Source: Candidatus Rifleibacteriota bacterium
Lineage (GTDB): Bacteria > Muiribacteriota > Ozemobacteria > Ozemobacterales > Ozemobacteraceae
NCBI GenBank assembly: GCA_012520995.1
Contig: JAAYNI010000071.1
Span: 1,224 to 65,223 of the forward strand
Direction of reading: 5' to 3'
DNA length: 64,000 nt
A model generated the notes under the pieces. It was not told the origin of the DNA. It did no database searches and saw only the letters and a program-made list of their open reading frames with translations. The position numbers were made by a program, and so were the translations under genes. The first letter of the stretch is position 1, and each line of letters begins with the position of its first letter. Shown here in pieces: positions 1-64,000 of the stretch.

Positions 1-80
1 GCTTTAATGTGACTCCTAAAAAAATGTAAGCTGCCATTTATCAAATAACTTTGCTAAAAAGCTCTTTTCATCAGAGACAT

Positions 81-121
81 GAGTAAAATCTTAGTTAATT
101 CTATTGCCTAAGATTTTACTC
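81..121. repeat. Perfect 14-bp inverted repeat (GAGTAAAATCTTAG / CTAAGATTTTACTC), 13-nt loop
   Basis: Arms at 81-94 and 108-121, read directly; function unknown. Confidence 0.7.
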
Positions 122-272
122 GATTTTTACCCTTTAAAAAACTACATAAGTAATGGCAAAGCAATTATTAGGTACAGCAATTGAGTCTAAATAATTACAC
201 TGTCCACCGCCCACTGACAACAGATCACTGTTTGTACTTGTGCACATGCCTGCCTTATGCTATAGATAATGC

Positions 273-2453
273 GTGGAAGTTGAAAGCATTACAGCAAAAA
301 TAGAGCGTATAACTTTTTATAACGAGGCCAGCGGCTATTATGTTTTAAAGGCCGTTTCAGACGATGTTACTGGCGAATTCACTTTAGTTGGCAATTTTGG
401 CTATGTGCATCCTGGTGAGGAACTTCGTGTACACGGTCTTTGGGTGACTCATCCTACATTCGGAAATCAATTTCGCGCTCTTCGCTTTAACCTTCTAAAG
501 CCTAACACTCTGGCAGGTATAAAGAACTTTCTTGGTTCAGGCAAGTTTAAGGGTATAGGTAAGAGTACAGCAGCTAAACTGGTTGACTGTTTTGGAATAG
601 ACACGCTTGAAATTATAGAGAAAAATCCTGAGCGTTTGATGGAATGTCCAGGTATAGGCAGCCGTAAAATGGAAACCATTATGAAAGGCTGGAATGTGCA
701 ACGTTCTTTGCAGGATGTGATGGTGTTTTTACAGGGTTACGGACTTTCTTCGGCTTATGCGTTCAAAATTTATAAAAAACTTGGGCGTGAAGCATACAAA
801 AAGCTTTCAGAAAATCCATACATTCTCTCTTATGAGATTCCGGGAACAGGCTTTAAAAAAGCGGACAATATAGCTAAAGAATTCGGCATTTCCGGGAATG
901 ATCCCAGACGCATTGAGGCAGCCTTGATGTATGTAGCTGACAAGGCTATGAAGTCGGGCCACCTTTATTCTGAACGAGAGCGTCTCCTTGCGGTCTGCAA
1001 TAAGCTCCTTGAGGCACCGGCATCGGAAGTTGATAAGATTGAGAGAGCTTTGCATAACTTGGCTTTACGCGGCAAGATAAAGCTTGTTGAAAGTGAGGGC
1101 AAACAGCTTTGCTATCTGCCTTCCGCTTATGCTGCTGAATTCAATGCTGCTGCTCTTGTTAATAATAGACTGAGAGTTTCCTCTGCGATTTCGCGAGAAA
1201 CCTTGTTAAAGGTTTTTGACTCTCCGGCATTTTCGGAGGTATTTTGTCTTTCCGATGCACAAAAAGCGGCTGTCGAGCTGACTCTTAAAGAGAGTTTTAC
1301 TATAATAACAGGAGGGCCTGGAACAGGCAAAACCACAGTACTTAAAGCGGTTTCTTTTTCTCATAAGCTTTTAGGCAAAAAGGTGCTTTTGGCTGCGCCT
1401 ACTGGCAGAGCTGCTAAGCGTTTGGCTGAGGTTTCCGGCGAAGAGACTTTCACTTTGCATCGTCTCTTGGAGTTTAATCCTGAAACAGGCCATTTCAGTC
1501 GCACTCAGGAGCGGCCTTTGGAGGCGGATACCCTTATAATAGATGAAGCTTCAATGGTAGATGCCTTCTTGTTTGCCTCGATTCTTAAGGCTTTGCCTCT
1601 CTCGGCTTCATTAGTTTTTGTAGGAGATGCCGATCAGCTTCCCTCTGTTGGGCCGGGAGCAGTCTTGGGAGAGCTTTTGGCATCGGGCGCTGTTCCGGCT
1701 TTTAGACTGAAAGAAGTTTTTCGTCAGGTAGCCGATTCAGATATAATTATAAACAGTCACCTGATTAACAATGGACGTATGCCAAACCTTAGAATACCTG
1801 ACGGAAATACCAAAACTGACTGTTATTTTATTCCGGAGGAAACAGAGCAGGATCTTTTGGATAAGCTGGTTAACGTTGTTCAGAGGAGTTTGCCTAAATC
1901 TTTCGGGTTTGTTCCTTCAAAAGATATTCAGGTTATAACTCCGACTAATAAGGGAAATTTAGGTGTGGCAGCTTTGAATGTTTTGCTGCAGGCTGCTGTA
2001 AATCCTCCTTCACTTGAAAAGGAAGAATTTGCCCATTTAGAGAGAATTTTTCGACAAGGGGATAAGGTTATACAATTAAAAAACAATTATGACCTTAACA
2101 TTTTTAATGGAGATATGGGAATCGTAGTTGAGGTGAATTCAGATGACAACGAACTCACAGTAGATTTCGATGATGTCACGGTTACCTTGGATTCAGGCGA
2201 TTTGCCGGATTTATCTCACGCTTATGCTGTAACTGTCCATAAAGCGCAGGGCAGTGAGTATCCTGCGGTAGTTTTTGTAGCTTCAACATCTCACTTTGTC
2301 ATGTTGGAGAGAAACTTGCTCTATACAGCTTTAACCAGGTCTAAAAAAACTATTGTAATAATAGGGCAAAAGCGGGCGATTGAGATGGCTGTAAATAACA
2401 ATCGCATAAAAAAACGCAATACATTGCTTTCAAAGCTTGTAAAGTCTCCATAA
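273..2453 (+). CDS. recD2: ATP-dependent RecD-like DNA helicase (RecD2, SF1B)
   Basis: N-terminal IERITFYNE region, HhH motifs (KGIGKSTA, PGIGSRK), Walker A GGPGTGKTT, IIDEASM, VGDADQLPSVGPG, AYAVTVHKAQGSEY, LLYTALTR; GTG start. Confidence 0.95.
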   Translation: MEVESITAKIERITFYNEASGYYVLKAVSDDVTGEFTLVGNFGYVHPGEELRVHGLWVTHPTFGNQFRALRFNLLKPNTLAGIKNFLGSGKFKGIGKSTAAKLVDCFGIDTLEIIEKNPERLMECPGIGSRKMETIMKGWNVQRSLQDVMVFLQGYGLSSAYAFKIYKKLGREAYKKLSENPYILSYEIPGTGFKKADNIAKEFGISGNDPRRIEAALMYVADKAMKSGHLYSERERLLAVCNKLLEAPASEVDKIERALHNLALRGKIKLVESEGKQLCYLPSAYAAEFNAAALVNNRLRVSSAISRETLLKVFDSPAFSEVFCLSDAQKAAVELTLKESFTIITGGPGTGKTTVLKAVSFSHKLLGKKVLLAAPTGRAAKRLAEVSGEETFTLHRLLEFNPETGHFSRTQERPLEADTLIIDEASMVDAFLFASILKALPLSASLVFVGDADQLPSVGPGAVLGELLASGAVPAFRLKEVFRQVADSDIIINSHLINNGRMPNLRIPDGNTKTDCYFIPEETEQDLLDKLVNVVQRSLPKSFGFVPSKDIQVITPTNKGNLGVAALNVLLQAAVNPPSLEKEEFAHLERIFRQGDKVIQLKNNYDLNIFNGDMGIVVEVNSDDNELTVDFDDVTVTLDSGDLPDLSHAYAVTVHKAQGSEYPAVVFVASTSHFVMLERNLLYTALTRSKKTIVIIGQKRAIEMAVNNNRIKKRNTLLSKLVKSP

Positions 2454-2557
2454 ATTCATCATAATATTAATAATTGAGGATGCTAATCTAAGAAAAATTG
2501 TTATTATTAACGATAGTTCTGTACGGAATTTAAAAATACAAAGAGAGCAGGTTTAGG

Positions 2558-3646
2558 ATGGCTGATTTCAAGCAGGTTTGTGAAGCGGCAAAAAAAATAA
2601 AGGCTTCAGACGTTCATATAGTAAGCGATGAGCAAATTTATTGCCGTGTCAATGGTAAGATTGTGCCTCTTCCCGATATGCTAATGTCACAAAAAGAAGT
2701 GAAACAAAGCATTTTGGATACTAGTTCGCCTAAAGCCTTGGCAATTTTAGGCAAACAAAAGCATGTTACCTATGCGGCAGATATTGAGGACATAGGCAAG
2801 GTGCGTTTCGCTCTTTATTTTAACAGGCAGGAATTTGCGCTTTCAGCCAGATTTATTCCGGATGATTTAACAAAAATGTTAGGTCTTTTGCCTAATCCGC
2901 AAATTGAGAGCTTCTTGGATCAAAACAGAGGCTTGATACTTGTCGGAAGTCCTTCGGGTGAAGGTAAAAGCACTACTGTGGCTTCTATGCTCAATTATAT
3001 TAATAACAAGCATGACAGGCTCATTTTTACAGTAGAGAACCCTGTGGAATATGTTCATAAAGATAATCGCTCAACATTTATTCAGCGCAGTATACCTATC
3101 GATATTGTGGACTTTTATGACGGTTTAAGCGAAGCCGCAAGGATTGCTCCTGATATAGTAGTGACCGACTCAATTTCTTATGATGACGCTTTTGATCAAG
3201 CCTTGACTCTCTCTGAGTCAGGTTGCATGGTAATAGCTCTTACAGAAGGCGGAGATTGCCAGCAAATTATTGAAAGAGTAATTAAATCCCGAAAAATAGA
3301 AGATCAAGCGAGTTTTCGCAGCAGGCTTGCTACTCAGCTTATGCTTACTGTAGGCCAGCGTCTATGCCCTATGGCTGTATCTTCCATGACACGGGTTCCC
3401 ATTTTTGATATTATGGAAAATACTCAGCAGTCCAAGATTTTTATCAGAAATGACAACCTCACAATGTTCCGCACGGTTCAGCAAGAACATGAACGTGCAG
3501 CATCAGGGGGGAGAACTGACACTTTGGCTAGAACCTTTGACAAACAGCTTCAGACTTTGCTCGCGGAAGGCAAGATAACCAGAGAGACGGCTTATGACTT
3601 GGCTGTTAATAAACAATCCTTCCCTTTGCCTAAGAAAGGGGTGTAA
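2558..3646 (+). CDS. PilT/PilU-family ATPase-like protein with degenerate Walker B and His box
   Basis: ASDVHI N-terminus, Walker A GSPSGEGKST, Asp box TVENPVEY; PDIVVTDS where DPDVILVGE is expected; ESGCMV where ETGHLV is expected. Confidence 0.85.
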   Translation: MADFKQVCEAAKKIKASDVHIVSDEQIYCRVNGKIVPLPDMLMSQKEVKQSILDTSSPKALAILGKQKHVTYAADIEDIGKVRFALYFNRQEFALSARFIPDDLTKMLGLLPNPQIESFLDQNRGLILVGSPSGEGKSTTVASMLNYINNKHDRLIFTVENPVEYVHKDNRSTFIQRSIPIDIVDFYDGLSEAARIAPDIVVTDSISYDDAFDQALTLSESGCMVIALTEGGDCQQIIERVIKSRKIEDQASFRSRLATQLMLTVGQRLCPMAVSSMTRVPIFDIMENTQQSKIFIRNDNLTMFRTVQQEHERAASGGRTDTLARTFDKQLQTLLAEGKITRETAYDLAVNKQSFPLPKKGV

Positions 3647-3649
3647 TAA

Positions 3650-4699
3650 ATGGAAGTAGTCAAGCTTATAGAAAAGGTTTATACGGCAGGCGGCAATGAG
3701 CTTCATTTGAAAGTGGGCACTAAGCCCATGATGAGGCGCAACAAACATTTAATACAGCTGGATGTTCCTGTATTGGTTGAAGATGACATGAAACATCTTT
3801 TCAATGACCTTTTAAAGGATGATCACCGCAAAGAATTTGAAGAGGAAAGTTTTTTAGAGTTAAACTTCTGGGACAACAAACCTTGTAATTACAGACTTTC
3901 TTTGTTTCGCTCTCAAGGAACCACAGTTGCTACTATAAAGCTTATTGAAAGCGAAGTCCCGTCTATTGATAAGTTGCAGTTTCCTCAGAGCATTGTATCC
4001 TTGCTTTCAGCTCGACAAGGGCTTCTGATATTTGCAGGACCTACTCGCTCTGGTATAACAACATTGATGGCTAGTGCTATTCAACATATAAATGAAACTT
4101 CTGAGCGCCACATACATATAATAGAAGATCCTGTTGAATATCGTTACAAAAACGATAAAAGCTATATTTCACAGCGCCAGCTTGGCAAAGACCTTTTGGT
4201 TATTGAGCAAGGCATCAACTTTGCAAAGCGCATGGACGTAGATGTTTTGGTCATAGGCGATATTAAACGTGAAATTCCTTTTTTCAACATTATTGAGTAT
4301 ATGATGGGCGGCCATATGGTGATACTCTGTATGCCGACTTTGGGTGTTACAACTACCTTGGAGAAATTTGTTTACTCATTTGATGAATCCAGAAGAAATT
4401 ACATATATCACGCGCTTTCAGAACATCTCTTGGCTGTTATGTCTCAAGGCTTGATAGAGAACAGAATGAAAAGCGGAGTTGTTCCTGTTCACGAACTCCT
4501 GCTCTGCAATACTATTACCACTGATATATTCTCAAAAGGAAAACTTGCTCAAATAGAACCCAACATGAGATCTGCTGGACCTGGAAGCGTTACCTTCGCA
4601 GAAACGGTTAAAAGGCTGATTACTCAAGGCACTATATCTGAGGCGGAGGGAAACACCTTCTTGGGCGAAGTGCGTAATTCGCGGCAGAATAGACCTTAA
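3650..4699 (+). CDS. PilT/PilU-family ATPase-like protein lacking the Walker A lysine
   Basis: ELHLKVG..PMMR N-terminus, GPTRSGITT (K to I), IIEDPVEY, ISQRQLG, DVDVLVIGD, GHMVI. Confidence 0.85.
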   Translation: MEVVKLIEKVYTAGGNELHLKVGTKPMMRRNKHLIQLDVPVLVEDDMKHLFNDLLKDDHRKEFEEESFLELNFWDNKPCNYRLSLFRSQGTTVATIKLIESEVPSIDKLQFPQSIVSLLSARQGLLIFAGPTRSGITTLMASAIQHINETSERHIHIIEDPVEYRYKNDKSYISQRQLGKDLLVIEQGINFAKRMDVDVLVIGDIKREIPFFNIIEYMMGGHMVILCMPTLGVTTTLEKFVYSFDESRRNYIYHALSEHLLAVMSQGLIENRMKSGVVPVHELLLCNTITTDIFSKGKLAQIEPNMRSAGPGSVTFAETVKRLITQGTISEAEGNTFLGEVRNSRQNRP

Positions 4700-5547
4700 T
4701 GCTTAAAGCTCTTTATTTTGAGACTAACAAAGCAGACGGTTCTGTTAACTGTCTGCTTTGTCCGCATAAATGCAAAATTTTACCAGGCAAAAAAGGTTTT
4801 TGCGGTGTAAGAACTAATATAGGCGGCGAACTCTTTTCTTTGGTTGACAGAGTTTATTCTGGAATAGCTTATGATCCTATTGAGAAGAAACCTCTTTATA
4901 GATTTCATCCAGGCAGCCGTATATTTTCTATTGGCAGTTTTGGATGTACCTTGAGGTGTGATTTTTGTCAGAACTGGCATCTGCTTAATTTGCCTGAAAG
5001 AGCTCCATTACAGGATGACGATGCTATTTTGCAAGCGGCTGCACAGGAAGGTTCCATAGGCATAGCCTATACTTATAACGAGCCGACAGTAAGCTATGAA
5101 ACAGTTTTAAGGCTCTCCAAAAAAGCAAGGGAGAGGGGACTTGTAAATGTGCTTATCACAAACGGTTATATCAACCCGGAGCCATTTACAGAGCTTCTTA
5201 AGTATATTGATGCTGCCAATATTGATATTAAGGCGTTTAATAACGAATATTACAAAAAGTTTTGCAAGGGCGAACTTGAACCTGTTAAAGAGAACGTGAG
5301 AATAGCTTCAAAAATGGTACATCTTGAGATTACCACTTTGCTGACAGGCGAAAACAACTCAGCTCCAGATGAAATAGAGGCCTTAGCTAAATTTTTGGCT
5401 GATTTAGACGAGAATATTCCGTTGCATTTGAGCAGATACTTTCCTGCTTACAAAATGACTGAACCGCCGACAGATATTAAGCTGATGCTGAGAGCAAAAG
5501 AAATTGCGTCTCAGCATCTCAAGCATGTTTATTTGGGCAACGTATAG
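4699..5547 (+). CDS. amrS: AmmeMemoRadiSam system radical SAM enzyme
   Basis: CLLCPHKC...GFCGVR, DPIEKKPLYRFHPG, CxxxCxxC (CTLRCDFC), AYTYNEP, LHLSRYFP, C-terminal VYLGNV. Confidence 0.9.
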   Translation: MLKALYFETNKADGSVNCLLCPHKCKILPGKKGFCGVRTNIGGELFSLVDRVYSGIAYDPIEKKPLYRFHPGSRIFSIGSFGCTLRCDFCQNWHLLNLPERAPLQDDDAILQAAAQEGSIGIAYTYNEPTVSYETVLRLSKKARERGLVNVLITNGYINPEPFTELLKYIDAANIDIKAFNNEYYKKFCKGELEPVKENVRIASKMVHLEITTLLTGENNSAPDEIEALAKFLADLDENIPLHLSRYFPAYKMTEPPTDIKLMLRAKEIASQHLKHVYLGNV

Positions 5548-6701
5548 AATGGCGACATCTCGCGTAAAGATTGAATTACGCTTGGAATATGCTCTATAGC
5601 GTAGTCTATCTCTTCTTCGGTAGTAAACTTGGAGAGAGAAAGTCTCAGGGAGCCATGAATGAAAGAGTAGGGGAGTTTCATAGCTGTAAGCACATGGGAA
5701 GGATCCAAACTTCCGCTTGCGCAAGCTGAACCTGTGCTTCCTGCTATGCCCAATTCGCTGAGTTTCAGAAGGATTGCTTCGCCTTCTACAAATTCGAATG
5801 CCAAATTGGTGGTGTTTGGCAGTCTGTTGGGTACATTTCCATTAATCTTGGTATTCGAAATCTGCTTTACAAGAGCTTGTTCGAGTTTGTTTCTCAATGC
5901 GGAAATCTTCTGCAAGGAGCCGTCTTTAAGTTCTTGTCCAGCTTCTTGGCAAGCTTGTCCCAGAGCGACTATATAGGGTATGTTTTCTGTGCCTGCTCGC
6001 CTGCCTGATTCTTGATGACCGCCTATGATGAATGGGTGAATTTTGACACCTTCTCTTATATACAGAGCACCGATGCCTTTGGGAGTATGAAGCTTATGGC
6101 CTGAAAGAGAGAGCATACTGACGGGTGTTTTTTGCAGGTCAATAGGTATTTTGCCGACTGCTTGAACTGCATCAGTATGGAAGAGAATTCCTTTTTCTGC
6201 TGCGAATTCGGCTATTTCACGAATCGGATAGATTACCCCGGTTTCGTTGTTAGCGGACATAATAGTAATGAGACCAGTGTTAGTAGTGACAGCTTCTTTC
6301 AGTTTCTCTAAAGATATGTTGCCATTTTGATCAACTGGCAAAAGGGTAAGGGTGCAACCTTTGTTTTTTTCAAGGAACTTTAAAGTCTGTAATACTGCAG
6401 GATGTTCCACAACCGTGCTGATGATATGATTTTTTTTCGGATAAGACTCCAGAAAACCTCTCAGGGCATGGTTGTTAGACTCAGAACCGCAAGAAGTGAA
6501 AATGATTTCAGAGGGCTTTGCATTTAAGAGAGCGGCAACCTGTTCTCGAGCTTTTTTTAGGGCTTTCGCTGCAGGCTCGCCGAAAATGTGCATGGAGCTG
6601 GGATTGCCATAAAATTCATTGAAATAAGGCATCATGGCATCTCTGACAGAGGGAGATGTCATACATGTTGCATTGTTGTCCAAATAGACAAGTTTTTTCA
6701 T
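5529..6701 (-). CDS. nifS: Cysteine desulfurase NifS
   Basis: YLDNNAT, GNPSSMH, FHTDAVQA, PLP lysine SGHK, catalytic STGSACASG; directly downstream of nifU. Confidence 0.95.
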   Translation of the reverse strand: MKKLVYLDNNATCMTSPSVRDAMMPYFNEFYGNPSSMHIFGEPAAKALKKAREQVAALLNAKPSEIIFTSCGSESNNHALRGFLESYPKKNHIISTVVEHPAVLQTLKFLEKNKGCTLTLLPVDQNGNISLEKLKEAVTTNTGLITIMSANNETGVIYPIREIAEFAAEKGILFHTDAVQAVGKIPIDLQKTPVSMLSLSGHKLHTPKGIGALYIREGVKIHPFIIGGHQESGRRAGTENIPYIVALGQACQEAGQELKDGSLQKISALRNKLEQALVKQISNTKINGNVPNRLPNTTNLAFEFVEGEAILLKLSELGIAGSTGSACASGSLDPSHVLTAMKLPYSFIHGSLRLSLSKFTTEEEIDYAIEHIPSVIQSLREMSPFYTLPK

Positions 6702-7546
6702 CTGCGGCTTGCCTCAAAGACTCTCAGTTCTGGGGATATATAGTCTTGAAGCTGTTTTTCTACAAACACCTTCAAAGTTATGAACATGTTTGGGCAGCCA
6801 GAGCAGGCGCCTTTGAATTTGACGTAGACATCGTTGTTTTTTATGTCTACTACTTCTATGTCTCCTCCGTCAGCTTGCAGAGCTGGGGCTATGGCTTGTT
6901 CAATAAAGTCTGATATTTGTTTCATACGTTGGAAAGGTGTAAGCTGTTCGTCCATTTCGTTTCCTTCTGTTGCTTCAGTATTTTTGTTGCCTGTTTCATC
7001 GGCGAGTATTTTGGCTATTTTCTCTTTGCATTGTCCGCAGGCACCGCCGGCTTTTGTATAGTCGGTGACTTCTTCCAAGGTAGTAAGACCGTGCTCTCTG
7101 ATTTGTTCGCGTATTTTCTTTTCTGTGACATTGAAGCAAGTGCAAATTACAGGGCTGTCTTCTGTTGCAACGGTCTCACCTCTGTAGTTGGCGATAGCGG
7201 CCTCAAGAGCTTCTTGTCCCATGACTGAACAATGTATTTTTTGAGCTGGTAGCCCGCCGAGTTGTTTTACTATATCGTCATTTGTGATTTTTTGAGCTTC
7301 GCTGAGTGTCATTCCAGGAAGCATTTCAGTCAAAATCGAAGAGCTGGCTATGGCACTTGCGCAACCGAAAGTCTGGAATGTGGCCTTTTCTATAATTTCT
7401 GTTTCAGGATTTATTTTAAGATAGAGGGTGAGGGCATCACCGCATGCCAATGAGCCTACTTCGCCTATCCCGTTTGCATCAGGCATTTTGCCGACATTTC
7501 TGGGGTTTTTGAAGTGTTCCATTACTTCATCTGTGTAATCCCACAT
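6698..7546 (-). CDS. nifU: Three-domain Fe-S scaffold NifU
   Basis: MWDYTDEVMEHF, ACGD, FGCASAIASSS, KIHCS; central CTCF..ACGQC [2Fe-2S] domain; C-terminal DGGDIE..GACSGC. Confidence 0.95.
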   Translation of the reverse strand: MWDYTDEVMEHFKNPRNVGKMPDANGIGEVGSLACGDALTLYLKINPETEIIEKATFQTFGCASAIASSSILTEMLPGMTLSEAQKITNDDIVKQLGGLPAQKIHCSVMGQEALEAAIANYRGETVATEDSPVICTCFNVTEKKIREQIREHGLTTLEEVTDYTKAGGACGQCKEKIAKILADETGNKNTEATEGNEMDEQLTPFQRMKQISDFIEQAIAPALQADGGDIEVVDIKNNDVYVKFKGACSGCPNMFITLKVFVEKQLQDYISPELRVFEASRR

Positions 7547-7799
7547 ATCTGACTCCTTCCAGCATTTATTGTAAGTTGGTGGTATGTTTGTTTGTCATAT
7601 CTTTAACATCCGCAATATGATAAGTCTATTCAAAAAATACTTCAAGGAAATTTGAATAGCTTTCGAACCATGAAACCCACGAACTAGGGTAGCATGCCTA
7701 AAAACCAAAAACATCTTTAAACCGCAGACCACACAGAATACACGGAAAAGAATAAAATATTTTTCATCCAGTTGATATCAAAATCAGTGACGCGTGGTG

Positions 7800-7862
7800 G
7801 GTGGCGAGCTTAATTAAATTAGAAATTATAAAGTATAAATTAGAAATAACTGTTTAGAACTC
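7800..7862 (+). repeat. 63-bp dispersed intergenic repeat core, copy 1
   Basis: GGTGGCGAGCTTAATTAAATTAGAAATTATAAAGTATAAATTAGAAATAACTGTTTAGAACTC; matches 19827-19889 (60/63) and 23624-23686 (62/63). Confidence 0.95.
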
Positions 7863-7985
7863 AATCGCTGTAAATAATAACAGCTTTTATATGCTGATAA
7901 ACAGCTGAAGCTATGATGTAGAGAAACTAATAATACTTAGGTAGCGTAAATCAAATGGAAAATATTGACAATTGTCCTTTTTATC

Positions 7986-8008
7986 CCCTACACCCTACGC
8001 CCTACGCC
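7986..8008 (-). repeat. Period-7 array (CCCTACA CCCTACG CCCTACG)
   Basis: Reverse complement of the TAGGGNG arrays at 11447, 25578 and 27028. Confidence 0.8.
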
Positions 8009-8180
8009 TCCTCCCTGATTTTAAGCTATGATTAAAATCCCATCTGTGGAAAGAAAAAAATCTGTCCGATAATAAACATTTAGAGAAAACAAAGCACTAG
8101 AAAATAGAGAAGCTACATCTGGTGTTTTTATTAATGATCCTTTATAATTGAAGAGGTAGACTTATTCTTAGGAGAAAGCT

Positions 8181-9086
8181 TTGAAAAGAACTCTGAAACT
8201 TTTGTCTGTTCAAACTGCTCTTGCTTTGTTCTTTTGCGCTGCTTCTAGAGCAGATGCTCAGCTCATTTTGCCAATGCCTGGGCAACAGCAGCAGCCGTCT
8301 TCAGACACTGGAAGCCAGCAGATGCCTCAGCAACAGCGGCAACAACAGCAACAGAGTGGAACTCAAAAACCTGCCTCTGGATACTCTCAGCAGCAACAGC
8401 GATATCAGCAGCAACAACAGCAACAACAGCAACAACAGCGACGGCAGAGTCAACAAGAGAGCAGCAACACAGGCTTGAGTACTTCAAGCGGTCTTTTCTT
8501 GCCCATGCCAGGCATGCCGCAACAGCAGCCTGCTCAAACAAAACCTTCTGGAAAGACAGGAGGTTTCATACCTCCCGCTTATTCTACGACTACAACTCAA
8601 TCTGAACAGATTGCGGAAGAGATTGTTCCTTCTTATTCCGGCTATGGACAAGCTACTTCTCCTCAAAAGCAGGCAGTGACTCCTGAGCAGGAGAAAAAAA
8701 TAGACGAACTGCTAGACTCTCAAATGAAACCGCAAATGGCAGCTGCGGGCAACGAAGAAATAGAAATTTTCCCAAGAGATACAAGCGCAGCTCTTTTCAT
8801 GATGATGAAAACTTGGGAGTGTGAAGATTATGATGCCAGAACTCTTTTGACGCATGCTGTAAAAGTTTATGCAGAGGATGCAGGTGAAACATTCGAAATA
8901 AACTTTCACTTGCCTGCTACGGAGTATCCAAACATTTCCTGTAACGAAGAAGATGTCACTTTAGATGAATTATTGGATGAGGTGACCTCCAGACTTGGAT
9001 ATTCTTGGGGAGCTGATATACCTAATGGCGTGATTCATATTTATCCTGGAGGACTTGTTGCTGAGGATGAATACAGTTTATGGTAA
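8181..9086 (+). CDS. Secreted Gln/Pro-rich protein with a C-terminal STN-like domain
   Basis: SD AGGAG before a TTG start, signal peptide ending ADA, poly-Q tracts; ISCNEEDVTLDELLDEVTSRLGYSW...GVIHIY resembles the secretin/TonB N-terminal short domain. Confidence 0.7.
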   Translation: MKRTLKLLSVQTALALFFCAASRADAQLILPMPGQQQQPSSDTGSQQMPQQQRQQQQQSGTQKPASGYSQQQQRYQQQQQQQQQQQRRQSQQESSNTGLSTSSGLFLPMPGMPQQQPAQTKPSGKTGGFIPPAYSTTTTQSEQIAEEIVPSYSGYGQATSPQKQAVTPEQEKKIDELLDSQMKPQMAAAGNEEIEIFPRDTSAALFMMMKTWECEDYDARTLLTHAVKVYAEDAGETFEINFHLPATEYPNISCNEEDVTLDELLDEVTSRLGYSWGADIPNGVIHIYPGGLVAEDEYSLW

Positions 9087-9119
9087 ACAAAATAATATAG
9101 GATTATTTAAGGAGTGATA

Positions 9120-10175
9120 ATGACAAAAAAAATCTTGAAGAACTGCTCTCCCTTTCTTTTATTAGTAGCGTTGTTCTTTGCTGTTTCCCCAGCCTTTGCC
9201 TTTAAGCGTGATTGGAAAGCATATCCTGCTTGGATCGAAGTTACAGGCGTTAAGCGAGTTTGTGCTGTGGGAGATATTCACGGCAGTTTTGATCAAATGG
9301 CTGATACTTTTAAAGCCTTGGGAGTCGCAGAAAGAACCGCTCCTGATGCTTTTACTTATGAATGGATTGGAAAAGACACTGTGCTTGTGTTAGTAGGCGA
9401 CTATACAGATAGAGGTCTTTATAGCAAACAAGTGTATGATGCTATACATGATTTGCAGAAAAAAGCTGCAAAAGCTGGCGGACAAGTAATAGCTCTTATG
9501 GGTAATCACGAAATAATGATGATTAATGGGCAAGTCAAAGAATGGGCTCAAACACTGAAATCTCATAAGAAACAGCATTATCAAAATACCATAGATTCTT
9601 TTACAAGAGATGGAGTCAACTATGATGAAGCTATTTCTGAACGCGGTTTTTATGGGCAAATGATAAGAAATATGCCTCTTTTTGCGGTAGTTAACGGTTA
9701 TTTCTTTGTGCATGGCGGAATAAATAACCGCCCGATAACCAAGTCTACATTAGCTGCCGATTTTATGGATGATATTGAAAGAGGTAACTTCAAAAAAGGC
9801 ATCTTTATGAACCATGATATGGTTCTTTGGAATCGTGACTGGTGGGATGATCAAAACCTATTGGAACGCAATCTTAAGTTGTTGGGCGTTTCAGGCATAG
9901 TATTTGGTCACACTCCAGGCGCTTTGGGAAGCGATAAGGGCAAAATAGCTTCTAAATATGACAAAATAGTATCTATAGATATAGGCATGAATCCTGTATA
10001 TGGATTCAGCAATGGCGGCGGTTTGGAGATATTGGCGGTTGCTGGTAATAAACTTCAGTTCAAGGCCATATATCCTGACAAGAATCCCGAACATATATTT
10101 ACTGTGCCCATGCCTGCTTCAGCCTATCCGCAAACAAATCGTAAACACTGGATGTACAACTATAACAACAAGTGA
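9120..10175 (+). CDS. Secreted calcineurin-like metallophosphoesterase (Shewanella-like phosphatase type), copy 1
   Basis: Signal peptide; GDIHG, GDYTDRG, GNHE, HGG, FGHT, IDIGM; ATG at 9120 follows SD GGAG. Confidence 0.9.
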   Translation: MTKKILKNCSPFLLLVALFFAVSPAFAFKRDWKAYPAWIEVTGVKRVCAVGDIHGSFDQMADTFKALGVAERTAPDAFTYEWIGKDTVLVLVGDYTDRGLYSKQVYDAIHDLQKKAAKAGGQVIALMGNHEIMMINGQVKEWAQTLKSHKKQHYQNTIDSFTRDGVNYDEAISERGFYGQMIRNMPLFAVVNGYFFVHGGINNRPITKSTLAADFMDDIERGNFKKGIFMNHDMVLWNRDWWDDQNLLERNLKLLGVSGIVFGHTPGALGSDKGKIASKYDKIVSIDIGMNPVYGFSNGGGLEILAVAGNKLQFKAIYPDKNPEHIFTVPMPASAYPQTNRKHWMYNYNNK

Positions 10176-10200
10176 CGAGTGCTGAGTGGCGAGTGGTGAG
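10171..10200 (+). repeat. Period-7 array AGTGACG AGTGCTG AGTGGCG AGTGGTG, containing the upstream gene's stop codon
   Basis: TGA at 10173-10175 lies in the first unit; related arrays at 7786, 11412, 19813 and 23603. Confidence 0.85.
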
Positions 10201-10304
10201 AAACTCCCAAAACTATTATAACCACAAAACACACGAAAAACACGAAGTAAGGACAAAAATAGCCTTTTTATTCGCTGATTATGCAGATAAACGCAGATTC
10301 ACAC

Positions 10305-10338
10305 AGCTTGGATTTTAAGCTCTGCTTAAATCCAAGCT
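10305..10338. repeat. Hairpin AGCTTGGATTTTAAGC-TCT-GCTTAAATCCAAGCT
   Basis: 15-bp stem with one bulge between the phosphatase paralogs; weaker relative at 8017-8039. Confidence 0.65.
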
Positions 10339-10363
10339 CCCTTATTCTTTGACTAAAATAATT

Positions 10364-11416
10364 ATGAAATTTAATGCCTTTAAAAAAACTGCAATATTTT
10401 TATTTGTTTTGTTGCTCTGGGCAGGCGCGCCTCTATTTGCGTATGAACGAGATTGGAGTGCTAATCCTGCTTGGATAGAGATTGCGGGAGCCAGGCGTGT
10501 TTGTGCGGTTGGCGATATTCACGGTGCGTTTGACCAAATGGCGGCAACTTTAAAAGCCTTAGGAGTAGCTGAGAGAACATCGCCTGATTCTTTTGCATAT
10601 AATTGGATCGGAAAAGATACTGTTCTCATCTTTTTGGGAGACTATGCAAATAGAGGTCTTTATACCAAACAGGTCTATGACGCTATACATGACCTTCAAC
10701 AAAAGGCTCCCAAGTATGGCGGGCAAGTAATAGCTTTGTTGGGAAACCATGAAATCAGACTGCTAAACGGCGAAATACAAGAGAAAGCGGCAAAGAAAAA
10801 GTCTAAAAAAAATCAAGATTACCAAAATACCATAGATTCGTTTACTAGAGACGGTCTTGATTATAATGAAGCTGTTTCTGAAAAAGGCTTCTATGGAAAG
10901 ATGGTAAGAAATATGCCTTTGTTCGCTGTTATAAATGGCTATTTTTTCTCTCATGGAGGTCTCAACAACGATCCTGTTAGTAAAGCGACTCTATCTTCTG
11001 CGTTCATGGATGCTATTGACAAAGGCGACTTCAACAAAGGAATTTTAGTAAATGAAGAGATGCTCATCTGGAATCGCGATTGGTGGGATGACTTTGAACT
11101 TATTGAACGCAATCTGAAGCTTCTTGGCGTTTCAGGCGTTGTCTTTGGGCATACTCCAGGCGCATTCGGCAAAGATAAAGGCAAGATAGCTTCCAAATAC
11201 GACAAAATAGTAGCTATAGACATAGGCATGACTCCGCTTCACGGATACAGTAATGGCGGGGGATTGGAGATACTTATGTTGTCTGATAAAAGCCTGCAAT
11301 TCAAGGCTATATATCCAGATTTACCGGAAGAACATATTTTTTCAGTGCCTGCACCTTCTGAACCTCCTTCTCATTCTGAACGAGAATTTTGGATGTACGA
11401 CTACAACAACCGGTGA
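10364..11416 (+). CDS. Secreted calcineurin-like metallophosphoesterase, copy 2 (tandem paralog)
   Basis: Same motifs (GDIHG, GDYANRG, GNHE, HGG, FGHT, IDIGM); colinear with copy 1. Confidence 0.9.
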   Translation: MKFNAFKKTAIFLFVLLLWAGAPLFAYERDWSANPAWIEIAGARRVCAVGDIHGAFDQMAATLKALGVAERTSPDSFAYNWIGKDTVLIFLGDYANRGLYTKQVYDAIHDLQQKAPKYGGQVIALLGNHEIRLLNGEIQEKAAKKKSKKNQDYQNTIDSFTRDGLDYNEAVSEKGFYGKMVRNMPLFAVINGYFFSHGGLNNDPVSKATLSSAFMDAIDKGDFNKGILVNEEMLIWNRDWWDDFELIERNLKLLGVSGVVFGHTPGAFGKDKGKIASKYDKIVAIDIGMTPLHGYSNGGGLEILMLSDKSLQFKAIYPDLPEEHIFSVPAPSEPPSHSEREFWMYDYNNR

Positions 11417-11469
11417 CGAGTGGTGAGTGGCGTGTAGCAAAACAAAGGGGGGTAGGGCGTAGGGGCTAG
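11412..11469 (+). repeat. Composite period-7 arrays (AGTGRYG, then TAGGGNG) starting at the copy-2 stop codon
   Basis: GGTGACG AGTGGTG AGTGGCG (TGA at 11414-11416), then GGGGGG TAGGGCG TAGGGGC TAG. Confidence 0.8.
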
Positions 11470-11543
11470 AAGGATAAAAACCTTGAAACTCCAAACTGAA
11501 CTTTGCTTTTGGGCGTTGACTAGGATTTCTACACTTTACACTA

Positions 11544-11715
11544 GCTAGGCGTGTTTGTGCGGTTGGTGATATTCATGGAATCTTTTACCAATGTCGGTGT
11601 TCTGGAAATACTTCTTTTGCCTGGCAATAGATTGCAGTTTAAGACTATATATCCAGATGTGCCGGAAGAACATCTGTTTACGGTTTCTATGCCGACTTTA
11701 GCCTATGTTCCTTGA
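11544..11715 (+). pseudogene. Internally deleted remnant of a third phosphatase copy
   Basis: Reads ARRVCAVGDIHG, then in another frame NVGVLEILLLPGNRLQFKTIYPDVPEEHLFTVSMP; these match the N- and C-terminal parts of the two intact paralogs. Confidence 0.9.
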
Positions 11716-11768
11716 AGGTTGGACTTGATGTAAAAGTGAAAGATGAGACTTAACTTCTTTTAAATGAA

Positions 11769-12905
11769 ATGTTTTCTTTAAAAAAAATCCGAATTCTTCT
11801 ATTGTCTGTCTTTGCAGCGGCCACACTTTTGCTCTTGCTTTCCCCGAACCTTAAAGAGCCTTCCCAATGTACTTTTTATCCTGCAGTAATTCATGCAGAG
11901 TCAGTTTCGCCGCTCTCACCTGGCAAACCATCAGATATAGTTTTTTATTTTATTCAACATGGAAAGCTTGTAGAGAGTATGGACTTTAAAGCAGTTTTTA
12001 CTTTTACATGCAAAGACGGTAAACAAGTTATTCAGGAAAAACACAGTCATTTTCTCTCTAACTATGCTTTAAAAGCGACTGCGGAGCCTCCTGAAGATGC
12101 TGTCTCTTGTCTTGTTGAGCTTTATTCGCCGAAGGATCAAAAAAGTTTTTCAAGAGAACTTAAAGTCAGTACAGATCTGCTCTTAGGAGTAGCTCCGCCT
12201 CATATGCCTTTTTTTTATCTTTCGCCCTTGAAATTTGAATTAGCGGTTTTTGACCCTCATGATTTAGTTCTGAAATCCGACGAAGTTATTGTATCCAGCT
12301 TGTCGCGTGATGAGGAAATCTTACTTGCTAATGAACATTTGTCAGGCGGGGAAGAATTGATCGAAAGCGTTTTTGTTATAAAACAAGAAAAAGCTTCAGA
12401 GAAGATAAACTTTAAAGCTGTATGGCAAAATCAAACCAAAACCTTTCACATCAGATTGTTTAAGATTAACCCTTCAATGCTTAAAAGCTCATATAATGAG
12501 TTCTTTTATCCTCTGGAGGCGAAAAATATATCTGAAAATAAATATCTTAAAAAGCTGGAAAAAAGTCATAGCATGGTTAAGGTGTCGATTGCAAAAGAGT
12601 TTTCTTCAAAAGCTGGTTTTCTGGAGCTTTGGCAAAACAGAAAGTTGATAAATCTGATTGCCTTGGATGGCAGTGAAAGCTATCGTTTGAGTTTTGGCGC
12701 CAGAAATAAATCTCTGCCTTTTTTTGTAAAGATTGCTATTTACGAAGAGGATAAGATTCATTTTGAGCGTGAATCTATTTATTATGAAACTCCTGACTCA
12801 GAAAACCCTGTGACAAAACTGCTGTACCGAATAGCACAGCTTAAATCCCCGGTAATAGGCAAAAGTTGTGCGGAACTATTCTTAAACAGCTGTTTGGCTA
12901 ATTAA
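11769..12905 (+). CDS. Hypothetical exported or membrane-anchored protein
   Basis: 378-aa ORF with a hydrophobic N-terminus; no recognised motif; overlaps the recN stop by 8 bp. Confidence 0.6.
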   Translation: MFSLKKIRILLLSVFAAATLLLLLSPNLKEPSQCTFYPAVIHAESVSPLSPGKPSDIVFYFIQHGKLVESMDFKAVFTFTCKDGKQVIQEKHSHFLSNYALKATAEPPEDAVSCLVELYSPKDQKSFSRELKVSTDLLLGVAPPHMPFFYLSPLKFELAVFDPHDLVLKSDEVIVSSLSRDEEILLANEHLSGGEELIESVFVIKQEKASEKINFKAVWQNQTKTFHIRLFKINPSMLKSSYNEFFYPLEAKNISENKYLKKLEKSHSMVKVSIAKEFSSKAGFLELWQNRKLINLIALDGSESYRLSFGARNKSLPFFVKIAIYEEDKIHFERESIYYETPDSENPVTKLLYRIAQLKSPVIGKSCAELFLNSCLAN

Positions 12906-14565
12906 GCATAGTTTTGGCAAACTCAATGGTTTTGCTGTCAAGTGAGCCAAGCATTCTTGCAATTTCTTCGGCTCTTTCGGCATCTTTCACTTCGGCAATG
13001 CAGACCTCTGTTTCATTGTTGGAAACGCTCTTTGTCACTGTGAAGTGTTTATCGCCCTCTTTTGCGATTTGATGCAAGTGGGTTACCAAAATAACCTGTT
13101 TGTCGTCAGACAGTGTCTTGAGACTTTCTGCAACAGCTTCCGCTGTTTGTCCGCCAATACCAGCGTCTATTTCATCAAAAACCAGCGTGGGCAGATTATC
13201 GCAAGCAGCCAGAACTGTTTTGATAGCCAAAGCCACTCTGGAAAGTTCGCCGCCCGATGCTATCTTTTTCAAAGGACCGCCAGGAGAACCTGGGTTTAAG
13301 GAAACGCAAAACTCAGCTGTTTCATTACCCTTTGCGGTCGGCTCTACTGTTTTAAAGTCTATATAAAACTTGGCTTGATTAAAGCCGAGCTTTGACATTT
13401 CTGAGGAGACGGTTTTTTCTAAGGTTTTACCTGATTTTTTTCTCTCAGAGGTTACCAGAGCGGCGGTTTTTAAGAACTGTTCGTTAATTTTATCGAACTT
13501 CTCTTGCAACTTTTTCTTGGCTGCATCAGGGCGTTCCAGTTCATATAGCTCTTCTGAAAGCTCTTGATTCATTTTTATAAGGCCTAGAAAATCGGTATGG
13601 TATTTTCTTTGAGCCCTGGAAAGTTCCATAAGTCTGCTTTGAATCCAGTCGAGTCTTTGAGGGTCTGATTGAAGTGAATCCAGTTCTGATGAAAGATCAG
13701 ATTCTACAGATTTCAGTTCATAATACATATCTGAAATCTTTTCAGATAGATCGGTGAAATCATTTCGGTAAGCTGAAATGGCTGAGAAATTAGAAGAAAT
13801 TCTATGAAGCATTGAGACGAGAGAAGGGGAGTCGTCTGTGCCAGAGAGAAGATTGTAGGACTCAGCCAGTTTTTCTATTATATTCTCTGCGTTTGCAAGC
13901 TTGTTCAATTCTGATTTAAGCTCATCTTCTTCGTTTTGATCTTCTATATTCAGATAATTAAGTTCGTCAAGGATATCTTTTATTTCATTGGCTCTGCGTT
14001 CTGAGGCTTCCAGATTAGACTCCAGTTCTTCAAGTTTGGCGGCAAGAGTTTTCCTATCTTTGTGGAGGTCTTTGAGTTTTTCCAAATTGTTTTCATGTTC
14101 TTTGCCGCAGAACTTGTCCAGCAGTAGTCTTTGAGTATCTGTTTTTAACATGGTTTGATGCTCGTTTTGTCCATGTATTTCTACAAGACCTTCTCCTATA
14201 TCTTTCAGCAGAGCCATGTTGCCTAATATGCTGTTTACAAGAATATTGCCTTTGCCATCTTCTTTAAAAGTTCTTGATATCAGGAGCTTTTCAGGATCAT
14301 CTTCATTTTCAAAGCCTCTCTCTTCAAGCAAGTCCTGTAAAGGTTTATTGCCTTTTAATGAAAATACTGCTTGAATTTTGGCAGTCTTTTCCTTGTTAAG
14401 AGCAGGATTGCTTTTCGGCTTTTTGCCAAGAAGAAGCTTTATAGCTTCCAATAGAACGCTCTTGCCTGCACCAGTTTCTCCTGTGATGACGTTTAGACCT
14501 TTTGAAAAAGACAGGTCAGCATTGTTCATGAATAAAAAATTTTCTAAGTGGACTGATTCGATCAT
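12898..14565 (-). CDS. recN: DNA repair protein RecN
   Basis: ITGETGAGKS, EIHGQNEH, coiled coil, ASGGELSRVALA, FDEIDAGIGG, VTHLHQIA, EIARML. Confidence 0.96.
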   Translation of the reverse strand: MIESVHLENFLFMNNADLSFSKGLNVITGETGAGKSVLLEAIKLLLGKKPKSNPALNKEKTAKIQAVFSLKGNKPLQDLLEERGFENEDDPEKLLISRTFKEDGKGNILVNSILGNMALLKDIGEGLVEIHGQNEHQTMLKTDTQRLLLDKFCGKEHENNLEKLKDLHKDRKTLAAKLEELESNLEASERRANEIKDILDELNYLNIEDQNEEDELKSELNKLANAENIIEKLAESYNLLSGTDDSPSLVSMLHRISSNFSAISAYRNDFTDLSEKISDMYYELKSVESDLSSELDSLQSDPQRLDWIQSRLMELSRAQRKYHTDFLGLIKMNQELSEELYELERPDAAKKKLQEKFDKINEQFLKTAALVTSERKKSGKTLEKTVSSEMSKLGFNQAKFYIDFKTVEPTAKGNETAEFCVSLNPGSPGGPLKKIASGGELSRVALAIKTVLAACDNLPTLVFDEIDAGIGGQTAEAVAESLKTLSDDKQVILVTHLHQIAKEGDKHFTVTKSVSNNETEVCIAEVKDAERAEEIARMLGSLDSKTIEFAKTMLN

Positions 14566-15992
14566 TTTTTTATTACTTTCTTAGTGGCTGGAGTGACAGG
14601 AAGTTTGATTTTCTTAAGAGTTTCTGTTTTGATTTCTTCAACTTTATTTTTAAGCTTGGCCTTTTCAGCTTCTTTTTCTCTTTCTTGCTGTTTTTTGATG
14701 CGTTCTGCCGCTTCTTTGATCATATCCTTTCCTGATTTGGTAAGAATTTCAGGTTGCTTTGTTTGAGAGACGGTGGTCAGAATGCGAGGGTCTTTGGTCT
14801 TGAGAGCGTCAGTAATTGCAGAAAGAGGATCTTTCGTGGCAGATGGTTTGTCCGCTATGGTGCCTTTGGGCTTATTATAGGAATCGTCTATCAATCTTAT
14901 AGAGTCGCTCAAGCCATAATTAAGCTTAACCAGTTGGGTGCCTGGATAATAAAACTTCAGTATCTGTGTACAGGAATAGCCGCAAGCAGCCATTCCAGTT
15001 GCTCCGTCTTGGCACATTCCGACCCTATGTCCACTGGAGGGGAAGAGTTTCTGTTTTGCATAAGGCGGAGTTACGCCTACGACCAGCTTTTGTTTTTTAT
15101 CAGGCATTCCGGAAAGAGATTGTTTTTTAAAATAGCGGTTGCCAAAATAGCAAAAGGGTTTATAGCCTTTTATACCGTCATAATGTCCAACCAGATAGGA
15201 TACGGCTTTTCCGCCCCAAGCTGCTTGACTGCTTATAAGATAGCCTCCGCAATTAGAGTGATAGACGGTGTTTGCCGGCTCTTTGGTGGATGGAGCCAAA
15301 AGTATTCTGGCAATGCTGTTTACAACTCCTTTGGTGGTTCTGGAATCTTCTTTGGCAATACCTGTATAGGCTTGGCAATGAACCGAGTCACAGAGGTTAT
15401 AATTATCTTTTTTATGTTGGTTAAAGTTTCTAATCGCGTAAGTTCTGGCTGCGACTGTTTGTGCTTCAATTGCTTGCAGGGGAGCGGAAGGCGGGATCTC
15501 GGAAGGCACAACAGATTTTAAATAGTCTTCAATAAAAACTGAGTTTATTATTTTTAATGTGCTGTTTTTACTGAAAACGGTTATATTGCCTCTAAATGAA
15601 AATGAAGTGCGTTGAGAGAGTTTGATCTGTATATAGGAAGTCGTATCGGCTGAAGGAATAATCTTTACAGAGCCTCCAAGTTGAAGAGACTTCTCAGACC
15701 CGATTTGAAGTTTCATTTGATTGCCTTTTATGGCTTGAATTGTAATTTTTTGTGTTTTGCCTGAATATATTTGACGGTTGCCTGCTTCTATTGTCATAGT
15801 TTCGGAAGCAGGTATAAAAAACAGCTGATTGTATTTGGAGACCTTTGTTAAAGCTATATCGAGAAATTTGTCGGAGTTTAAAAAGTCTCTTAAATCAGTA
15901 TCAGCAAATAATTTTGCTGGAAGAAAGATAAAGGTCGCCAAAGAAAATAAAAAGAATAAGTATTTGTTAAATGTGTTTTGTAAAGGTTTCAT
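14562..15992 (-). CDS. SpoIID/LytB-domain lytic transglycosylase-like protein with a Lys-rich tail
   Basis: EDYLKSVVPSE, AQTVAARTYA, LCDSVHCQAY, YHSNCGG, GHRVGMCQDGA, ILKFYYPG; signal peptide. Confidence 0.88.
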   Translation of the reverse strand: MKPLQNTFNKYLFFLFSLATFIFLPAKLFADTDLRDFLNSDKFLDIALTKVSKYNQLFFIPASETMTIEAGNRQIYSGKTQKITIQAIKGNQMKLQIGSEKSLQLGGSVKIIPSADTTSYIQIKLSQRTSFSFRGNITVFSKNSTLKIINSVFIEDYLKSVVPSEIPPSAPLQAIEAQTVAARTYAIRNFNQHKKDNYNLCDSVHCQAYTGIAKEDSRTTKGVVNSIARILLAPSTKEPANTVYHSNCGGYLISSQAAWGGKAVSYLVGHYDGIKGYKPFCYFGNRYFKKQSLSGMPDKKQKLVVGVTPPYAKQKLFPSSGHRVGMCQDGATGMAACGYSCTQILKFYYPGTQLVKLNYGLSDSIRLIDDSYNKPKGTIADKPSATKDPLSAITDALKTKDPRILTTVSQTKQPEILTKSGKDMIKEAAERIKKQQEREKEAEKAKLKNKVEEIKTETLKKIKLPVTPATKKVIKK

Positions 15993-18133
15993 AAGGTTTT
16001 ACTTTTTGCTTTGTCTATCAAGTCTTGCAGAGTTTTTTCTTTCTCAGAGCCAATGTTATGTTTTACAGCTTCTTTCAAAAGTTGATCCGCTTTCAATATA
16101 TCTATGTCTTGAACTCCGTAATACCCCGCATATATTAAAGCTGCTTCATAATAGGCTTCAGCAACATGAGGGCTGTTGGGGTGAAGCACTGGAACCCTGA
16201 GTATTTCGAGTGCTCCTTCTGTGGCTTTCTTGTCTGCTGCAAGCGATTTTCCTAAGTTAATTCTGATTCTGGGTTCAGCAGAGCTTTCAGTTTTTCGCAT
16301 TTTTAAAGCTTCTCTGTAAGACTCTGATGCGGAGGCATAGTCTTTGAGACTATATAAACAGTTGGCGACTTCTTCGGTTGCCGCAGGCACTAGTGTGCTT
16401 TCCGGGGCTTCTGAAATTATAGCCTTGTAGTTTTGAATGGCCAAGGCGTAGCTTCCTGCTTTTTGAGCTATTTTAGCAATATTAAATCTGGCTTCTTGTC
16501 TGAAATATCCTTCGGAGTTGAGAAGCTGTGAAAAAGCAGCTAAAGCTTGAGCATCATCATTAAGCTCTAACCAAGCCAGACCAATTTTAAACTTAGCGTC
16601 GTCTGTCATTGAAGCTTGAGGATATTTTTTGAGATAGGTTTCGAAGAGATTTATCGCTTCTTTGATTTTAGCAGCTCTCATCGCAACTTCTCCGCTTCTG
16701 AAAAGTGCTTGAGAGGCGAGGGGTTTTCCGCTTTCCGCTATCAGAGAAAAGGCAGTCAAGGCTTCGTCAAAGCTTTCTTGGAGGTATGCCAGTTCTCCAA
16801 GTTGATAGAGGGCATCAATTCTTGTTTCTCCTTTTGGGAATTTTGTGACAATTTCATTGAAGTATTTGCCTGCATCTTTTACGTTGCCAAGGTTGAAGTA
16901 GGATTCGCCAAGTCTGTATAGAGCCTTTTCTTTTACGTCAGCTGGAGTTTTAGTGTTTTCAGCAAGTTTTAGAAGGGTATTTATAGCTTTGGTAAAGTCT
17001 TTTTGTCCTATGTATGAAAGACCTAGTCTGTAAGTAGCTTCGTATACTCTAGGAGAATCTTTGTAATTGTCTAAAAATTCTTTGAAAGCTCTTTCGCTGT
17101 TTCCGAATTGATTTAGCGAATAAAGAGCAAGGGCTTTCATGTATGCCAACTCAGGTTTCAATGGGTCATTAACGCTCAAGACGAAAAGGTATTTGTCTAT
17201 AGAGTCAGCTGCTTCCTGAAACTTTCGGAGGTTCAGAAGTATATCCACCCAAGTTTTCAAAGAAGCGCTTCTAACAGCCGATTTCGGATTTTCAACTTGC
17301 TGTTTCAGTATATCAGCGGCTTTGTCGTTGTCAGCCATATATATATAGCACCAAGCCATAGAGTAGGCGGCTTTATGAGCCGATGAGGAATCAGGATCTG
17401 CTTTTATGGTGTTTTCGTAATAGGCTATAGCTTCTTTGTATTGCTTGGTTCTGAAGGCACATTCACCCATATAAAACAATATGTCTCTTGCTGATTCGGG
17501 GTTGGGTGTGATCGCCAAAGCTTTTTCAAAGTCCGGCAGTGCTTGTCTGTAGATGCTTAGATTGAACTTGGCTATGGCTGTTTGCAGGTATGCGTCAAAA
17601 CGCATGGTCTGATCCAGTTGCTCAAAGGGTTTCAAAAGTTCGTAGGTGTCTATGATTTGTTGCGGCGGAAAGGAGTATTTTGCAAGTATGTATCCGCGCT
17701 TCATGACTGCGTCAGTGTAGAGAACTTTATCTTTTTTGCTGACTTTTGCAAAGGCTTCCAAGGCTGATTTTGGGTTCATATCCTTCATGTGAGTCCAGCC
17801 AAGGCCATAAGCGCTTCGGTCATAATAAGGGCTTTCTGGATAATTGTTTGTAATCTCTGTATAGCAGGCAGCTGCTTTAGTCCAGTTTTCCAGCTTGTAG
17901 TTTGCTTCAGCCAACCAAAAATAAGCTTCATCAGCTTGGTCGAATGGACGGGGGTCTTTTATTATTTTATCCAAGACTATGTCAGCTTCTTTAAAAAAGC
18001 CTTTGCGATATAGTCCTAAGGCATATTTGAAGTTTTCCTGAATGCTGTCTTGATAGGCAAACAGGGTGCCGCTCATGAGAATTGCTGACAAGACGGCAGC
18101 TGAAAAACAAATCTGGCGAAACTTGCACATCAT
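15989..18133 (-). CDS. Exported tetratricopeptide-repeat protein (CpoB/BamD-like repeats)
   Basis: Signal peptide; many repeats of the type AYFWLAE..Y, YPES, ALYRLGESYF, ALYQLGELAY. Confidence 0.85.
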   Translation of the reverse strand: MMCKFRQICFSAAVLSAILMSGTLFAYQDSIQENFKYALGLYRKGFFKEADIVLDKIIKDPRPFDQADEAYFWLAEANYKLENWTKAAACYTEITNNYPESPYYDRSAYGLGWTHMKDMNPKSALEAFAKVSKKDKVLYTDAVMKRGYILAKYSFPPQQIIDTYELLKPFEQLDQTMRFDAYLQTAIAKFNLSIYRQALPDFEKALAITPNPESARDILFYMGECAFRTKQYKEAIAYYENTIKADPDSSSAHKAAYSMAWCYIYMADNDKAADILKQQVENPKSAVRSASLKTWVDILLNLRKFQEAADSIDKYLFVLSVNDPLKPELAYMKALALYSLNQFGNSERAFKEFLDNYKDSPRVYEATYRLGLSYIGQKDFTKAINTLLKLAENTKTPADVKEKALYRLGESYFNLGNVKDAGKYFNEIVTKFPKGETRIDALYQLGELAYLQESFDEALTAFSLIAESGKPLASQALFRSGEVAMRAAKIKEAINLFETYLKKYPQASMTDDAKFKIGLAWLELNDDAQALAAFSQLLNSEGYFRQEARFNIAKIAQKAGSYALAIQNYKAIISEAPESTLVPAATEEVANCLYSLKDYASASESYREALKMRKTESSAEPRIRINLGKSLAADKKATEGALEILRVPVLHPNSPHVAEAYYEAALIYAGYYGVQDIDILKADQLLKEAVKHNIGSEKEKTLQDLIDKAKSKTL

Positions 18134-18306
18134 TTATCCGATTAGCCTTTCTAATTTTGTTACAGACTCAGCGATTGTAGCGCTAATTACGGCTTCATTT
18201 CAAGCTAGGAACTTATTAATTGCCGGATTTGTAAAGAATCTTCTATTTATCTCATAAATTTGGTAAAATTTAAGAAACTATATAATTAATGCGAAAAGAG
18301 GAATTT

Positions 18307-19767
18307 ATGAGACCAGCAAACAACTCCTATTTGTTTTCAGCAGTCTGCCTAATTTTAATTTTCTCTATTTCGACTGCTTATACAAAACCTCTATTGCCTG
18401 TGAAACTATTTTCTGGGGACTTTTTGGAACTCAGGGATGAAACTTTGATTGCTACTGTAGCTTCGACAGGTAAAGATCAGAAGGCTTTATTTGAAGCCTA
18501 TGACAAGATTTTGCAACTTTTCAATAAAAAATATTCCTCAGGCGAGGCTTTAACTCCGGATGAACGCCATGATTACGCTTCAGTTTTGACGGTCTCTGCT
18601 ATTATGAGCCTTGATTCCGCATATCCTGAAGACCTTGAAGAAATGTTTTTGAAAGCAGCTGATATGGTTCCTTATGATTATCGTGCTTTCATGTTAAAGG
18701 GAGACTTTTACGTTTATCGGAAAAAAAATGAAGAGGCCTTGCAAGCTTATGAAATAGCAGCAAGACTTGAGCCCGAATACGAAATGGCTCAAGTAAAGGT
18801 CGGAATGACAGCATTTAACACTGGCAGGTTTGATGTAGCTGCCGAGTATTTTGCTTATCCACATCAAAATAACACAGACGACTTTCTTTTAGCCTATTTG
18901 CTGGCTTATGCTTGCTACAAAAATCATGATTTTGAAAATGCTCGGGATGTTCTAGAGAATACCTTGGATTTAATCGAATATGCTACAAAGAAGCCGGAGC
19001 AAAAATTCATTGATAATATGAAAGAGCTTTTGAGAACGGTAAAAAGATATATAGCCAGCGATGAAGGTTCTACACAATTTGAAGATCAAAAATTTATAAT
19101 CAGTTATGCAGGTTCTTCAGAGGAAGATATTGGGGATATGACCTTGGATGCTTTGGATGAAATCTACTATGAAGTGACTTCTTTTTTAGATTTTGATCCT
19201 CATACCCAAGTGAGAGTAACTTTCCTTACAGGCGATGATTATGCGGCAAGCGGTGCTATGAAATGGTCTGCGGCATCTGCTGTTGGCGCTCATATCATAG
19301 TTCCCTTGAAAAGCGGGTATAAAACTCCTGACTATGTCAAAGGAGTTTTAGCTCACGAATTTACTCATGCGATTATACATATGAAAACCAAGGGAAACAT
19401 ACCCACCTGGCTGAATGAAGGCATAGCTCAATATCAGGAGTTTAACACTCAATATGGTTCTCTGGAAACGATTAGACCAGACCATGAGGGTATCATGAAA
19501 AATATGATCGAGAGTGAGAGTGCTCCCGATTTAATGAGAGCAGACAGAATGTTCAGATCTCCCAATGCAAATGAAGCCAGAAAAGGTTATGTAGCAGCTT
19601 ATTTAGCTGTAAGGTACATAGTCGATACATACGGCGAAAGAACTGTATCCGATATTTGTGATGCTCTGGGTAAAGGCATGAATATATCAGATGCTCTGGA
19701 TGACACTATAGGCAGTGATCTAGAGACCTTCAATGATGATTACAAACGCTGGGCTCATAACCTTTAA
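18307..19767 (+). CDS. TPR plus peptidase MA-like zinc metallopeptidase, copy 1
   Basis: Signal peptide, TPRs, LAHEFTH and WLNEGIAQY (gluzincin pattern); alternative start at 18289. Confidence 0.85.
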   Translation: MRPANNSYLFSAVCLILIFSISTAYTKPLLPVKLFSGDFLELRDETLIATVASTGKDQKALFEAYDKILQLFNKKYSSGEALTPDERHDYASVLTVSAIMSLDSAYPEDLEEMFLKAADMVPYDYRAFMLKGDFYVYRKKNEEALQAYEIAARLEPEYEMAQVKVGMTAFNTGRFDVAAEYFAYPHQNNTDDFLLAYLLAYACYKNHDFENARDVLENTLDLIEYATKKPEQKFIDNMKELLRTVKRYIASDEGSTQFEDQKFIISYAGSSEEDIGDMTLDALDEIYYEVTSFLDFDPHTQVRVTFLTGDDYAASGAMKWSAASAVGAHIIVPLKSGYKTPDYVKGVLAHEFTHAIIHMKTKGNIPTWLNEGIAQYQEFNTQYGSLETIRPDHEGIMKNMIESESAPDLMRADRMFRSPNANEARKGYVAAYLAVRYIVDTYGERTVSDICDALGKGMNISDALDDTIGSDLETFNDDYKRWAHNL

Positions 19768-19826
19768 AAGCAGGGTTTGGAGGATGGGGTGTCGGGGGTA
19801 GCAAAAAATAAGAGTGATAAGTGTCG

Positions 19827-19889
19827 GGTGGCGAGCTTAATTAAATTAAAAATTATAAAGTATAAATTAGAAAAAATTGTTTAGAACTC
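19827..19889 (+). repeat. 63-bp dispersed intergenic repeat core, copy 2
   Basis: 60/63 identical to 7800-7862; lies between the two peptidase paralogs. Confidence 0.95.
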
Positions 19890-20032
19890 AATACTACAAC
19901 TGATAACTGCTTATCGAGTCATAATAAATAACTGTAATCTAGCTTTTATTAAGAAACATTTATTTTTACATTCCACAATACACACTTTACATTATTAAAG
20001 CTCGACATCCTGTGTACAGTTTACATATAAAA

Positions 20033-21493
20033 ATGAATAGAAACTTTAGATGTTCTAAGTCTTTAATTGTTCTCATAATACTGTTTTTTTCTCTTTCTAC
20101 AGCCTATTCGCAGAATACAATTCCAGTAAGACTTTTTAAGGAAGATTTTATACATGTAAAGAGCAGTGCTACTATCTTTGGCTTGGCACTGGAAGCTAAA
20201 GGCAGTAAACCGTCATTAAGTGATTATGATAAGCTTATTGATATTTTTGAAACTAAATCCCGTTCAGGAGACCTGTCTCCCAGTGAATCTCATGATTATG
20301 CCGCACTTCTTACAACAAAAGCGATTTTGACTCTGGAAACTGCTCAATATGATGAGCTTGAAACAATGTTTTCTAGGGCCTGTGAGCTTCTGCCTGAGGA
20401 TCATAAAGTCTTCATGTTGAAAGGTGATTTTTACCTTTTTTATGAGAATAATGATAAGGCCGTCAATGCCTATATTCAGGCTGCAAAGTTAAACCCTGAA
20501 TACGAAATGGCTCACATCAAAGCTGGAATAACAGCTTTGAAAACTGCACAATATGCCAGAGCGACGGAATCTTTTGCTTTTCCTCAACAAAATAATGCGG
20601 AAGATTTTCTCTTAGCTTATTGGCATGCCTATGCTAGATATAAAAACCATGATTTTGAAAGAGCCCAAGATATATTGGAGTATTCTTTGAATTTGCTTGA
20701 ATATTCAATGCAACGGCCAGATGATGAGCTGATAGATGATATGCGGGAACTTTTATCCAAAGCTAAGACTTATGTATCTGGTGATGAAGACGCCTCGATT
20801 ATTAAAGATAAAAAATTCATAATCAGCTTTGCCGGGACTTCAGAAGAGGACATAGGCTGTATGACATTTGAGGCTTTGGACGATGTGTATTATGAGGTGA
20901 CTTCTTTTCTGAACTTTGATCCTCATATGCAAGTCAGAGTGACTTTCATGAATAGAGAAGATTATGCGGCAAGCGGGGCTATGGAGTGGTTTGGGGCTCA
21001 CATAGATACGCTCCACATACATGTTCCTCTTACCAGAGGATACAGGCATCCGACTTATGCTAAAGCACTGCTGGCTCACGAATTCACTCATGCCATTATT
21101 CATATGAAAACCAAGGGGAATATACCCACTTGGTTAAATGAGGGAATAGCTCAATATCAGGAATTCACTGTTTGGTTTGGTTCGCCTGATATCATAAGAC
21201 CTGACTATGAAGGCCTTATGAAACATATGATTGAAAATAACAGCTTGCCTGATTTGAGTGAGGCTGAGCAAATGTTTCGCTCCAAAGACGGAAATGAAGC
21301 TACAAAAGCTTATATTGCTTCCTATTTGGCGATCAGATACATAGTGGAGAAACACGGAGAAAAAAGCTTAGCAAAGATATGTGATGCCTTGGGCAAAGAC
21401 ATGACTATTTCAGAAGCTTTGAATAGGGTTGTCGGCTATGATTTTGAAACATTAAACAACTCTTACAAGCTTTGGGTTCATGCTTTTCAATAA
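20033..21493 (+). CDS. TPR plus peptidase MA-like zinc metallopeptidase, copy 2 (tandem paralog)
   Basis: Colinear with copy 1; identical block LAHEFTHAIIHMKTKGNIPTWLNEGIAQYQEF. Confidence 0.85.
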   Translation: MNRNFRCSKSLIVLIILFFSLSTAYSQNTIPVRLFKEDFIHVKSSATIFGLALEAKGSKPSLSDYDKLIDIFETKSRSGDLSPSESHDYAALLTTKAILTLETAQYDELETMFSRACELLPEDHKVFMLKGDFYLFYENNDKAVNAYIQAAKLNPEYEMAHIKAGITALKTAQYARATESFAFPQQNNAEDFLLAYWHAYARYKNHDFERAQDILEYSLNLLEYSMQRPDDELIDDMRELLSKAKTYVSGDEDASIIKDKKFIISFAGTSEEDIGCMTFEALDDVYYEVTSFLNFDPHMQVRVTFMNREDYAASGAMEWFGAHIDTLHIHVPLTRGYRHPTYAKALLAHEFTHAIIHMKTKGNIPTWLNEGIAQYQEFTVWFGSPDIIRPDYEGLMKHMIENNSLPDLSEAEQMFRSKDGNEATKAYIASYLAIRYIVEKHGEKSLAKICDALGKDMTISEALNRVVGYDFETLNNSYKLWVHAFQ

Positions 21494-21525
21494 TCTTTCC
21501 TAAGTCCGCTGGGTGAGTGCCTTTA

Positions 21526-21554
21526 TTGACACATTGGAGTCTATCGGATATAAT
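21526..21554 (+). promoter_or_regulatory. Consensus sigma70 promoter TTGACA-N17-TATAAT
   Basis: TTGACA at 21526-21531, TATAAT at 21549-21554, SD GGAGGA at 21562-21567, ATG at 21577. Confidence 0.85.
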
Positions 21555-21576
21555 CGGACATGGAGGAATTCCCTGT

Positions 21577-21903
21577 ATGAACAAGTATAAATTACCAGCA
21601 TTGCTTTTAGCGACTCTGTGTTTGTCTGGTTGCATGCAGGATGGTTCGAACTCTGTTTCTACGCGTTCGCCTGTTCCCCCCTTGAAACGCAAAGCTGTAC
21701 AGACTAAGCAGCATCCTGTCTCACAAAATAAACTTGAGCAGGAATATGACAAAGCCTACAAGGAATATACTGAAGCCTATAATGAGTATGTCCGCTTACT
21801 TCGTGAAAGCGGTCCTCAGACCAGAGTCACCCTAGATGCCTTGCTTGATTATCAAAAAAAATATAATTTTTACATCAAACTCAAGGAACAGCTCGGCAAA
21901 TAG
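21577..21903 (+). CDS. Small helical lipoprotein of unknown function
   Basis: Lipobox LSGC after a hydrophobic stretch; strong SD and promoter. Confidence 0.8.
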   Translation: MNKYKLPALLLATLCLSGCMQDGSNSVSTRSPVPPLKRKAVQTKQHPVSQNKLEQEYDKAYKEYTEAYNEYVRLLRESGPQTRVTLDALLDYQKKYNFYIKLKEQLGK

Positions 21904-21960
21904 TAACAAACATAACTTGCTGAGAGTCAGAATAATGCAGCAGCTTGAAAGAGCTTGGCG

Positions 21961-22986
21961 ATGAGTAAAAATCTCCTCTTTGTCATTTTAGTGGCGATTT
22001 TGCTCTTTTTGTATTTAGGAACTTTTCAAAGCTCCTCGAATACCCCTTATCGCAAAACTATAATTGCGATGGATACTTATGTGACTACATCAGTATATTC
22101 AAAAGACCCGCAAGCAGCTTTTGATAAGGTTTTTCAAATTTTCTCTGATGTCGAGCGCAAAGTTTCTTTTTTTGAAGAAAAGTCGGCTCTTTCCTGTTTA
22201 AATAAAAGACATTTGATCAAGGCTGGAGAAGCTGGTTTTGAAACACTTAAAGCCTTGCTGGAGATAACTCTTTCATATGTGAAAGAGACAGATGGTTACT
22301 TTGATCCGTCATTTGCAATTTATCAAGCAGCTTACGGATTTTATGACCAAAACCCAAGAATTCCCGCTGATGAAGATATTAAGGCGATTGTACATTTAGC
22401 TTCATTTCAAAACAATGTACATATTTCAGAAGAAGAGATAAAAACTGAAAGAGGAACTTTAATAAATCTGGGTGGTATAGCAGGCGGCTTTGCATTGGAA
22501 GAATGTAAAAAGGCTCTCTTGCAAAAGGGATATGAGAACTTTTTGATCGATGATGCTGGCGATATAATAACAGAAGGTACAAAGCCAGACGGCTCTTTGT
22601 GGAAAATAGGAGTAAAAGACCCTCTGGATGAAAACCCCAACTCCTTGGCGGCTCATATTGTTTTGCCAGGTGGAAAAGCTGTTTCAACCTCTGGCAGCTA
22701 CGAAAGATTTATAGAGGTAGAAGGCAAAAAATTAAACCATATATTCGACCCTATGACAGGAAGACCTGCTGAGAGCTTTGTTTCTGTAACTGTAATAGGA
22801 GATAGTCCAATTTTTGTGGATGTTTTAAGCACGGCTTTGTTTGCAATGCCTGAAGAGAAAGCCATATCTTTTACGGAAAATTCTAAAATAGCAGCATTTT
22901 TCATTACGGCTGATGGAAGGCGGATTATTTCGGAGTCGGCAAAAAATTATATCACTTTGCCGAAGAGGCAAAATGCGCAACTCTGA
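21961..22986 (+). CDS. apbE: FAD:protein FMN transferase ApbE
   Basis: AMDT, TDGYFDP, INLGGIAGG, DAGDI, WKIGVKDP, AVSTSGSYERF, HIFDPMTG, DVLSTALF. Confidence 0.93.
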   Translation: MSKNLLFVILVAILLFLYLGTFQSSSNTPYRKTIIAMDTYVTTSVYSKDPQAAFDKVFQIFSDVERKVSFFEEKSALSCLNKRHLIKAGEAGFETLKALLEITLSYVKETDGYFDPSFAIYQAAYGFYDQNPRIPADEDIKAIVHLASFQNNVHISEEEIKTERGTLINLGGIAGGFALEECKKALLQKGYENFLIDDAGDIITEGTKPDGSLWKIGVKDPLDENPNSLAAHIVLPGGKAVSTSGSYERFIEVEGKKLNHIFDPMTGRPAESFVSVTVIGDSPIFVDVLSTALFAMPEEKAISFTENSKIAAFFITADGRRIISESAKNYITLPKRQNAQL

Positions 22987-23509
22987 CGATATTTCCAAAT
23001 TGGAACAACCTGACTCTTCTTTGTCAGATTCATCTGAAACTGAAGACTCTAAATCAGAGGATATGAATTGCGAGGAGACAAAAGGGCAGGTTTCATTGGA
23101 AAGTATCGAAGAAAGTCAAAAGCCGATTTTCTTCAATAAGAGTGATTGGGCAACTATTATTTTATTGCTTTTATTAGCTCCGATTTTTTTTCTGTTAGGC
23201 ACTGCTGATAAGGGCAGAATTATCAAATATGAAATTTCCTCTTTTGGAGATAAACCTGAAAAAATCACTATAATAGCACCAGAATCTGGAATTTATGAGC
23301 TTGACGCTCTTGCAGGCAAGTTTGTTCTTGAATTTGCCAAGGATGGGAAAGTAAAAGTCAAATCATCAGAATGTCCTGGCAAAAACTGTATGAGACAAGG
23401 TTTCGCGGGGGCAGGGGAGAGCATAATATGTATTCCCAATATGCTGATGGTCGAACCTATAGGAGAAAAACAAAGAGCAATCTCAGAAGTAGACGCTGTC
23501 ACGAAGTAG
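22973..23509 (+). CDS. NusG domain II-containing membrane protein
   Basis: One TM helix, then SSECPGKNCMRQG...IICIPN and a C-terminal DAV; typical neighbour of apbE and Gx genes. Confidence 0.85.
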   Translation: MRNSDDISKLEQPDSSLSDSSETEDSKSEDMNCEETKGQVSLESIEESQKPIFFNKSDWATIILLLLLAPIFFLLGTADKGRIIKYEISSFGDKPEKITIIAPESGIYELDALAGKFVLEFAKDGKVKVKSSECPGKNCMRQGFAGAGESIICIPNMLMVEPIGEKQRAISEVDAVTK

Positions 23510-23515
23510 CTAATG

Positions 23516-23602
23516 CTAGTGCTGCTTTTTCACTAAAAGTTACCTGTTTAATTTCAAGAAAGTTAATAAATGCTTTATGCTTATCTGATGCAGCAACAGC
23601 AC
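23516..23602 (+). mobile_element. Degenerate copy of the CTAG-bounded mini inverted-repeat element
   Basis: Aligns end to end with 26929-27019 (CTAGTGCT...CTAAAA...CAAG...TTAT.TGATGCA.CAA..GCAC). Confidence 0.6.
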
Positions 23603-23623
23603 CGTGGCGAGTGATGAGTGGCT

Positions 23624-23686
23624 GGTGGCGAGCTTAATTAAATTAGAAATTATAAAGTATAAATTAGAAATAATTGTTTAGAACTC
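23624..23686 (+). repeat. 63-bp dispersed intergenic repeat core, copy 3
   Basis: 62/63 identical to 7800-7862; preceded by an AGTGRYG array at 23603. Confidence 0.95.
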
Positions 23687-23827
23687 TGATACTCAAGCTT
23701 CCAACAGTTTTTAGCTGCTTATAAATATTCGAAACCCAAAATATAAAATGTAGAGTGTAAAAAAGAATGTTCGCTCAGAAAAAAAGTGTCACCCTTTAGG
23801 GGGCATGTCACTGTGCTTAAAATCTCG

Positions 23828-23898
23828 TCTGTGTTAATCTGTGTTTATCTGCGGATAAAAAAGTTAAAAAGAAATATTTAGTTGCAATAAGCTCTTAG
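23828..23898 (-). repeat. Left arm of an imperfect inverted repeat flanking the Gx gene (includes a period-10 TCTGTG array)
   Basis: Its reverse complement aligns with 24414-24480. Confidence 0.75.
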
Positions 23899-23910
23899 TA
23901 AAAGGTCAAA

Positions 23911-24417
23911 ATGGAAAATGCCAGATATGAAACTTTAATAAAAACAGCTAAAATTGCAGTGCTGATAGCGGCGGCTTCAGCTTTGCAATGCTTGGAAGCA
24001 CCCATAGCTGCTGCTTTTCCTTGGGTCAAGGTCGGGCTTGCCAATATACTGACTCTTTATGCCGTGATAAGACTTTCAGCATCGGAAGCCATATTGATTG
24101 CGGCAGGGCGAACCTTTCTTTCGGCTTTGATTTTGGGTTCGCTTTTTACGCCTTTTCACTTTATGTCATTCAGCGGAGCCGTTTCATCTGCTGTCTTAAT
24201 GGCATTTTTGCATAAAGCGGCTCCTAAGATTTCGCTCTCACTAAAAAGCATCTTTGGAGCTGTAGCCAGCAACAGTGCTCAGCTCTTGGCTATATCCTTT
24301 CTTTTTAAAGCAAAGATTAATCTTTACTGGTATTTTGGAGCTGCGATTTTATTCAGCGTACCAGCAGGGCTGTTGAACGCGAAAATAACGGAGAAACTCC
24401 TGCAAGCGGACGGCTAG
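23911..24417 (+). CDS. Gx transporter family protein (heptaprenyl diphosphate synthase component I-like)
   Basis: LQCLE...PWVKVGLANI, five hydrophobic segments, SFSGA, SIFGA..SN.AQL; follows the NusG II gene. Confidence 0.88.
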   Translation: MENARYETLIKTAKIAVLIAAASALQCLEAPIAAAFPWVKVGLANILTLYAVIRLSASEAILIAAGRTFLSALILGSLFTPFHFMSFSGAVSSAVLMAFLHKAAPKISLSLKSIFGAVASNSAQLLAISFLFKAKINLYWYFGAAILFSVPAGLLNAKITEKLLQADG

Positions 24418-24529
24418 TGCTGTATTGCAGCTAAAAATTCCTTCTCCTTTTTTATCCACAGATTACACAGATGACACAGATAAGACCTGAAATTTAAAAT
24501 CCGCAGATGACGCAGATGGCCGCAGATAA
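24414..24529 (+). repeat. Right inverted-repeat arm: CTAGTGC element end plus two period-9 arrays (CACAGAT, CGCAGAT)
   Basis: CTAG at 24414-24417 contains the Gx stop codon; CCACAGATTACACAGATGACACAGAT and CCGCAGATGACGCAGATGGCCGCAGAT follow. Confidence 0.8.
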
Positions 24530-24560
24530 AGAAACCAATGACAAAATTCTTTTGTCCTGC

Positions 24561-24623
24561 GTCTGTAATTAAAAGCCAGATTGCCCAAATAAATTTGCTC
24601 AATTTGAGCTTTTAATCACAGAC
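24561..24623. mobile_element. 63-bp mini element with 16-bp terminal inverted repeats (MITE-like)
   Basis: GTCTGTAATTAAAAGC versus reverse complement GTCTGTGATTAAAAGC (15/16). Confidence 0.5.
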
Positions 24624-24926
24624 TCTGCAAAAACTTAAATCGTTTTTGCTAAAATTGGCTTCTTAAAAACAGATTAAAAAAAACAGTGGGTCGAGGGTAG
24701 CACCCGCTAATTTATACCATATCCGAAAATGGCAAAAAGCAGCGTTACAGAAAAAAATCATCTTAAAAGATGTTTTCAAGGCAATCAAAACACACCTGAT
24801 TGATCAATTCCCAGTCAGCCTGATAACATGGTTTGTGCTTTTCTTATTATTTATGATGGTATACTTTACTGCGTTCGGTGTTGAGTGAATTCCGTTTTTG
24901 AAGCTCGCCATTTGCTGCTCTCTTTG

Positions 24927-24935
24927 TGCTATAAT
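24927..24935 (+). promoter_or_regulatory. Extended -10 promoter element TGCTATAAT
   Basis: 30 nt upstream of the nitroreductase ATG with SD AAGGAG; the same 9-mer occurs at 42857 and 48034. Confidence 0.6.
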
Positions 24936-24964
24936 GCCTAAAGAGACAAAACAAGGAGAGAGAT

Positions 24965-25534
24965 ATGAACATATTTGACACAATTTATGCCAGGAAGTCA
25001 GTCAGGAGTTATACAGGAAATAAAATCAGCCAGTCGCAAATGAGACAGTTGCTTGATGCTGCCTGTGCTTCACCGATAGCCGTTTGCAGATATGAAAACA
25101 TGCATTTGACAGTAGTTTCTGATTCTGTAATTATGAACGCTTTTGAAGAGAATGATTCTAGAGCAAAGGGGCAAGAATCCCATCCTTTTCACGGTGCTCC
25201 ACAAATGATAGTAATTTCTGTAAAACCTTTTGAGTCAGACTTGCAGAACATGGAATATGCAAATGCTGGCATAGTAGCTGAAAATATTTGTTTGGCAGCG
25301 ACTGCCTTGGGGATAGGCTCTTGTATGATTTGGGGTACATTCAGAAGAGCTTTGGCAAACCAAGAGCTGCTGGATATGCTTAAGCTTCCTGAAGGCTTTA
25401 TTCCTTGCGGCGCTGTTATTGTCGGAGAAACCGAAGAGAAGTTCGCTCCTCAAAAAGGCCGCCACTGCATGAAAATAAATAGCCTCGGCTGGACAGAAGA
25501 AGGCAAGGAAATAAACCCATTCGTTAATTGCTAG
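24965..25534 (+). CDS. Nitroreductase family protein
   Basis: IYARKSVRSY, AACASP, ENICLAATALGIGSCMI, LKLPEG. Confidence 0.92.
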   Translation: MNIFDTIYARKSVRSYTGNKISQSQMRQLLDAACASPIAVCRYENMHLTVVSDSVIMNAFEENDSRAKGQESHPFHGAPQMIVISVKPFESDLQNMEYANAGIVAENICLAATALGIGSCMIWGTFRRALANQELLDMLKLPEGFIPCGAVIVGETEEKFAPQKGRHCMKINSLGWTEEGKEINPFVNC

Positions 25535-25577
25535 CACTCCCTTTTTCTAAAACTTTTTTTATCTACAGACCTTTATT

Positions 25578-25608
25578 TAGGGACTAGGGGGTAGGGAGTA
25601 GCAAAAAA
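25578..25608 (+). repeat. Period-7 array TAGGGAC TAGGGGG TAGGGAG TAGCAAA
   Basis: Same module as at 11447, 19784, 27028 and (reversed) 7986. Confidence 0.75.
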
Positions 25609-25887
25609 CAAAACCAAAAACGCAGGACAACTATTGCAGAAAAGACCAAAACATTTCTTTGGTACCCTTAATAACTCTCTTTTTTCAGTCTGGAAAGCGA
25701 GTTTTGCCGCAAATACGAACAGAGAGGCGACTTTTAATAATGTAAAGTGTAAAATCAAGATAAAATATATCCTAAAGACAAACGAAAAAAACTAACTAAG
25801 CAGGTAAAAATCAAAACTTGCTTGAGTTGGATAAATCTTTCGAATAATGATATAAAATATCTGCTATCTCTAAATTGAGTTTTTTAT

Positions 25888-26391
25888 ATGAAGAAAAAGA
25901 GACCTCCAAATAAATATGACTTAATAATGTTTTTGCTCATAGCCGTGGGCATGTTATTTTTTATGGATGCTACTTTGAAACTTATTCTGGGCGGTGTGAT
26001 AATGCTGATGGTAGGTCTTATTCTGCTTACAATAGCGGGCATTTACTATAGCGTCTTGGAGGGAAAGCGTAACTCCTTTGCTTCAGTTCATTTTCCCGGT
26101 TTAATTGCAGGTAAAAAGCAACTTTCAAATATATTAGAAAAAGCAAAAAGTGAACTGGAAACCTTAAATAGAGTTTTGTTAACTATGAGAAGAGCTCCTG
26201 AACAGGATCCAGCCCATTTTGCTTATGAACAGCTGATTAAAGAAATTGAAAAGACGACTTTGCCTAAGTTAGATGAAAGAGTGAAAGTGTTTTATGATGC
26301 CCGGAAAAGAAAATTTAATAGATACTCGACTAAATTCGTCTATAGTAATCTGTGGATAAAAATACATGAAGCTTTAGCTGGCATACTCTAG
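25888..26391 (+). CDS. Hypothetical membrane protein (two N-terminal TM helices plus a helical domain)
   Basis: 167-aa ORF; no recognised motif. Confidence 0.65.
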   Translation: MKKKRPPNKYDLIMFLLIAVGMLFFMDATLKLILGGVIMLMVGLILLTIAGIYYSVLEGKRNSFASVHFPGLIAGKKQLSNILEKAKSELETLNRVLLTMRRAPEQDPAHFAYEQLIKEIEKTTLPKLDERVKVFYDARKRKFNRYSTKFVYSNLWIKIHEALAGIL

Positions 26392-26442
26392 TATATAAGA
26401 GCTCTTTTACAGAAGAAATCAAGATTCTGAAGGAACTGTTTT

Positions 26443-26928
26443 ATGGAATATCTGGCATTTTTGCAATTATTATTAGTTACACCAGTTTTTTCGGTTATCC
26501 TAGTATCATTGGGAGCAGCATTGTTTTGGTTCATAGCCTCTCGTATGTCAAGCGAAGATGTTGATGATTGGGCTAAGAAACATTGCCCTGACCTGCTGTC
26601 TAACAAACAAATAATCTGGGACATTGCTTCTGCTGCGCTAAACAAACGCATTGAAATGGAGAATGCTGCTTCAGAAGTTAAAAGTCATCCAACTTATAAT
26701 GCACGATTGTTATCTTATGATGCTTTACATAGGAGATGCGATAAGCTTTTCAAAGAACTTCACGGCAGAATGACTGAGCTTCATGACGAGTTTCGTAAGG
26801 TGGGGGCAAAACACAGTTCCTATCAAGCAAAGGTTACAGAGATTATTGCTAAGAGCAACGCCGAAGTTGAAGAGCTTGCTATCATTAGTGAGAAACTTGA
26901 GGAGAGAATGCGGGAGCTCATAGGCTGA
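26443..26928 (+). CDS. Hypothetical membrane-anchored coiled-coil protein
   Basis: SD GAAGGA, N-terminal hydrophobic helix, heptad-rich C-terminus. Confidence 0.7.
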   Translation: MEYLAFLQLLLVTPVFSVILVSLGAALFWFIASRMSSEDVDDWAKKHCPDLLSNKQIIWDIASAALNKRIEMENAASEVKSHPTYNARLLSYDALHRRCDKLFKELHGRMTELHDEFRKVGAKHSSYQAKVTEIIAKSNAEVEELAIISEKLEERMRELIG

Positions 26929-27019
26929 CTAGTGCTTTGTTGCAGCTAAAACTTCTCTATTAAATGACAAGCAGTCAACATGGACTATTCATGGTTATTT
27001 GATGCAACAATCGCACTAG
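26929..27019. mobile_element. 91-bp CTAG-bounded mini inverted-repeat element (MITE-like)
   Basis: Left end CTAGTGCTTTGTTGCA, right end reverse complement CTAGTGCGATTGTTGCA; relatives at 23516, 24414 and (reversed) 8100 and 23898. Confidence 0.7.
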
Positions 27020-27156
27020 AGGGAGTGTAGGGCGTATGGGGTAGAGGGTAGTGAAACACTTTTCAACTCAGTATTACAGCCAACGACTGCTTTAAGATAT
27101 TATTAAATGGTTGAAACTTTAAGATTTGAAAAACAGAGAACAAAGCCTAAAATAAA

Positions 27157-27229
27157 TGTACCCGATAACGAACAATTAGGCACAACAGTCTACTAGTACT
27201 GTGTGCCTAAAAATTTATTATCGGGTACA
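27157..27229. terminator. Long two-part stem-loop just downstream of dnaJ (probable 3' end structure)
   Basis: TGTACCCGATAA/TTATCGGGTACA (12 bp) enclosing TTAGGCACA/TGTGCCTAA (9 bp); T-rich run after it on both strands. Confidence 0.6.
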
Positions 27230-27236
27230 ATTTTTT

Positions 27237-28361
27237 CTATCCGCCGAGGACTTCCTTGAATTTGTCGAGGAAAGATTTGCCCGAGCCTATACCAGTCGCT
27301 TTTGATTCAGGGTCTTCTTCAGCCAGCTGCATCAAGAGTTCCTTTTGTCTCTTGTTCAGCTCTGTGGGAGTTCTGACGAAGATTTTAACTAGCTGATCGC
27401 CTACGCCGCCTCTAAGGGATTTTGAGCCGTAGCCTCTAAGACGGAAAATCTTGTTCGTCTGAGTTCCAGGCGGTATCTTGATTTTTACAACGCCTTTAAG
27501 AGTAGGCACTTCAATCTCGCCACCTAATGCAGCCAGAGGGAAGGTGATATCTTTTTCGCATATAATGTCGTCGCCGACTCGCTCGAAAAAGTCGTGTTTC
27601 TTCACCGTCAGGAATATATAAAGGTTGCCGTTGGGACCGCCTTTTGAGCCAGGTTCACCTTCGCCTGCAAGTTTAAGTTTGCTGCCGGTTTCTACTCCTG
27701 GAGGAATCTTCACGTCTATGTTTTGTTCGTGGCTGATTTTGCCGCTTCCCTTACAGGTTTTGCACGGTTTTTCAATGATTTCTCCAGAACCTTGGCATTG
27801 GTGGCAGGTGCGTCTCATGGCAAAGAAGCCCTGAGATATTGAAATAGAACCTGAACCGTTACAAACAGGACATTGTTTGCTGCTTGTTCCAGGCTCTGCG
27901 CCAGAACCGCCGCATTCCGTACAGTTGGCGGGTCTGTTGATTTTTATTTGTTTTTCGCAGCCGAATACGGCTTCTTCAAAATCAATTGTTAAGTCATAGC
28001 GAAGGTCGGCTCCGCGAACAGCTCCTCTGGAAGCAGATGAGTATCCGCCTCCGCCAGAGAACATGCCGGAGAAGAGATCTCCGAAGATGTCATTGAAGCT
28101 GCTGAATCCGCCAAAGTCACGGAAATCAAATCCTGCCGCATTAAGGCCGGCATGGCCAAATTGGTCATAAGCGCTTCTTTTGTCTTTGTCAGACAGAACC
28201 TGATAGGCTTCGTTTATTTCTTTGAACTTGGCATCAGCATTGGCTTCTTTGCTAACATCAGGGTGATATTTGCGGGCAAGATCCCTGAACGCTTTTTTGA
28301 TCTCGTTTTCGTCGGCATTTCTGGCGACTCCGAGCACCTCGTAATAATCACGTTTTGACAT
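27237..28361 (-). CDS. dnaJ: Chaperone DnaJ
   Basis: J domain with HPD, G/F-rich region, four CxxCxGxG motifs. Confidence 0.98.
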
Positions 28362-28385
28362 TAATCTGTGACTCCAGTTGTATTT

Positions 28386-28411
28386 TCCTCTCTTCCTGAA
28401 GGAAGAGAGGA
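28386..28411 (-). other. Intercistronic hairpin between dnaK and dnaJ
   Basis: TCCTCTCTTCC-4nt-GGAAGAGAGGA; no U tract in the coding direction, so more likely stabilising than terminating. Confidence 0.6.
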
Positions 28412-28425
28412 TATGTCAGTCGTTA

Positions 28426-30273
28426 TCAGTCAGCTTTTTTGAATTCAGCATCAACAACGTTCGGATCGTTATCGCTGGCTGAAGCGGTATGCCCTGCTGC
28501 GTTTGCATGTGCTTGTTGCTGCTGAGCATTGGGGTTGCCATATATGGCTTCGCCCATCTTTTGAGCTGTCTGTTGCAACTCTTCTATCTTAGCTTTGATA
28601 TTTGCGGTATCCTTGGTTTCCAGAGCCTTTTTAAGTTCATCGACTTTGCTCTGAATCTGACCTTTTAGTTCGGCCGGAATCTTGTCGCCCAAGTCGCTGA
28701 GAGTTTTTTCGGTCTGATAGACAAGGCTTTCGCCCGTATTCATTGTGTCAATATTGTCTTTCAGCTTTTTATCTTCTTCGGCGAATTGTTCAGCTTTTTT
28801 GATCATTTCGTCGATCTCATCTTTTTTCAGGCCAGAGCTGTTGGTGATAGTGATTTTCTGCTCTTTGTTGGTTCCGAGGTCTTTCGCAGAAACGTTTACT
28901 ATGCCGTTAGCGTCAATGTCGAATGTGACTTGGATTTGGGGCACGCCGCGAGGCGCGGGGGGGATGCCGACCAAATCAAAGCGTCCGAGAGTTTTATTGT
29001 CAGCCGCCATGGGTCTTTCACCCTGAAGAACGTGGACTGAAACTGCGGGCTGATTGTCTGCCGCTGTTGAGAAAACTTGGCTTTCTTGTGTCGGAATAGT
29101 AGTGTTTCTCTTAATGAGTGTAGTCATTACGCCGCCGAGAGTTTCAATTCCGAGAGAGAGGGGGGTGACGTCAAGAAGAAGAATGTCTTTTACGTCTCCG
29201 TCCAAGATACCAGCTTGGATAGCAGCACCCATAGAGACGCATTCCATTGGGTCAATTCCTCTTTCGGGCTCTTTGCCGAAGTGGTCATTGAGAAGCTTCT
29301 GGATTATGGGCATTCTTGTAGGACCGCCGACCATGATTATGTGGTCAATTTCGGATCTCTTGAAACCAGCATCGTTCAGAGCATTGTCTATAGGAGTGAG
29401 ACAGCGTTTTACAACGTCGTCGATCAGCTGTTCAAGTTTCGCTCTGGTGATGGTCATTGTAAGGTGTTTGGGACCATCCTGGTTTGCGGAAATAAAGGGC
29501 AGGTTGAGGTCTGTGCTGGTAGTGGTTGAGAGCTCAATTTTGGCCTTTTCGGCTTCTTCGCGGATTCTCTGCATTGCCATGCTGTCTTTTGACAAGTCAA
29601 TGCCTTCGGCTTTTTTGAACTCGTCAACTATGTAGTCGATAAGCCTTGCGTCCATGTCGGTGCCGCCGAGCTGAGTGTCTCCGTTGGTTGATTTAACTTC
29701 GACCAAGCCGCTTGCGAGCTCAAGAATAGTAACGTCTAGTGTTCCGCCGCCAAGGTCAAAAACCAAAATCTTTCTTTCGCCTTCTTTGTCAAGACCGTAT
29801 GCAAGAGCGGCTGCGGTAGGTTCGTTAATTATTCTCTTTACTTCAATACCTGCAATTGCGCCCGCGTCTTTGGTGGCTTGTCTTTGAGCGTCATCAAAAT
29901 AAGCTGGAACTGTGATAACAGCGCCTGTTACCTTGTCGTTTAAGAAAGCTTCAGCGTCAGCTTTAATTTTCTGAAGTATGAAAGAAGATATTTCCTGCGG
30001 AGTATAAACTTTTCCGTCTATATTATATTTATGGTTTGATCCCATTTTGCGCTTGGCGGCAAGAATGGTTCTGTCAGGGTTTGTGGTAGCCTGTCTTCTT
30101 GCGGGTTCGCCAATAAGTCTGTGTCCGTCTTTGGTAAAAGCCACAACGCTGGGGAATGCTTTTCCGCCTAGGGAATTGCCTTCCGCGCTGGGTATAATTA
30201 CCGGCTTGCCAGCTTCTATAACTGAAGCAGCCGAGTTAGATGTTCCAAGGTCTATTCCTATAACTCTTCCCAT
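28426..30273 (-). CDS. dnaK: Chaperone DnaK (Hsp70)
   Basis: [52 protein letters not shown]. Confidence 0.99.
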
Positions 30274-30325
30274 GATGTGTCCTCCTTGTAGGTGTTTATG
30301 GTTGAATTAAATAATTTCAAAAATA

Positions 30326-30883
30326 TTATTGAGGTCTGTTAATAACGACTTTTGCCGTTCTTAAAACTCTGTCTTTATAAGTGTAACCTTTTACAAAAAT
30401 CTGTATTACTTCGTTTTCTTCGGCGCCTTCTTTGTATGAATGGGACATAGCTTCATGGACTGTAGGATCAAAAGGCTTACCGATAGCAGGTATTTCTTTT
30501 ACTCCCGACTTTGTGAGCATATCTGAAAATTGAATTGCAAACATCTCAAAGCCGTCTGCAAAAGATTTGTCGACGTTTGCGACCGCAAGCTGTTCAACAG
30601 CTTTATCTAAGGTGTCCAATACTGGGAGAAGGTTTTTCAGAAAGTCTTCTACGCCTCTGTTGCGAGCTTCGCTCTGAGCAGTTTCAGTGCGGCGTTGCAG
30701 GTTTTGATAGTCGGCTAGAGCTCTGAAATATTTGTTCTTGGTATCCTCCAGCTCTTTTTGCAGCTGTTTAAAAGATTTATCATCTGAAGAAGTTTCAGTT
30801 TCAGCTTTTGTCTTGCTTTCCTCTGATAACTCTACTTCTTCTTGAGTGTTTTTTGGGGAGTCTTGTTTTTTGTCTTTCTTCAT
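30326..30883 (-). CDS. grpE: Nucleotide exchange factor GrpE
   Basis: RALADYQNLQRR, LLPVLD, FDPTVHEA, KGY..KDRVLRTAKV. Confidence 0.97.
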   Translation of the reverse strand: MKKDKKQDSPKNTQEEVELSEESKTKAETETSSDDKSFKQLQKELEDTKNKYFRALADYQNLQRRTETAQSEARNRGVEDFLKNLLPVLDTLDKAVEQLAVANVDKSFADGFEMFAIQFSDMLTKSGVKEIPAIGKPFDPTVHEAMSHSYKEGAEENEVIQIFVKGYTYKDRVLRTAKVVINRPQ

Positions 30884-30927
30884 CTTTTATATTCACCTTT
30901 GAAAAATAACCATGTCTAGAGCTTAAC

Positions 30928-32007
30928 TTAATGTTGGCCTATAAAAACCCGGCTTAAAGCATTTGAAAGCTGTGCCAATATAGCTACCACTTGTCCGTAG
31001 TTCATTCTCAGTGGACCTATCACGCCTATGTTGCCTATGGACTGATTAGGTCCGGAGTAGGAAGCGGTAACTAGTGACATATCATTCAAAGCCAGTCCGG
31101 AATCGGTTCCTATGTTTACCATAATCTGGGGTCGTTGATCCAGAGAATTTGAAAGAAGTTCCAATAATTCTTCTTTTTGATTCAGCATTTGCAGAAGCAT
31201 TTTCATTTTTTCCGGCTCGCTGAACTCAGGCTGTTCAAGAATATTGGCAAATCCGTCAATAAGCAGAGGGTTGTGTACGGTATGAGCTTTTTGTTGAGAC
31301 TCTTTGATCTTGGCAACCAAAGCGTTTAAAAGTTCATTATATTTTCCCAGCAGCTGTTTTATGTGATTTATCTGGCCTTGCTCGACCTTGGCATTTCTTT
31401 GATGACAGAGTTTCACGTTCAGAAGCATTACTATTCTGTCTAGCATTTCATCGGTAATGTCAGGTGCAATATCTACAACTGTATTATCTATATTGCCGAG
31501 CTGATCAATCATAATTACCATCAGTTTGTCTGAAAGAATTCTGAAAAATTTTATATGTTCCAGAGCTGCGGATTTCATTTGTGGCATTAACAACAGACCT
31601 GCCAGACCGGTTTGGTTGCAAACAAATCTGACTGCTTGTTTGAGCAGCTCTTCCAGTTCCAAGTCTTCTCTTTGAGCTAAGCTTTGCAGTTTGGTTACTA
31701 TGCTTTCTTCCAAATTGCTTATTTTCTCATACTTTATGAGGCATGAAACGTAGAATCTGTAGCCTTTTTCAGTAGGCAAGCGGCCTGCTGATGCGTGGGG
31801 GGCTGCCAGGTACCCCATTACCTCAAGGTCTGACATCTCATTGCGAATGGTCGCAGGAGAGCAGGAGAGCGAGCTCAGCTTGGACAAAGTCCTGGAGCCG
31901 ACCGGCACGCCTGTCATTATAAAAGAATCGCAAATTTCCTGAAGAATGATTTTTTGTCTTTCATTCAGGGCATCAGCGTCTATATTTTTGTTGTCAGTTA
32001 AAGGCAT
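30928..32007 (-). CDS. hrcA: Heat-inducible transcription repressor HrcA
   Basis: LNERQ..IL, PVGSRTL, SPATIRNEMSDLE, PHASAGRLPT, IGVIGP.RMNY; start moved to the ATG at 32007, downstream of the hairpin. Confidence 0.96.
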   Translation of the reverse strand: MPLTDNKNIDADALNERQKIILQEICDSFIMTGVPVGSRTLSKLSSLSCSPATIRNEMSDLEVMGYLAAPHASAGRLPTEKGYRFYVSCLIKYEKISNLEESIVTKLQSLAQREDLELEELLKQAVRFVCNQTGLAGLLLMPQMKSAALEHIKFFRILSDKLMVIMIDQLGNIDNTVVDIAPDITDEMLDRIVMLLNVKLCHQRNAKVEQGQINHIKQLLGKYNELLNALVAKIKESQQKAHTVHNPLLIDGFANILEQPEFSEPEKMKMLLQMLNQKEELLELLSNSLDQRPQIMVNIGTDSGLALNDMSLVTASYSGPNQSIGNIGVIGPLRMNYGQVVAILAQLSNALSRVFIGQH

Positions 32008-32032
32008 GTTTATAAAAATCCAGTTAATAAAA

Positions 32033-32069
32033 GCCTTTTTCTCTCCCCTTTCGGGGAAGAGAAAAAAGC
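32033..32069 (-). terminator. Terminator-like hairpin between groEL copy 2 and hrcA
   Basis: Minus strand GCTTTTTTCTCTTCCCC-GAAA-GGGGAGAGAAAAAGGC followed by TTTTATT. Confidence 0.7.
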
Positions 32070-32085
32070 GGGGAATCAAGAGAGA

Positions 32086-33702
32086 TCAGTATCCCATGTC
32101 AGGGAGTTGCGGTGTCTCGTCTTTTGGCTCAGCTACCAATACATCAGTAGTGAGCAATATAGAAACGATTGAAGCCGCGTTCTGCAAAGCTGATCTTGTG
32201 ACTTTGGCAGGGTCTATTATACCTGCTTCGAACATATCCACGTATTCGTCGGTCATAACGTTGTAACCAAGATTCTGATTATCAGAATTTGTGATCTTGT
32301 CTGCTATGATTGCAGGGTTCAATCCTGCATTTGACAAAATGGTGTTAATCGGAGCAGCGAGAGCTTTTTCCAGAATGTTTACGCCTATTCGTTCTTCGTT
32401 TGTCAGGTCGTTTTTGAAGTTTTCCAGAATTTTAGCGGCTCTGAGAAGAGTGACACCGCCGCCAGCGACAACGCCTTCTTCGACGGCTGCGCGTGTTGCG
32501 CTCAAAGCATCTTCGACTCTGGTTTTCTTTTCTTTCATTTCAGTTTCTGTAGCAGCACCGACTTTGATTACGGCGACGCCGCCAGAAAGTTTCGCAAGTC
32601 TTTCTTGGAGTCTTTCTTTTTCGAAAGAGCTGGAAGTTAGTTCCAAAGTTTTGCGAATTTGAGCCATTCTGCTCTTGAGTTGCTGAGCATCGTATCCGCC
32701 TTCTATGATAGTGGTGGATTCCTTGCCGACTATTACGCGTTTGGCTCTGCCAAGCATATTGACTGTCGCAGACTCTAGTTTTGTGCCAGTTTCTTGGGAG
32801 ATCAGAAGTCCGCCAGTGAGGATGGCCATATCTTCAAGCATAGCTTTTTTGTTGTCGCCAAAACCCGGAGCCTTTACGGCTACACAGTTGAATGTGCCTC
32901 TGAGCTTGTTGACAACCAAGGTCGCAAGCGCATCTCCAGCTATGTCTTCTGCTATGAGAAGGAGAGGGCGATTTAACTCAACTACTTTTTCCAAAATGGG
33001 CAGAAGCTCTTTAATTGCATTGACTTTGGCATCGGTTATGAGAACATACGGATTTTCCAGAACCGCTTCCATGCGCTGGGAATCTGTGGTCATGTAAGGG
33101 CTTACATAGCCTTTGTCAAATTCCATGCCGTCAACGAATTCAAGCGAACTGTCAAAAGTGCTTGCTTCTTCAACGGTAATTACGCCGTCTCTGCCTACTT
33201 TTTCCATAGCTTCGGCAATGACTTCGCCTATTTCAGGATCTCTTGCGGAAATTGTAGCTACCTGAGCTACTTTGGCTTTGTTGTCATCGATCCTTTGAGA
33301 AACATTGGCGATTTCTTCAACGATCCTGTTTACAGCTTTGTCTACGCCGCGTCTGATATAGACAGGGTTGGCTCCTGAAGCTACATTTTTGAAGCCTTCC
33401 TGAAGCATTGCTTGAGCGAGGACTGTGGCTGTGGTTGTGCCGTCGCCGGCCACATCGTTGGTTTTGCTTGCGACTTCTTTGATGAGCTGAGCGCCCATAT
33501 CTTCAAATGGGTCGGGCAAAGAAATTTCTCTGGCTATGGAAACGCCATCGTTGGTAACCGTGGGGCTTCCGTATGATTTTTCGATGACCGCATAGCAGCC
33601 CTTGGGGCCAAGGGTGGCTTTAACTGCATTAGCTACAGCTTCCACGCCTTTTGCCAAGGTTCGCCTTGCGTCTTCGTTATATTTTAATTCTTTAACGCTC
33701 AT
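32086..33702 (-). CDS. groL: Chaperonin GroEL, copy 2 (no GGM tail)
   Basis: [45 protein letters not shown]; ends PQLPDMGY. Confidence 0.98.
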
Positions 33703-33721
33703 TTTTATCTTCCTCGGGTTG

Positions 33722-34015
33722 TCAGTTCGCTACGACAGCCAGAATGTCTTCTTCTTTGAGAATCAGATAAGAATCTTCGCCGAATTTAACTTCTGTTCCG
33801 GCATATTTGGAGAACACAACGTTGTCGTCCTTTTTTACCTGGAGAGAAATTCTCTGGCCGTCATTGTTGAGTTTGCCGGGGCCTACAGCTACCACAACGC
33901 CTTCTATGGGGCGTTCTTTGCTTGCGGTTTCAGGAAGGATAATTCCGCCTTTTGATACTTCTTCTGTTTCTTTGGGCTGTATAATAACTCTGTCATTCAA
34001 AGGTTTTAAATTCAT
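33722..34015 (-). CDS. groS: Co-chaperonin GroES
   Basis: [41 protein letters not shown]. Confidence 0.98.
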
Positions 34016-34060
34016 TTTTAGTTTCCTTTCGTTAGGCTTTTATTGATTACGGCTTTTAAA

Positions 34061-35698
34061 TTACATCATTCCAGGCATCATGCCGCCACCCATTCCGGGC
34101 ATAGGAGCAGCTTTTTTGTCTTCGGGAAGGTCAGCTACCAAAACTTCGGTAGTCATGAGAATAGAAGCGATGGAGGTAGCGTTCTGAAGGGCTGATCTGG
34201 TGACCTTTGCAGGGTCTATGATGCCAGCTTTGAACATGTCTGTATATTCGTTTGTGAGAACGTTGTATCCGTGATTGGGTTTGTTGGCTTCTTTGATTTT
34301 AGCGATTATGAGAGAGGGCTCAAGACCTGCGTTTTCAAGAATGAAGTGAGCGGGTCTGCTGAGAGCGTTTCTCAAAATGTTGACGCCTATGCGCTCATCG
34401 CCTTCCACTTTGATTTCATCAAGGGTGGGGAGAGCGTTCAGAAGAGCGATTCCGCCGCCGGCAACAACGCCTTCTTCAACAGCTGCGCGTGTTGCGCTCA
34501 GAGCGTCTTCTACTCTGGTTTTTCTTTCTTTCATGGCTGTTTCGGTTGCCGCGCCAACTTTGATTACAGCTACGCCGCCTGAAAGTTTGGCAAGTCTTTC
34601 CTGCAGTTTTTCTTTGTCATAAGAGCTGGAGGTGTGTTCGATCTGGTTTTTGATCTGAGAGATTCTGTTGGCTATATCTTCTGTTGAGCCGGAACCTTCA
34701 ATGATGGTGGTGTTTTCTTTTGTAACCACTATCTTTTTGGCTGAACCTAAATGTTCGATGTTAGCGTTTTCGAGTTTGAGGCCGACTTCTTCGCTGATCT
34801 TGGTGCCGTTAGTCATAACAGCTATGTCTTCCAGCATGGCTTTTCTTCTGTCGCCGAATGCGGGGGCTTTAACCGCTACACAGTTGAATGTGCCTCTGAG
34901 TTTGTTTACTACGAGCATTGCAAGAGCTTCGCCTTCAATGTCTTCAGCAACAATAAGAAGAGGTCTCTTTGCCTGAACTACGCTCTCGAGAACAGGGAGA
35001 ATATCTTTGATGTTGGTGATTTTGGAGTCTGTTATAAGAACATAAGGATTGTCCAGAACAGCTTCCATTCTTTCAGCGTCTGTTACCATGTAAGGGCTGA
35101 CATAACCTTTGTCGAATTCCATGCCTTCTACAAAATCAAGGGTGGTATCAAAGCTCTTGGCTTCTTCAACTGTGATTACGCCGTCTTTGCCGACTTTATC
35201 CATTGCTTCGGCAATGAGATTGCCTATTTCTGGATCTCTGGCAGAAACAGTAGCTACCTGAGCGATACTTTCTTTGCTGTCGTCGATTCTCTTGGACTGG
35301 TTTTTGATAGATTCCAAGACTTTTGCTAAGCCTTTTTCAAGACCGCGTTTTACATAAATAGGTGTGGCGCCTGCCGTGGTGTTCTTAAAGCCTTCTTGGA
35401 CTATGGCTTGAGCCAGAACAGTGGCTGTAGTGGTGCCGTCGCCGGCTATGTCGTTGGTCTTGCTGGCGACTTCTTTTACCAGCTGAGCGCCCATGTTTTC
35501 AAATTTATCTTCAACTTCAATTTCTTTTGCTATTGATACGCCGTCATTGGTTACAGTGGGGCTTCCGAAGCTTTTGCTCAGGATAGCGTAACAACCTTTG
35601 GGGCCTAGTGTTGATCTTACTGCGTCTGCAACGGTATTAACGCCTTTTTCAAGAGCTCTTCTTGCGTCTTCTCCGTATTTAAGCTGTTTAGGTGCCAT
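34061..35698 (-). CDS. groL: Chaperonin GroEL, copy 1 (GGM tail)
   Basis: Same motifs; ends [13 protein letters not shown]; ATG at 35698 follows SD AAGGAG. Confidence 0.98.
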
Positions 35699-35733
35699 TA
35701 TAATTCTCCTTGTGAAAAATATTTTGAGTTTTG

Positions 35734-35760
35734 TTAGCACTCATTTAAGTCGAGTGCTAA
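35734..35760. promoter_or_regulatory. CIRCE operator (HrcA binding site)
   Basis: Perfect TTAGCACTC-N9-GAGTGCTAA upstream of groEL copy 1. Confidence 0.97.
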
Positions 35761-35787
35761 TATATCATCTATTTTGCTAAATGTCAA
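35759..35787 (-). promoter_or_regulatory. sigma70-type promoter of the heat-shock cluster, overlapping CIRCE
   Basis: Minus strand TTGACA-N17-TATATT with a TG extension; the -10 overlaps the first CIRCE arm. Confidence 0.8.
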
Positions 35788-35914
35788 AAAAAGTTCGTTT
35801 TTCTTTGATTATTTTGCAATAAAAGGGAATTTTTTGAGACTTTTAGCGTTTAAATTCGTACAATTGGTGAAGAGGTGTGTACCGACAGTTATCTTTCTGA
35901 GGGAGTGTTTTTTC

Positions 35915-36781
35915 ATGTCAAATAATCAGGGCAGGAAGCCTGAGAAAATAACCTTATCTTCGGTTTTTAAACGTCTTGATCCGGGAGATTACAAATTTAT
36001 TCTTCTAGTTACTCTTTTTTTTGTAATTCCTGTTGTTATAAGCGTTTTGATATTGGTTTTTAAAGACCCTCCTGACATAGCGGCATCCAAGATTTACAGA
36101 CCTTCTGCAAGCCGTAAAAGCTCTCTGAATTTCGGAGAAGCCCAGAAAAAAAACAAAGAGAAAGTCTCCAAACGCAGCAATTTTCCTTCTATACGCAGTT
36201 ATGTGACTCCTAGTTCGCCTGTTATGCAAGAGATTGCAGAATTTAAAAAGCATATGGAAAAACACTCAAGAAACTATGTGCCGCCGATACCATTGGGAGC
36301 TTCAACTGAGCAAAAAGAGATGTTGATAGCCGAACATAATTACGATCTTTCTATTGGCAATAATTTTTATGAGCTTGGCAACTATGAGGAAGCGGAGCGT
36401 GCTTATGCCGCTGCTTTGAGAACTGCTGAACAATCAGATAATACTTTTCTTAAGGTGATGGCGATGGGCTCTTTAATAGCAGTTTATGAAGCGCAAGGTA
36501 ATAAAGAAAAAACATCGGAAGCTTATAAAAAATATGCCGAATATGCTGCAGCTCTTCCCCCAGGCTCTCAAGGCAGGATGATTGGCAAATATATGAAAGC
36601 TTCTGCAGCTATGCTTAAAGAGCTCTCTGCAAATTATAATACTTATTTGCCGGGACTTCAGAAAACTTTAGATAAAGACCTTTCTTCTAGTCCAGAAAAG
36701 AAACAGGTTATGCTGGAGAGCTTGAAGAATGCTCCCAGTATTTTCCCCGTTCAATTTGATGATATTTTCGATGACCTTTGA
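35915..36781 (+). CDS. Single-TM protein with a TPR-like domain, first gene of the pilin-like cluster
   Basis: SD GGGAG, one TM helix, IGNNFYELGNYEEAERAYAAAL TPR-like motif. Confidence 0.75.
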   Translation: MSNNQGRKPEKITLSSVFKRLDPGDYKFILLVTLFFVIPVVISVLILVFKDPPDIAASKIYRPSASRKSSLNFGEAQKKNKEKVSKRSNFPSIRSYVTPSSPVMQEIAEFKKHMEKHSRNYVPPIPLGASTEQKEMLIAEHNYDLSIGNNFYELGNYEEAERAYAAALRTAEQSDNTFLKVMAMGSLIAVYEAQGNKEKTSEAYKKYAEYAAALPPGSQGRMIGKYMKASAAMLKELSANYNTYLPGLQKTLDKDLSSSPEKKQVMLESLKNAPSIFPVQFDDIFDDL

Positions 36782-36794
36782 TATGGAGGAATGC

Positions 36795-39680
36795 ATGAAA
36801 GTAAGAACTTTAAATAGGCGTGGCAGTGCCTTCGTAGTGATCATAGGCATTTTGTCTGTAATTATTATTATTGGTTATTTGTTCATGGGTTCCACCATAG
36901 AACAAGGAAGGCAGACTTCTCAGAGTGTTCAAGGCTTGCAGGCTACTTATTTAGCGGAAGCTGCTCTTGAAAGAACTATGACTTTGCTTAAAACAGATGC
37001 CAATGAGCAGGATTTTAAAACTTTTGAAACAGCAAAGTCAATTCCTTTGCAGCTGCGCTTGCCTATGAAGGAAGGCTCAGGCTCTATTTCAAGTTCCTTA
37101 GGAACCGATAAACTTCTTGCTTTGCCGAACTCAGCTCTTGTCACTGAGGGAGTAACTTTGACTAAGGAAGATTTGCAAGCTGAGGGTTTGGGCACCTCCT
37201 TGGATGAGCTTGTAGAATTTATGACAGACGGCCGAGCCGAATCCTATGATGTTAAGGTAAATATTAAACTGGATAAGGCTTTCTCATATGGTCCGGGAAA
37301 AGAGTATGAGGATTATAAAATTCCTGGAGTCCAATTGCCTTGGAATATAAGAAAAGACGTTGAAAATTTTCTTGATGGCAAAGGCTATGTAGCTATGATT
37401 TTACAGTTTCCTGATAGCATGAAGTGGTTTGACTTTACTATTAACCTGGGCGGAGGAGTATTTTCTCTAGAGCTGGATTTAGTAAAGGAATTTGACAAAC
37501 TAATTGCTGCCATGGGTATCAAGGACTTTGAATTATCAAAATATCTTTTGATAGATACTTTTGCTAGGTGGATTTTCAATGATGTGCTTTTTAAGGGTAA
37601 AGACCCCCCTGTTTATCCTTTCAAAAAAATACTAGAGAAAAATCTGAAGACTTCTTTGGAGGATTTTCTTCCTGCCGATTTTCTGGCAACCTCGGGTGTT
37701 TCCCCGACGGATAAGGATTTACACTTTGAAAAATATGGACAACTTTTAATAGAGTGTGAAGCCAGCATAAAATATAAAGGTTCTACAGAGACGAAAAGAC
37801 GCATTTCTGCTGTCAAAGACTTTAAAGTAGCAGACTGTGAACCCATAGCTCCCATGTACAGTTTCTTTGTTAATAATTCTCCTAATGACTATCTGACCTT
37901 CAATAGCGCTGGGGGACAATTCTATGTTAACAATATTGACCATGGCGGTTTGGGTGAGATGATAAACAAAATAAAGAGCATACCCGGCAAAATAGTCAAT
38001 GTTTTCAAAAAGAAAGCCCCTCCTACAATGGATGAGCTCGAAAAGAAAGAATATCCTGGTCTAATAAGACTGAATTACAAGGGTGATGAAACTTTCCCAT
38101 ACCCTATGTTGTGCAATGTCAGTTTTCTAGGCGATACAACTGTGCCAGATATGCCGGATACCAAGAAACTTGTAGATCTGCCGCTTGGTATAGACAATCT
38201 TTTCAGATCTATGGAGGTTGGATCTATTATTAAGCCTGGCAGCAGCATGGTTATTGCCTCTGGTCACATGACTATGAAAGGAGTGGTGAAAGACGGCGGA
38301 GGAGCCAGTAATGAATTCGCTAAAGATAAGACTCCTCCTTCTGATGCACAAGCGCCAGATAAGCTTACTAAAGAAACTGGAGGAGCTCCTGCTCCTAAAA
38401 ATACGGCAGGCATGACGGGAACCTCCTTTTCAGATGAGACTGCAGATAAACAAAAGAATAATCCTAGTTTAGGAATGAATATGACTTCAGGCTTGGGCTT
38501 GGCAGATGTCATGGGGCAATTAAAGAAAATGGCCAAGATTAATGTTGTTCCTAATCTTATGGACATCAGTAAACACTTGCTGGATTTTACCCTTGGTATG
38601 GCAAACTATGCTTTCAATGAAGTAAAAGCCAGCTCAGAGACTCTTAGCAAGGTTCCAATAAAAATGGATGGCGGTGACAGCTTTGAAAGATGGGAAATGC
38701 CATATTTTGGCACAAAAAACTCGTTTTATACTTTGCCTACCACTGGAATATCTGATAATAGAACCCATTTTTTTGGCAATAATGCTATGCATCCGACTAT
38801 GACCAGAGAAATAGAGGGCAATGTAATGAAGGTTTATCGTCAGTGGAACATGATGATAGTCGGTTTGAAGCCTGAACATAGATTGCCGACTCCTTGGCCT
38901 CCTATAACTATACCGCCCTTTCCTGTCCCTATTTGGTATACGAAAACTATTGCTGAAAAGTATGGCTATTCCTTGGGAACTTTGGCTCCTGTGGATAATG
39001 AGGGGAATGTGGAACATGCTATAAACTCATATGACCCTGCTTTGTTATCTAATTATCCCCCTAACTTGAGCACTGCCGAACAATATGCTAAGAAAGCTAC
39101 TTATTATTATGACACCTACCAAGAGTTTTTGGACGACATTAAAAATCGAACCACAAAAGTTGATATAGAAGGGGTGGGCGAAAAAGATTGTTTCTTGCTC
39201 AATGGTATTACTTTTGTTGCTGACAGTATTGGCACCTTCAACGAGCCTTTTGTTCCGCCTCTTGACGACAAAAAAGACTTCTATGTCACGGGCAAGGGCG
39301 CTATAGTTTGCTCTGGAAACTTTTTCTTGGGCTGCAACATAAGATGTGCGGATCGCGGCGATTTGAGAACCAATTTTTCTTTGATTTGCCGTACAGGTGG
39401 ACTGATTGTGCCTGCAACTTCCGACTCTCTTCTTTTTGAGGGTTCCCTCTATACAGATATGGGTTTAATGAGCTTGATGGGTGCAGGTCTTCAAATTAGA
39501 GGAAACTGGGTTACGGATGTTTTTAACAAGCCGCTTATGGGAGGAGCTGTACAGCTGGATTACATAAGCTCAAGAGTGAGAACTTCTCTTGGCAGTTTGC
39601 ATCCTGAGAGAGGCAGGTTTGAGCCTAACAGATATTTCGTAACATTCAGCCCGGCTTGGGCATCTTGGAGGGTTCACTGA
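36795..39680 (+). CDS. Very large PilX/GspK-like protein (class III signal peptide-like N-terminus)
   Basis: SD GGAGG; NRRG-SAFVVIIGIL hydrophobic helix without Glu5, QATYLAEAALE PilX-type motif; 961 aa. Confidence 0.75.
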   Translation: MKVRTLNRRGSAFVVIIGILSVIIIIGYLFMGSTIEQGRQTSQSVQGLQATYLAEAALERTMTLLKTDANEQDFKTFETAKSIPLQLRLPMKEGSGSISSSLGTDKLLALPNSALVTEGVTLTKEDLQAEGLGTSLDELVEFMTDGRAESYDVKVNIKLDKAFSYGPGKEYEDYKIPGVQLPWNIRKDVENFLDGKGYVAMILQFPDSMKWFDFTINLGGGVFSLELDLVKEFDKLIAAMGIKDFELSKYLLIDTFARWIFNDVLFKGKDPPVYPFKKILEKNLKTSLEDFLPADFLATSGVSPTDKDLHFEKYGQLLIECEASIKYKGSTETKRRISAVKDFKVADCEPIAPMYSFFVNNSPNDYLTFNSAGGQFYVNNIDHGGLGEMINKIKSIPGKIVNVFKKKAPPTMDELEKKEYPGLIRLNYKGDETFPYPMLCNVSFLGDTTVPDMPDTKKLVDLPLGIDNLFRSMEVGSIIKPGSSMVIASGHMTMKGVVKDGGGASNEFAKDKTPPSDAQAPDKLTKETGGAPAPKNTAGMTGTSFSDETADKQKNNPSLGMNMTSGLGLADVMGQLKKMAKINVVPNLMDISKHLLDFTLGMANYAFNEVKASSETLSKVPIKMDGGDSFERWEMPYFGTKNSFYTLPTTGISDNRTHFFGNNAMHPTMTREIEGNVMKVYRQWNMMIVGLKPEHRLPTPWPPITIPPFPVPIWYTKTIAEKYGYSLGTLAPVDNEGNVEHAINSYDPALLSNYPPNLSTAEQYAKKATYYYDTYQEFLDDIKNRTTKVDIEGVGEKDCFLLNGITFVADSIGTFNEPFVPPLDDKKDFYVTGKGAIVCSGNFFLGCNIRCADRGDLRTNFSLICRTGGLIVPATSDSLLFEGSLYTDMGLMSLMGAGLQIRGNWVTDVFNKPLMGGAVQLDYISSRVRTSLGSLHPERGRFEPNRYFVTFSPAWASWRVH

Positions 39681-40201
39681 TGCCATTTAGCACTTTCTTT
39701 AAACAGAAATCAGCAGTTTCTCTTCTTGAGGTTCTTATCGCTGCTGTAATAATAGCTCTGACCTTTATTCCCATCATGAGATTGGTGGACTTCGGTTCTG
39801 TTTCAACTGTGAAGCAAGGCAACTATGCCAGGGCGACGAGACTTGCTCAAGAATTGATTGAAGAATGCAAATCTGTTCCCTTCAAACTTTACGAGGAGAA
39901 ATATCGTGAGCTGGGTAGCGAGGGAAAGAATGAAGAAGACCTTTCTAATACTGATTTCTTTCCGAAAACCCAAGAAAATATACAAAAGTTTGTTGATGAA
40001 GAAGGAAAGAAGGGAAACTTAAAGCAATTTAAGTTAAAAGCCAAGATCAAGGGGATAAGAAACGAGCTGAATCAATTGGCCGAAATATGGTTCTTTGTAG
40101 AAATGAATTGGGTTGACAAAGGCGATCTTGAGTCCGCCTCAGAAGAGCAAAAAAGAACCGTAAAGGTGGGTTCAGCTTATCATAATGCTGAAATAATTTG
40201 A
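39680..40201 (+). CDS. Prepilin-type (PilV-like) minor pilin
   Basis: KQKSA-VSLLEVLIAAVII, ATRLAQELIEE motif; TGATG coupling to the upstream gene. Confidence 0.8.
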   Translation: MPFSTFFKQKSAVSLLEVLIAAVIIALTFIPIMRLVDFGSVSTVKQGNYARATRLAQELIEECKSVPFKLYEEKYRELGSEGKNEEDLSNTDFFPKTQENIQKFVDEEGKKGNLKQFKLKAKIKGIRNELNQLAEIWFFVEMNWVDKGDLESASEEQKRTVKVGSAYHNAEII

Positions 40202-40216
40202 GACAGGAGATTAGCG

Positions 40217-41749
40217 ATGATTAGAAAGCCAAGAAGACTTTCCGCTTTTACTTTTGTTGAAGTCATGGCGGCTTTGGTTATAAGTATAATGGCTTTGACC
40301 GCCGGATATGCTTTGTGGTCCAGAATTTCGCGCCAGTTTACTTTGTCTACTACTAGACAAAGGTTACAGAGTGAGTTGAGGAAAACTGCTGAAATTATGG
40401 CAAGGGATTTCAAGGCGATAAAAAAAGGCACTCTCTCGGCTGACTCACGTTCATCGGCAGAGAGAAACGACTTGAATTTTTCCTTTGAGGTCTTTAAAGA
40501 ATTAGGTGATGAAGAAAAAAATACAGATGGAAATGTTAAGCTTGCTCAAGAATTTGTCAGCAAGGTAACTTATAATCTGAATAGCTCAGTTCTTTCTAGA
40601 GAAGAAGACGGCAAAGGTAAGAAAATATTATCTATATCAGTAGAATCTATAGTTTTGGATTCTCAAGGCGCTTCCGCCTCTGGCGAAGAAAAGAAAAAAA
40701 AGTTGACTGCAGATGAGCTTTGGGAGGCTGGGAAGCAAGCAAAGCTTGATATAGTTGTAACCGGGAAAGCCAAAGTTCCTGGTACTGGTAAAGACATTTA
40801 TCACGAAGAGCGTACTTCTATCGTGATGAGAGATGAGTTTAATCAAATAATGGCTCAAAACTATGTCTCTCTAGCAGATCTGTTTACCAAAGAATCAGAT
40901 GAAGTGATTAAAACGGCAGAAGAGGGCGAAGATCCTTTTGGCGATGGAATGAACGAAGACTTTTTAGCATCCCTGCCAAGAGAAGTCCTTGATAGTATGT
41001 TAAATTCAAAGAATCAGGAAAAAGGACAGCTTGAAGATTATATAAAGAAGGTTAATGAAGATTCTGGGGATGTTGATATTGGCAAGCGTTGGTTCTTTCA
41101 TTCGCAATACTCATCTAGTTTAAGTTCCCTCAAAGATGACTTGAAAAAGTCGCAAACTGTCGATGATACAAAAAAAGCGCAAAAAGGTCTTGAGGGCGAG
41201 ATTCAATTTATTGAAAATAATTATATGAAAAGGTTCTTGGGCGATGTGCCAACCATACCGTCAAGGAAAGATTTTCAAACCGAAGATGAGTATAATGCTA
41301 AAATTGCTGAATTATCAAAAGATCCTGCGAAGCTGAGAGAGGCAAGAATTAATCAAGAAGCCATACAAATGGCACTTATGGATAAAGATGCAAGAAAGAC
41401 TAACGAAAATGATGGTGAAGACCTCGAGAAAGGTACAAGTATAGAAGGATATAGAAAAGCTTCTGCAGACGCAGCGAGTTCCAGTACGCCTTTAAGTCAG
41501 GAAGAAAGAGATTATAGATCTGCAGTTGAAGAACGATATAATCAGATAGTCTCTTCTGAAGCCTATACATCATGGGATCACAAAGACAGCACTTTGTGGA
41601 TTGACGGAGCAGATAAAAAAGATTATGAAGCATATTGCGGTGCAAAAACTCTAGTCAACTATGCTATTACGAAGGGACAGGTGCAAGAAACTTTAGCTGG
41701 GGTTCAAGACACTATAACAGCTATTGAAAATGCTAAAAAAACCACCTAA
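40217..41749 (+). CDS. Prepilin-type (PilW/GspJ-like) protein with a long helical C-terminal extension
   Basis: RRLSA-FTFVEVMAALVI, ELR..AEIMARDFK, VTYNL...LSRE; about 300 additional charged helical residues. Confidence 0.8.
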   Translation: MIRKPRRLSAFTFVEVMAALVISIMALTAGYALWSRISRQFTLSTTRQRLQSELRKTAEIMARDFKAIKKGTLSADSRSSAERNDLNFSFEVFKELGDEEKNTDGNVKLAQEFVSKVTYNLNSSVLSREEDGKGKKILSISVESIVLDSQGASASGEEKKKKLTADELWEAGKQAKLDIVVTGKAKVPGTGKDIYHEERTSIVMRDEFNQIMAQNYVSLADLFTKESDEVIKTAEEGEDPFGDGMNEDFLASLPREVLDSMLNSKNQEKGQLEDYIKKVNEDSGDVDIGKRWFFHSQYSSSLSSLKDDLKKSQTVDDTKKAQKGLEGEIQFIENNYMKRFLGDVPTIPSRKDFQTEDEYNAKIAELSKDPAKLREARINQEAIQMALMDKDARKTNENDGEDLEKGTSIEGYRKASADAASSSTPLSQEERDYRSAVEERYNQIVSSEAYTSWDHKDSTLWIDGADKKDYEAYCGAKTLVNYAITKGQVQETLAGVQDTITAIENAKKTT

Positions 41750-41878
41750 CATCTATAAGAATGGCAAAGCAGCTAAGCAAAGTTGCTTGAAAAAGTCTAA
41801 TCTATATGACTTGTCTGCTTTTTATATTTTGTTTCTAACTATTTAAAATCTTCAAAAAACTGCCGACCGTTTAGCTGA

Positions 41879-42829
41879 ATGAAAAGCAAAAAATGGTCGG
41901 TGTTTTTTTATTTAGCAGCAATATTAATCCTTCTGCCTTTCCTGCTATCAGCTTGCTCTACTGCTACTGATGGCGGTTTCTCTGATTGGGAAGAGCTGAT
42001 TCCTAAAGCAAGAACCTTCAGAGTTTCAGGAAAGGTGGATTTTTCTGTACAGGCTATATCAGCAGGAGGATATGAGACCCTTGACAGAGATATGACTGGG
42101 ACGGAGGTGTACATAGACGGGTACTCGTCAACCTGCTATGCCAAAACAGACGAGTTCGGGCGTTTTAGCATAGAAAATGTGCCGGAAGGATATCAAAGCA
42201 TAATTGCAATTAAACATCCAAAATATAGTCCGCCATGGATAGCTAAAACTGAAACCTTTCCAGTCTTTGAAAATACAATTGACCTTAAGAAAGTCGTTGA
42301 GTTGTCTCCTGCTACAGTTTTCAGAAAAATGGTTATCAGGGATTTGTTGACCGCTTCTCCATTGGATGCGACGGTTAACGTTTGGGGGATGACAAAAAAA
42401 GCAGTTGGGGGCAAAGTTACCGTGGGACCTGCCGTTGCTGATGAAAGTGCGAAAGAGGTAAGGATAACAGCAAAAGGTTACAAGCCTTTAACAGGTGTTT
42501 TGCTTTTTGACGGAAAGGCTCAAGCGGAAGTATTTGTAAACTTGACTCCTTTGGGCTTTGCTAACAGAGCTCCTATTGCTGATATTATTGCATCTTCAAC
42601 AGTTATGAGAGCAGGGGAGTCTCAAGAGCTTGTAGCCTCATGGCTTGATGCCGACGGTGATCCTGTAACCTGGGCTTGGGAATTCGATGGCGGCGAACTA
42701 GAAAATCCTAGAAGGAATAGAACACGGTACACAGCTCCGCTTCAAAAAGGATATTACAGTATAACTTTGAGAGTTGCTGACCCTGCGGGTGCAAGCGGTT
42801 CTGCCAGACTTATAATAGAGGTTATATAA
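41879..42829 (+). CDS. Lipoprotein with carboxypeptidase-regulatory-like and Ig/PKD-like domains
   Basis: Lipobox LSAC; VSGKV..TDEFGRFSIENVPEG; NRAP..DADGDPVTWAW..YTAP..G.Y.ITLRVAD. Confidence 0.8.
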   Translation: MKSKKWSVFFYLAAILILLPFLLSACSTATDGGFSDWEELIPKARTFRVSGKVDFSVQAISAGGYETLDRDMTGTEVYIDGYSSTCYAKTDEFGRFSIENVPEGYQSIIAIKHPKYSPPWIAKTETFPVFENTIDLKKVVELSPATVFRKMVIRDLLTASPLDATVNVWGMTKKAVGGKVTVGPAVADESAKEVRITAKGYKPLTGVLLFDGKAQAEVFVNLTPLGFANRAPIADIIASSTVMRAGESQELVASWLDADGDPVTWAWEFDGGELENPRRNRTRYTAPLQKGYYSITLRVADPAGASGSARLIIEVI

Positions 42830-42856
42830 AAAATATCTTCATTTATTTGCAAGCTC

Positions 42857-42865
42857 TGCTATAAT
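42857..42865 (+). promoter_or_regulatory. Extended -10 element TGCTATAAT
   Basis: About 50 nt upstream of the ATG at 42916 (SD GGAG). Confidence 0.55.
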
Positions 42866-42915
42866 GTCATGTAGAAATCCTTATTTGCATTATAAAAACG
42901 GAGCTTATTGCACAA

Positions 42916-44970
42916 ATGAAAGATTTTGCGGACAATTTCTGCATACAACGCCTTAGCCATAGGCAAAGGCAAATTATAAATAAAAACTCAGAAAAGTTTG
43001 AATTTTTGCAATCCTATCAAGCTGATTGCAGAGAGATTAACCAAGATATATTAGATCAGTGGCTTGCCAGCTCTTCCAAAACTTTTCGTTATGCTGCCCT
43101 TTCTTACATGCTTTGGACAGAGGTTTCAACCTTGCCGGCCAGCTTCAAAAAACTTTTCGATGAAGAAACAGATGAGTTTTTAATTTTAAAAATGATTCTT
43201 CTGGTACAGAGAACTTCTTCCAAAGACTATGTCAATATTCTGAAACGATTTTTAGTGCATAAGAACAACAGAATCAGATCCTATGCGGTAGAAGCCCTCG
43301 CTACATTGGATTATGAGAACGCCAAAGATTATATGAAGCCGCTTTTAAGCGATTCTGATAACAGGGTGATGGCTAATTTGATTTTTCTTTTTGGAAAGTC
43401 GGCTTCCACAGACGTAATAGACTTGTTGCATACTTTGCTCGGAAAGAAAAATAATCGTTATAAACAGAGCGTTCTATATGTTGTTAATGAATTAAAGCTC
43501 TCAGAAGCGGAGCAGATATTATGCAAAACTCTTTACGACTCTAACCCCCGTGTTAGAGATCGTTCTTATTTGATGCTTAAAACATTTACAGAGAACAGCA
43601 TCTGTGATGGAACTCATCTCTTAGAAGAAACCAATGCCATAATAGAAAACAAAAAGCTTTCTTCAGGTGAGCCAGAACTGACTCCAGAAGCTTTTGATGC
43701 TAAAATCTGTGCGGAACGCGATGCGGTTGTCGCTCTTGCAAAGCATGCTATTGACTCTGGGCAAGCAGATAAAAACGAGCAAAGAATTTTATCGCAAGTA
43801 ACCAATGAACTGACTACTCCGTTAGGTATCTTAAAAGATCTTGAAAATAACAAGGAAAAACTCGCGGAAGGTTGCTGTTTGATCGATACAAAACACTTTG
43901 CAAGTGCCATTGTAGATGACATAACTTCTATTATGGAGAGAGAGGAGTCTTTCCTCTATAACTTAGGTCTTGACGTTTATGAGGGACATCTTGCTAAGGG
44001 AGACGAATCTCCTGAAGAAGTGACTTTAAGAGAGAATGTTGCAAAATCTCTTTATTCGGAGATTCCGGAGCTTTTTGCTCTAGTGCCTTCACCAAATGTT
44101 TCCTTTTTGAATTTTATGTCACTGTCTTTTGACCTTTATAAGAAGTTTTTCTCGGTTGTTTTTCTGAAAACCTTGCTTTCATTTGTATTCTTTATATGGC
44201 TTGTTTTCCTCTTTATGAGAGGAACATTGCCAATTTTCCATAGTTGGACTAATCCTACGGAATCTCTTGGTGCAGCTCAAAATATGAGCATCTTGGGTTA
44301 TACGACTCTGTTTTTGCTGACTATACTTATAATTTATTTGGACTGGAGCGCTTTTTTAACTATATTGACGCAACGAGGTTTAAGTCATAGACGAACCAGC
44401 TTCTTTCAGTTATTGAGATACTCATTGGAAAATCATGTTTATGCTCTTAAAACCGTCAGCATTAAATTTGTTGTTATTTTTGCTGCCATGACCATTGTTT
44501 TTATGCCGTTATCATTTTTGTCTAAGGCTAGCTTTTTCAGTGATACGGGTATTTCCTTATTGCTGAAAGTGTTGGTTTTTGTTTTATTGCCTGCTTTGCT
44601 GTTACTATATGCTATCTTGCGTCTTGGATATGTTGAAGAGTGCAAGGGACTTTTGCCTTTGGAAGATGCTTTTGTTCTTTCGGCAAGAGTGTTGTCGGCT
44701 AACAGATATAAAGGTCTGAAAATAAAGTTCTTTGTGTTTTTGTCTATGCTGGCTGTGTTTTCAGTATTTTTCTCTTTTCTGTTTGAAGTGGTTAATATGG
44801 AACAAATAGCTTTGAAATTTGGTTCTGTCACAGTGCTTCTGTTTATTTTGATTTTGCTGGTTTTGCCATTCGGTATTTTACCGACAGCAGCCTATGTCAT
44901 GAGCATATATAAACCAGAAGTTACAGCTCATGAGCTTAAGACCTTTGCCGGAATGAAAAAGAAAACATAA
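42916..44970 (+). CDS. HEAT-repeat protein with a C-terminal multi-TM domain
   Basis: NNRIRSYAVEAL, DSDNRVMAN, DSNPRVRD repeats; about six hydrophobic segments after residue 400. Confidence 0.75.
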   Translation: MKDFADNFCIQRLSHRQRQIINKNSEKFEFLQSYQADCREINQDILDQWLASSSKTFRYAALSYMLWTEVSTLPASFKKLFDEETDEFLILKMILLVQRTSSKDYVNILKRFLVHKNNRIRSYAVEALATLDYENAKDYMKPLLSDSDNRVMANLIFLFGKSASTDVIDLLHTLLGKKNNRYKQSVLYVVNELKLSEAEQILCKTLYDSNPRVRDRSYLMLKTFTENSICDGTHLLEETNAIIENKKLSSGEPELTPEAFDAKICAERDAVVALAKHAIDSGQADKNEQRILSQVTNELTTPLGILKDLENNKEKLAEGCCLIDTKHFASAIVDDITSIMEREESFLYNLGLDVYEGHLAKGDESPEEVTLRENVAKSLYSEIPELFALVPSPNVSFLNFMSLSFDLYKKFFSVVFLKTLLSFVFFIWLVFLFMRGTLPIFHSWTNPTESLGAAQNMSILGYTTLFLLTILIIYLDWSAFLTILTQRGLSHRRTSFFQLLRYSLENHVYALKTVSIKFVVIFAAMTIVFMPLSFLSKASFFSDTGISLLLKVLVFVLLPALLLLYAILRLGYVEECKGLLPLEDAFVLSARVLSANRYKGLKIKFFVFLSMLAVFSVFFSFLFEVVNMEQIALKFGSVTVLLFILILLVLPFGILPTAAYVMSIYKPEVTAHELKTFAGMKKKT

Positions 44971-44997
44971 AAAGATATAAAAAATAGGAGTGATAAA

Positions 44998-47130
44998 ATG
45001 AATTTGGAAGACAACCCATTATTGCTGCGGGAAGAATTCATCAGGTATGATTTAATAAAACCTGAGCATTTTAGACCGGCTCTCAACCATGTTTTTGAAG
45101 AACTAGAATCTCAATTTGAAAAGATTGAAGCTAATCATGAGCCTACATGGGAAGGTCTGATGAAGCCTTTAGAAGATTTGTCGCTCCCAATAGAATATAC
45201 TTGGAATGCTTTATCACACTTGCTCGCTGTAAAAAACAAACCTGAGCTTAGAAAAATTCATGCGGAGTTTTTACCCCGAATTACACAGTTTGTTTTAAAA
45301 ATGGGACAGAGCCCTAAAATTTATCGTGCTCTGAAAAATCTCAGGAAAACCCAATATTATAAAACTCTTTCAAATGCTAAACGCAGGGCTATAAATATAA
45401 GGCTGTTTGCCGCAAAGAGCAGCGGTATAGAGCTTGAAGGCTCAGAACGTGACGAATTTAATAGAGTAGTTAACGAAATGAAGGAGCTTGAAAGCAAGTT
45501 TTCTAACAATCTTTTGGATTCATTGGCCGATTACCGTCTTATAATAACAGAACCAGCTGATTCTGAAGGGTGGCCGGATTCTCTTTTAAGCATGACCGCC
45601 AGCAGCTACAATGAAGCTTTTCCGACAGAAGCTCAAAAGGCTACTCCTGAAAACGGGCCTTGGCTGATTACTTTGGCGCCATCTGTTTTTATGGGAATAA
45701 TGAAACATTGTAAAAACAGAGAGATAAGAAAAAAGGTCCACACGGCCTATGTAACTCGTGCAACAGAGCCAGAGAGAGATAGTGCTCCGATTATCAATAG
45801 AATGCTTGAGTTACGAAAGAAACAGGCTAGTTTGCTTGGATTTGAAACATTCGCTGATTTTTCTCTCACAAATAAAATGGCTAAAACTCCAGCCAATGTG
45901 CAGAGAGTTCTTCATGAATTGGAAGTTGCTAGCAAGCCTTTTGCCGAAAAAGAAAAAAATGACTTGGAGAAGCTGGCCTTGGCTAATGGCCAAAAAGACC
46001 CTATAATGGCCTATGATGTGCCTTATTGGGCAGAGCAGCTTAGAGAACAGCTTTTTGATTACAAAGATGAAGACATAAGACCTTATTTTCCATTAGATAA
46101 TGTGCTTCAAGGCATGTTTGATTTGGCAGCAAAACTTTTTGACGTATCTATCGGACTCTCAGATTATCCCAATTACCCTAAGTGGGATAAAGAAGTAAGG
46201 CTTTACGATGTTAAGAACTCAGAGGGCAAGCTGATCGCCAGATTTTACTTGGATCCCTTTTCCAGACCAGGGCAAAAACGCAGCGGCGCTTGGATGAGTC
46301 CATGCTTTAACAGACGTATCATCAACGGAAATATTAAAAATCCCCTTGTTTACATAGTTTGCAATGCTATGCCTCCTATAGACGGCAAGCCATCACTATT
46401 GAATTTCACTGAAATCAACACTCTGTTTCATGAATTTGGACATGCTCTTCAAGCTATGCTGACAACAGTTGACGAATCAGAGGTTGCAGGAGTTCAGGGA
46501 ATAGAGTGGGATGCGGTTGAACTTGCCAGCCAATTTATGGAGAGATGGTGTGTTTTGCCTTCGACACTAAAGGCTATGAGCAAGCATTACATTACAGGTG
46601 AACCATTGCCGAAAGAAATCGTTCACAAAATATGCGATTCTAAAAAGTTCCAGGCGGGCTTTCAAATGCTGCGACAGATTTCATTGGCAAGAACAGACCT
46701 CTATCTGCACAGCGAATATAATCCTAAGGCTATGACTCCCTTTGAAGCAGCCAGAAAAATCGAAATGCAGACAACTGTTTATGAGCCTATAGAAGAAAAT
46801 AAATTTTTATGTTCTTTTGGACATATCTTTGCTGGCCCGTATGCTTCAGCCTATTATTCATACAAGTGGGCGGAAATTCTCAGTTCTGACGCTTTTTCTG
46901 CTTTTGAAGAAGTTGGACTTGACGATGATGAAGCAATGAGGCGGGTAGGTAAGAGGTTTAAAGAGACAATTCTTGCCTCTGGCGGAAGCATACAGCCTGA
47001 CAAACTTTTTAAAGCTTTCAGAGGACGTGAGCCGTCGGTTGAGCCTCTACTTAGACATTCAGGTTTGCTTGCTCCTATAATAGTTAAGCCTAAAAAGACC
47101 TTGAAAAAAGCTAAGCATTCACAAGCATAG
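44998..47130 (+). CDS. prlC: Oligopeptidase A (M3A family)
   Basis: NPLL, KRSGAWM, LFHEFGHALQ, EWDAVELASQFME, FGHIFAG.Y...YYSYKWAE, FRGREP. Confidence 0.93.
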   Translation: MNLEDNPLLLREEFIRYDLIKPEHFRPALNHVFEELESQFEKIEANHEPTWEGLMKPLEDLSLPIEYTWNALSHLLAVKNKPELRKIHAEFLPRITQFVLKMGQSPKIYRALKNLRKTQYYKTLSNAKRRAINIRLFAAKSSGIELEGSERDEFNRVVNEMKELESKFSNNLLDSLADYRLIITEPADSEGWPDSLLSMTASSYNEAFPTEAQKATPENGPWLITLAPSVFMGIMKHCKNREIRKKVHTAYVTRATEPERDSAPIINRMLELRKKQASLLGFETFADFSLTNKMAKTPANVQRVLHELEVASKPFAEKEKNDLEKLALANGQKDPIMAYDVPYWAEQLREQLFDYKDEDIRPYFPLDNVLQGMFDLAAKLFDVSIGLSDYPNYPKWDKEVRLYDVKNSEGKLIARFYLDPFSRPGQKRSGAWMSPCFNRRIINGNIKNPLVYIVCNAMPPIDGKPSLLNFTEINTLFHEFGHALQAMLTTVDESEVAGVQGIEWDAVELASQFMERWCVLPSTLKAMSKHYITGEPLPKEIVHKICDSKKFQAGFQMLRQISLARTDLYLHSEYNPKAMTPFEAARKIEMQTTVYEPIEENKFLCSFGHIFAGPYASAYYSYKWAEILSSDAFSAFEEVGLDDDEAMRRVGKRFKETILASGGSIQPDKLFKAFRGREPSVEPLLRHSGLLAPIIVKPKKTLKKAKHSQA

Positions 47131-47133
47131 ACT

Positions 47134-47173
47134 AAAAACGGCATTGGCAATTAAAAGTCAATGCCGTTTTTTT
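47134..47173 (+). terminator. Rho-independent terminator after prlC
   Basis: AAAAACGGCATTG...CAATGCCGTTTTT followed by more Ts. Confidence 0.8.
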
Positions 47174-47196
47174 ATATTTTACGAACTGCTGGACAG

Positions 47197-47895
47197 ATGG
47201 ATTATACTAAAAACAATATTACCTTTCTTAAAAAGCTCTTTTTGGGAATAGGCCTTATTTTTTTGCTTTTTGCTTTTTGGAGCATATATTGGCTTGTTAG
47301 CGTTCTTCATTTTGGAGATCTTGTAGCTATTACCAAGACAGAGGCTGGGAAAGAGCAGGACTGGCAGCCTCAGCGAACAGAGAAGGAATATCTTCCATTC
47401 GAACCTGATGAACTTAAAGTTTTTGTTCCTGTTGAGCGAATAAATGCTTATGTCTTGCAGGGAATTGAAGGAAACATAAAAACAAAGTATTTGCATAAGA
47501 CCTTACAAAAAACTTCACGCAGGTCCTCTAAGTCGTCTTTTGCAAAATCAGGGAGCAATTCAGCAGTAAATGAGGCTTTTCGAAAAGATGGCGATGAAGT
47601 TGTAAAAAAACACTTAGTGAATACCGTCATGCGCTTGTCTGACTCTCTAAGACCTTTTGCTAAGCAGAGTGATATAGGACAAGGGCAAATCAGTCGACTT
47701 CTAAGATCCTATCCATTTATTTCTGACGGTTTTTATAAGTCGCCGGATGAATATAAGCCTTTGTCTTATAATGATTTACAAGACTTGCTTAAAGCAGTTT
47801 CCAAAGAACAGAAAAATCTTGTGAAAACTCAGTTGCCGCAAGCAGTTTTTAAGCTTGCAACGACCTTGTCGCCCTTGCCTGAACCTGTTTCTTGA
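47197..47895 (+). CDS. Hypothetical single-TM protein
   Basis: N-terminal hydrophobic helix; start moved to the ATG at 47197 because 47161 lies inside the terminator. Confidence 0.6.
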   Translation: MDYTKNNITFLKKLFLGIGLIFLLFAFWSIYWLVSVLHFGDLVAITKTEAGKEQDWQPQRTEKEYLPFEPDELKVFVPVERINAYVLQGIEGNIKTKYLHKTLQKTSRRSSKSSFAKSGSNSAVNEAFRKDGDEVVKKHLVNTVMRLSDSLRPFAKQSDIGQGQISRLLRSYPFISDGFYKSPDEYKPLSYNDLQDLLKAVSKEQKNLVKTQLPQAVFKLATTLSPLPEPVS

Positions 47896-48140
47896 ACGGG
47901 GTTTTAAAATGCAAAAAGCCATTGTCATATTGAAAAGATTTCTAGCTGATTCTTAAGACTTGTTTTGTATCTTTCAATAGACTTATAACTTTTATCGAAC
48001 TTACAGCGCTTTCTCTTTTTTAATAGTTTTTTCTGCTATAATTTAAGAAGTTGTTTCCTGCTTTCTGCGGCTTTGTTTTGTAATCATAAAATATCTTTGT
48101 TCATAACTTTTAATCTGCGAATTTAAACTCTTTGGCACAA

Positions 48141-48169
48141 TTGACAAAGTCTTGAGCCTGACTTAAACT
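48141..48169 (+). promoter_or_regulatory. sigma70 promoter TTGACA-N17-TAAACT (very short or no leader)
   Basis: The -10 ends 8 nt before the ATG at 48178. Confidence 0.6.
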
Positions 48170-48177
48170 TTAGGTAT

Positions 48178-49800
48178 ATGAATATGAAAAAGAAAAAAAC
48201 TGAGATTCTGCTTTTGCTTATTTCTTTGTTCAGCTTGGCTATTATGCCAGCTACAGCTCAGTCTTATAGACAAACTGGCAGGCGTCTCTTGCAAGATATT
48301 CCGGAGCCGCCAAATGCCTCTAGAGAGCTGGCTTCGCCTGTTCCAGTAGTTTACAACTTTATAGAAGCTTTGACCGAAGGAGAGTTTGATAAGGTTTTAT
48401 CCTATTTTGACGTTCAAACTTTTTTAGAACTGATTTTTGGGCAGAATATTCTCCGGACATTGAATAAAGAGCAATATGGAGAACTTTTTGCTTATCAGGT
48501 TCAGTCTCAGCGCAGCGAATTCAGGTTTCTTTCCAGCATAATTCATAGAGTTGCTGACGGAGCAAGACTTGAGTATTCCGATCCTCGTTATCACGGCAAG
48601 GTTCAAAGTAAAATAGTGGTGCGTATGCTGACTTCTCGCGGCATTTATCTTTTTGAGGTTTATTGCTCCTATAGAAATAATGAGTGGAAAGTATACGATT
48701 ACCAAATGAATAATCAGCGCTTGACACGCGTATTTATTTCTTCTCTTAAAAATGTGCCAGTATCGCAATACATAGCTTTGTTGGGAAAATATTATGGCAA
48801 TGTTCCTATAGACAAGAAAATTAAAAATACCCAGTATGGTATTGAAATGAATGTTCCCTCTTCATTTGATCTTGCTGAGAACGTAAGTCCTGTGTTGCTG
48901 GCTTCTTTAGCTGCTTATAATGGTCACTTTCTTATGCACATGCAGGCTTCGGAATATCCAGAGATTTTGACTCTTCCAAAGGTCGGTCAGGCTATTAAAG
49001 ATACGCTTATGCCTTTCTCGCCGAGGCTTTATGACCAATGGAAAGGTTACATAGCCGATGTTGAAATAGGAAACGTGCTTTTCAACTTTAAACAGGGTGT
49101 AAATACTTTGTATGCCCATATGGTTCTGATACCATTGCGAAAGAATCTGATAATACTTAATTTTTATCACACAAGCTTGGCTCAGATGAAGCACATGAGC
49201 AATCTGCGAGAAGCTATGATTCGCACCTTGGCTCTGCCTTCTGTAACAGGACCTGTCGATGTAGCTCTTAATGAGTTGCCGGAAGAAATAAATATAGATG
49301 ATCCGTTTGGCAGTAATTGGAGCGGTTTTGAAAATGACCCGTTTTTTGCTGATAATGACTTTGGCACTTCTTTTGGTCCCGCGATTTCCTCGACATCGCC
49401 CGCTTCCTCATCAACTTCAACAACAGCTTCAACTTCTGAAACTACAACTTCATCTGCGACTTCCAGCGGTTGGAGTGATGACGATTGGGCCACAGAGGAC
49501 GAAGGCTGGGGAGATGATAATTGGAGCAGCAGCTGGGGTGATGACACTTCTTCTTCTGCCACTTCAACTACTACTTCCTTTGATGATGATGAGTTCAGGC
49601 CTGACACTACCACAGTAACTCAGGAACCTTCATCTGAGACCTCTGGAAGCAGCGAAGATTATGGCGGCTATGAAGATTACAGCGGATATGATGATTACGG
49701 GGATTATGACGATTATGACTCAGATGGTTATGATAGCTATGATAGCTATGATAGCTATGACAACTATGGCGGGTATGATTCAGAGCCTATAACCTTTTAA
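48178..49800 (+). CDS. Exported protein: MlaC/Ttg2D-like domain, second globular domain and acidic Ser/Asp/Tyr low-complexity tail
   Basis: Signal peptide; YFDVQTFLELIFG..LNKEQYGELF and EWKVYDYQMNN resemble MlaC motifs; tail with (YDS)n. Confidence 0.65.
   Translation: MNMKKKKTEILLLLISLFSLAIMPATAQSYRQTGRRLLQDIPEPPNASRELASPVPVVYNFIEALTEGEFDKVLSYFDVQTFLELIFGQNILRTLNKEQYGELFAYQVQSQRSEFRFLSSIIHRVADGARLEYSDPRYHGKVQSKIVVRMLTSRGIYLFEVYCSYRNNEWKVYDYQMNNQRLTRVFISSLKNVPVSQYIALLGKYYGNVPIDKKIKNTQYGIEMNVPSSFDLAENVSPVLLASLAAYNGHFLMHMQASEYPEILTLPKVGQAIKDTLMPFSPRLYDQWKGYIADVEIGNVLFNFKQGVNTLYAHMVLIPLRKNLIILNFYHTSLAQMKHMSNLREAMIRTLALPSVTGPVDVALNELPEEINIDDPFGSNWSGFENDPFFADNDFGTSFGPAISSTSPASSSTSTTASTSETTTSSATSSGWSDDDWATEDEGWGDDNWSSSWGDDTSSSATSTTTSFDDDEFRPDTTTVTQEPSSETSGSSEDYGGYEDYSGYDDYGDYDDYDSDGYDSYDSYDSYDNYGGYDSEPITF
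49729..49767 (+). repeat. Coding 9-bp tandem repeat (TATGATAGC)x3 plus a degenerate unit
   Basis: Encodes YDSYDSYDSYDNY. Confidence 0.85.
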
Positions 49801-49805
49801 CTTTT

Positions 49806-49848
49806 CAGAATAAAAAGACGGGCTTTAAAAGCCCGTCTTTTTATTCTG
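49806..49848. terminator. Bidirectional terminator between convergent genes
   Basis: 21-bp perfect inverted repeat CAGAATAAAAAGACGGGCTTT / AAAGCCCGTCTTTTTATTCTG. Confidence 0.88.
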
Positions 49849-51412
49849 CGAAAGAAGAACCGTCACGTCTGAAATCGCCGAATGCTTTGAGCTGTCTGAT
49901 GTTAGAGTCTTTTAATATTAAGCATTCCAAGCCAAAATAGTCTTCGCCATAGTTTCTGTGATTTATTTTTGGATAATCTATGAGGGGCTCTATTCCTTCT
50001 GGATTACTTTCCAAGTGAAGAATTTGTTTGTGATCCATAAAAAAGCGCAGCCTGGAGAGCATATTTTTATCTGTTTGATTTGATAGTAATTGGCCTAGCA
50101 ACAAACCTGTGTTTTGAATTATTCTGTCTGAACCGGCGCCGCCTAAGGCAGCAAAAAGCTGTCTGTTTTTTAAGACAATAATAGGGGACTTGGAGGAAAT
50201 GGGTCCCAACTTTTTTGAATAATCATCAGGATAGTCTGCTACGGCTTTTGTATAGTTTTTGAGTTCATTATTGTAGAAAAAACCGCATGGAGAAAGTTCT
50301 TGGGTTCCAAAATGACTGCCTAAAGTAAGAGTCATTGAAACTGCATTTCCAAAGCTATCCCAGACGCAAATGTGGGTGGTGTTGGAAGCTTCTGCCAATA
50401 TTTTTTCTGAGTTTGCAGGGTTACAGTTATCAGGAATGAGCTGAAAGAGTTCATAGGGGTTGTGAGCATAAAAGGCTAGGCTTGAGTATCTTTCTTCTAA
50501 AAAGGGTCTGGAGAATTTTGCCAAGAGAAAAGAATTGTAAGGAGAATCGTCAGAGAGGTCTAAGCCTGAAGCATCCAGAGCAGTGCCCAGTTTAATTGCT
50601 ATGAGAGAGCTTGAGGGTGGGAGAGTGCCAAATATATCAAAGTTTTCATATTCTACTCGCAAAGGCAAGGTGAGTTTTGGATTGTAACGGACAAAATCTG
50701 TGAACCTGTAACCAGAGCCCTTAATTTTAAGATCTTCAAGAATTGCTTTTGCAGTCTGACCAGAATAAAAGGATTTATTAGAGTCGCTTGCCATTTCTTT
50801 TAAAGTAGTTGCCAAGATTGGTTGCTTGAAAATTTCTCCTGCCTTTAAATTGGAACCGGTTAAAAGAGAGAGAGCCTTTTTATCTTTTATTTTAGGGATT
50901 GTTTTTAAAGCAACTGTTTCTAAATAAGGTGTGACTTTAAAACCCTCTTCAGCATAGTTTATGGCTGGTTTTAAAATTTCTGAATACGGCATTGTGCCGT
51001 GATTTTTAAGCATTTGTAAAAGCAAAGCCGGCAAAGCAGGCAAGCCAGCGTAAGAAGTGTTTGGGGCAGAGGGGCGAGTGATTGAGCCGTCATAGGCGAA
51101 AATTCTATTTTTGCCGTATATGTGCTGAGAAACAAGAGCGAATCCGTCGCCGCCTATTCCTGAGTTGCTGAAATCAACAACTCCTAGTACAAAAGCTGCA
51201 GATACTGCCGCATCAATTGCGTTCCCTCCTTTTCGCAAAATTTCAGCCGCAGTTTTGGTTGCCAAGGTATGACCTGAGGATACGGCATATTTTTCGCCTA
51301 TAGCATAAAAAGTTCTTTCGGATCCGCTTATTTGGCTAGGGAAAAAGAGGGGCAGAAGGAATAAAAATGCGATAAAATAGTTGAAACTATGATTTTTTTT
51401 TATATTACTCAT
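49841..51412 (-). CDS. ggt: Gamma-glutamyltransferase family protein (exported)
   Basis: GGNAIDAAVSAAFVLGVV, SGIGGDGF, autoprocessing NTTHICV, GFFYNNE, PISS.SP, LGGAGS, D.RRDG. Confidence 0.88.
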   Translation of the reverse strand: MSNIKKNHSFNYFIAFLFLLPLFFPSQISGSERTFYAIGEKYAVSSGHTLATKTAAEILRKGGNAIDAAVSAAFVLGVVDFSNSGIGGDGFALVSQHIYGKNRIFAYDGSITRPSAPNTSYAGLPALPALLLQMLKNHGTMPYSEILKPAINYAEEGFKVTPYLETVALKTIPKIKDKKALSLLTGSNLKAGEIFKQPILATTLKEMASDSNKSFYSGQTAKAILEDLKIKGSGYRFTDFVRYNPKLTLPLRVEYENFDIFGTLPPSSSLIAIKLGTALDASGLDLSDDSPYNSFLLAKFSRPFLEERYSSLAFYAHNPYELFQLIPDNCNPANSEKILAEASNTTHICVWDSFGNAVSMTLTLGSHFGTQELSPCGFFYNNELKNYTKAVADYPDDYSKKLGPISSKSPIIVLKNRQLFAALGGAGSDRIIQNTGLLLGQLLSNQTDKNMLSRLRFFMDHKQILHLESNPEGIEPLIDYPKINHRNYGEDYFGLECLILKDSNIRQLKAFGDFRRDGSSFAE

Positions 51413-51482
51413 AAAATCTCTCTTTAATAATTTTTATGTTCGGGGTATATAATACTATAAAATAAACAGGAAAAAATTGCAC

Positions 51483-54400
51483 ATGAACACCAAATACCAT
51501 GAGTTTGTACACCTTCATGTTCACAGTCATTACAGCCTGCTAGACGGCGCTGCTCCAGTCAAAGGCATAGTAGACTTGGCTCATAAATATAATATGTCTT
51601 CTGTGGCTATAACAGACCACGGAAATATGTTTAATGCTGTTGAATTTTATCAGTATGCTTTGAAGCGCGGCGTAAAGCCAATTATCGGTTTTGAAGCCTA
51701 TATAAGCGCTGGATCCAGATTTGAGAAAAATAGAAATATCCCTCTTCATCACGTAGTTTTGTTAGCCAGAAACAATGAAGGCTATAAGAACTTGGTGAAG
51801 TTAGCGACCAAAGGCTACACAGAAGGTTTTTATTATAGACCTAGAATAGATCACGAACTTCTCGCCGAACATTCCGAGGGTTTAATAGCCTTGGGAGCTT
51901 GTTTGGCAGGAGAGGTTCCAGCTGCTTTGCTTGAAAACGACATGGATAAAGCTGTTGCAGCTATCAAGCGTTATCAGGATATTTTAGGAAAAGAAAATTT
52001 TTATGTGGAGTTGCAAAATCATGGAATGCCGGAGCAAATTCGCATATTGGAACCCCTAGTGGAAGCGGCAAAATTGGCAGGAGCGCCAATTTGTGCAACT
52101 AATGACAGCCATTATCTGCTTCCGGAAGATTGGGAAGCTCAAGATGCTTTGCTATGTTTGGGAACAAACGCGAAGCTGGAAGACGAAAAAAGATACAGAT
52201 TTCCATCCCGTGAATTTTATTTCAAAACAGCCCAAGAAATGGAACGGCTTTTTGAAAAGTGGCCGGAAGCTATCCGTAATACCAGAATTATTTCTGAGCG
52301 CTGCAATGTACAGCTGACTCTTGGAAAGTCGATTTTGCCGCATTTTGATTTGCCGCAAGGCAAAACAGCAGACAGTTACCTTGCTGAACTTTGCCATGAT
52401 GGCTTTGTAAAACGTTATGGCACTAGAACTCCCGGTGAAGAAATTCAAAAGAGATTGGATTATGAACTGTCTGTTATCAGGGATATGGGCTTTTCTGATT
52501 ACTTTCTTATAGTTTGGGATTTTATAGAAGCAGCCCGAAGAATGGATGTTCCTGTCGGACCGGGACGAGGTTCAGCAGCTGGTTCAATAGTTGCCTATTT
52601 GCTTGGAATCACAGACGTAGACCCGCTGAAATACGGCTTGCTTTTTGAAAGATTCCTTAATCCTGAGAGAATCAGCATGCCCGATATTGACGTTGACTTC
52701 AGTGATGAAGGCCGTGACAAAGTGGTTGAGTATGTTAAAGAGAAATATGGCAGAGATCGTGTTTCTCAGATCATAACTTTTAACTTTATGCTGGCTAAAA
52801 TGGCTATCAGAGACGTAGGCAGGGTTTTGGGTGTTGATTTGGCAGAGGTTAACAGGCTGGCTAAATTGGTACCTGATAAACCTGGCATTCACTTGAAAAA
52901 ATGTCTGCAAGAAGTTCCAGAGTTAAAAGATATTCTTGCTAATGGTACACCTGAGGAAAAGAAACTATTGGATATTGCTTCCAAGGTAGATGGACTTGCA
53001 AGACATACGGGTGTACACGCATGCGGTGTTGTAATTTCATCAGTAGACTTAATGGATATAGTTCCGCTTTATGTTGATAAAGATAAAAACATCGTCTCTC
53101 AATATGAGAAAAAGGCGATTGAATCTATTGGCCTTCTTAAAATGGACTTTTTAGGTTTGAAAACTTTAAGTATCATTAAGAGAGCTTTAGAAAACATAAA
53201 GCAAACAACAGGCAAAGATATTGATCTTGATAATATTCCCCTTGATGACAAGAAAACTTATGAGCTTTTGCAAAAGGCTTGGACGCTAGGTGTCTTTCAG
53301 CTGGAATCTGATGGCATGAGAAAGGTCGTTGCCAGCCTTCAGCCGAGCGTTTTTGAAGATATTATAGCACTTTTGGCTATTTATAGACCTGGTCCGCTGA
53401 ACTCAGGAATGGTCGATGATTTCATTGAACGTAAACATGGCAGGAAAGAGTTAGCTTATCCGCACCCTGATCTTGAGCCGGTTTTAAAAGATACCTATGG
53501 CGTTTATCTCTATCAAGAACAGGTTATGCAGACTTCAAATATTCTGGCTGGTTTCACTATGGGACAAGCAGACAGTTTGCGTAAAGCTATGGGAAAGAAA
53601 ATACCGGCTGCCATGCAGGAAATGAGCAAACTCTTTGTAGAAGGAGCAGTTAAAAAAGGCCTAACAGAAGAAAATGCTCAAGGCATATTTGATCTCATGG
53701 CTGGCTTTGCGGAATATGGTTTTAACAAGTCCCACTCTGCGGCATATGCTGTAATAACTTATAGAACTGCATATTTAAAGGCTTATTATCCTGTTGAATT
53801 CATGGCGGCGATCCTTTCTTCAGAATTGGATAATACTGACAAGTTGGCAAAATATACTGAAGAATGTAAAACTATGAAAATAGAAGTTTTGCCGCCGGAT
53901 ATTAATGCTTCGGGTCTCTATTTCGGAGTAGAAAATGGGGCTATCAGGTATGCTCTTGGAGCTTTAAAGGGTATAGGAACAGGAGCTGCTGAGTCTATAG
54001 CCAAGGAACGTGAAAAGAACGGTCCCTATCTTTCTTTCTCGGATTTTATTCACAGAGTTGATTCTTCACAGGTTAATGCCAGAGTCATGGATGCCCTTAT
54101 TAAATCAGGAAGCTTTAATTGCTTTAATCTACGTAAGAGCCAGCTTTTGCTTATGTCTGTCGATGCTTTGAAAACTGCTCAGCAGACTCAAAAAGAGAGA
54201 AGCAAGGGGCAAGTCACCTTCTTTGACTTGTTCGGTTCAGAAGCTAAAGGCATGGGAAGTATAGAGATTAAAGCTCCAGATGTTCCTGAGCTTTCTGAAA
54301 AAGAACTATTGATGTTCGAAAAAGAAATTTTCGGCTTTTATTTCAGCAATAGTCCTTATAAGTCTATAGCGCCTATAGGAGATGCTTTTGCTACTCATTC

Positions 54401-55010
54401 GGTTTCCTTCCTGAAAGAAAACGCAGTAGAAACCTCTTGCCGTATTGCTGGCATATTAACTTCATTTAAGCGGCACATTACTAAAAAGGGTGACGCTATG
54501 GCTTTTTTGACCCTTGAGTCGGACAACGCTTCCATAGAAGTCACAGTTTTTCCTCGAACCTATGCTGATTGTTCAGCAAAACTAGTAGTCGATGAGCCTA
54601 TATTTGCAGCAGTGACTACTGAGGTGGTAGATGATACTGTAAAAGCAATTGCGGAGGATATATATTCTGCAAGTGACTTTGAAAATCCCGATTTTGTAGA
54701 TGTGCTTTTCAAAATTCCTAGTGACAAGGCAAATCGTGAAACCTATGAGAATCTCTTGCCTCTGTTGCAAAAACATCCAGGCGCTTTAAAAGTAAACATG
54801 AAAATCTGCAGCGGTGATGAAAACAAGAAAAACGTATATATAGAATTACCTGACAGATTTAGGGTCAAACTATCTCCTGTAGTAGTTAAGAGTTGGCAAG
54901 ATATTTGCGGAAAAAATTCGGTTCAGTTGGCTTTCCCTGAAATAGAACGTAAGCTTGAGACTTCAAGGAGACGACGTAATTTTAAACCTAAGCAAAGAGA
55001 AGCGGCATGA
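51483..55010 (+). CDS. dnaE: DNA polymerase III subunit alpha
   Basis: FVHLHVHSHYSLLDG PHP domain, GPGRGSAAGS, FERFLNPER.SMPDIDVDF, KMDFLGL, YGFNKSHS, OB fold; no intein seen. Confidence 0.98.
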   Translation: MNTKYHEFVHLHVHSHYSLLDGAAPVKGIVDLAHKYNMSSVAITDHGNMFNAVEFYQYALKRGVKPIIGFEAYISAGSRFEKNRNIPLHHVVLLARNNEGYKNLVKLATKGYTEGFYYRPRIDHELLAEHSEGLIALGACLAGEVPAALLENDMDKAVAAIKRYQDILGKENFYVELQNHGMPEQIRILEPLVEAAKLAGAPICATNDSHYLLPEDWEAQDALLCLGTNAKLEDEKRYRFPSREFYFKTAQEMERLFEKWPEAIRNTRIISERCNVQLTLGKSILPHFDLPQGKTADSYLAELCHDGFVKRYGTRTPGEEIQKRLDYELSVIRDMGFSDYFLIVWDFIEAARRMDVPVGPGRGSAAGSIVAYLLGITDVDPLKYGLLFERFLNPERISMPDIDVDFSDEGRDKVVEYVKEKYGRDRVSQIITFNFMLAKMAIRDVGRVLGVDLAEVNRLAKLVPDKPGIHLKKCLQEVPELKDILANGTPEEKKLLDIASKVDGLARHTGVHACGVVISSVDLMDIVPLYVDKDKNIVSQYEKKAIESIGLLKMDFLGLKTLSIIKRALENIKQTTGKDIDLDNIPLDDKKTYELLQKAWTLGVFQLESDGMRKVVASLQPSVFEDIIALLAIYRPGPLNSGMVDDFIERKHGRKELAYPHPDLEPVLKDTYGVYLYQEQVMQTSNILAGFTMGQADSLRKAMGKKIPAAMQEMSKLFVEGAVKKGLTEENAQGIFDLMAGFAEYGFNKSHSAAYAVITYRTAYLKAYYPVEFMAAILSSELDNTDKLAKYTEECKTMKIEVLPPDINASGLYFGVENGAIRYALGALKGIGTGAAESIAKEREKNGPYLSFSDFIHRVDSSQVNARVMDALIKSGSFNCFNLRKSQLLLMSVDALKTAQQTQKERSKGQVTFFDLFGSEAKGMGSIEIKAPDVPELSEKELLMFEKEIFGFYFSNSPYKSIAPIGDAFATHSVSFLKENAVETSCRIAGILTSFKRHITKKGDAMAFLTLESDNASIEVTVFPRTYADCSAKLVVDEPIFAAVTTEVVDDTVKAIAEDIYSASDFENPDFVDVLFKIPSDKANRETYENLLPLLQKHPGALKVNMKICSGDENKKNVYIELPDRFRVKLSPVVVKSWQDICGKNSVQLAFPEIERKLETSRRRRNFKPKQREAA

Positions 55011-57784
55011 GAATAATTAGAGCTGTTTGTTTAGTTATTGCGATTTTTCTTTTGCCTGTAAATGTTCAAGCTAAAGGCTTTGAAGGAAAGATAAACAGAA
55101 CTTCGGGCAGATATTCACTTTATAAAGGCAACTCTTTTCGCTTGCTCTTTCCCGAAGCTATGAAACCGAGAATCGCTGCTATAGCTTCTCTTCTGGAGAA
55201 ACAAACAGCTTTTGTAAAAGAGCAGTTTCCTGATTTGGCTGCCGGTTATCCTTATTTGTTGGTCGTAAAGAATAACTCTGAAATTTCAGACTTTGACGAT
55301 GATATGAAGATTTTCGGGTTTGAGTTGAATCCACACTATATACCCGGTTACGTTTCAATTTCATATGAGACCACCTCACAAAACTGTGCTTTTCAGCTTG
55401 CTAAAAAGCATATATTAGAACTTGTAAACTCTTCTAAAAACCTTTGGTCAAAAGGGCTTGCAATTTTGAAAATACCGAGATGGTTTCTTTTTTCAGCTGC
55501 AATGAATTTGTCTTATTCCCAAGAGCCCTTTCAAAAAGCTATGGTTATGAGGCTTTTTAAAAATGGCAATTATTATTCTTTGAAAGATATGGACAAGTTT
55601 ATTTCTGAGCCTCCTATGAAACAAGCAGAATTGCTTGCTCAGGGACACGCAATGCTTGAGTTTTGGGAAAAGCAATATGGCAAGGGTTCAATGATCAAGA
55701 TAATTAATCAAACAGGCCAAGGCAAGGCATTCAGAAAAAGTTTTGAAAGTGTTTGCGGAATTTCTTTGCCTCAAGCTTTTACCGAATTCAAGGAAAAGGT
55801 CTCAAAAGACCTTGATACTATAGACAAAGCTTCTTTTTGTCATTTTAACACATTGGAAGAAAAGGAATATTTGTTTGAAGGGGAACTTGTGCGTTCCTTT
55901 GTTAAAATAGCTGACAACTCTTATGCTTGGGCTTCTAATTCAGACTATGAACAGGAAAAATATGATTTGTACATTAAGCAGTCTGGAGAACCGCCTAAAA
56001 GAGTCGCACAAAATATACATCCATTTCTATTTGCAAGCAAAGGCAAGCTTTTTTTTGCCAGACTGGCATTAGATAAGAGAACGGTAAAAAGGCTCTTTAT
56101 TTCTTCATGTGATCAATACGGAAGGAAGATGATTAAGAGCAATATGCCTGGCAGTTTTTATCCTTTGGCTGAACATGATGGAAGAATTTATTTTCTTTCG
56201 ATAGCTGATTATACTCTTTCATTACTATCTGCGAACTTTGATAATTTTAATGATGTCAGGCAAGAATATCATTTCCCTGCTCATATTTCACCTCTGGCTT
56301 TTGCTTATGATCCGGATAACAGAAAACTGTATTTTTCCCAAGAAACTCATCCTTCTTCCTCAGAGATTTACTCCGTAGACTTGATGGATTCAGAGCCGGT
56401 ACCCTTGAAGGTTCTTTCTTTTGACTCATTACTCAGAGTTATGACTTTTGCTTCTGATTCTCTTTGGTTTGTAGCTCCATCAAAATTAGTTGGATTTTCT
56501 CTTTTTTCATTTGAACCTTCTGAAGATAAAGTGACAGAAGTTCTTAGAACAGCTTCGGGAATAACAGATATTTCTTTTTTGGGTGATGAGCTTTATTTGT
56601 CTGCGCTTGTTGAGAAGGGCTTAAGGCCTTGCTCTTGGAGCTCTAGAGAATTTTGTGAATTTGAGCCTGAGGAAAAAAAAGTTTCTGAGCCTCTCGAGCT
56701 TTTTACAGCAAATATAGAATCAGAGAAAACTTCAACTTTGCAAGATGATTTATCTGATAGTTATGAGCCTTACAGTGCCGTCTTAAACAAAGAATATATA
56801 AGGCCTATGGTTTCGGAGGATCCTGCCGGCAAAGTCTTTGGAGCTTTTAGTATTTTTTCTGATGTTTTGGGAAGAGAAACTTTTAATTTTGCTCCTACAT
56901 ATGGCTTGTCCAGTCGTAAAAAAGGCTATCTTGTAAGGTATGGCAAGAAGTTTTTTGATATTTCTCTTAATTTGTCATTTTCTAATTACACATTAAAAGA
57001 ATCTTATCTAGGAAACAGCTATTTTTCTGAAAGACGCTCAATAAATCCCGAGATAGAATGGGTTTTAACTCCTGCAACTCTGTTTACGGTAGGAGCAGAT
57101 CGGAAAAGAGTCACAAGTATTAAGGATAGATATCAGGATGCTTCTGTACCAATGCCAAGCAGCGGACGTGATCATTCTCTTTATTTTGTTCTTCAGCATG
57201 AATATATCAGACCTGATTTGTACAGTGACCTGTTGCCGAGAAAAGGCGTGAAAGGTGAAATCGCTTTTGCTAAAGGTTCGCCTCACATTTTTGACGGAGA
57301 ATTCAATTATGATGCTTTAAGAGCTTCATTTAATCAATATTTTCCTCTTGGTTATAATAGAGTTTTTTCTATATCCCTGAAGTATGGGAGAGACAAGAAA
57401 AGAGATGGTTTGAGAAGACCTGCTGACTTGTCAGTTGGTGGTAACGATATGTTAATGGCTTTTGATGATTCATTTAGAAGCGGTGACAGGCTTAAGTATG
57501 CGTCAGTGTCCTTGGCTGCTCCATTTGAGCTGCAAGCGCCGAAGTTTTTACGCTTTTTTGTCAGCACATACAGCTTTTTCTCGCTGTTCTTTGAAGTTGG
57601 CGACGCTACTGATTCAGATTTTGATTATGCAAGGGATATGGGTGCTGAAATCCAATCAAAAATTCTCTTGTTTAGGCAAGTGCCTTTGGTTTTAAGAGTG
57701 GGACATGCCAGAGCTTTGGACGTGAGTCGTTCCAACTCTTATTTTTATGTCGACTTTTCACCCCTTGCACAGCTTTTCCGCTAA
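55007..57784 (+). CDS. Outer-membrane protein: degenerate peptidase-MA-like domain, beta-propeller-like middle and Omp85/BamA-like barrel
   Basis: Signal peptide; IPRWF and EFWEKQYG helical domain; SDVLG; PRKG..GEI; FNQYFPL; LSVGG.DMLMAF....SG; LFFEVG; MGAEI; amphipathic terminal strands. Confidence 0.6.
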   Translation: MRIIRAVCLVIAIFLLPVNVQAKGFEGKINRTSGRYSLYKGNSFRLLFPEAMKPRIAAIASLLEKQTAFVKEQFPDLAAGYPYLLVVKNNSEISDFDDDMKIFGFELNPHYIPGYVSISYETTSQNCAFQLAKKHILELVNSSKNLWSKGLAILKIPRWFLFSAAMNLSYSQEPFQKAMVMRLFKNGNYYSLKDMDKFISEPPMKQAELLAQGHAMLEFWEKQYGKGSMIKIINQTGQGKAFRKSFESVCGISLPQAFTEFKEKVSKDLDTIDKASFCHFNTLEEKEYLFEGELVRSFVKIADNSYAWASNSDYEQEKYDLYIKQSGEPPKRVAQNIHPFLFASKGKLFFARLALDKRTVKRLFISSCDQYGRKMIKSNMPGSFYPLAEHDGRIYFLSIADYTLSLLSANFDNFNDVRQEYHFPAHISPLAFAYDPDNRKLYFSQETHPSSSEIYSVDLMDSEPVPLKVLSFDSLLRVMTFASDSLWFVAPSKLVGFSLFSFEPSEDKVTEVLRTASGITDISFLGDELYLSALVEKGLRPCSWSSREFCEFEPEEKKVSEPLELFTANIESEKTSTLQDDLSDSYEPYSAVLNKEYIRPMVSEDPAGKVFGAFSIFSDVLGRETFNFAPTYGLSSRKKGYLVRYGKKFFDISLNLSFSNYTLKESYLGNSYFSERRSINPEIEWVLTPATLFTVGADRKRVTSIKDRYQDASVPMPSSGRDHSLYFVLQHEYIRPDLYSDLLPRKGVKGEIAFAKGSPHIFDGEFNYDALRASFNQYFPLGYNRVFSISLKYGRDKKRDGLRRPADLSVGGNDMLMAFDDSFRSGDRLKYASVSLAAPFELQAPKFLRFFVSTYSFFSLFFEVGDATDSDFDYARDMGAEIQSKILLFRQVPLVLRVGHARALDVSRSNSYFYVDFSPLAQLFR

Positions 57785-57786
57785 TC

Positions 57787-58404
57787 ATGAATGAAAATTC
57801 ATTTAAAAGAATTGTAAAGTTTTTTAAGTTATTACTTTTATTAGTCTTTACAATATTTTTGCTTTATCACTTGCCAAAAAACAGGAAAGAGCCTCTTGCT
57901 CCTGAAGCCATTCTATATCAGAAGGCACAAGACTTGAGCTTAAAAGAGAATCCTGATCCGCAAAAGATTTTTGATATCTATAAGGAAGCTGCGGATATTG
58001 GACATTCGGAAAGCCAAGTTAAAACCGGGGAAGCTTTGTTTTATGGATTAGGTGTGCTAAAAAATCCCGAGACTGCTTTTGATTATTATCAAAAAGCGGC
58101 ATTGCAAAACAATCCTGAGGCTTATTTCCAACTTGGTACGATGTACGAGCACGGTTATCAATTGCTTGTTCCATTGGAAAAGGCTGTCGAGTATTTTCAA
58201 AGGGCAGGGGAACTGGGGTTGTCTGAAGGTTGGTTCAAAGCAGGAATGCTTGTTTTCGATGACAAAAACATGCCGCAAAGCCTACGAATAGAAAAAGCGG
58301 AAGCCTATTTCAGGCGTGCTGCTCTGGCAGGGCACGAAAAGGCTAAAGATTTGCTCTCGAAAAATGTGCCGCTTTTTGACAGCTACAGAGATTACCGCAG
58401 ATGA
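57787..58404 (+). CDS. Sel1-like repeat protein, membrane anchored
   Basis: AADIGH..SQ...G...FYGLGV, AALQNNPEAYFQLG.MYEHG, AALAGH.KA. Confidence 0.9.
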   Translation: MNENSFKRIVKFFKLLLLLVFTIFLLYHLPKNRKEPLAPEAILYQKAQDLSLKENPDPQKIFDIYKEAADIGHSESQVKTGEALFYGLGVLKNPETAFDYYQKAALQNNPEAYFQLGTMYEHGYQLLVPLEKAVEYFQRAGELGLSEGWFKAGMLVFDDKNMPQSLRIEKAEAYFRRAALAGHEKAKDLLSKNVPLFDSYRDYRR

Positions 58405-58410
58405 AGCTTC

Positions 58411-58441
58411 ATTTCTAATTTATACTTTAAATTTTAAATTT
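58411..58441 (-). repeat. Partial inverted copy of the 63-bp repeat core
   Basis: ATTTCTAATTTATACTTTA (58411-58429) is an exact 19-nt reverse complement of part of the core. Confidence 0.75.
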
Positions 58442-58488
58442 TTATAGAAGCGTTCTATATTTTAATTTATGTGAATTATTGAGAATAA

Positions 58489-58522
58489 AAAAATGCGATT
58501 CAGTTTATAGAATCGCATTTTT
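58489..58522. terminator. Bidirectional terminator between the Sel1 and S8 genes
   Basis: AAAAATGCGATTC-8nt-GAATCGCATTTTT. Confidence 0.82.
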
Positions 58523-58601
58523 GTTTATATGCAGTCTAAGGTGTGTGGTATTTCAGCTTTTTACTGTCCACAGTCTTGCCGTTCACTCATCACTGTTTTT
58601 A

Positions 58602-60059
58602 TCAGAATACAGTCATGTACATTGCTCTGACTTCGGGATCTGAAAGATCGGGCGAGGTAGTTCTGAATGTACGAACAGCTTTGTCTTTGACCTTTTTATT
58701 TGCTATTTGTATGGCTTCGTCAATAGATCTGCCTTGTTTTACTTGCTTAGCAGCATAAATAGCTCTGACATCATTTATGACTCCACTGGTTCTTACTTTG
58801 CCTTTGAGCCAGTCTTTTTTATCGACTGTGCCCATAAGAATTTTTTTGAGTTGAACAGGAGTTAAATTAGGATTTTCATTTAACACCATGGAGGCATATC
58901 TGAGAGCCATTGGGCAAGCCATAGAGGTGCCTGACATGTAACCCATCTTGTTGTTTGGATAGGTTGCATATATATTTACGCCAGGAACTGCAACGTCAAC
59001 GGTTTTAGCTCCATAACATGAGAAAGCGGCTAGTCTGCGATCCATATCGGTTGCGCCTATAACTATTTTGTTTTCAATGGGGACATTATTTGGTGAAGTT
59101 ATGAAGGGATCCAAGTTTTCAGAAGAGTTGCCGGCAGCTATAAAGACCAACGCATCTTTGCAGCCTGAGAAGAGAGCAACATCTCTGGGGAGGAAAGCGT
59201 GCTTAACAAAGAGATTTACAACCTGCTGAACTTCTTTGTCTGTAGGGTTTAGAAATCCCCATTGAGTCATGTTTTTCTTCATCATGGCAACAAGTGTCGA
59301 GTTTTCACTGCCAAAAGAGCAGTTGATCAATCTGGGTTTCATTGAAGCTATATAAGCGGCTTTTTTCTGAATATCTTTCGCATTTTTTGCCCCAAGCTGT
59401 TTGAAATATGCTTCCAAATCAGCCATGCTTACACGCTGTTCATTAGCGGAATCTTCTAAACTTCTTCCTTCTTTTTGACGTTTATCGGCAAAATGGAGAT
59501 TTACAAGATCCAAGTTAGCTTGGATAAATTTAGGAGCTGCGCCTGTGGCTATGTGTCTTATTGCGTTGAGAGAAACAGCATTGTTTTTGTCTGCAATAAT
59601 TCCAGCACAGTGAGTACCATGAGCCCAGCCGCCTATAAAGCCTATCCAAGGCTGTATTGCAGGGTCATTGTAGTTGGTTGCAAGCCAATTCCATTCGTCT
59701 TTTGTAAAGTCTTCTTTGCCGTAAGCTTGCAATCTGCCTAAGTATTCCATGATCTTGAGCAGCTTGTCATATTGTGGTGGTGTGTCATAGAGATTTACAA
59801 GAATATTGTTGTTTTCGACAAAGTTCCAGCCGTAAATATCGTCAATATAACCGTTTTTGTCGTCATCAACGCCTTTTTTTCCGTTAAGTTCAGGAAGATT
59901 GGGACGTGCTTTTGGTTTTAGCAGTTTGTGTGTAAAGTCGGTTCCTGAGTCAATTACCAGAACGTTTATTTTATTCGACGCTACAGCGGGTAAAATTGTG
60001 CCGTACATCATGGCAAGAGAAAGGGTTGCTACAAAGAGTGTCCTTATGTTTCTTATCAT
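58602..60059 (-). CDS. Secreted S8 (subtilisin-family) serine protease
   Basis: Triad VLVIDSG, HGTHCAG, SGTSMACP; GVDDDKNGYIDDIYGWNF calcium loop; AAGN. Confidence 0.94.
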   Translation of the reverse strand: MIRNIRTLFVATLSLAMMYGTILPAVASNKINVLVIDSGTDFTHKLLKPKARPNLPELNGKKGVDDDKNGYIDDIYGWNFVENNNILVNLYDTPPQYDKLLKIMEYLGRLQAYGKEDFTKDEWNWLATNYNDPAIQPWIGFIGGWAHGTHCAGIIADKNNAVSLNAIRHIATGAAPKFIQANLDLVNLHFADKRQKEGRSLEDSANEQRVSMADLEAYFKQLGAKNAKDIQKKAAYIASMKPRLINCSFGSENSTLVAMMKKNMTQWGFLNPTDKEVQQVVNLFVKHAFLPRDVALFSGCKDALVFIAAGNSSENLDPFITSPNNVPIENKIVIGATDMDRRLAAFSCYGAKTVDVAVPGVNIYATYPNNKMGYMSGTSMACPMALRYASMVLNENPNLTPVQLKKILMGTVDKKDWLKGKVRTSGVINDVRAIYAAKQVKQGRSIDEAIQIANKKVKDKAVRTFRTTSPDLSDPEVRAMYMTVF

Positions 60060-60275
60060 ATATGCCTCCGTACTTGTGTCTTGAAAGTATAATGTTTTTT
60101 CAGGGAACTGTAAAGTCTTTGAAGCTATAAGTTAGGTAAATGAAACATTTGCAAGCTTTGTTCTTTAAAAAAGCTTATGTAAAGAGAAACTAATAAAGTT
60201 TTTACTCAAGATTTACTTATTCCTGAGTTTATTATAGAATCCTCATAGACAAATATTCAGGAAGGAATGCAACGG

Positions 60276-61754
60276 ATGAAAAATGAAAAATCGCAAATTT
60301 TGCAAGAGCAGATAGAACGTCTTGCAAAACTCGGTGCTGATTACGTAGATGCCCGCATTTACCAGTTTGACAGCTATGAAACTCTTAGAATGTTCAACGG
60401 CGTTTTAGATGAAAGTACAGCTCTTTTGGAGCCTGGTCTTGGCGTGCGGGTTCTGTACAAAGGAGCTTGGGGCTTTGCTGCTACAAGCGGTAAAGCAGAA
60501 ATTGAAAAATGTTTCGACAGAGCTTTGCAAAATGCCAGAGCTGCTTCAGAAATTGTGGGTTTGCCCATTGAAATGCCTAAGGAAGATGCTTGTTCGCATA
60601 CATATAAATCTCCTGTAGAACGAAAATATTCTGATGTTTCTTTTTCTGACAAAGTTGCATTTATGTCTGATATAGACGAAAAGTTGAAGGCTTCACATGT
60701 CAAACAAAGAATGATGCAGCTGATTTTTCAAGAAATGAACATATATTTCTTGAACAGTGAAGGCAAAGAAACTTCAAGAAATCTCTTCAATGTTTTTGGA
60801 AAGATGGGAATCTTCGGCATAGACTCAGATGGTGGCTCTCACAGACGTACCGCAGATCTCTATTCAAATGGCTACGGAACCAGAGGATATGAGATGCTGG
60901 CAAATCCGGAACTCTTTGCGAATCACGCAGAGCGAATAAAAAAAGAACTTTCCGAAACTCTGGTGGCTCCGAAGCTTGAATATGGCAAACGTTCTCTTAT
61001 TATGCTGCCAGGCCAGGGCTTTTTGCAAGTGCACGAAACTATTGGTCATCCTCTGGAGCTTGATAGAATCTTAGGTTATGAACTTTCCTTTGCAGGCGGT
61101 TCCTTTGTGAAGCTGGACTCTTTTGGCAAGCTGAGATATGGCAGTGACAAGCTTTCAGTTTCCGCAGGTTGTGCTTATCCTAACTCTCCTGGAACAACCG
61201 GCTGTGATGATGAAGGTACAGAGCAAAGAACCTATTTGCTTATAGACAAGGGGATCTTGGTAAATGCCCTTTCTTCGCGTTCCAGTGTTTGCGAGGCTAA
61301 CCGCAAAGCTGGCAGAACTATTTTTGATGCAAGCGGGGCTTCAGCCAGATCTACTTCATTCTATAGACCTCCTATAGACAGAATGACTAATGTGAACGTT
61401 TTGCCGGGCAACGACGGAACTTTGGCCGATATAATCGCCAATACGGAGAACGGTATTATATTGGATACACCGCTTTCTTGGTCGATTGGCTCTAACAGAG
61501 AACACTTCCACTTTGGTTGTGAATATGGTCAAATAGTTAAAGACGGCAAAATAACAGGAACAGTCAAAAACACTTCTTATCAAGGTCATACACTTGATTT
61601 TTACAATTCTCTTTCGGCGGTCGGCAATGAATCAACTCTGGAATTGAGACAGGTCGAAAATTGCGGCAAGGGTGAGCCTAACCAAGTTTTGGAACTTGGA
61701 CATGGCATTCCCGTTATGAAATTTGAGAATGTAATCACAGGGGAAAGGAAATGA
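60276..61754 (+). CDS. tldD: TldD/PmbA family metalloprotease, TldD-type subunit
   Basis: GADYVDAR, GLGVRVL..GAWGFA, HETIGHPLELDR, DDEG, PIDRMTN, CGKGEP; alternative start at 60267. Confidence 0.92.
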   Translation: MKNEKSQILQEQIERLAKLGADYVDARIYQFDSYETLRMFNGVLDESTALLEPGLGVRVLYKGAWGFAATSGKAEIEKCFDRALQNARAASEIVGLPIEMPKEDACSHTYKSPVERKYSDVSFSDKVAFMSDIDEKLKASHVKQRMMQLIFQEMNIYFLNSEGKETSRNLFNVFGKMGIFGIDSDGGSHRRTADLYSNGYGTRGYEMLANPELFANHAERIKKELSETLVAPKLEYGKRSLIMLPGQGFLQVHETIGHPLELDRILGYELSFAGGSFVKLDSFGKLRYGSDKLSVSAGCAYPNSPGTTGCDDEGTEQRTYLLIDKGILVNALSSRSSVCEANRKAGRTIFDASGASARSTSFYRPPIDRMTNVNVLPGNDGTLADIIANTENGIILDTPLSWSIGSNREHFHFGCEYGQIVKDGKITGTVKNTSYQGHTLDFYNSLSAVGNESTLELRQVENCGKGEPNQVLELGHGIPVMKFENVITGERK

Positions 61755-63124
61755 CCATGAAAAATACATCACATGAAATTATATCGTTGGTTCGAGATAA
61801 AGCTGCCGCAAAAGGTATAAAGGCTCTTTTCTTTCTTCACGAAGAGAACAGTTCTCTTATGAGGTTAAGAGATTCAGCTGTTTCCATGAATACCTCCGAG
61901 CATTTGACAAGGCTTGATATCAAAGTATTTGGCGAAAAGAATATAGGCCATATTTTAGCTATGGGGAATATAGCTGATGAAGACTATGTGGAAGGTCTTT
62001 TATATAAAGCGGCTGAAAGAGCAAAAGTGAATTCCGGCATGACAAAACTGCCAGCTTTGCCTGTTATAGAAAAAAGCATTGAGATTGAGCGACAGTTTGA
62101 TACTGAGTTGGCTGAACTTGATTCAATCAGAAAAGCTGATTTCTATAAAAAGGTAATGGAGAAAACAGGGACTCAATATTCTTATTCTGGTTCTTGGTCT
62201 TCCGGCTCGGTAAAGCTTTTTGCAACTTCAACGGCTAATACTAACAGTCTCATGCAAAAGTTAACGGATCAATCTTGTAATCTTGTTTTACAACATCCTA
62301 AAAAATATTGGGAATTAAAACAAATTCAAAACTCTTGGAAATTTTCAGCGCTCTCTCCTGAAAAAATGGCTAAGGATTTTTTGAATATATTGCCTATATA
62401 CGAAAAGAATGAAGGTGTCAGGCTTGAGAACGGCAGATACAGAGTTCTTTTTGGGCCGCAAGCTTTGGGGACTCTCGTAGAGCTTGTAGTCAGCTCAGGC
62501 TTTACGGCAAACTTGTATGAAGAAAAGCAATCGTGGACATCAAAATTCAAAAAGGGTGACAGAATTTTGCCTGAAAATATATCTATAATTGATGATCCTT
62601 CAGAAGCTTATGTCTTTGGCAGAGATTTTGACGATTGCGGAATATTAAGAACTGCTTTCCCCCTCATTGAAAATGGCAAGCTGGGCAATATTGCTTATAA
62701 ATTTCAGGAGGCTGCATACTATCAAAAACAGCCTACTGGTCATGACAAAGCAATTGATGCTGTTATGAAGCCAGGGAAAGATACTAAAGATCCGTTGGAA
62801 GCTATGAAATCCTATGACAAGGTTCTTTATGTTCCCTTCTTGCATTATCCTGGTATTCCAAACCTTTCCAAAGGCCTCTTCACGGCTAGCACAAGATTCA
62901 ATGCCATGCTTTGGGAAAACGGAAAATTTGTAGCTCCGATTTTCTCTTCTCGTATTACTGATACTTTAGAAAATATTTTTGGCAATATATCAAAAATGTC
63001 TTCAGAAAGTGTAATGGCAAATATGTCTACTACTTACGCTAAACGTGAGCCTATAGGTATATCTATACCTTCATACATAATAAGCGATAATGTAAACATA
63101 ACAGACTCTGCTGTGTCATTCTGA
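61751..63124 (+). CDS. TldD/PmbA family partner subunit (TldE/PmbA-like, no HExxH)
   Basis: Coupled to tldD (ATGA); GRYRVLFGPQA, ISIIDDP, FDDCG, LIENG, WENG. Confidence 0.85.
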   Translation: MTMKNTSHEIISLVRDKAAAKGIKALFFLHEENSSLMRLRDSAVSMNTSEHLTRLDIKVFGEKNIGHILAMGNIADEDYVEGLLYKAAERAKVNSGMTKLPALPVIEKSIEIERQFDTELAELDSIRKADFYKKVMEKTGTQYSYSGSWSSGSVKLFATSTANTNSLMQKLTDQSCNLVLQHPKKYWELKQIQNSWKFSALSPEKMAKDFLNILPIYEKNEGVRLENGRYRVLFGPQALGTLVELVVSSGFTANLYEEKQSWTSKFKKGDRILPENISIIDDPSEAYVFGRDFDDCGILRTAFPLIENGKLGNIAYKFQEAAYYQKQPTGHDKAIDAVMKPGKDTKDPLEAMKSYDKVLYVPFLHYPGIPNLSKGLFTASTRFNAMLWENGKFVAPIFSSRITDTLENIFGNISKMSSESVMANMSTTYAKREPIGISIPSYIISDNVNITDSAVSF

Positions 63125-63132
63125 CTTTTTGA

Positions 63133-64000
63133 ATGTTCTCTCGATTCGAATTTCGCGATAAAGAAATATATAAACATCTCTTTAGAGTTGTTATACCGGC
63201 GACCTTCGGCTACTTGGGCTTAACGCTTTTTGATGTAGTAGATATATTCTGGATCGAAAAGCTGGGTGCCGAGGCGGTTGCCGGAGTAGCTTCAGCAGGC
63301 TTTATTATGTGGGCCTTGAACTCGGTTATACAAGTAACCGCTTCAGGAGCCACTTCTCTTGTTGGCCGATTTCACGGAGCGGAAGAACGTTCAAACGCTT
63401 GGCGAGTTATAATTCAGTCTGCTTGGCTAAGCTTGTTTATAAGCTCCTTGCTGGCTTTGTTTTTGGCACCTCATGTGGCAGCCCCTTTCCGTTGGATGGG
63501 GCTGTCAGGTGAATCTGCACAGGCTGCGGTAGACTACTTTTTAACTCTTCTTCTATTTTCTCCTGTGGTTTTTATTGATATGCTTGCCGGCAGTATATTT
63601 AATGGCTATGGAGATAACAAGATCAGCAATATCATAATGATATTTTGTCTGATTTTGAATGCAGTTGCGGACCCCATATTTATGTTCGGCTGGTGCGGCT
63701 TTAAGGCTATGGGGGTTAAGGGTGCGGCATACGCTACTGTCCTTGGACACTTGGTTTCCTGCATACTGCGTATATATTTCCTGCGTAAGAGAAGCTATAT
63801 ACCGCCTTTCAGGTATTTTTTGAATTTTAAGTTTAACTATGCTTCTTCTATAGTTAAGATAGGTACTCCGAACTTTCTTTCTTCGCTTATATGGTCCACT
63901 GTTTATCCTTTCTTAACCCGTCTAATAACCCCCTTTGGCATGATACCTCTCTCAGCGGTTGGTATTGCTCATAGGCTGGAAAATTTCCCATATTTCATAG
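63133..64000 (+). CDS. MATE family efflux transporter (3' end outside the window)
   Basis: Not in the ORF track because it has no stop; reads MFSRFEF...VIPATFG...FDVVDIFWIEKLGAEAVAGV...GYGD...LNAVADPIFMFG...MGVKGAAYAT...IGTP. Confidence 0.9.
   Translation, partial: MFSRFEFRDKEIYKHLFRVVIPATFGYLGLTLFDVVDIFWIEKLGAEAVAGVASAGFIMWALNSVIQVTASGATSLVGRFHGAEERSNAWRVIIQSAWLSLFISSLLALFLAPHVAAPFRWMGLSGESAQAAVDYFLTLLLFSPVVFIDMLAGSIFNGYGDNKISNIIMIFCLILNAVADPIFMFGWCGFKAMGVKGAAYATVLGHLVSCILRIYFLRKRSYIPPFRYFLNFKFNYASSIVKIGTPNFLSSLIWSTVYPFLTRLITPFGMIPLSAVGIAHRLENFPYFI

Follow-up and report, generated by a model that had tools for sequence, protein, structure and literature searches.

Short tandem arrays between the genes of an uncultured digester bacterium as probable arms of two small palindromic cassette families

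The question raised by this locus is what the short tandem arrays between its genes are, and whether they take any part in duplicating those genes. The window, by which we mean the whole 64-kb stretch of DNA that was analysed, comes from an uncultured digester bacterium. A sequence-only reading had described its spacers as mosaics of a few modules (a to f), placed at every tandem-paralog junction and around accessory genes, and had suggested that they are empty landing sites or scars of a repeat-guided cassette insertion, duplication and deletion system. The mosaic structure was confirmed by reading the sequence and by Tandem Repeats Finder (TRF), and the following features were recognised:

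198..230, minus strand: outlying a-type heptamer array, reversed, 3 units (sequence read; its spacer scored as array-bearing)
7719..7750, plus strand: e-type array of the E2 subtype (CACRGAA units, period 9), a module that is multi-copy genome-wide
7786..7808, plus strand: a-type heptamer array, AGTGRYG (sequence read, blastn-short)
7805..7865, plus strand: AT-rich core of about 63 bp with b-type heptamers, TTAGAAA/TTATAAA (TRF 7816-7847; blastn-short)
7986..8048, minus strand: right arm, with a reversed c-type array (7986-8012), hairpin module H (8016-8040) and one reversed E1 unit (8041-8048) (TRF, sequence, blastn-short)
10171..10200, plus strand: a-type array, 4 units (TRF, sequence, motif-chain scan)
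10221..10336, plus strand: degenerate E2-like array (10221-10246), E1 array (10272-10300) and H-like hairpin (10303-10336) (TRF, sequence, blastn-short)
11412..11545, plus strand: a-type (11412-11435), c-type (11447-11470) and d-type (11526-11545) arrays (sequence, motif-chain scan)
19784..19995, plus strand: mosaic separating two peptidase paralogs, with degenerate c (19784), a (19813-19835), b core (19832-19892) and degenerate d (19964-19995) (TRF, sequence, blastn-short)
23603..23690, plus strand: a array (23603-23633), then b core (23634-23690) (TRF, sequence, blastn-short)
23746..23856, minus strand: right arm, with a reversed d array (23746-23765) and a reversed E1 array (23828-23856) (TRF, sequence, motif-chain scan)
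24453..24530, plus strand: left arm, two E1 arrays in succession, CACAGAT/CGCAGAT units, 3 each (TRF, sequence, motif-chain scan, blastn-short)
25578..25603, plus strand: c-type array (TRF, sequence, motif-chain scan)
25738..25756, minus strand: reversed d-type array, 2 units, weak (sequence read)
26929..27020, no strand: module f, a small element whose terminal inverted repeats read CTAGTGC...GCACTAG and which stands directly behind a stop codon (sequence, blastn-short)
27022..27055, plus strand: degenerate c-type array (sequence, blastn-short)

Modules a (7786, 10171, 11412, 19813, 23603), b (within the core at 7805, 19832 and 23625) and e (CACAGA type; 7720, 10221, 10272, 24456, 24500 and, reversed, 23828) were found where they had been reported. 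Module c (TAGGGNG) stands at 7986 (reversed), 11447, 25578 and 27028 and is degenerate at 19784, while module d is weak, with just two units at 11526, 23746 and 25738 and a degenerate form at 19964. The outlier at 198-230 is a true array; the one at 58395-58441 is weak and consists of a single CGCAGATGA unit and a 19-base core piece. TRF called period-7 arrays at 7816-7847, 7986-8008, 10171-10200, 19842-19873, 23640-23671 and 25578-25601, and period-9/10 arrays at 10223-10246, 23828-23851, 24457-24481 and 24502-24527. Module f was rejected as an array arm, since its own terminal inverted repeats mark it as a separate, unrelated MITE family. The window contains gene-less arms, solo or nested, together with this MITE; as had been stated, it holds no TIGR02436 or TIGR04256 gene (no match on its contig at E <= 0.001).

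Scanned in full with strict motif chains, the 2.84-Mb genome yielded 487 arrays (a 109 plus 6 of a variant form, c 72, b 27, d 11, e 262), against 0-4 per family in three mononucleotide shuffles (0, 0.3, 1.3, 1.3 and 3.7). Arrays are present on 20 of the 21 contigs longer than 40 kb, and 95-100% of them lie outside a crude ORF mask that leaves just 12% of the DNA intergenic. By blastn-short against the genome, the window spacers 7700-8100, 19810-19900, 23600-23690, 24450-24530 and 26929-27200 are mostly multi-copy; a query with 7805-7880 gave 52 matches, its own copy included, and the E-H-c/a module order of 7986..8048 recurs at other genome sites. Since 260 of the 262 e arrays have 2-3 units, they are unlike slippage-driven repeats. 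Pairs of e arrays spaced 100-400 bases are arranged forward-then-reverse in 13 cases and in the opposite order in 1. By rough estimate, some 80% of the e sites consist of a solo arm with no partner within the spacer, which counts against a simple two-ended transposon model, and no target-site duplication could be defined at the arms.

The proposed tie to paralog junctions did not hold genome-wide. Among spacers of 100 bases or more, arrays occur in 3/18 tandem-paralog spacers and in 235/741 others (Fisher odds ratio 0.43, p 0.21), and two of those three lie in the window. Their presence tracks spacer length and orientation, largely regardless of gene class, a spread that the sequence-only reading had itself named as evidence against its proposal: array-bearing spacers amount to 82/156 (53%) of the convergent, 134/420 (32%) of the tandem and 22/183 (12%) of the divergent ones. 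Arrays no more than 100 bases from the 3' end of a gene favour the sense over the antisense strand (e 97 v 11, a 47 v 12, c 41 v 0), and the outer end of an arm points toward the neighbouring gene. The arrays at the window's two paralog junctions probably reflect spacer length and orientation, not a role in duplication. They cannot be fresh duplication scars, since the paralogs, at 67% and 56% identity, are old. In both phosphoesterase paralogs the stop codon falls within an a array (the TGA of paralog 1 inside the first unit at 10171, the stop of paralog 2 inside 11412-11435), and as these two genes are just 67% identical, this indicates long retention or a precise target rather than recent random insertion. 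The same locus contains two further features:

11322..11659, plus strand: 338-base stretch missing from contigs of two other metagenomes (joint 11321>11660 in X3 and X5)
11555..11712 (about), plus strand: 3' remnant of a third phosphoesterase paralog (visual alignment of its translation with C-terminal portions of the other two, paralogs 1 and 2)

The joint was found in one contig each of X3 and X5, with long sides, and this strain deletion takes out the gene's 3' end together with arrays a, c and d. On either side of it lie direct copies, by now diverged, of the 3' end of the gene, which implies recombination between those copies and not between arrays. Of the scars that had been proposed, one of gene loss does stand beside the arrays, but no event was bounded by them: in three other metagenomes, whose contigs are about 98-100% identical, no array-bounded insertion or excision was seen. 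Contigs that bridge a spacer retain its arrays, and most contigs break at repeats.

The statement that similar arrays flank four-helix-bundle and GxxExxY genes proved correct, as the same array families bracket both gene types elsewhere in the genome. All three GxxExxY genes (TIGR04256, PF13366; a minimal PD-(D/E)XK nuclease) have forward CACAGA-type 9/10-base arrays upstream and the reverse complements downstream, and both four-helix-bundle genes (TIGR02436, PF05635, '23S rRNA intervening-sequence protein') are flanked on both sides by inverted heptamer arrays that belong to types a, b and d of the window. The genome has no c-armed gene and no Y1/RAYT transposase. The arms of the C69 GxxExxY genes are built of CACAGAT units (171 such arrays in the genome) and those of the C45 gene, 47% identical to them, of CACRGAA units (91 arrays), a split between protein subtypes and arm units that is repeated in genome G008 (loci L109 and L126). 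The candidate nuclease is 115 residues long. In a set of 29 proteins D62, E72 and K74 are each conserved in 90% or more, and the folds nearest to the nuclease model (pLDDT 95.6) are those of Cas4 SSO0001, lambda exonuclease and a restriction-endonuclease-like protein.

The association recurs in a survey set of 87 genomes of the phylum, in which related genomes are not independent. An array was called in 46/64 GxxExxY flanks, with period 8, 9 or 10 in 13, 11 and 11 (35/46) and period 7 in 2, and in 54/60 four-helix flanks, of which 39 have period 7 and 5 a period of 8-10. Inverted-copy arms were found at 23/32 GxxExxY and 20/30 four-helix loci, compared with 3/32 and 2/30 for other-locus controls. 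At least five CRCRGA triple arrays occur in 23/26 genomes with a GxxExxY gene versus 14/61 without a detectable one. These 14 hold 5 to 293 arrays, examples being a 93% complete genome with 76 and a 98% complete genome with 27; thus the gene is not needed to keep arrays. It could be overlooked in such genomes, since repeats break assemblies.

We consider it fairly probable that the arrays of period 7 and of period 9/10 form the terminal arms of two small palindromic cassette families. Speaking against this are the lack of array-bounded insertions or excisions in the contigs of the three other metagenomes, the many solo e arms, the a arrays kept on the stop codons of two diverged paralogs, the arrays of genomes with no detectable GxxExxY gene, the failure to define a target-site duplication and the absence of a c-armed gene. 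One could instead defend the repeat-guided insertion, duplication and deletion system specific to paralog junctions and accessory genes by pointing to arrays at both paralog junctions of the stretch, to the gene-fragment scar and strain deletion at arrays, and to the rearrangement and expansion of the stretch compared with the nearest relatives, in which peptidase and phosphoesterase are encoded by a single gene each and the order grpE-dnaK-dnaJ-peptidase is colinear; array-bearing spacers also number 7/9 in 7-27.3 kb vs 0/5 in the rest of the window, in a post hoc comparison. However, genome-wide enrichment at such junctions is absent, neighbouring array-bearing spacers cluster weakly (36% v 29%, p 0.09), the paralogs are old, and the strain deletion is explained by the diverged 3'-end copies, and we judge this reading very improbable. 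It is hardly credible that the arrays are plain simple-sequence repeats from replication slippage, neutral or serving as contingency loci. Single-unit length differences do exist in some contigs (7 bases missing at 7794, 8 added at 8006), and a heptamer excess is known in some bacterial genomes from the available parts of PMC4679880 and PMC4692102, but the variants fall in multi-copy modules (depth 75-110) and may derive from other loci, unit number is capped at about three with units differing within one array, the arrays form inverted pairs, and the core motif is kept across a phylum of very different base composition.

An unlikely explanation, though one with several points in its favour, is that the arrays are cis elements used by the host at gene boundaries, as binding sites or as RNA stems for processing, stabilisation or insulation; the cassette proteins would then be trans-acting partners and the gene-less arrays functional sites, not relics. 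The unit number fixed at about three, a period of 9-10 bases that approximates one helical turn, the strict sense-strand position just behind stop codons, and the a arrays kept on the stops of two paralogs at 67% identity all agree with it. An RNA-library contig that runs from 8447 to 11833, through both array spacers, adds weakly to this, as contigs do not prove transcription, and the available part of PMC4990558 describes cutting by RNase III of the stem of intervening sequences with a four-helix gene. On the other hand, no conserved host role is needed, because the nearest relatives (G007 and G018, with 0-2 arrays and no cassette gene) are free of arrays where the orthologous gene ends, and whole genera lack them altogether. 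The phosphoesterase orthologues of four same-family genomes, these two included, have no arrays 3' of the gene, and ordinary terminator-like hairpins stand there in G018 and G004. Moreover, module order and orientation change between spacers, T-runs sit 5' of the arms and not on the 3' side, so that the arms are not intrinsic terminators, and no Rfam family matched the arrays. We think it quite improbable that the arrays are pre-existing landing pads, that is, hairpin-forming targets preferred by small genes and MITEs as REP sequences attract insertion sequences; this idea is close to the 'empty landing sites' of the sequence-only reading. A pilin-like gene (C100:1820-2311) and an antitoxin and ParE pair (C8:21162-21691) are indeed found between forward and reverse e arms, modules are nested in one another, and the separate MITE adjoins arrays at 26929-27055. 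However, only these two non-cassette cargos were found when forward-reverse e pairs separated by 400-1500 bases were inspected, the C69 GxxExxY start codon falls within the left array, and the matching of protein subtype and arm unit across genomes fits a gene and arms that travel as one unit.

Cyanobacterial STRR are tandem heptamers of intergenic DNA that favour a small unit number and often form convergent inverted pairs; the analogy that had been drawn with them is one of kind only, since the present host is not a cyanobacterium. The 23S rRNA intervening sequences of Coxiella and Leptospira, in the available part of PMC4990558, carry a small S23p/PF05635 four-helix-bundle ORF of the same family between terminal inverted repeats able to form a long stem, and are regarded as selfish elements of unknown mobility; in contrast, the arms described here lie between protein genes, consist of tandem 7-base units and have mostly lost the ORF. 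The Xanthomonas and Nostoc heptamers GGGAATC and GGGGAYT (Rehm et al. 2015, PMC4692102, available part) are likewise intergenic and tandem, with a preferred small unit number and often in convergent inverted pairs (70 and 75 in two Xanthomonas genomes), but their unit sequences and phylum are different. That text is silent on four-helix and cassette genes, with 0 occurrences of 'four helix', whereas here each array type belongs with one family of cassette genes, and arrays of a second class, built from 8-10-base units, accompany a nuclease gene. MITEs and REP/REPIN with RAYT (PMC3116915, available part) similarly have many short gene-less palindromic intergenic copies, few protein-coding masters and enrichment at 3' ends. 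Unlike them, the present arms are tandem arrays instead of a single inverted repeat, show no target duplication and occur in a genome without RAYT, where the candidate proteins, the PD-(D/E)XK nuclease and the four-helix bundle, are neither of them a known transposase. The TAACTGA direct repeats of Beggiatoaceae and cyanobacteria (PMC4679880, available part) also form abundant intergenic heptamer arrays of patchy phylogenetic spread, with stop codons in forward orientation, but they lie mostly just upstream of start codons, while ours lie mostly just behind stop codons and form inverted arms.

According to the cassette reading, one family would have a GxxExxY gene enclosed by inverted arrays, with roughly three CACAGA-type units 8-10 bases long, and the other a four-helix-bundle gene between inverted arrays of 7-base units. 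As the genome has 3 + 2 cassette genes and about 490 arrays, nearly all arrays, including all those of the window, are gene-less, whether paired, solo or nested. The arms may have spread as the ends of cassettes or of gene-less MITE-like derivatives, mobilised in trans by cassette proteins that probably recognise the tandem units, and they would persist where harm is small, behind stop codons and between convergent genes, and be rare in promoter-bearing divergent spacers. The arrays look like gene-less leftovers of small selfish elements, and not like a gene-duplicating machine.

The short tandem arrays in the spacers of the window are strongly non-random. A strict motif-chain scan of the Candidatus Rifleibacteriota genome (2.84 Mb, 101 contigs, 40.5% G+C, rated 96% complete) found 109+6 arrays of module a (AGTGRYG), 72 of module c (TAGGGNG), 27 of module b (TTAGAAA or TTATAAA, inside a core of about 63 bp), 11 of module d (TTTACAC type) and 262 of module e (CACAGA type, period 9/10), as against 0 to 3.7 arrays per family when the same scan was run on the shuffled genome. 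Between 95 and 100% of the arrays are intergenic by a crude ORF mask that leaves only 12% of the DNA as intergenic. Tandem Repeats Finder reports 318 period-7 rows, 246 of them intergenic, and the b core alone has 52 blastn-short matches; most of each of the window's array spacers recurs elsewhere in the genome. Two subtypes make up the e arrays, E1 (CACAGAT, 171 arrays) and E2 (CACRGAA, 91 arrays). A hairpin module, H, is found at about 57 sites, all intergenic, and adjoins 18 of the 171 E1 arrays.

The region of interest, at 7.5-27.3 kb of the window (C31:1224-65223), carries in order nifS, nifU, a Q-rich protein gene, two metallophosphoesterase paralogs, recN, spoIID, a TPR gene, two MA-peptidase paralogs, apbE, a NusG-II protein gene, a heptaprenyl-synthase-I-like gene, a nitroreductase gene, two small genes of unknown kind, dnaJ and dnaK. 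Both sequence inspection and Tandem Repeats Finder clearly recover modules a, b, c and e where the sequence-only reading had placed them, and module d is present as well, although short or degenerate. The CTAGTGC ends named module f are also real, but they terminate a separate small element with inverted termini of its own and are not part of the array system. The e arrays of the window (about three units per arm, each 8-10 bases long and built on a CRCRGA-type core) and the module f elements are as follows.

7719, e array
10221, e array
10272, e array
23828, e array, reversed
24453, e array, forward
24498, e array
26929-27020, module f element with MITE-like inverted ends (CTAGTGC...GCACTAG), directly on or after a stop codon
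24414-24445, module f element, likewise placed
23516-23540, module f element, likewise placed

Rfam covariance models gave 0 matches at E <= 0.1 in 7000-28000. A further hairpin lies between convergent genes at 27150-27236, with 35-base arms that are 80% complementary and a central CTAG; its TTATCGGGTACA motif reappears beside e arrays on other contigs. The Q-rich gene (8181-9086) encodes a glutamine-rich protein of 301 residues through CAG/CAA tandem repeats (Tandem Repeats Finder rows at 8328-8447), and contigs from other runs seem to be cut there. The stretch itself is present in biogas and anaerobic-digester metagenomes from 16 studies.

The sequence-only reading had connected such arrays with genes for four-helix-bundle proteins (the 'IVS protein', TIGR02436) and GxxExxY proteins (TIGR04256), and the flanks of these genes in the present genome bear this out. 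It had also stated that the window holds no such gene, and indeed the window's contig has 0 matches to either model at E <= 0.001; the two TIGR02436 matches (one intact, one broken) and the three TIGR04256 matches of the genome are all on other contigs. The proteins are assigned to PF05635 and PF13366 (PD-(D/E)XK), respectively. Upstream of each of the three GxxExxY genes stand about three CACAGA-type units in forward orientation, and downstream the reverse complements of these units, an arrangement that we call a cassette, a gene between inverted arrays or arms. Two of them are on contig C69, at 6983-7327 (L004) and 1324-1599 (L006, truncated at its 5' end), and the GxxExxY ATG on this contig sits in the last units of the left array, so that a promoter would not fit between the arm and the gene. 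Arm subtype follows protein subtype: the C69 genes have E1 arms and the C45 gene, whose protein is 47% identical, has E2 arms. Another genome of the phylum, G008, likewise has one gene per protein subclade with matching arm types (L109, L126). The broken four-helix gene on contig C41 has forward and reverse a arrays on either side, and the intact one on C79 is flanked by b-type arrays, with a d array alongside; no cassette gene with c arms was found in this genome.

The units of the e arrays in the window are the same as those that flank the three GxxExxY genes, and its a, b and d unit types are the arms of the C41 and C79 four-helix genes. The heptamer arrays of the window are gene-less and mostly unpaired; none of its e pairs encloses a gene or forms a clean hairpin, and its e arms are solo or face outward, as at 23828 (reversed) and 24453 (forward). 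Taken as a whole, the arrays of the window look like gene-less arms of the two cassette families. Elsewhere in the genome, forward and reverse e-type arms bound other cargo: an antitoxin and ParE-toxin pair (C8:21020-21835, L165) and a gene for a pilin-like protein that has a methylation motif at its N-terminus (C100:1667-2583, L164) occupy the position where GxxExxY genes sit at other sites.

The arms are placed by clear rules. Adjacent e arrays 100-400 bases apart are ordered forward-then-reverse in 13 cases and oppositely in 1. Such forward-reverse pairs bound entire spacers with the other modules nested within, the recurrent order being E1, H hairpin, an a or c array, and then the mirror image; the majority of arms stand without a partner in their spacer. 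Where an array comes within 100 bases of the 3' end of a gene, it is on the sense rather than the other strand by 97 to 11 (e), 47 to 12 (a) and 41 to 0 (c), and at the same distance from a 5' end e arrays favour the antisense strand by 55 to 7. This strand bias at both gene ends yields the rule that an arm turns its outer end towards the adjacent gene. The window obeys it, with the array at 23828 reversed before the gene at 23911 and the one at 24453 forward after the stop codon of that gene.

Arrays occur in 238 of the 759 spacers of at least 100 bases, namely in 82/156 convergent, 134/420 tandem and 22/183 divergent ones, and the rate climbs with spacer length. The sequence-only reading had tied the arrays to paralog junctions, as part of a possible repeat-guided system of cassette insertion, duplication and deletion, but no enrichment was found: 3/18 tandem-paralog spacers carry arrays versus 235/741 others (p 0.21), and two of those three belong to the window. 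The arrays are thus a genome-wide feature set by spacer length and orientation, not by paralogy. A third tandem-paralog junction of the window (33703-34060, 68% identity, 358-base spacer) has no array by the strict scan. Neighbouring array spacers cluster weakly (36% v 29%, p 0.09), and the local density, with arrays in 7/9 spacers at 7-27.3 kb and in 0/5 beyond, is real but was picked post hoc. Moreover, since the paralogs at the two array-bearing junctions are 67% and 56% identical, the arrays are not fresh duplication scars.

Turnover of genes in this neighbourhood does have support. Downstream of the second paralog, immediately behind arrays a, c and d, lies a remnant of the 3' part of a third metallophosphoesterase copy (11555-11712), and in contigs of two further metagenomes position 11321 is joined to 11660, so that 338 bases (11322-11659), arrays a, c and d included, are absent. 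The joint has on either side a diverged version of the 3' end of the gene, the two sharing a 14-base identical stretch, and therefore homologous or short-homology recombination explains the deletion. In the deleted form the gene gets a shorter, ancestral-looking C-terminus. The nearest relatives have one phosphoesterase gene and one peptidase gene. In these relatives the phosphoesterase gene ends earlier and no array comes after it, whereas a terminator-like hairpin does so in 2 of the 4 genomes examined; both window paralogs are about 15 codons longer than these orthologues (10130-10200, 11370-11435). Each of the two terminates at a TGA that lies in the first unit of an a array, and the array thus supplies the stop codon. 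In the two nearest relatives (L158, L159) grpE, dnaK, dnaJ and the one MA-peptidase gene are colinear and on one strand, with the peptidase gene next after dnaJ. At 18289-28361 of the window the peptidase gene is duplicated and inverted relative to dnaJ, with seven genes between them.

The survey of 87 genomes of the phylum found TIGR04256 in 26 and TIGR02436 in 35. An array was called in 46 of the 64 GxxExxY flanks, with period 8 in 13, 9 in 11, 10 in 11 and 7 in 2, and in 54 of the 60 four-helix flanks, with period 7 in 39 and 8-10 in 5. Exact 10-mers are common to both flanks in inverted orientation at 23/32 GxxExxY and 20/30 four-helix loci, compared with 3/32 and 2/30 when one flank was taken from another locus; in direct orientation they are common to both flanks at 6 and 7 loci. 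At least five triple CRCRGA arrays are present in 23/26 genomes with a GxxExxY gene versus 14/61 without (Fisher odds ratio 26), related genomes among these counts not being independent. Dozens to more than 100 such arrays were seen in G035, G070, G014, G016 and G015, where the GxxExxY gene was undetected; fairly complete among these are G035 (76 arrays), G016 (35) and G015 (27). The explanation is either that arrays persist after the gene is lost or that cassettes drop out of the assembly. The period labels, five of them set by eye (among them L105, which may be period 9), cluster on the protein tree, but this is not evidence of co-evolution, because co-descent yields the same pattern.

Among 29 GxxExxY proteins G17, G19, L21, E22, Y25 and N103 are invariant, and D62, E72 and K74 are each conserved in at least 90%; the latter three we take to be the catalytic pattern of the PD-(D/E)XK superfamily. 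The AlphaFold model, a confident one (pLDDT 95.6), has as its nearest folds Cas4 SSO0001 (E 4.5e-4), a restriction-endonuclease-like protein and lambda exonuclease, and the profile search of solved structures returned non-significant matches only, with T7 endonuclease I at E 0.5.

The arrays were compared with several known kinds of element. REP/REPIN-RAYT systems have a gene for a Y1 (IS200/IS605-like) RAYT transposase, whereas PF01797 had 0 matches in this 96% complete genome and was detected in control genomes. A classical MITE has terminal inverted repeats and a target-site duplication; here module f does have MITE-like inverted ends, and paired e arms end in a common TATCCACAGAT-type sequence with no flanking direct repeat separable from the palindrome. 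Slippage-type repeats and contingency loci vary in the number of near-identical units. Of the e arrays, 260/262 have 2-3 units that differ within one array, and single-unit length variants were met on contigs of other metagenomes only in multi-copy modules. Intrinsic terminators were ruled out by the T-run on the 5' side of the arm. STRR heptamers belong to heterocystous cyanobacteria and have their own unit sequences. STRR identity and a cyanobacterial origin were both rejected, as the units here are AGTGRYG, TAGGGNG and TTAKAAA and the best matches of the window's DnaK are uncultured bacteria (76%, 73%) and an Omnitrophota MAG (63%), not cyanobacteria.

As to mobility, contigs of other populations that bridge the spacers have the arrays unchanged but for single-base differences (e.g. 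metagenome X3 record 1, 10176-10348), counting only covered parts as evidence; most metagenome contigs end at repeat modules. Short-sided joints (21-35 bases) between modules of different spacers were taken as copies from other loci and not as rearrangements. As regards filled versus empty states of orthologous sites, neither the nitroreductase nor the ApbE protein retrieved a relative from metagenome contigs, the RecN scan of genome contigs found none, and the peptidase scan yielded one distant match only; the proteins of the nearest relatives are about 40-80% identical to those of the window. RNA contigs of X8 span two array spacers and cannot show transcription, transcript ends or strand.

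To our knowledge, tandem arrays of 7-9 bases have for decades been described from several groups of bacteria with no mechanism given, and we likewise know of no explained function for the four-helix-bundle 'IVS protein' or the GxxExxY nucleases. An excess of heptamers, a favoured low number of units per array and inverted pairs in convergent arrangement are described for Xanthomonas and Nostoc, with no gene link in the parts of that paper used here (PMC4692102), and TAACTGA arrays are noted in Beggiatoaceae and cyanobacteria in another (PMC4679880). The same four-helix ORF lies between inverted repeats in 23S rRNA intervening sequences cut by RNase III, whose mobility is proposed, not shown, in the sections consulted (PMC4990558). 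PF13366 is tabulated as a family of unknown function (PMC3424549), and among the papers listed the name GxxExxY occurs in two, in one of them a single time and in passing. Within our literature search, which extended to neither Elhai et al. 2008 nor the TIGRFAM family texts, no paper ties the cassette genes to arrays. The present analysis adds the GxxExxY class with its arms of 8-10-base units, the period rule and the subtype matching.

Tentatively, and rating it as somewhat improbable, we propose that each of two unrelated small proteins marks out its own class of minimal selfish cassette, widespread and so far unnamed, with tandem-array ends specific to the family. The proteins would be the 115-residue PD-(D/E)XK nuclease (GxxExxY) and the four-helix-bundle 'IVS protein', and the cassette ends would be short tandem arrays, of period 8-10 and 7 respectively, in place of single inverted repeats. 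Recognising the tandem units, each protein would mobilise or process both the cassette and its gene-less copies; array spread and protein roles are what we infer here. This genome has both array classes beside candidate partner genes, and the period rule and subtype units hold over the 87 genomes. For annotation, about one third of its spacers of at least 100 bases carry arms, some of which supply the stop codons of genes, and the arms break metagenome assemblies at predictable places. Two questions are brought down to one bench-testable pairing, whether a small protein binds or cuts its own arrays. If the proposal is true, the heptamer and nonamer arrays of many bacterial phyla, which have long lacked an explanation and to which the cyanobacterial STRR belong, would be the footprint left by such elements.
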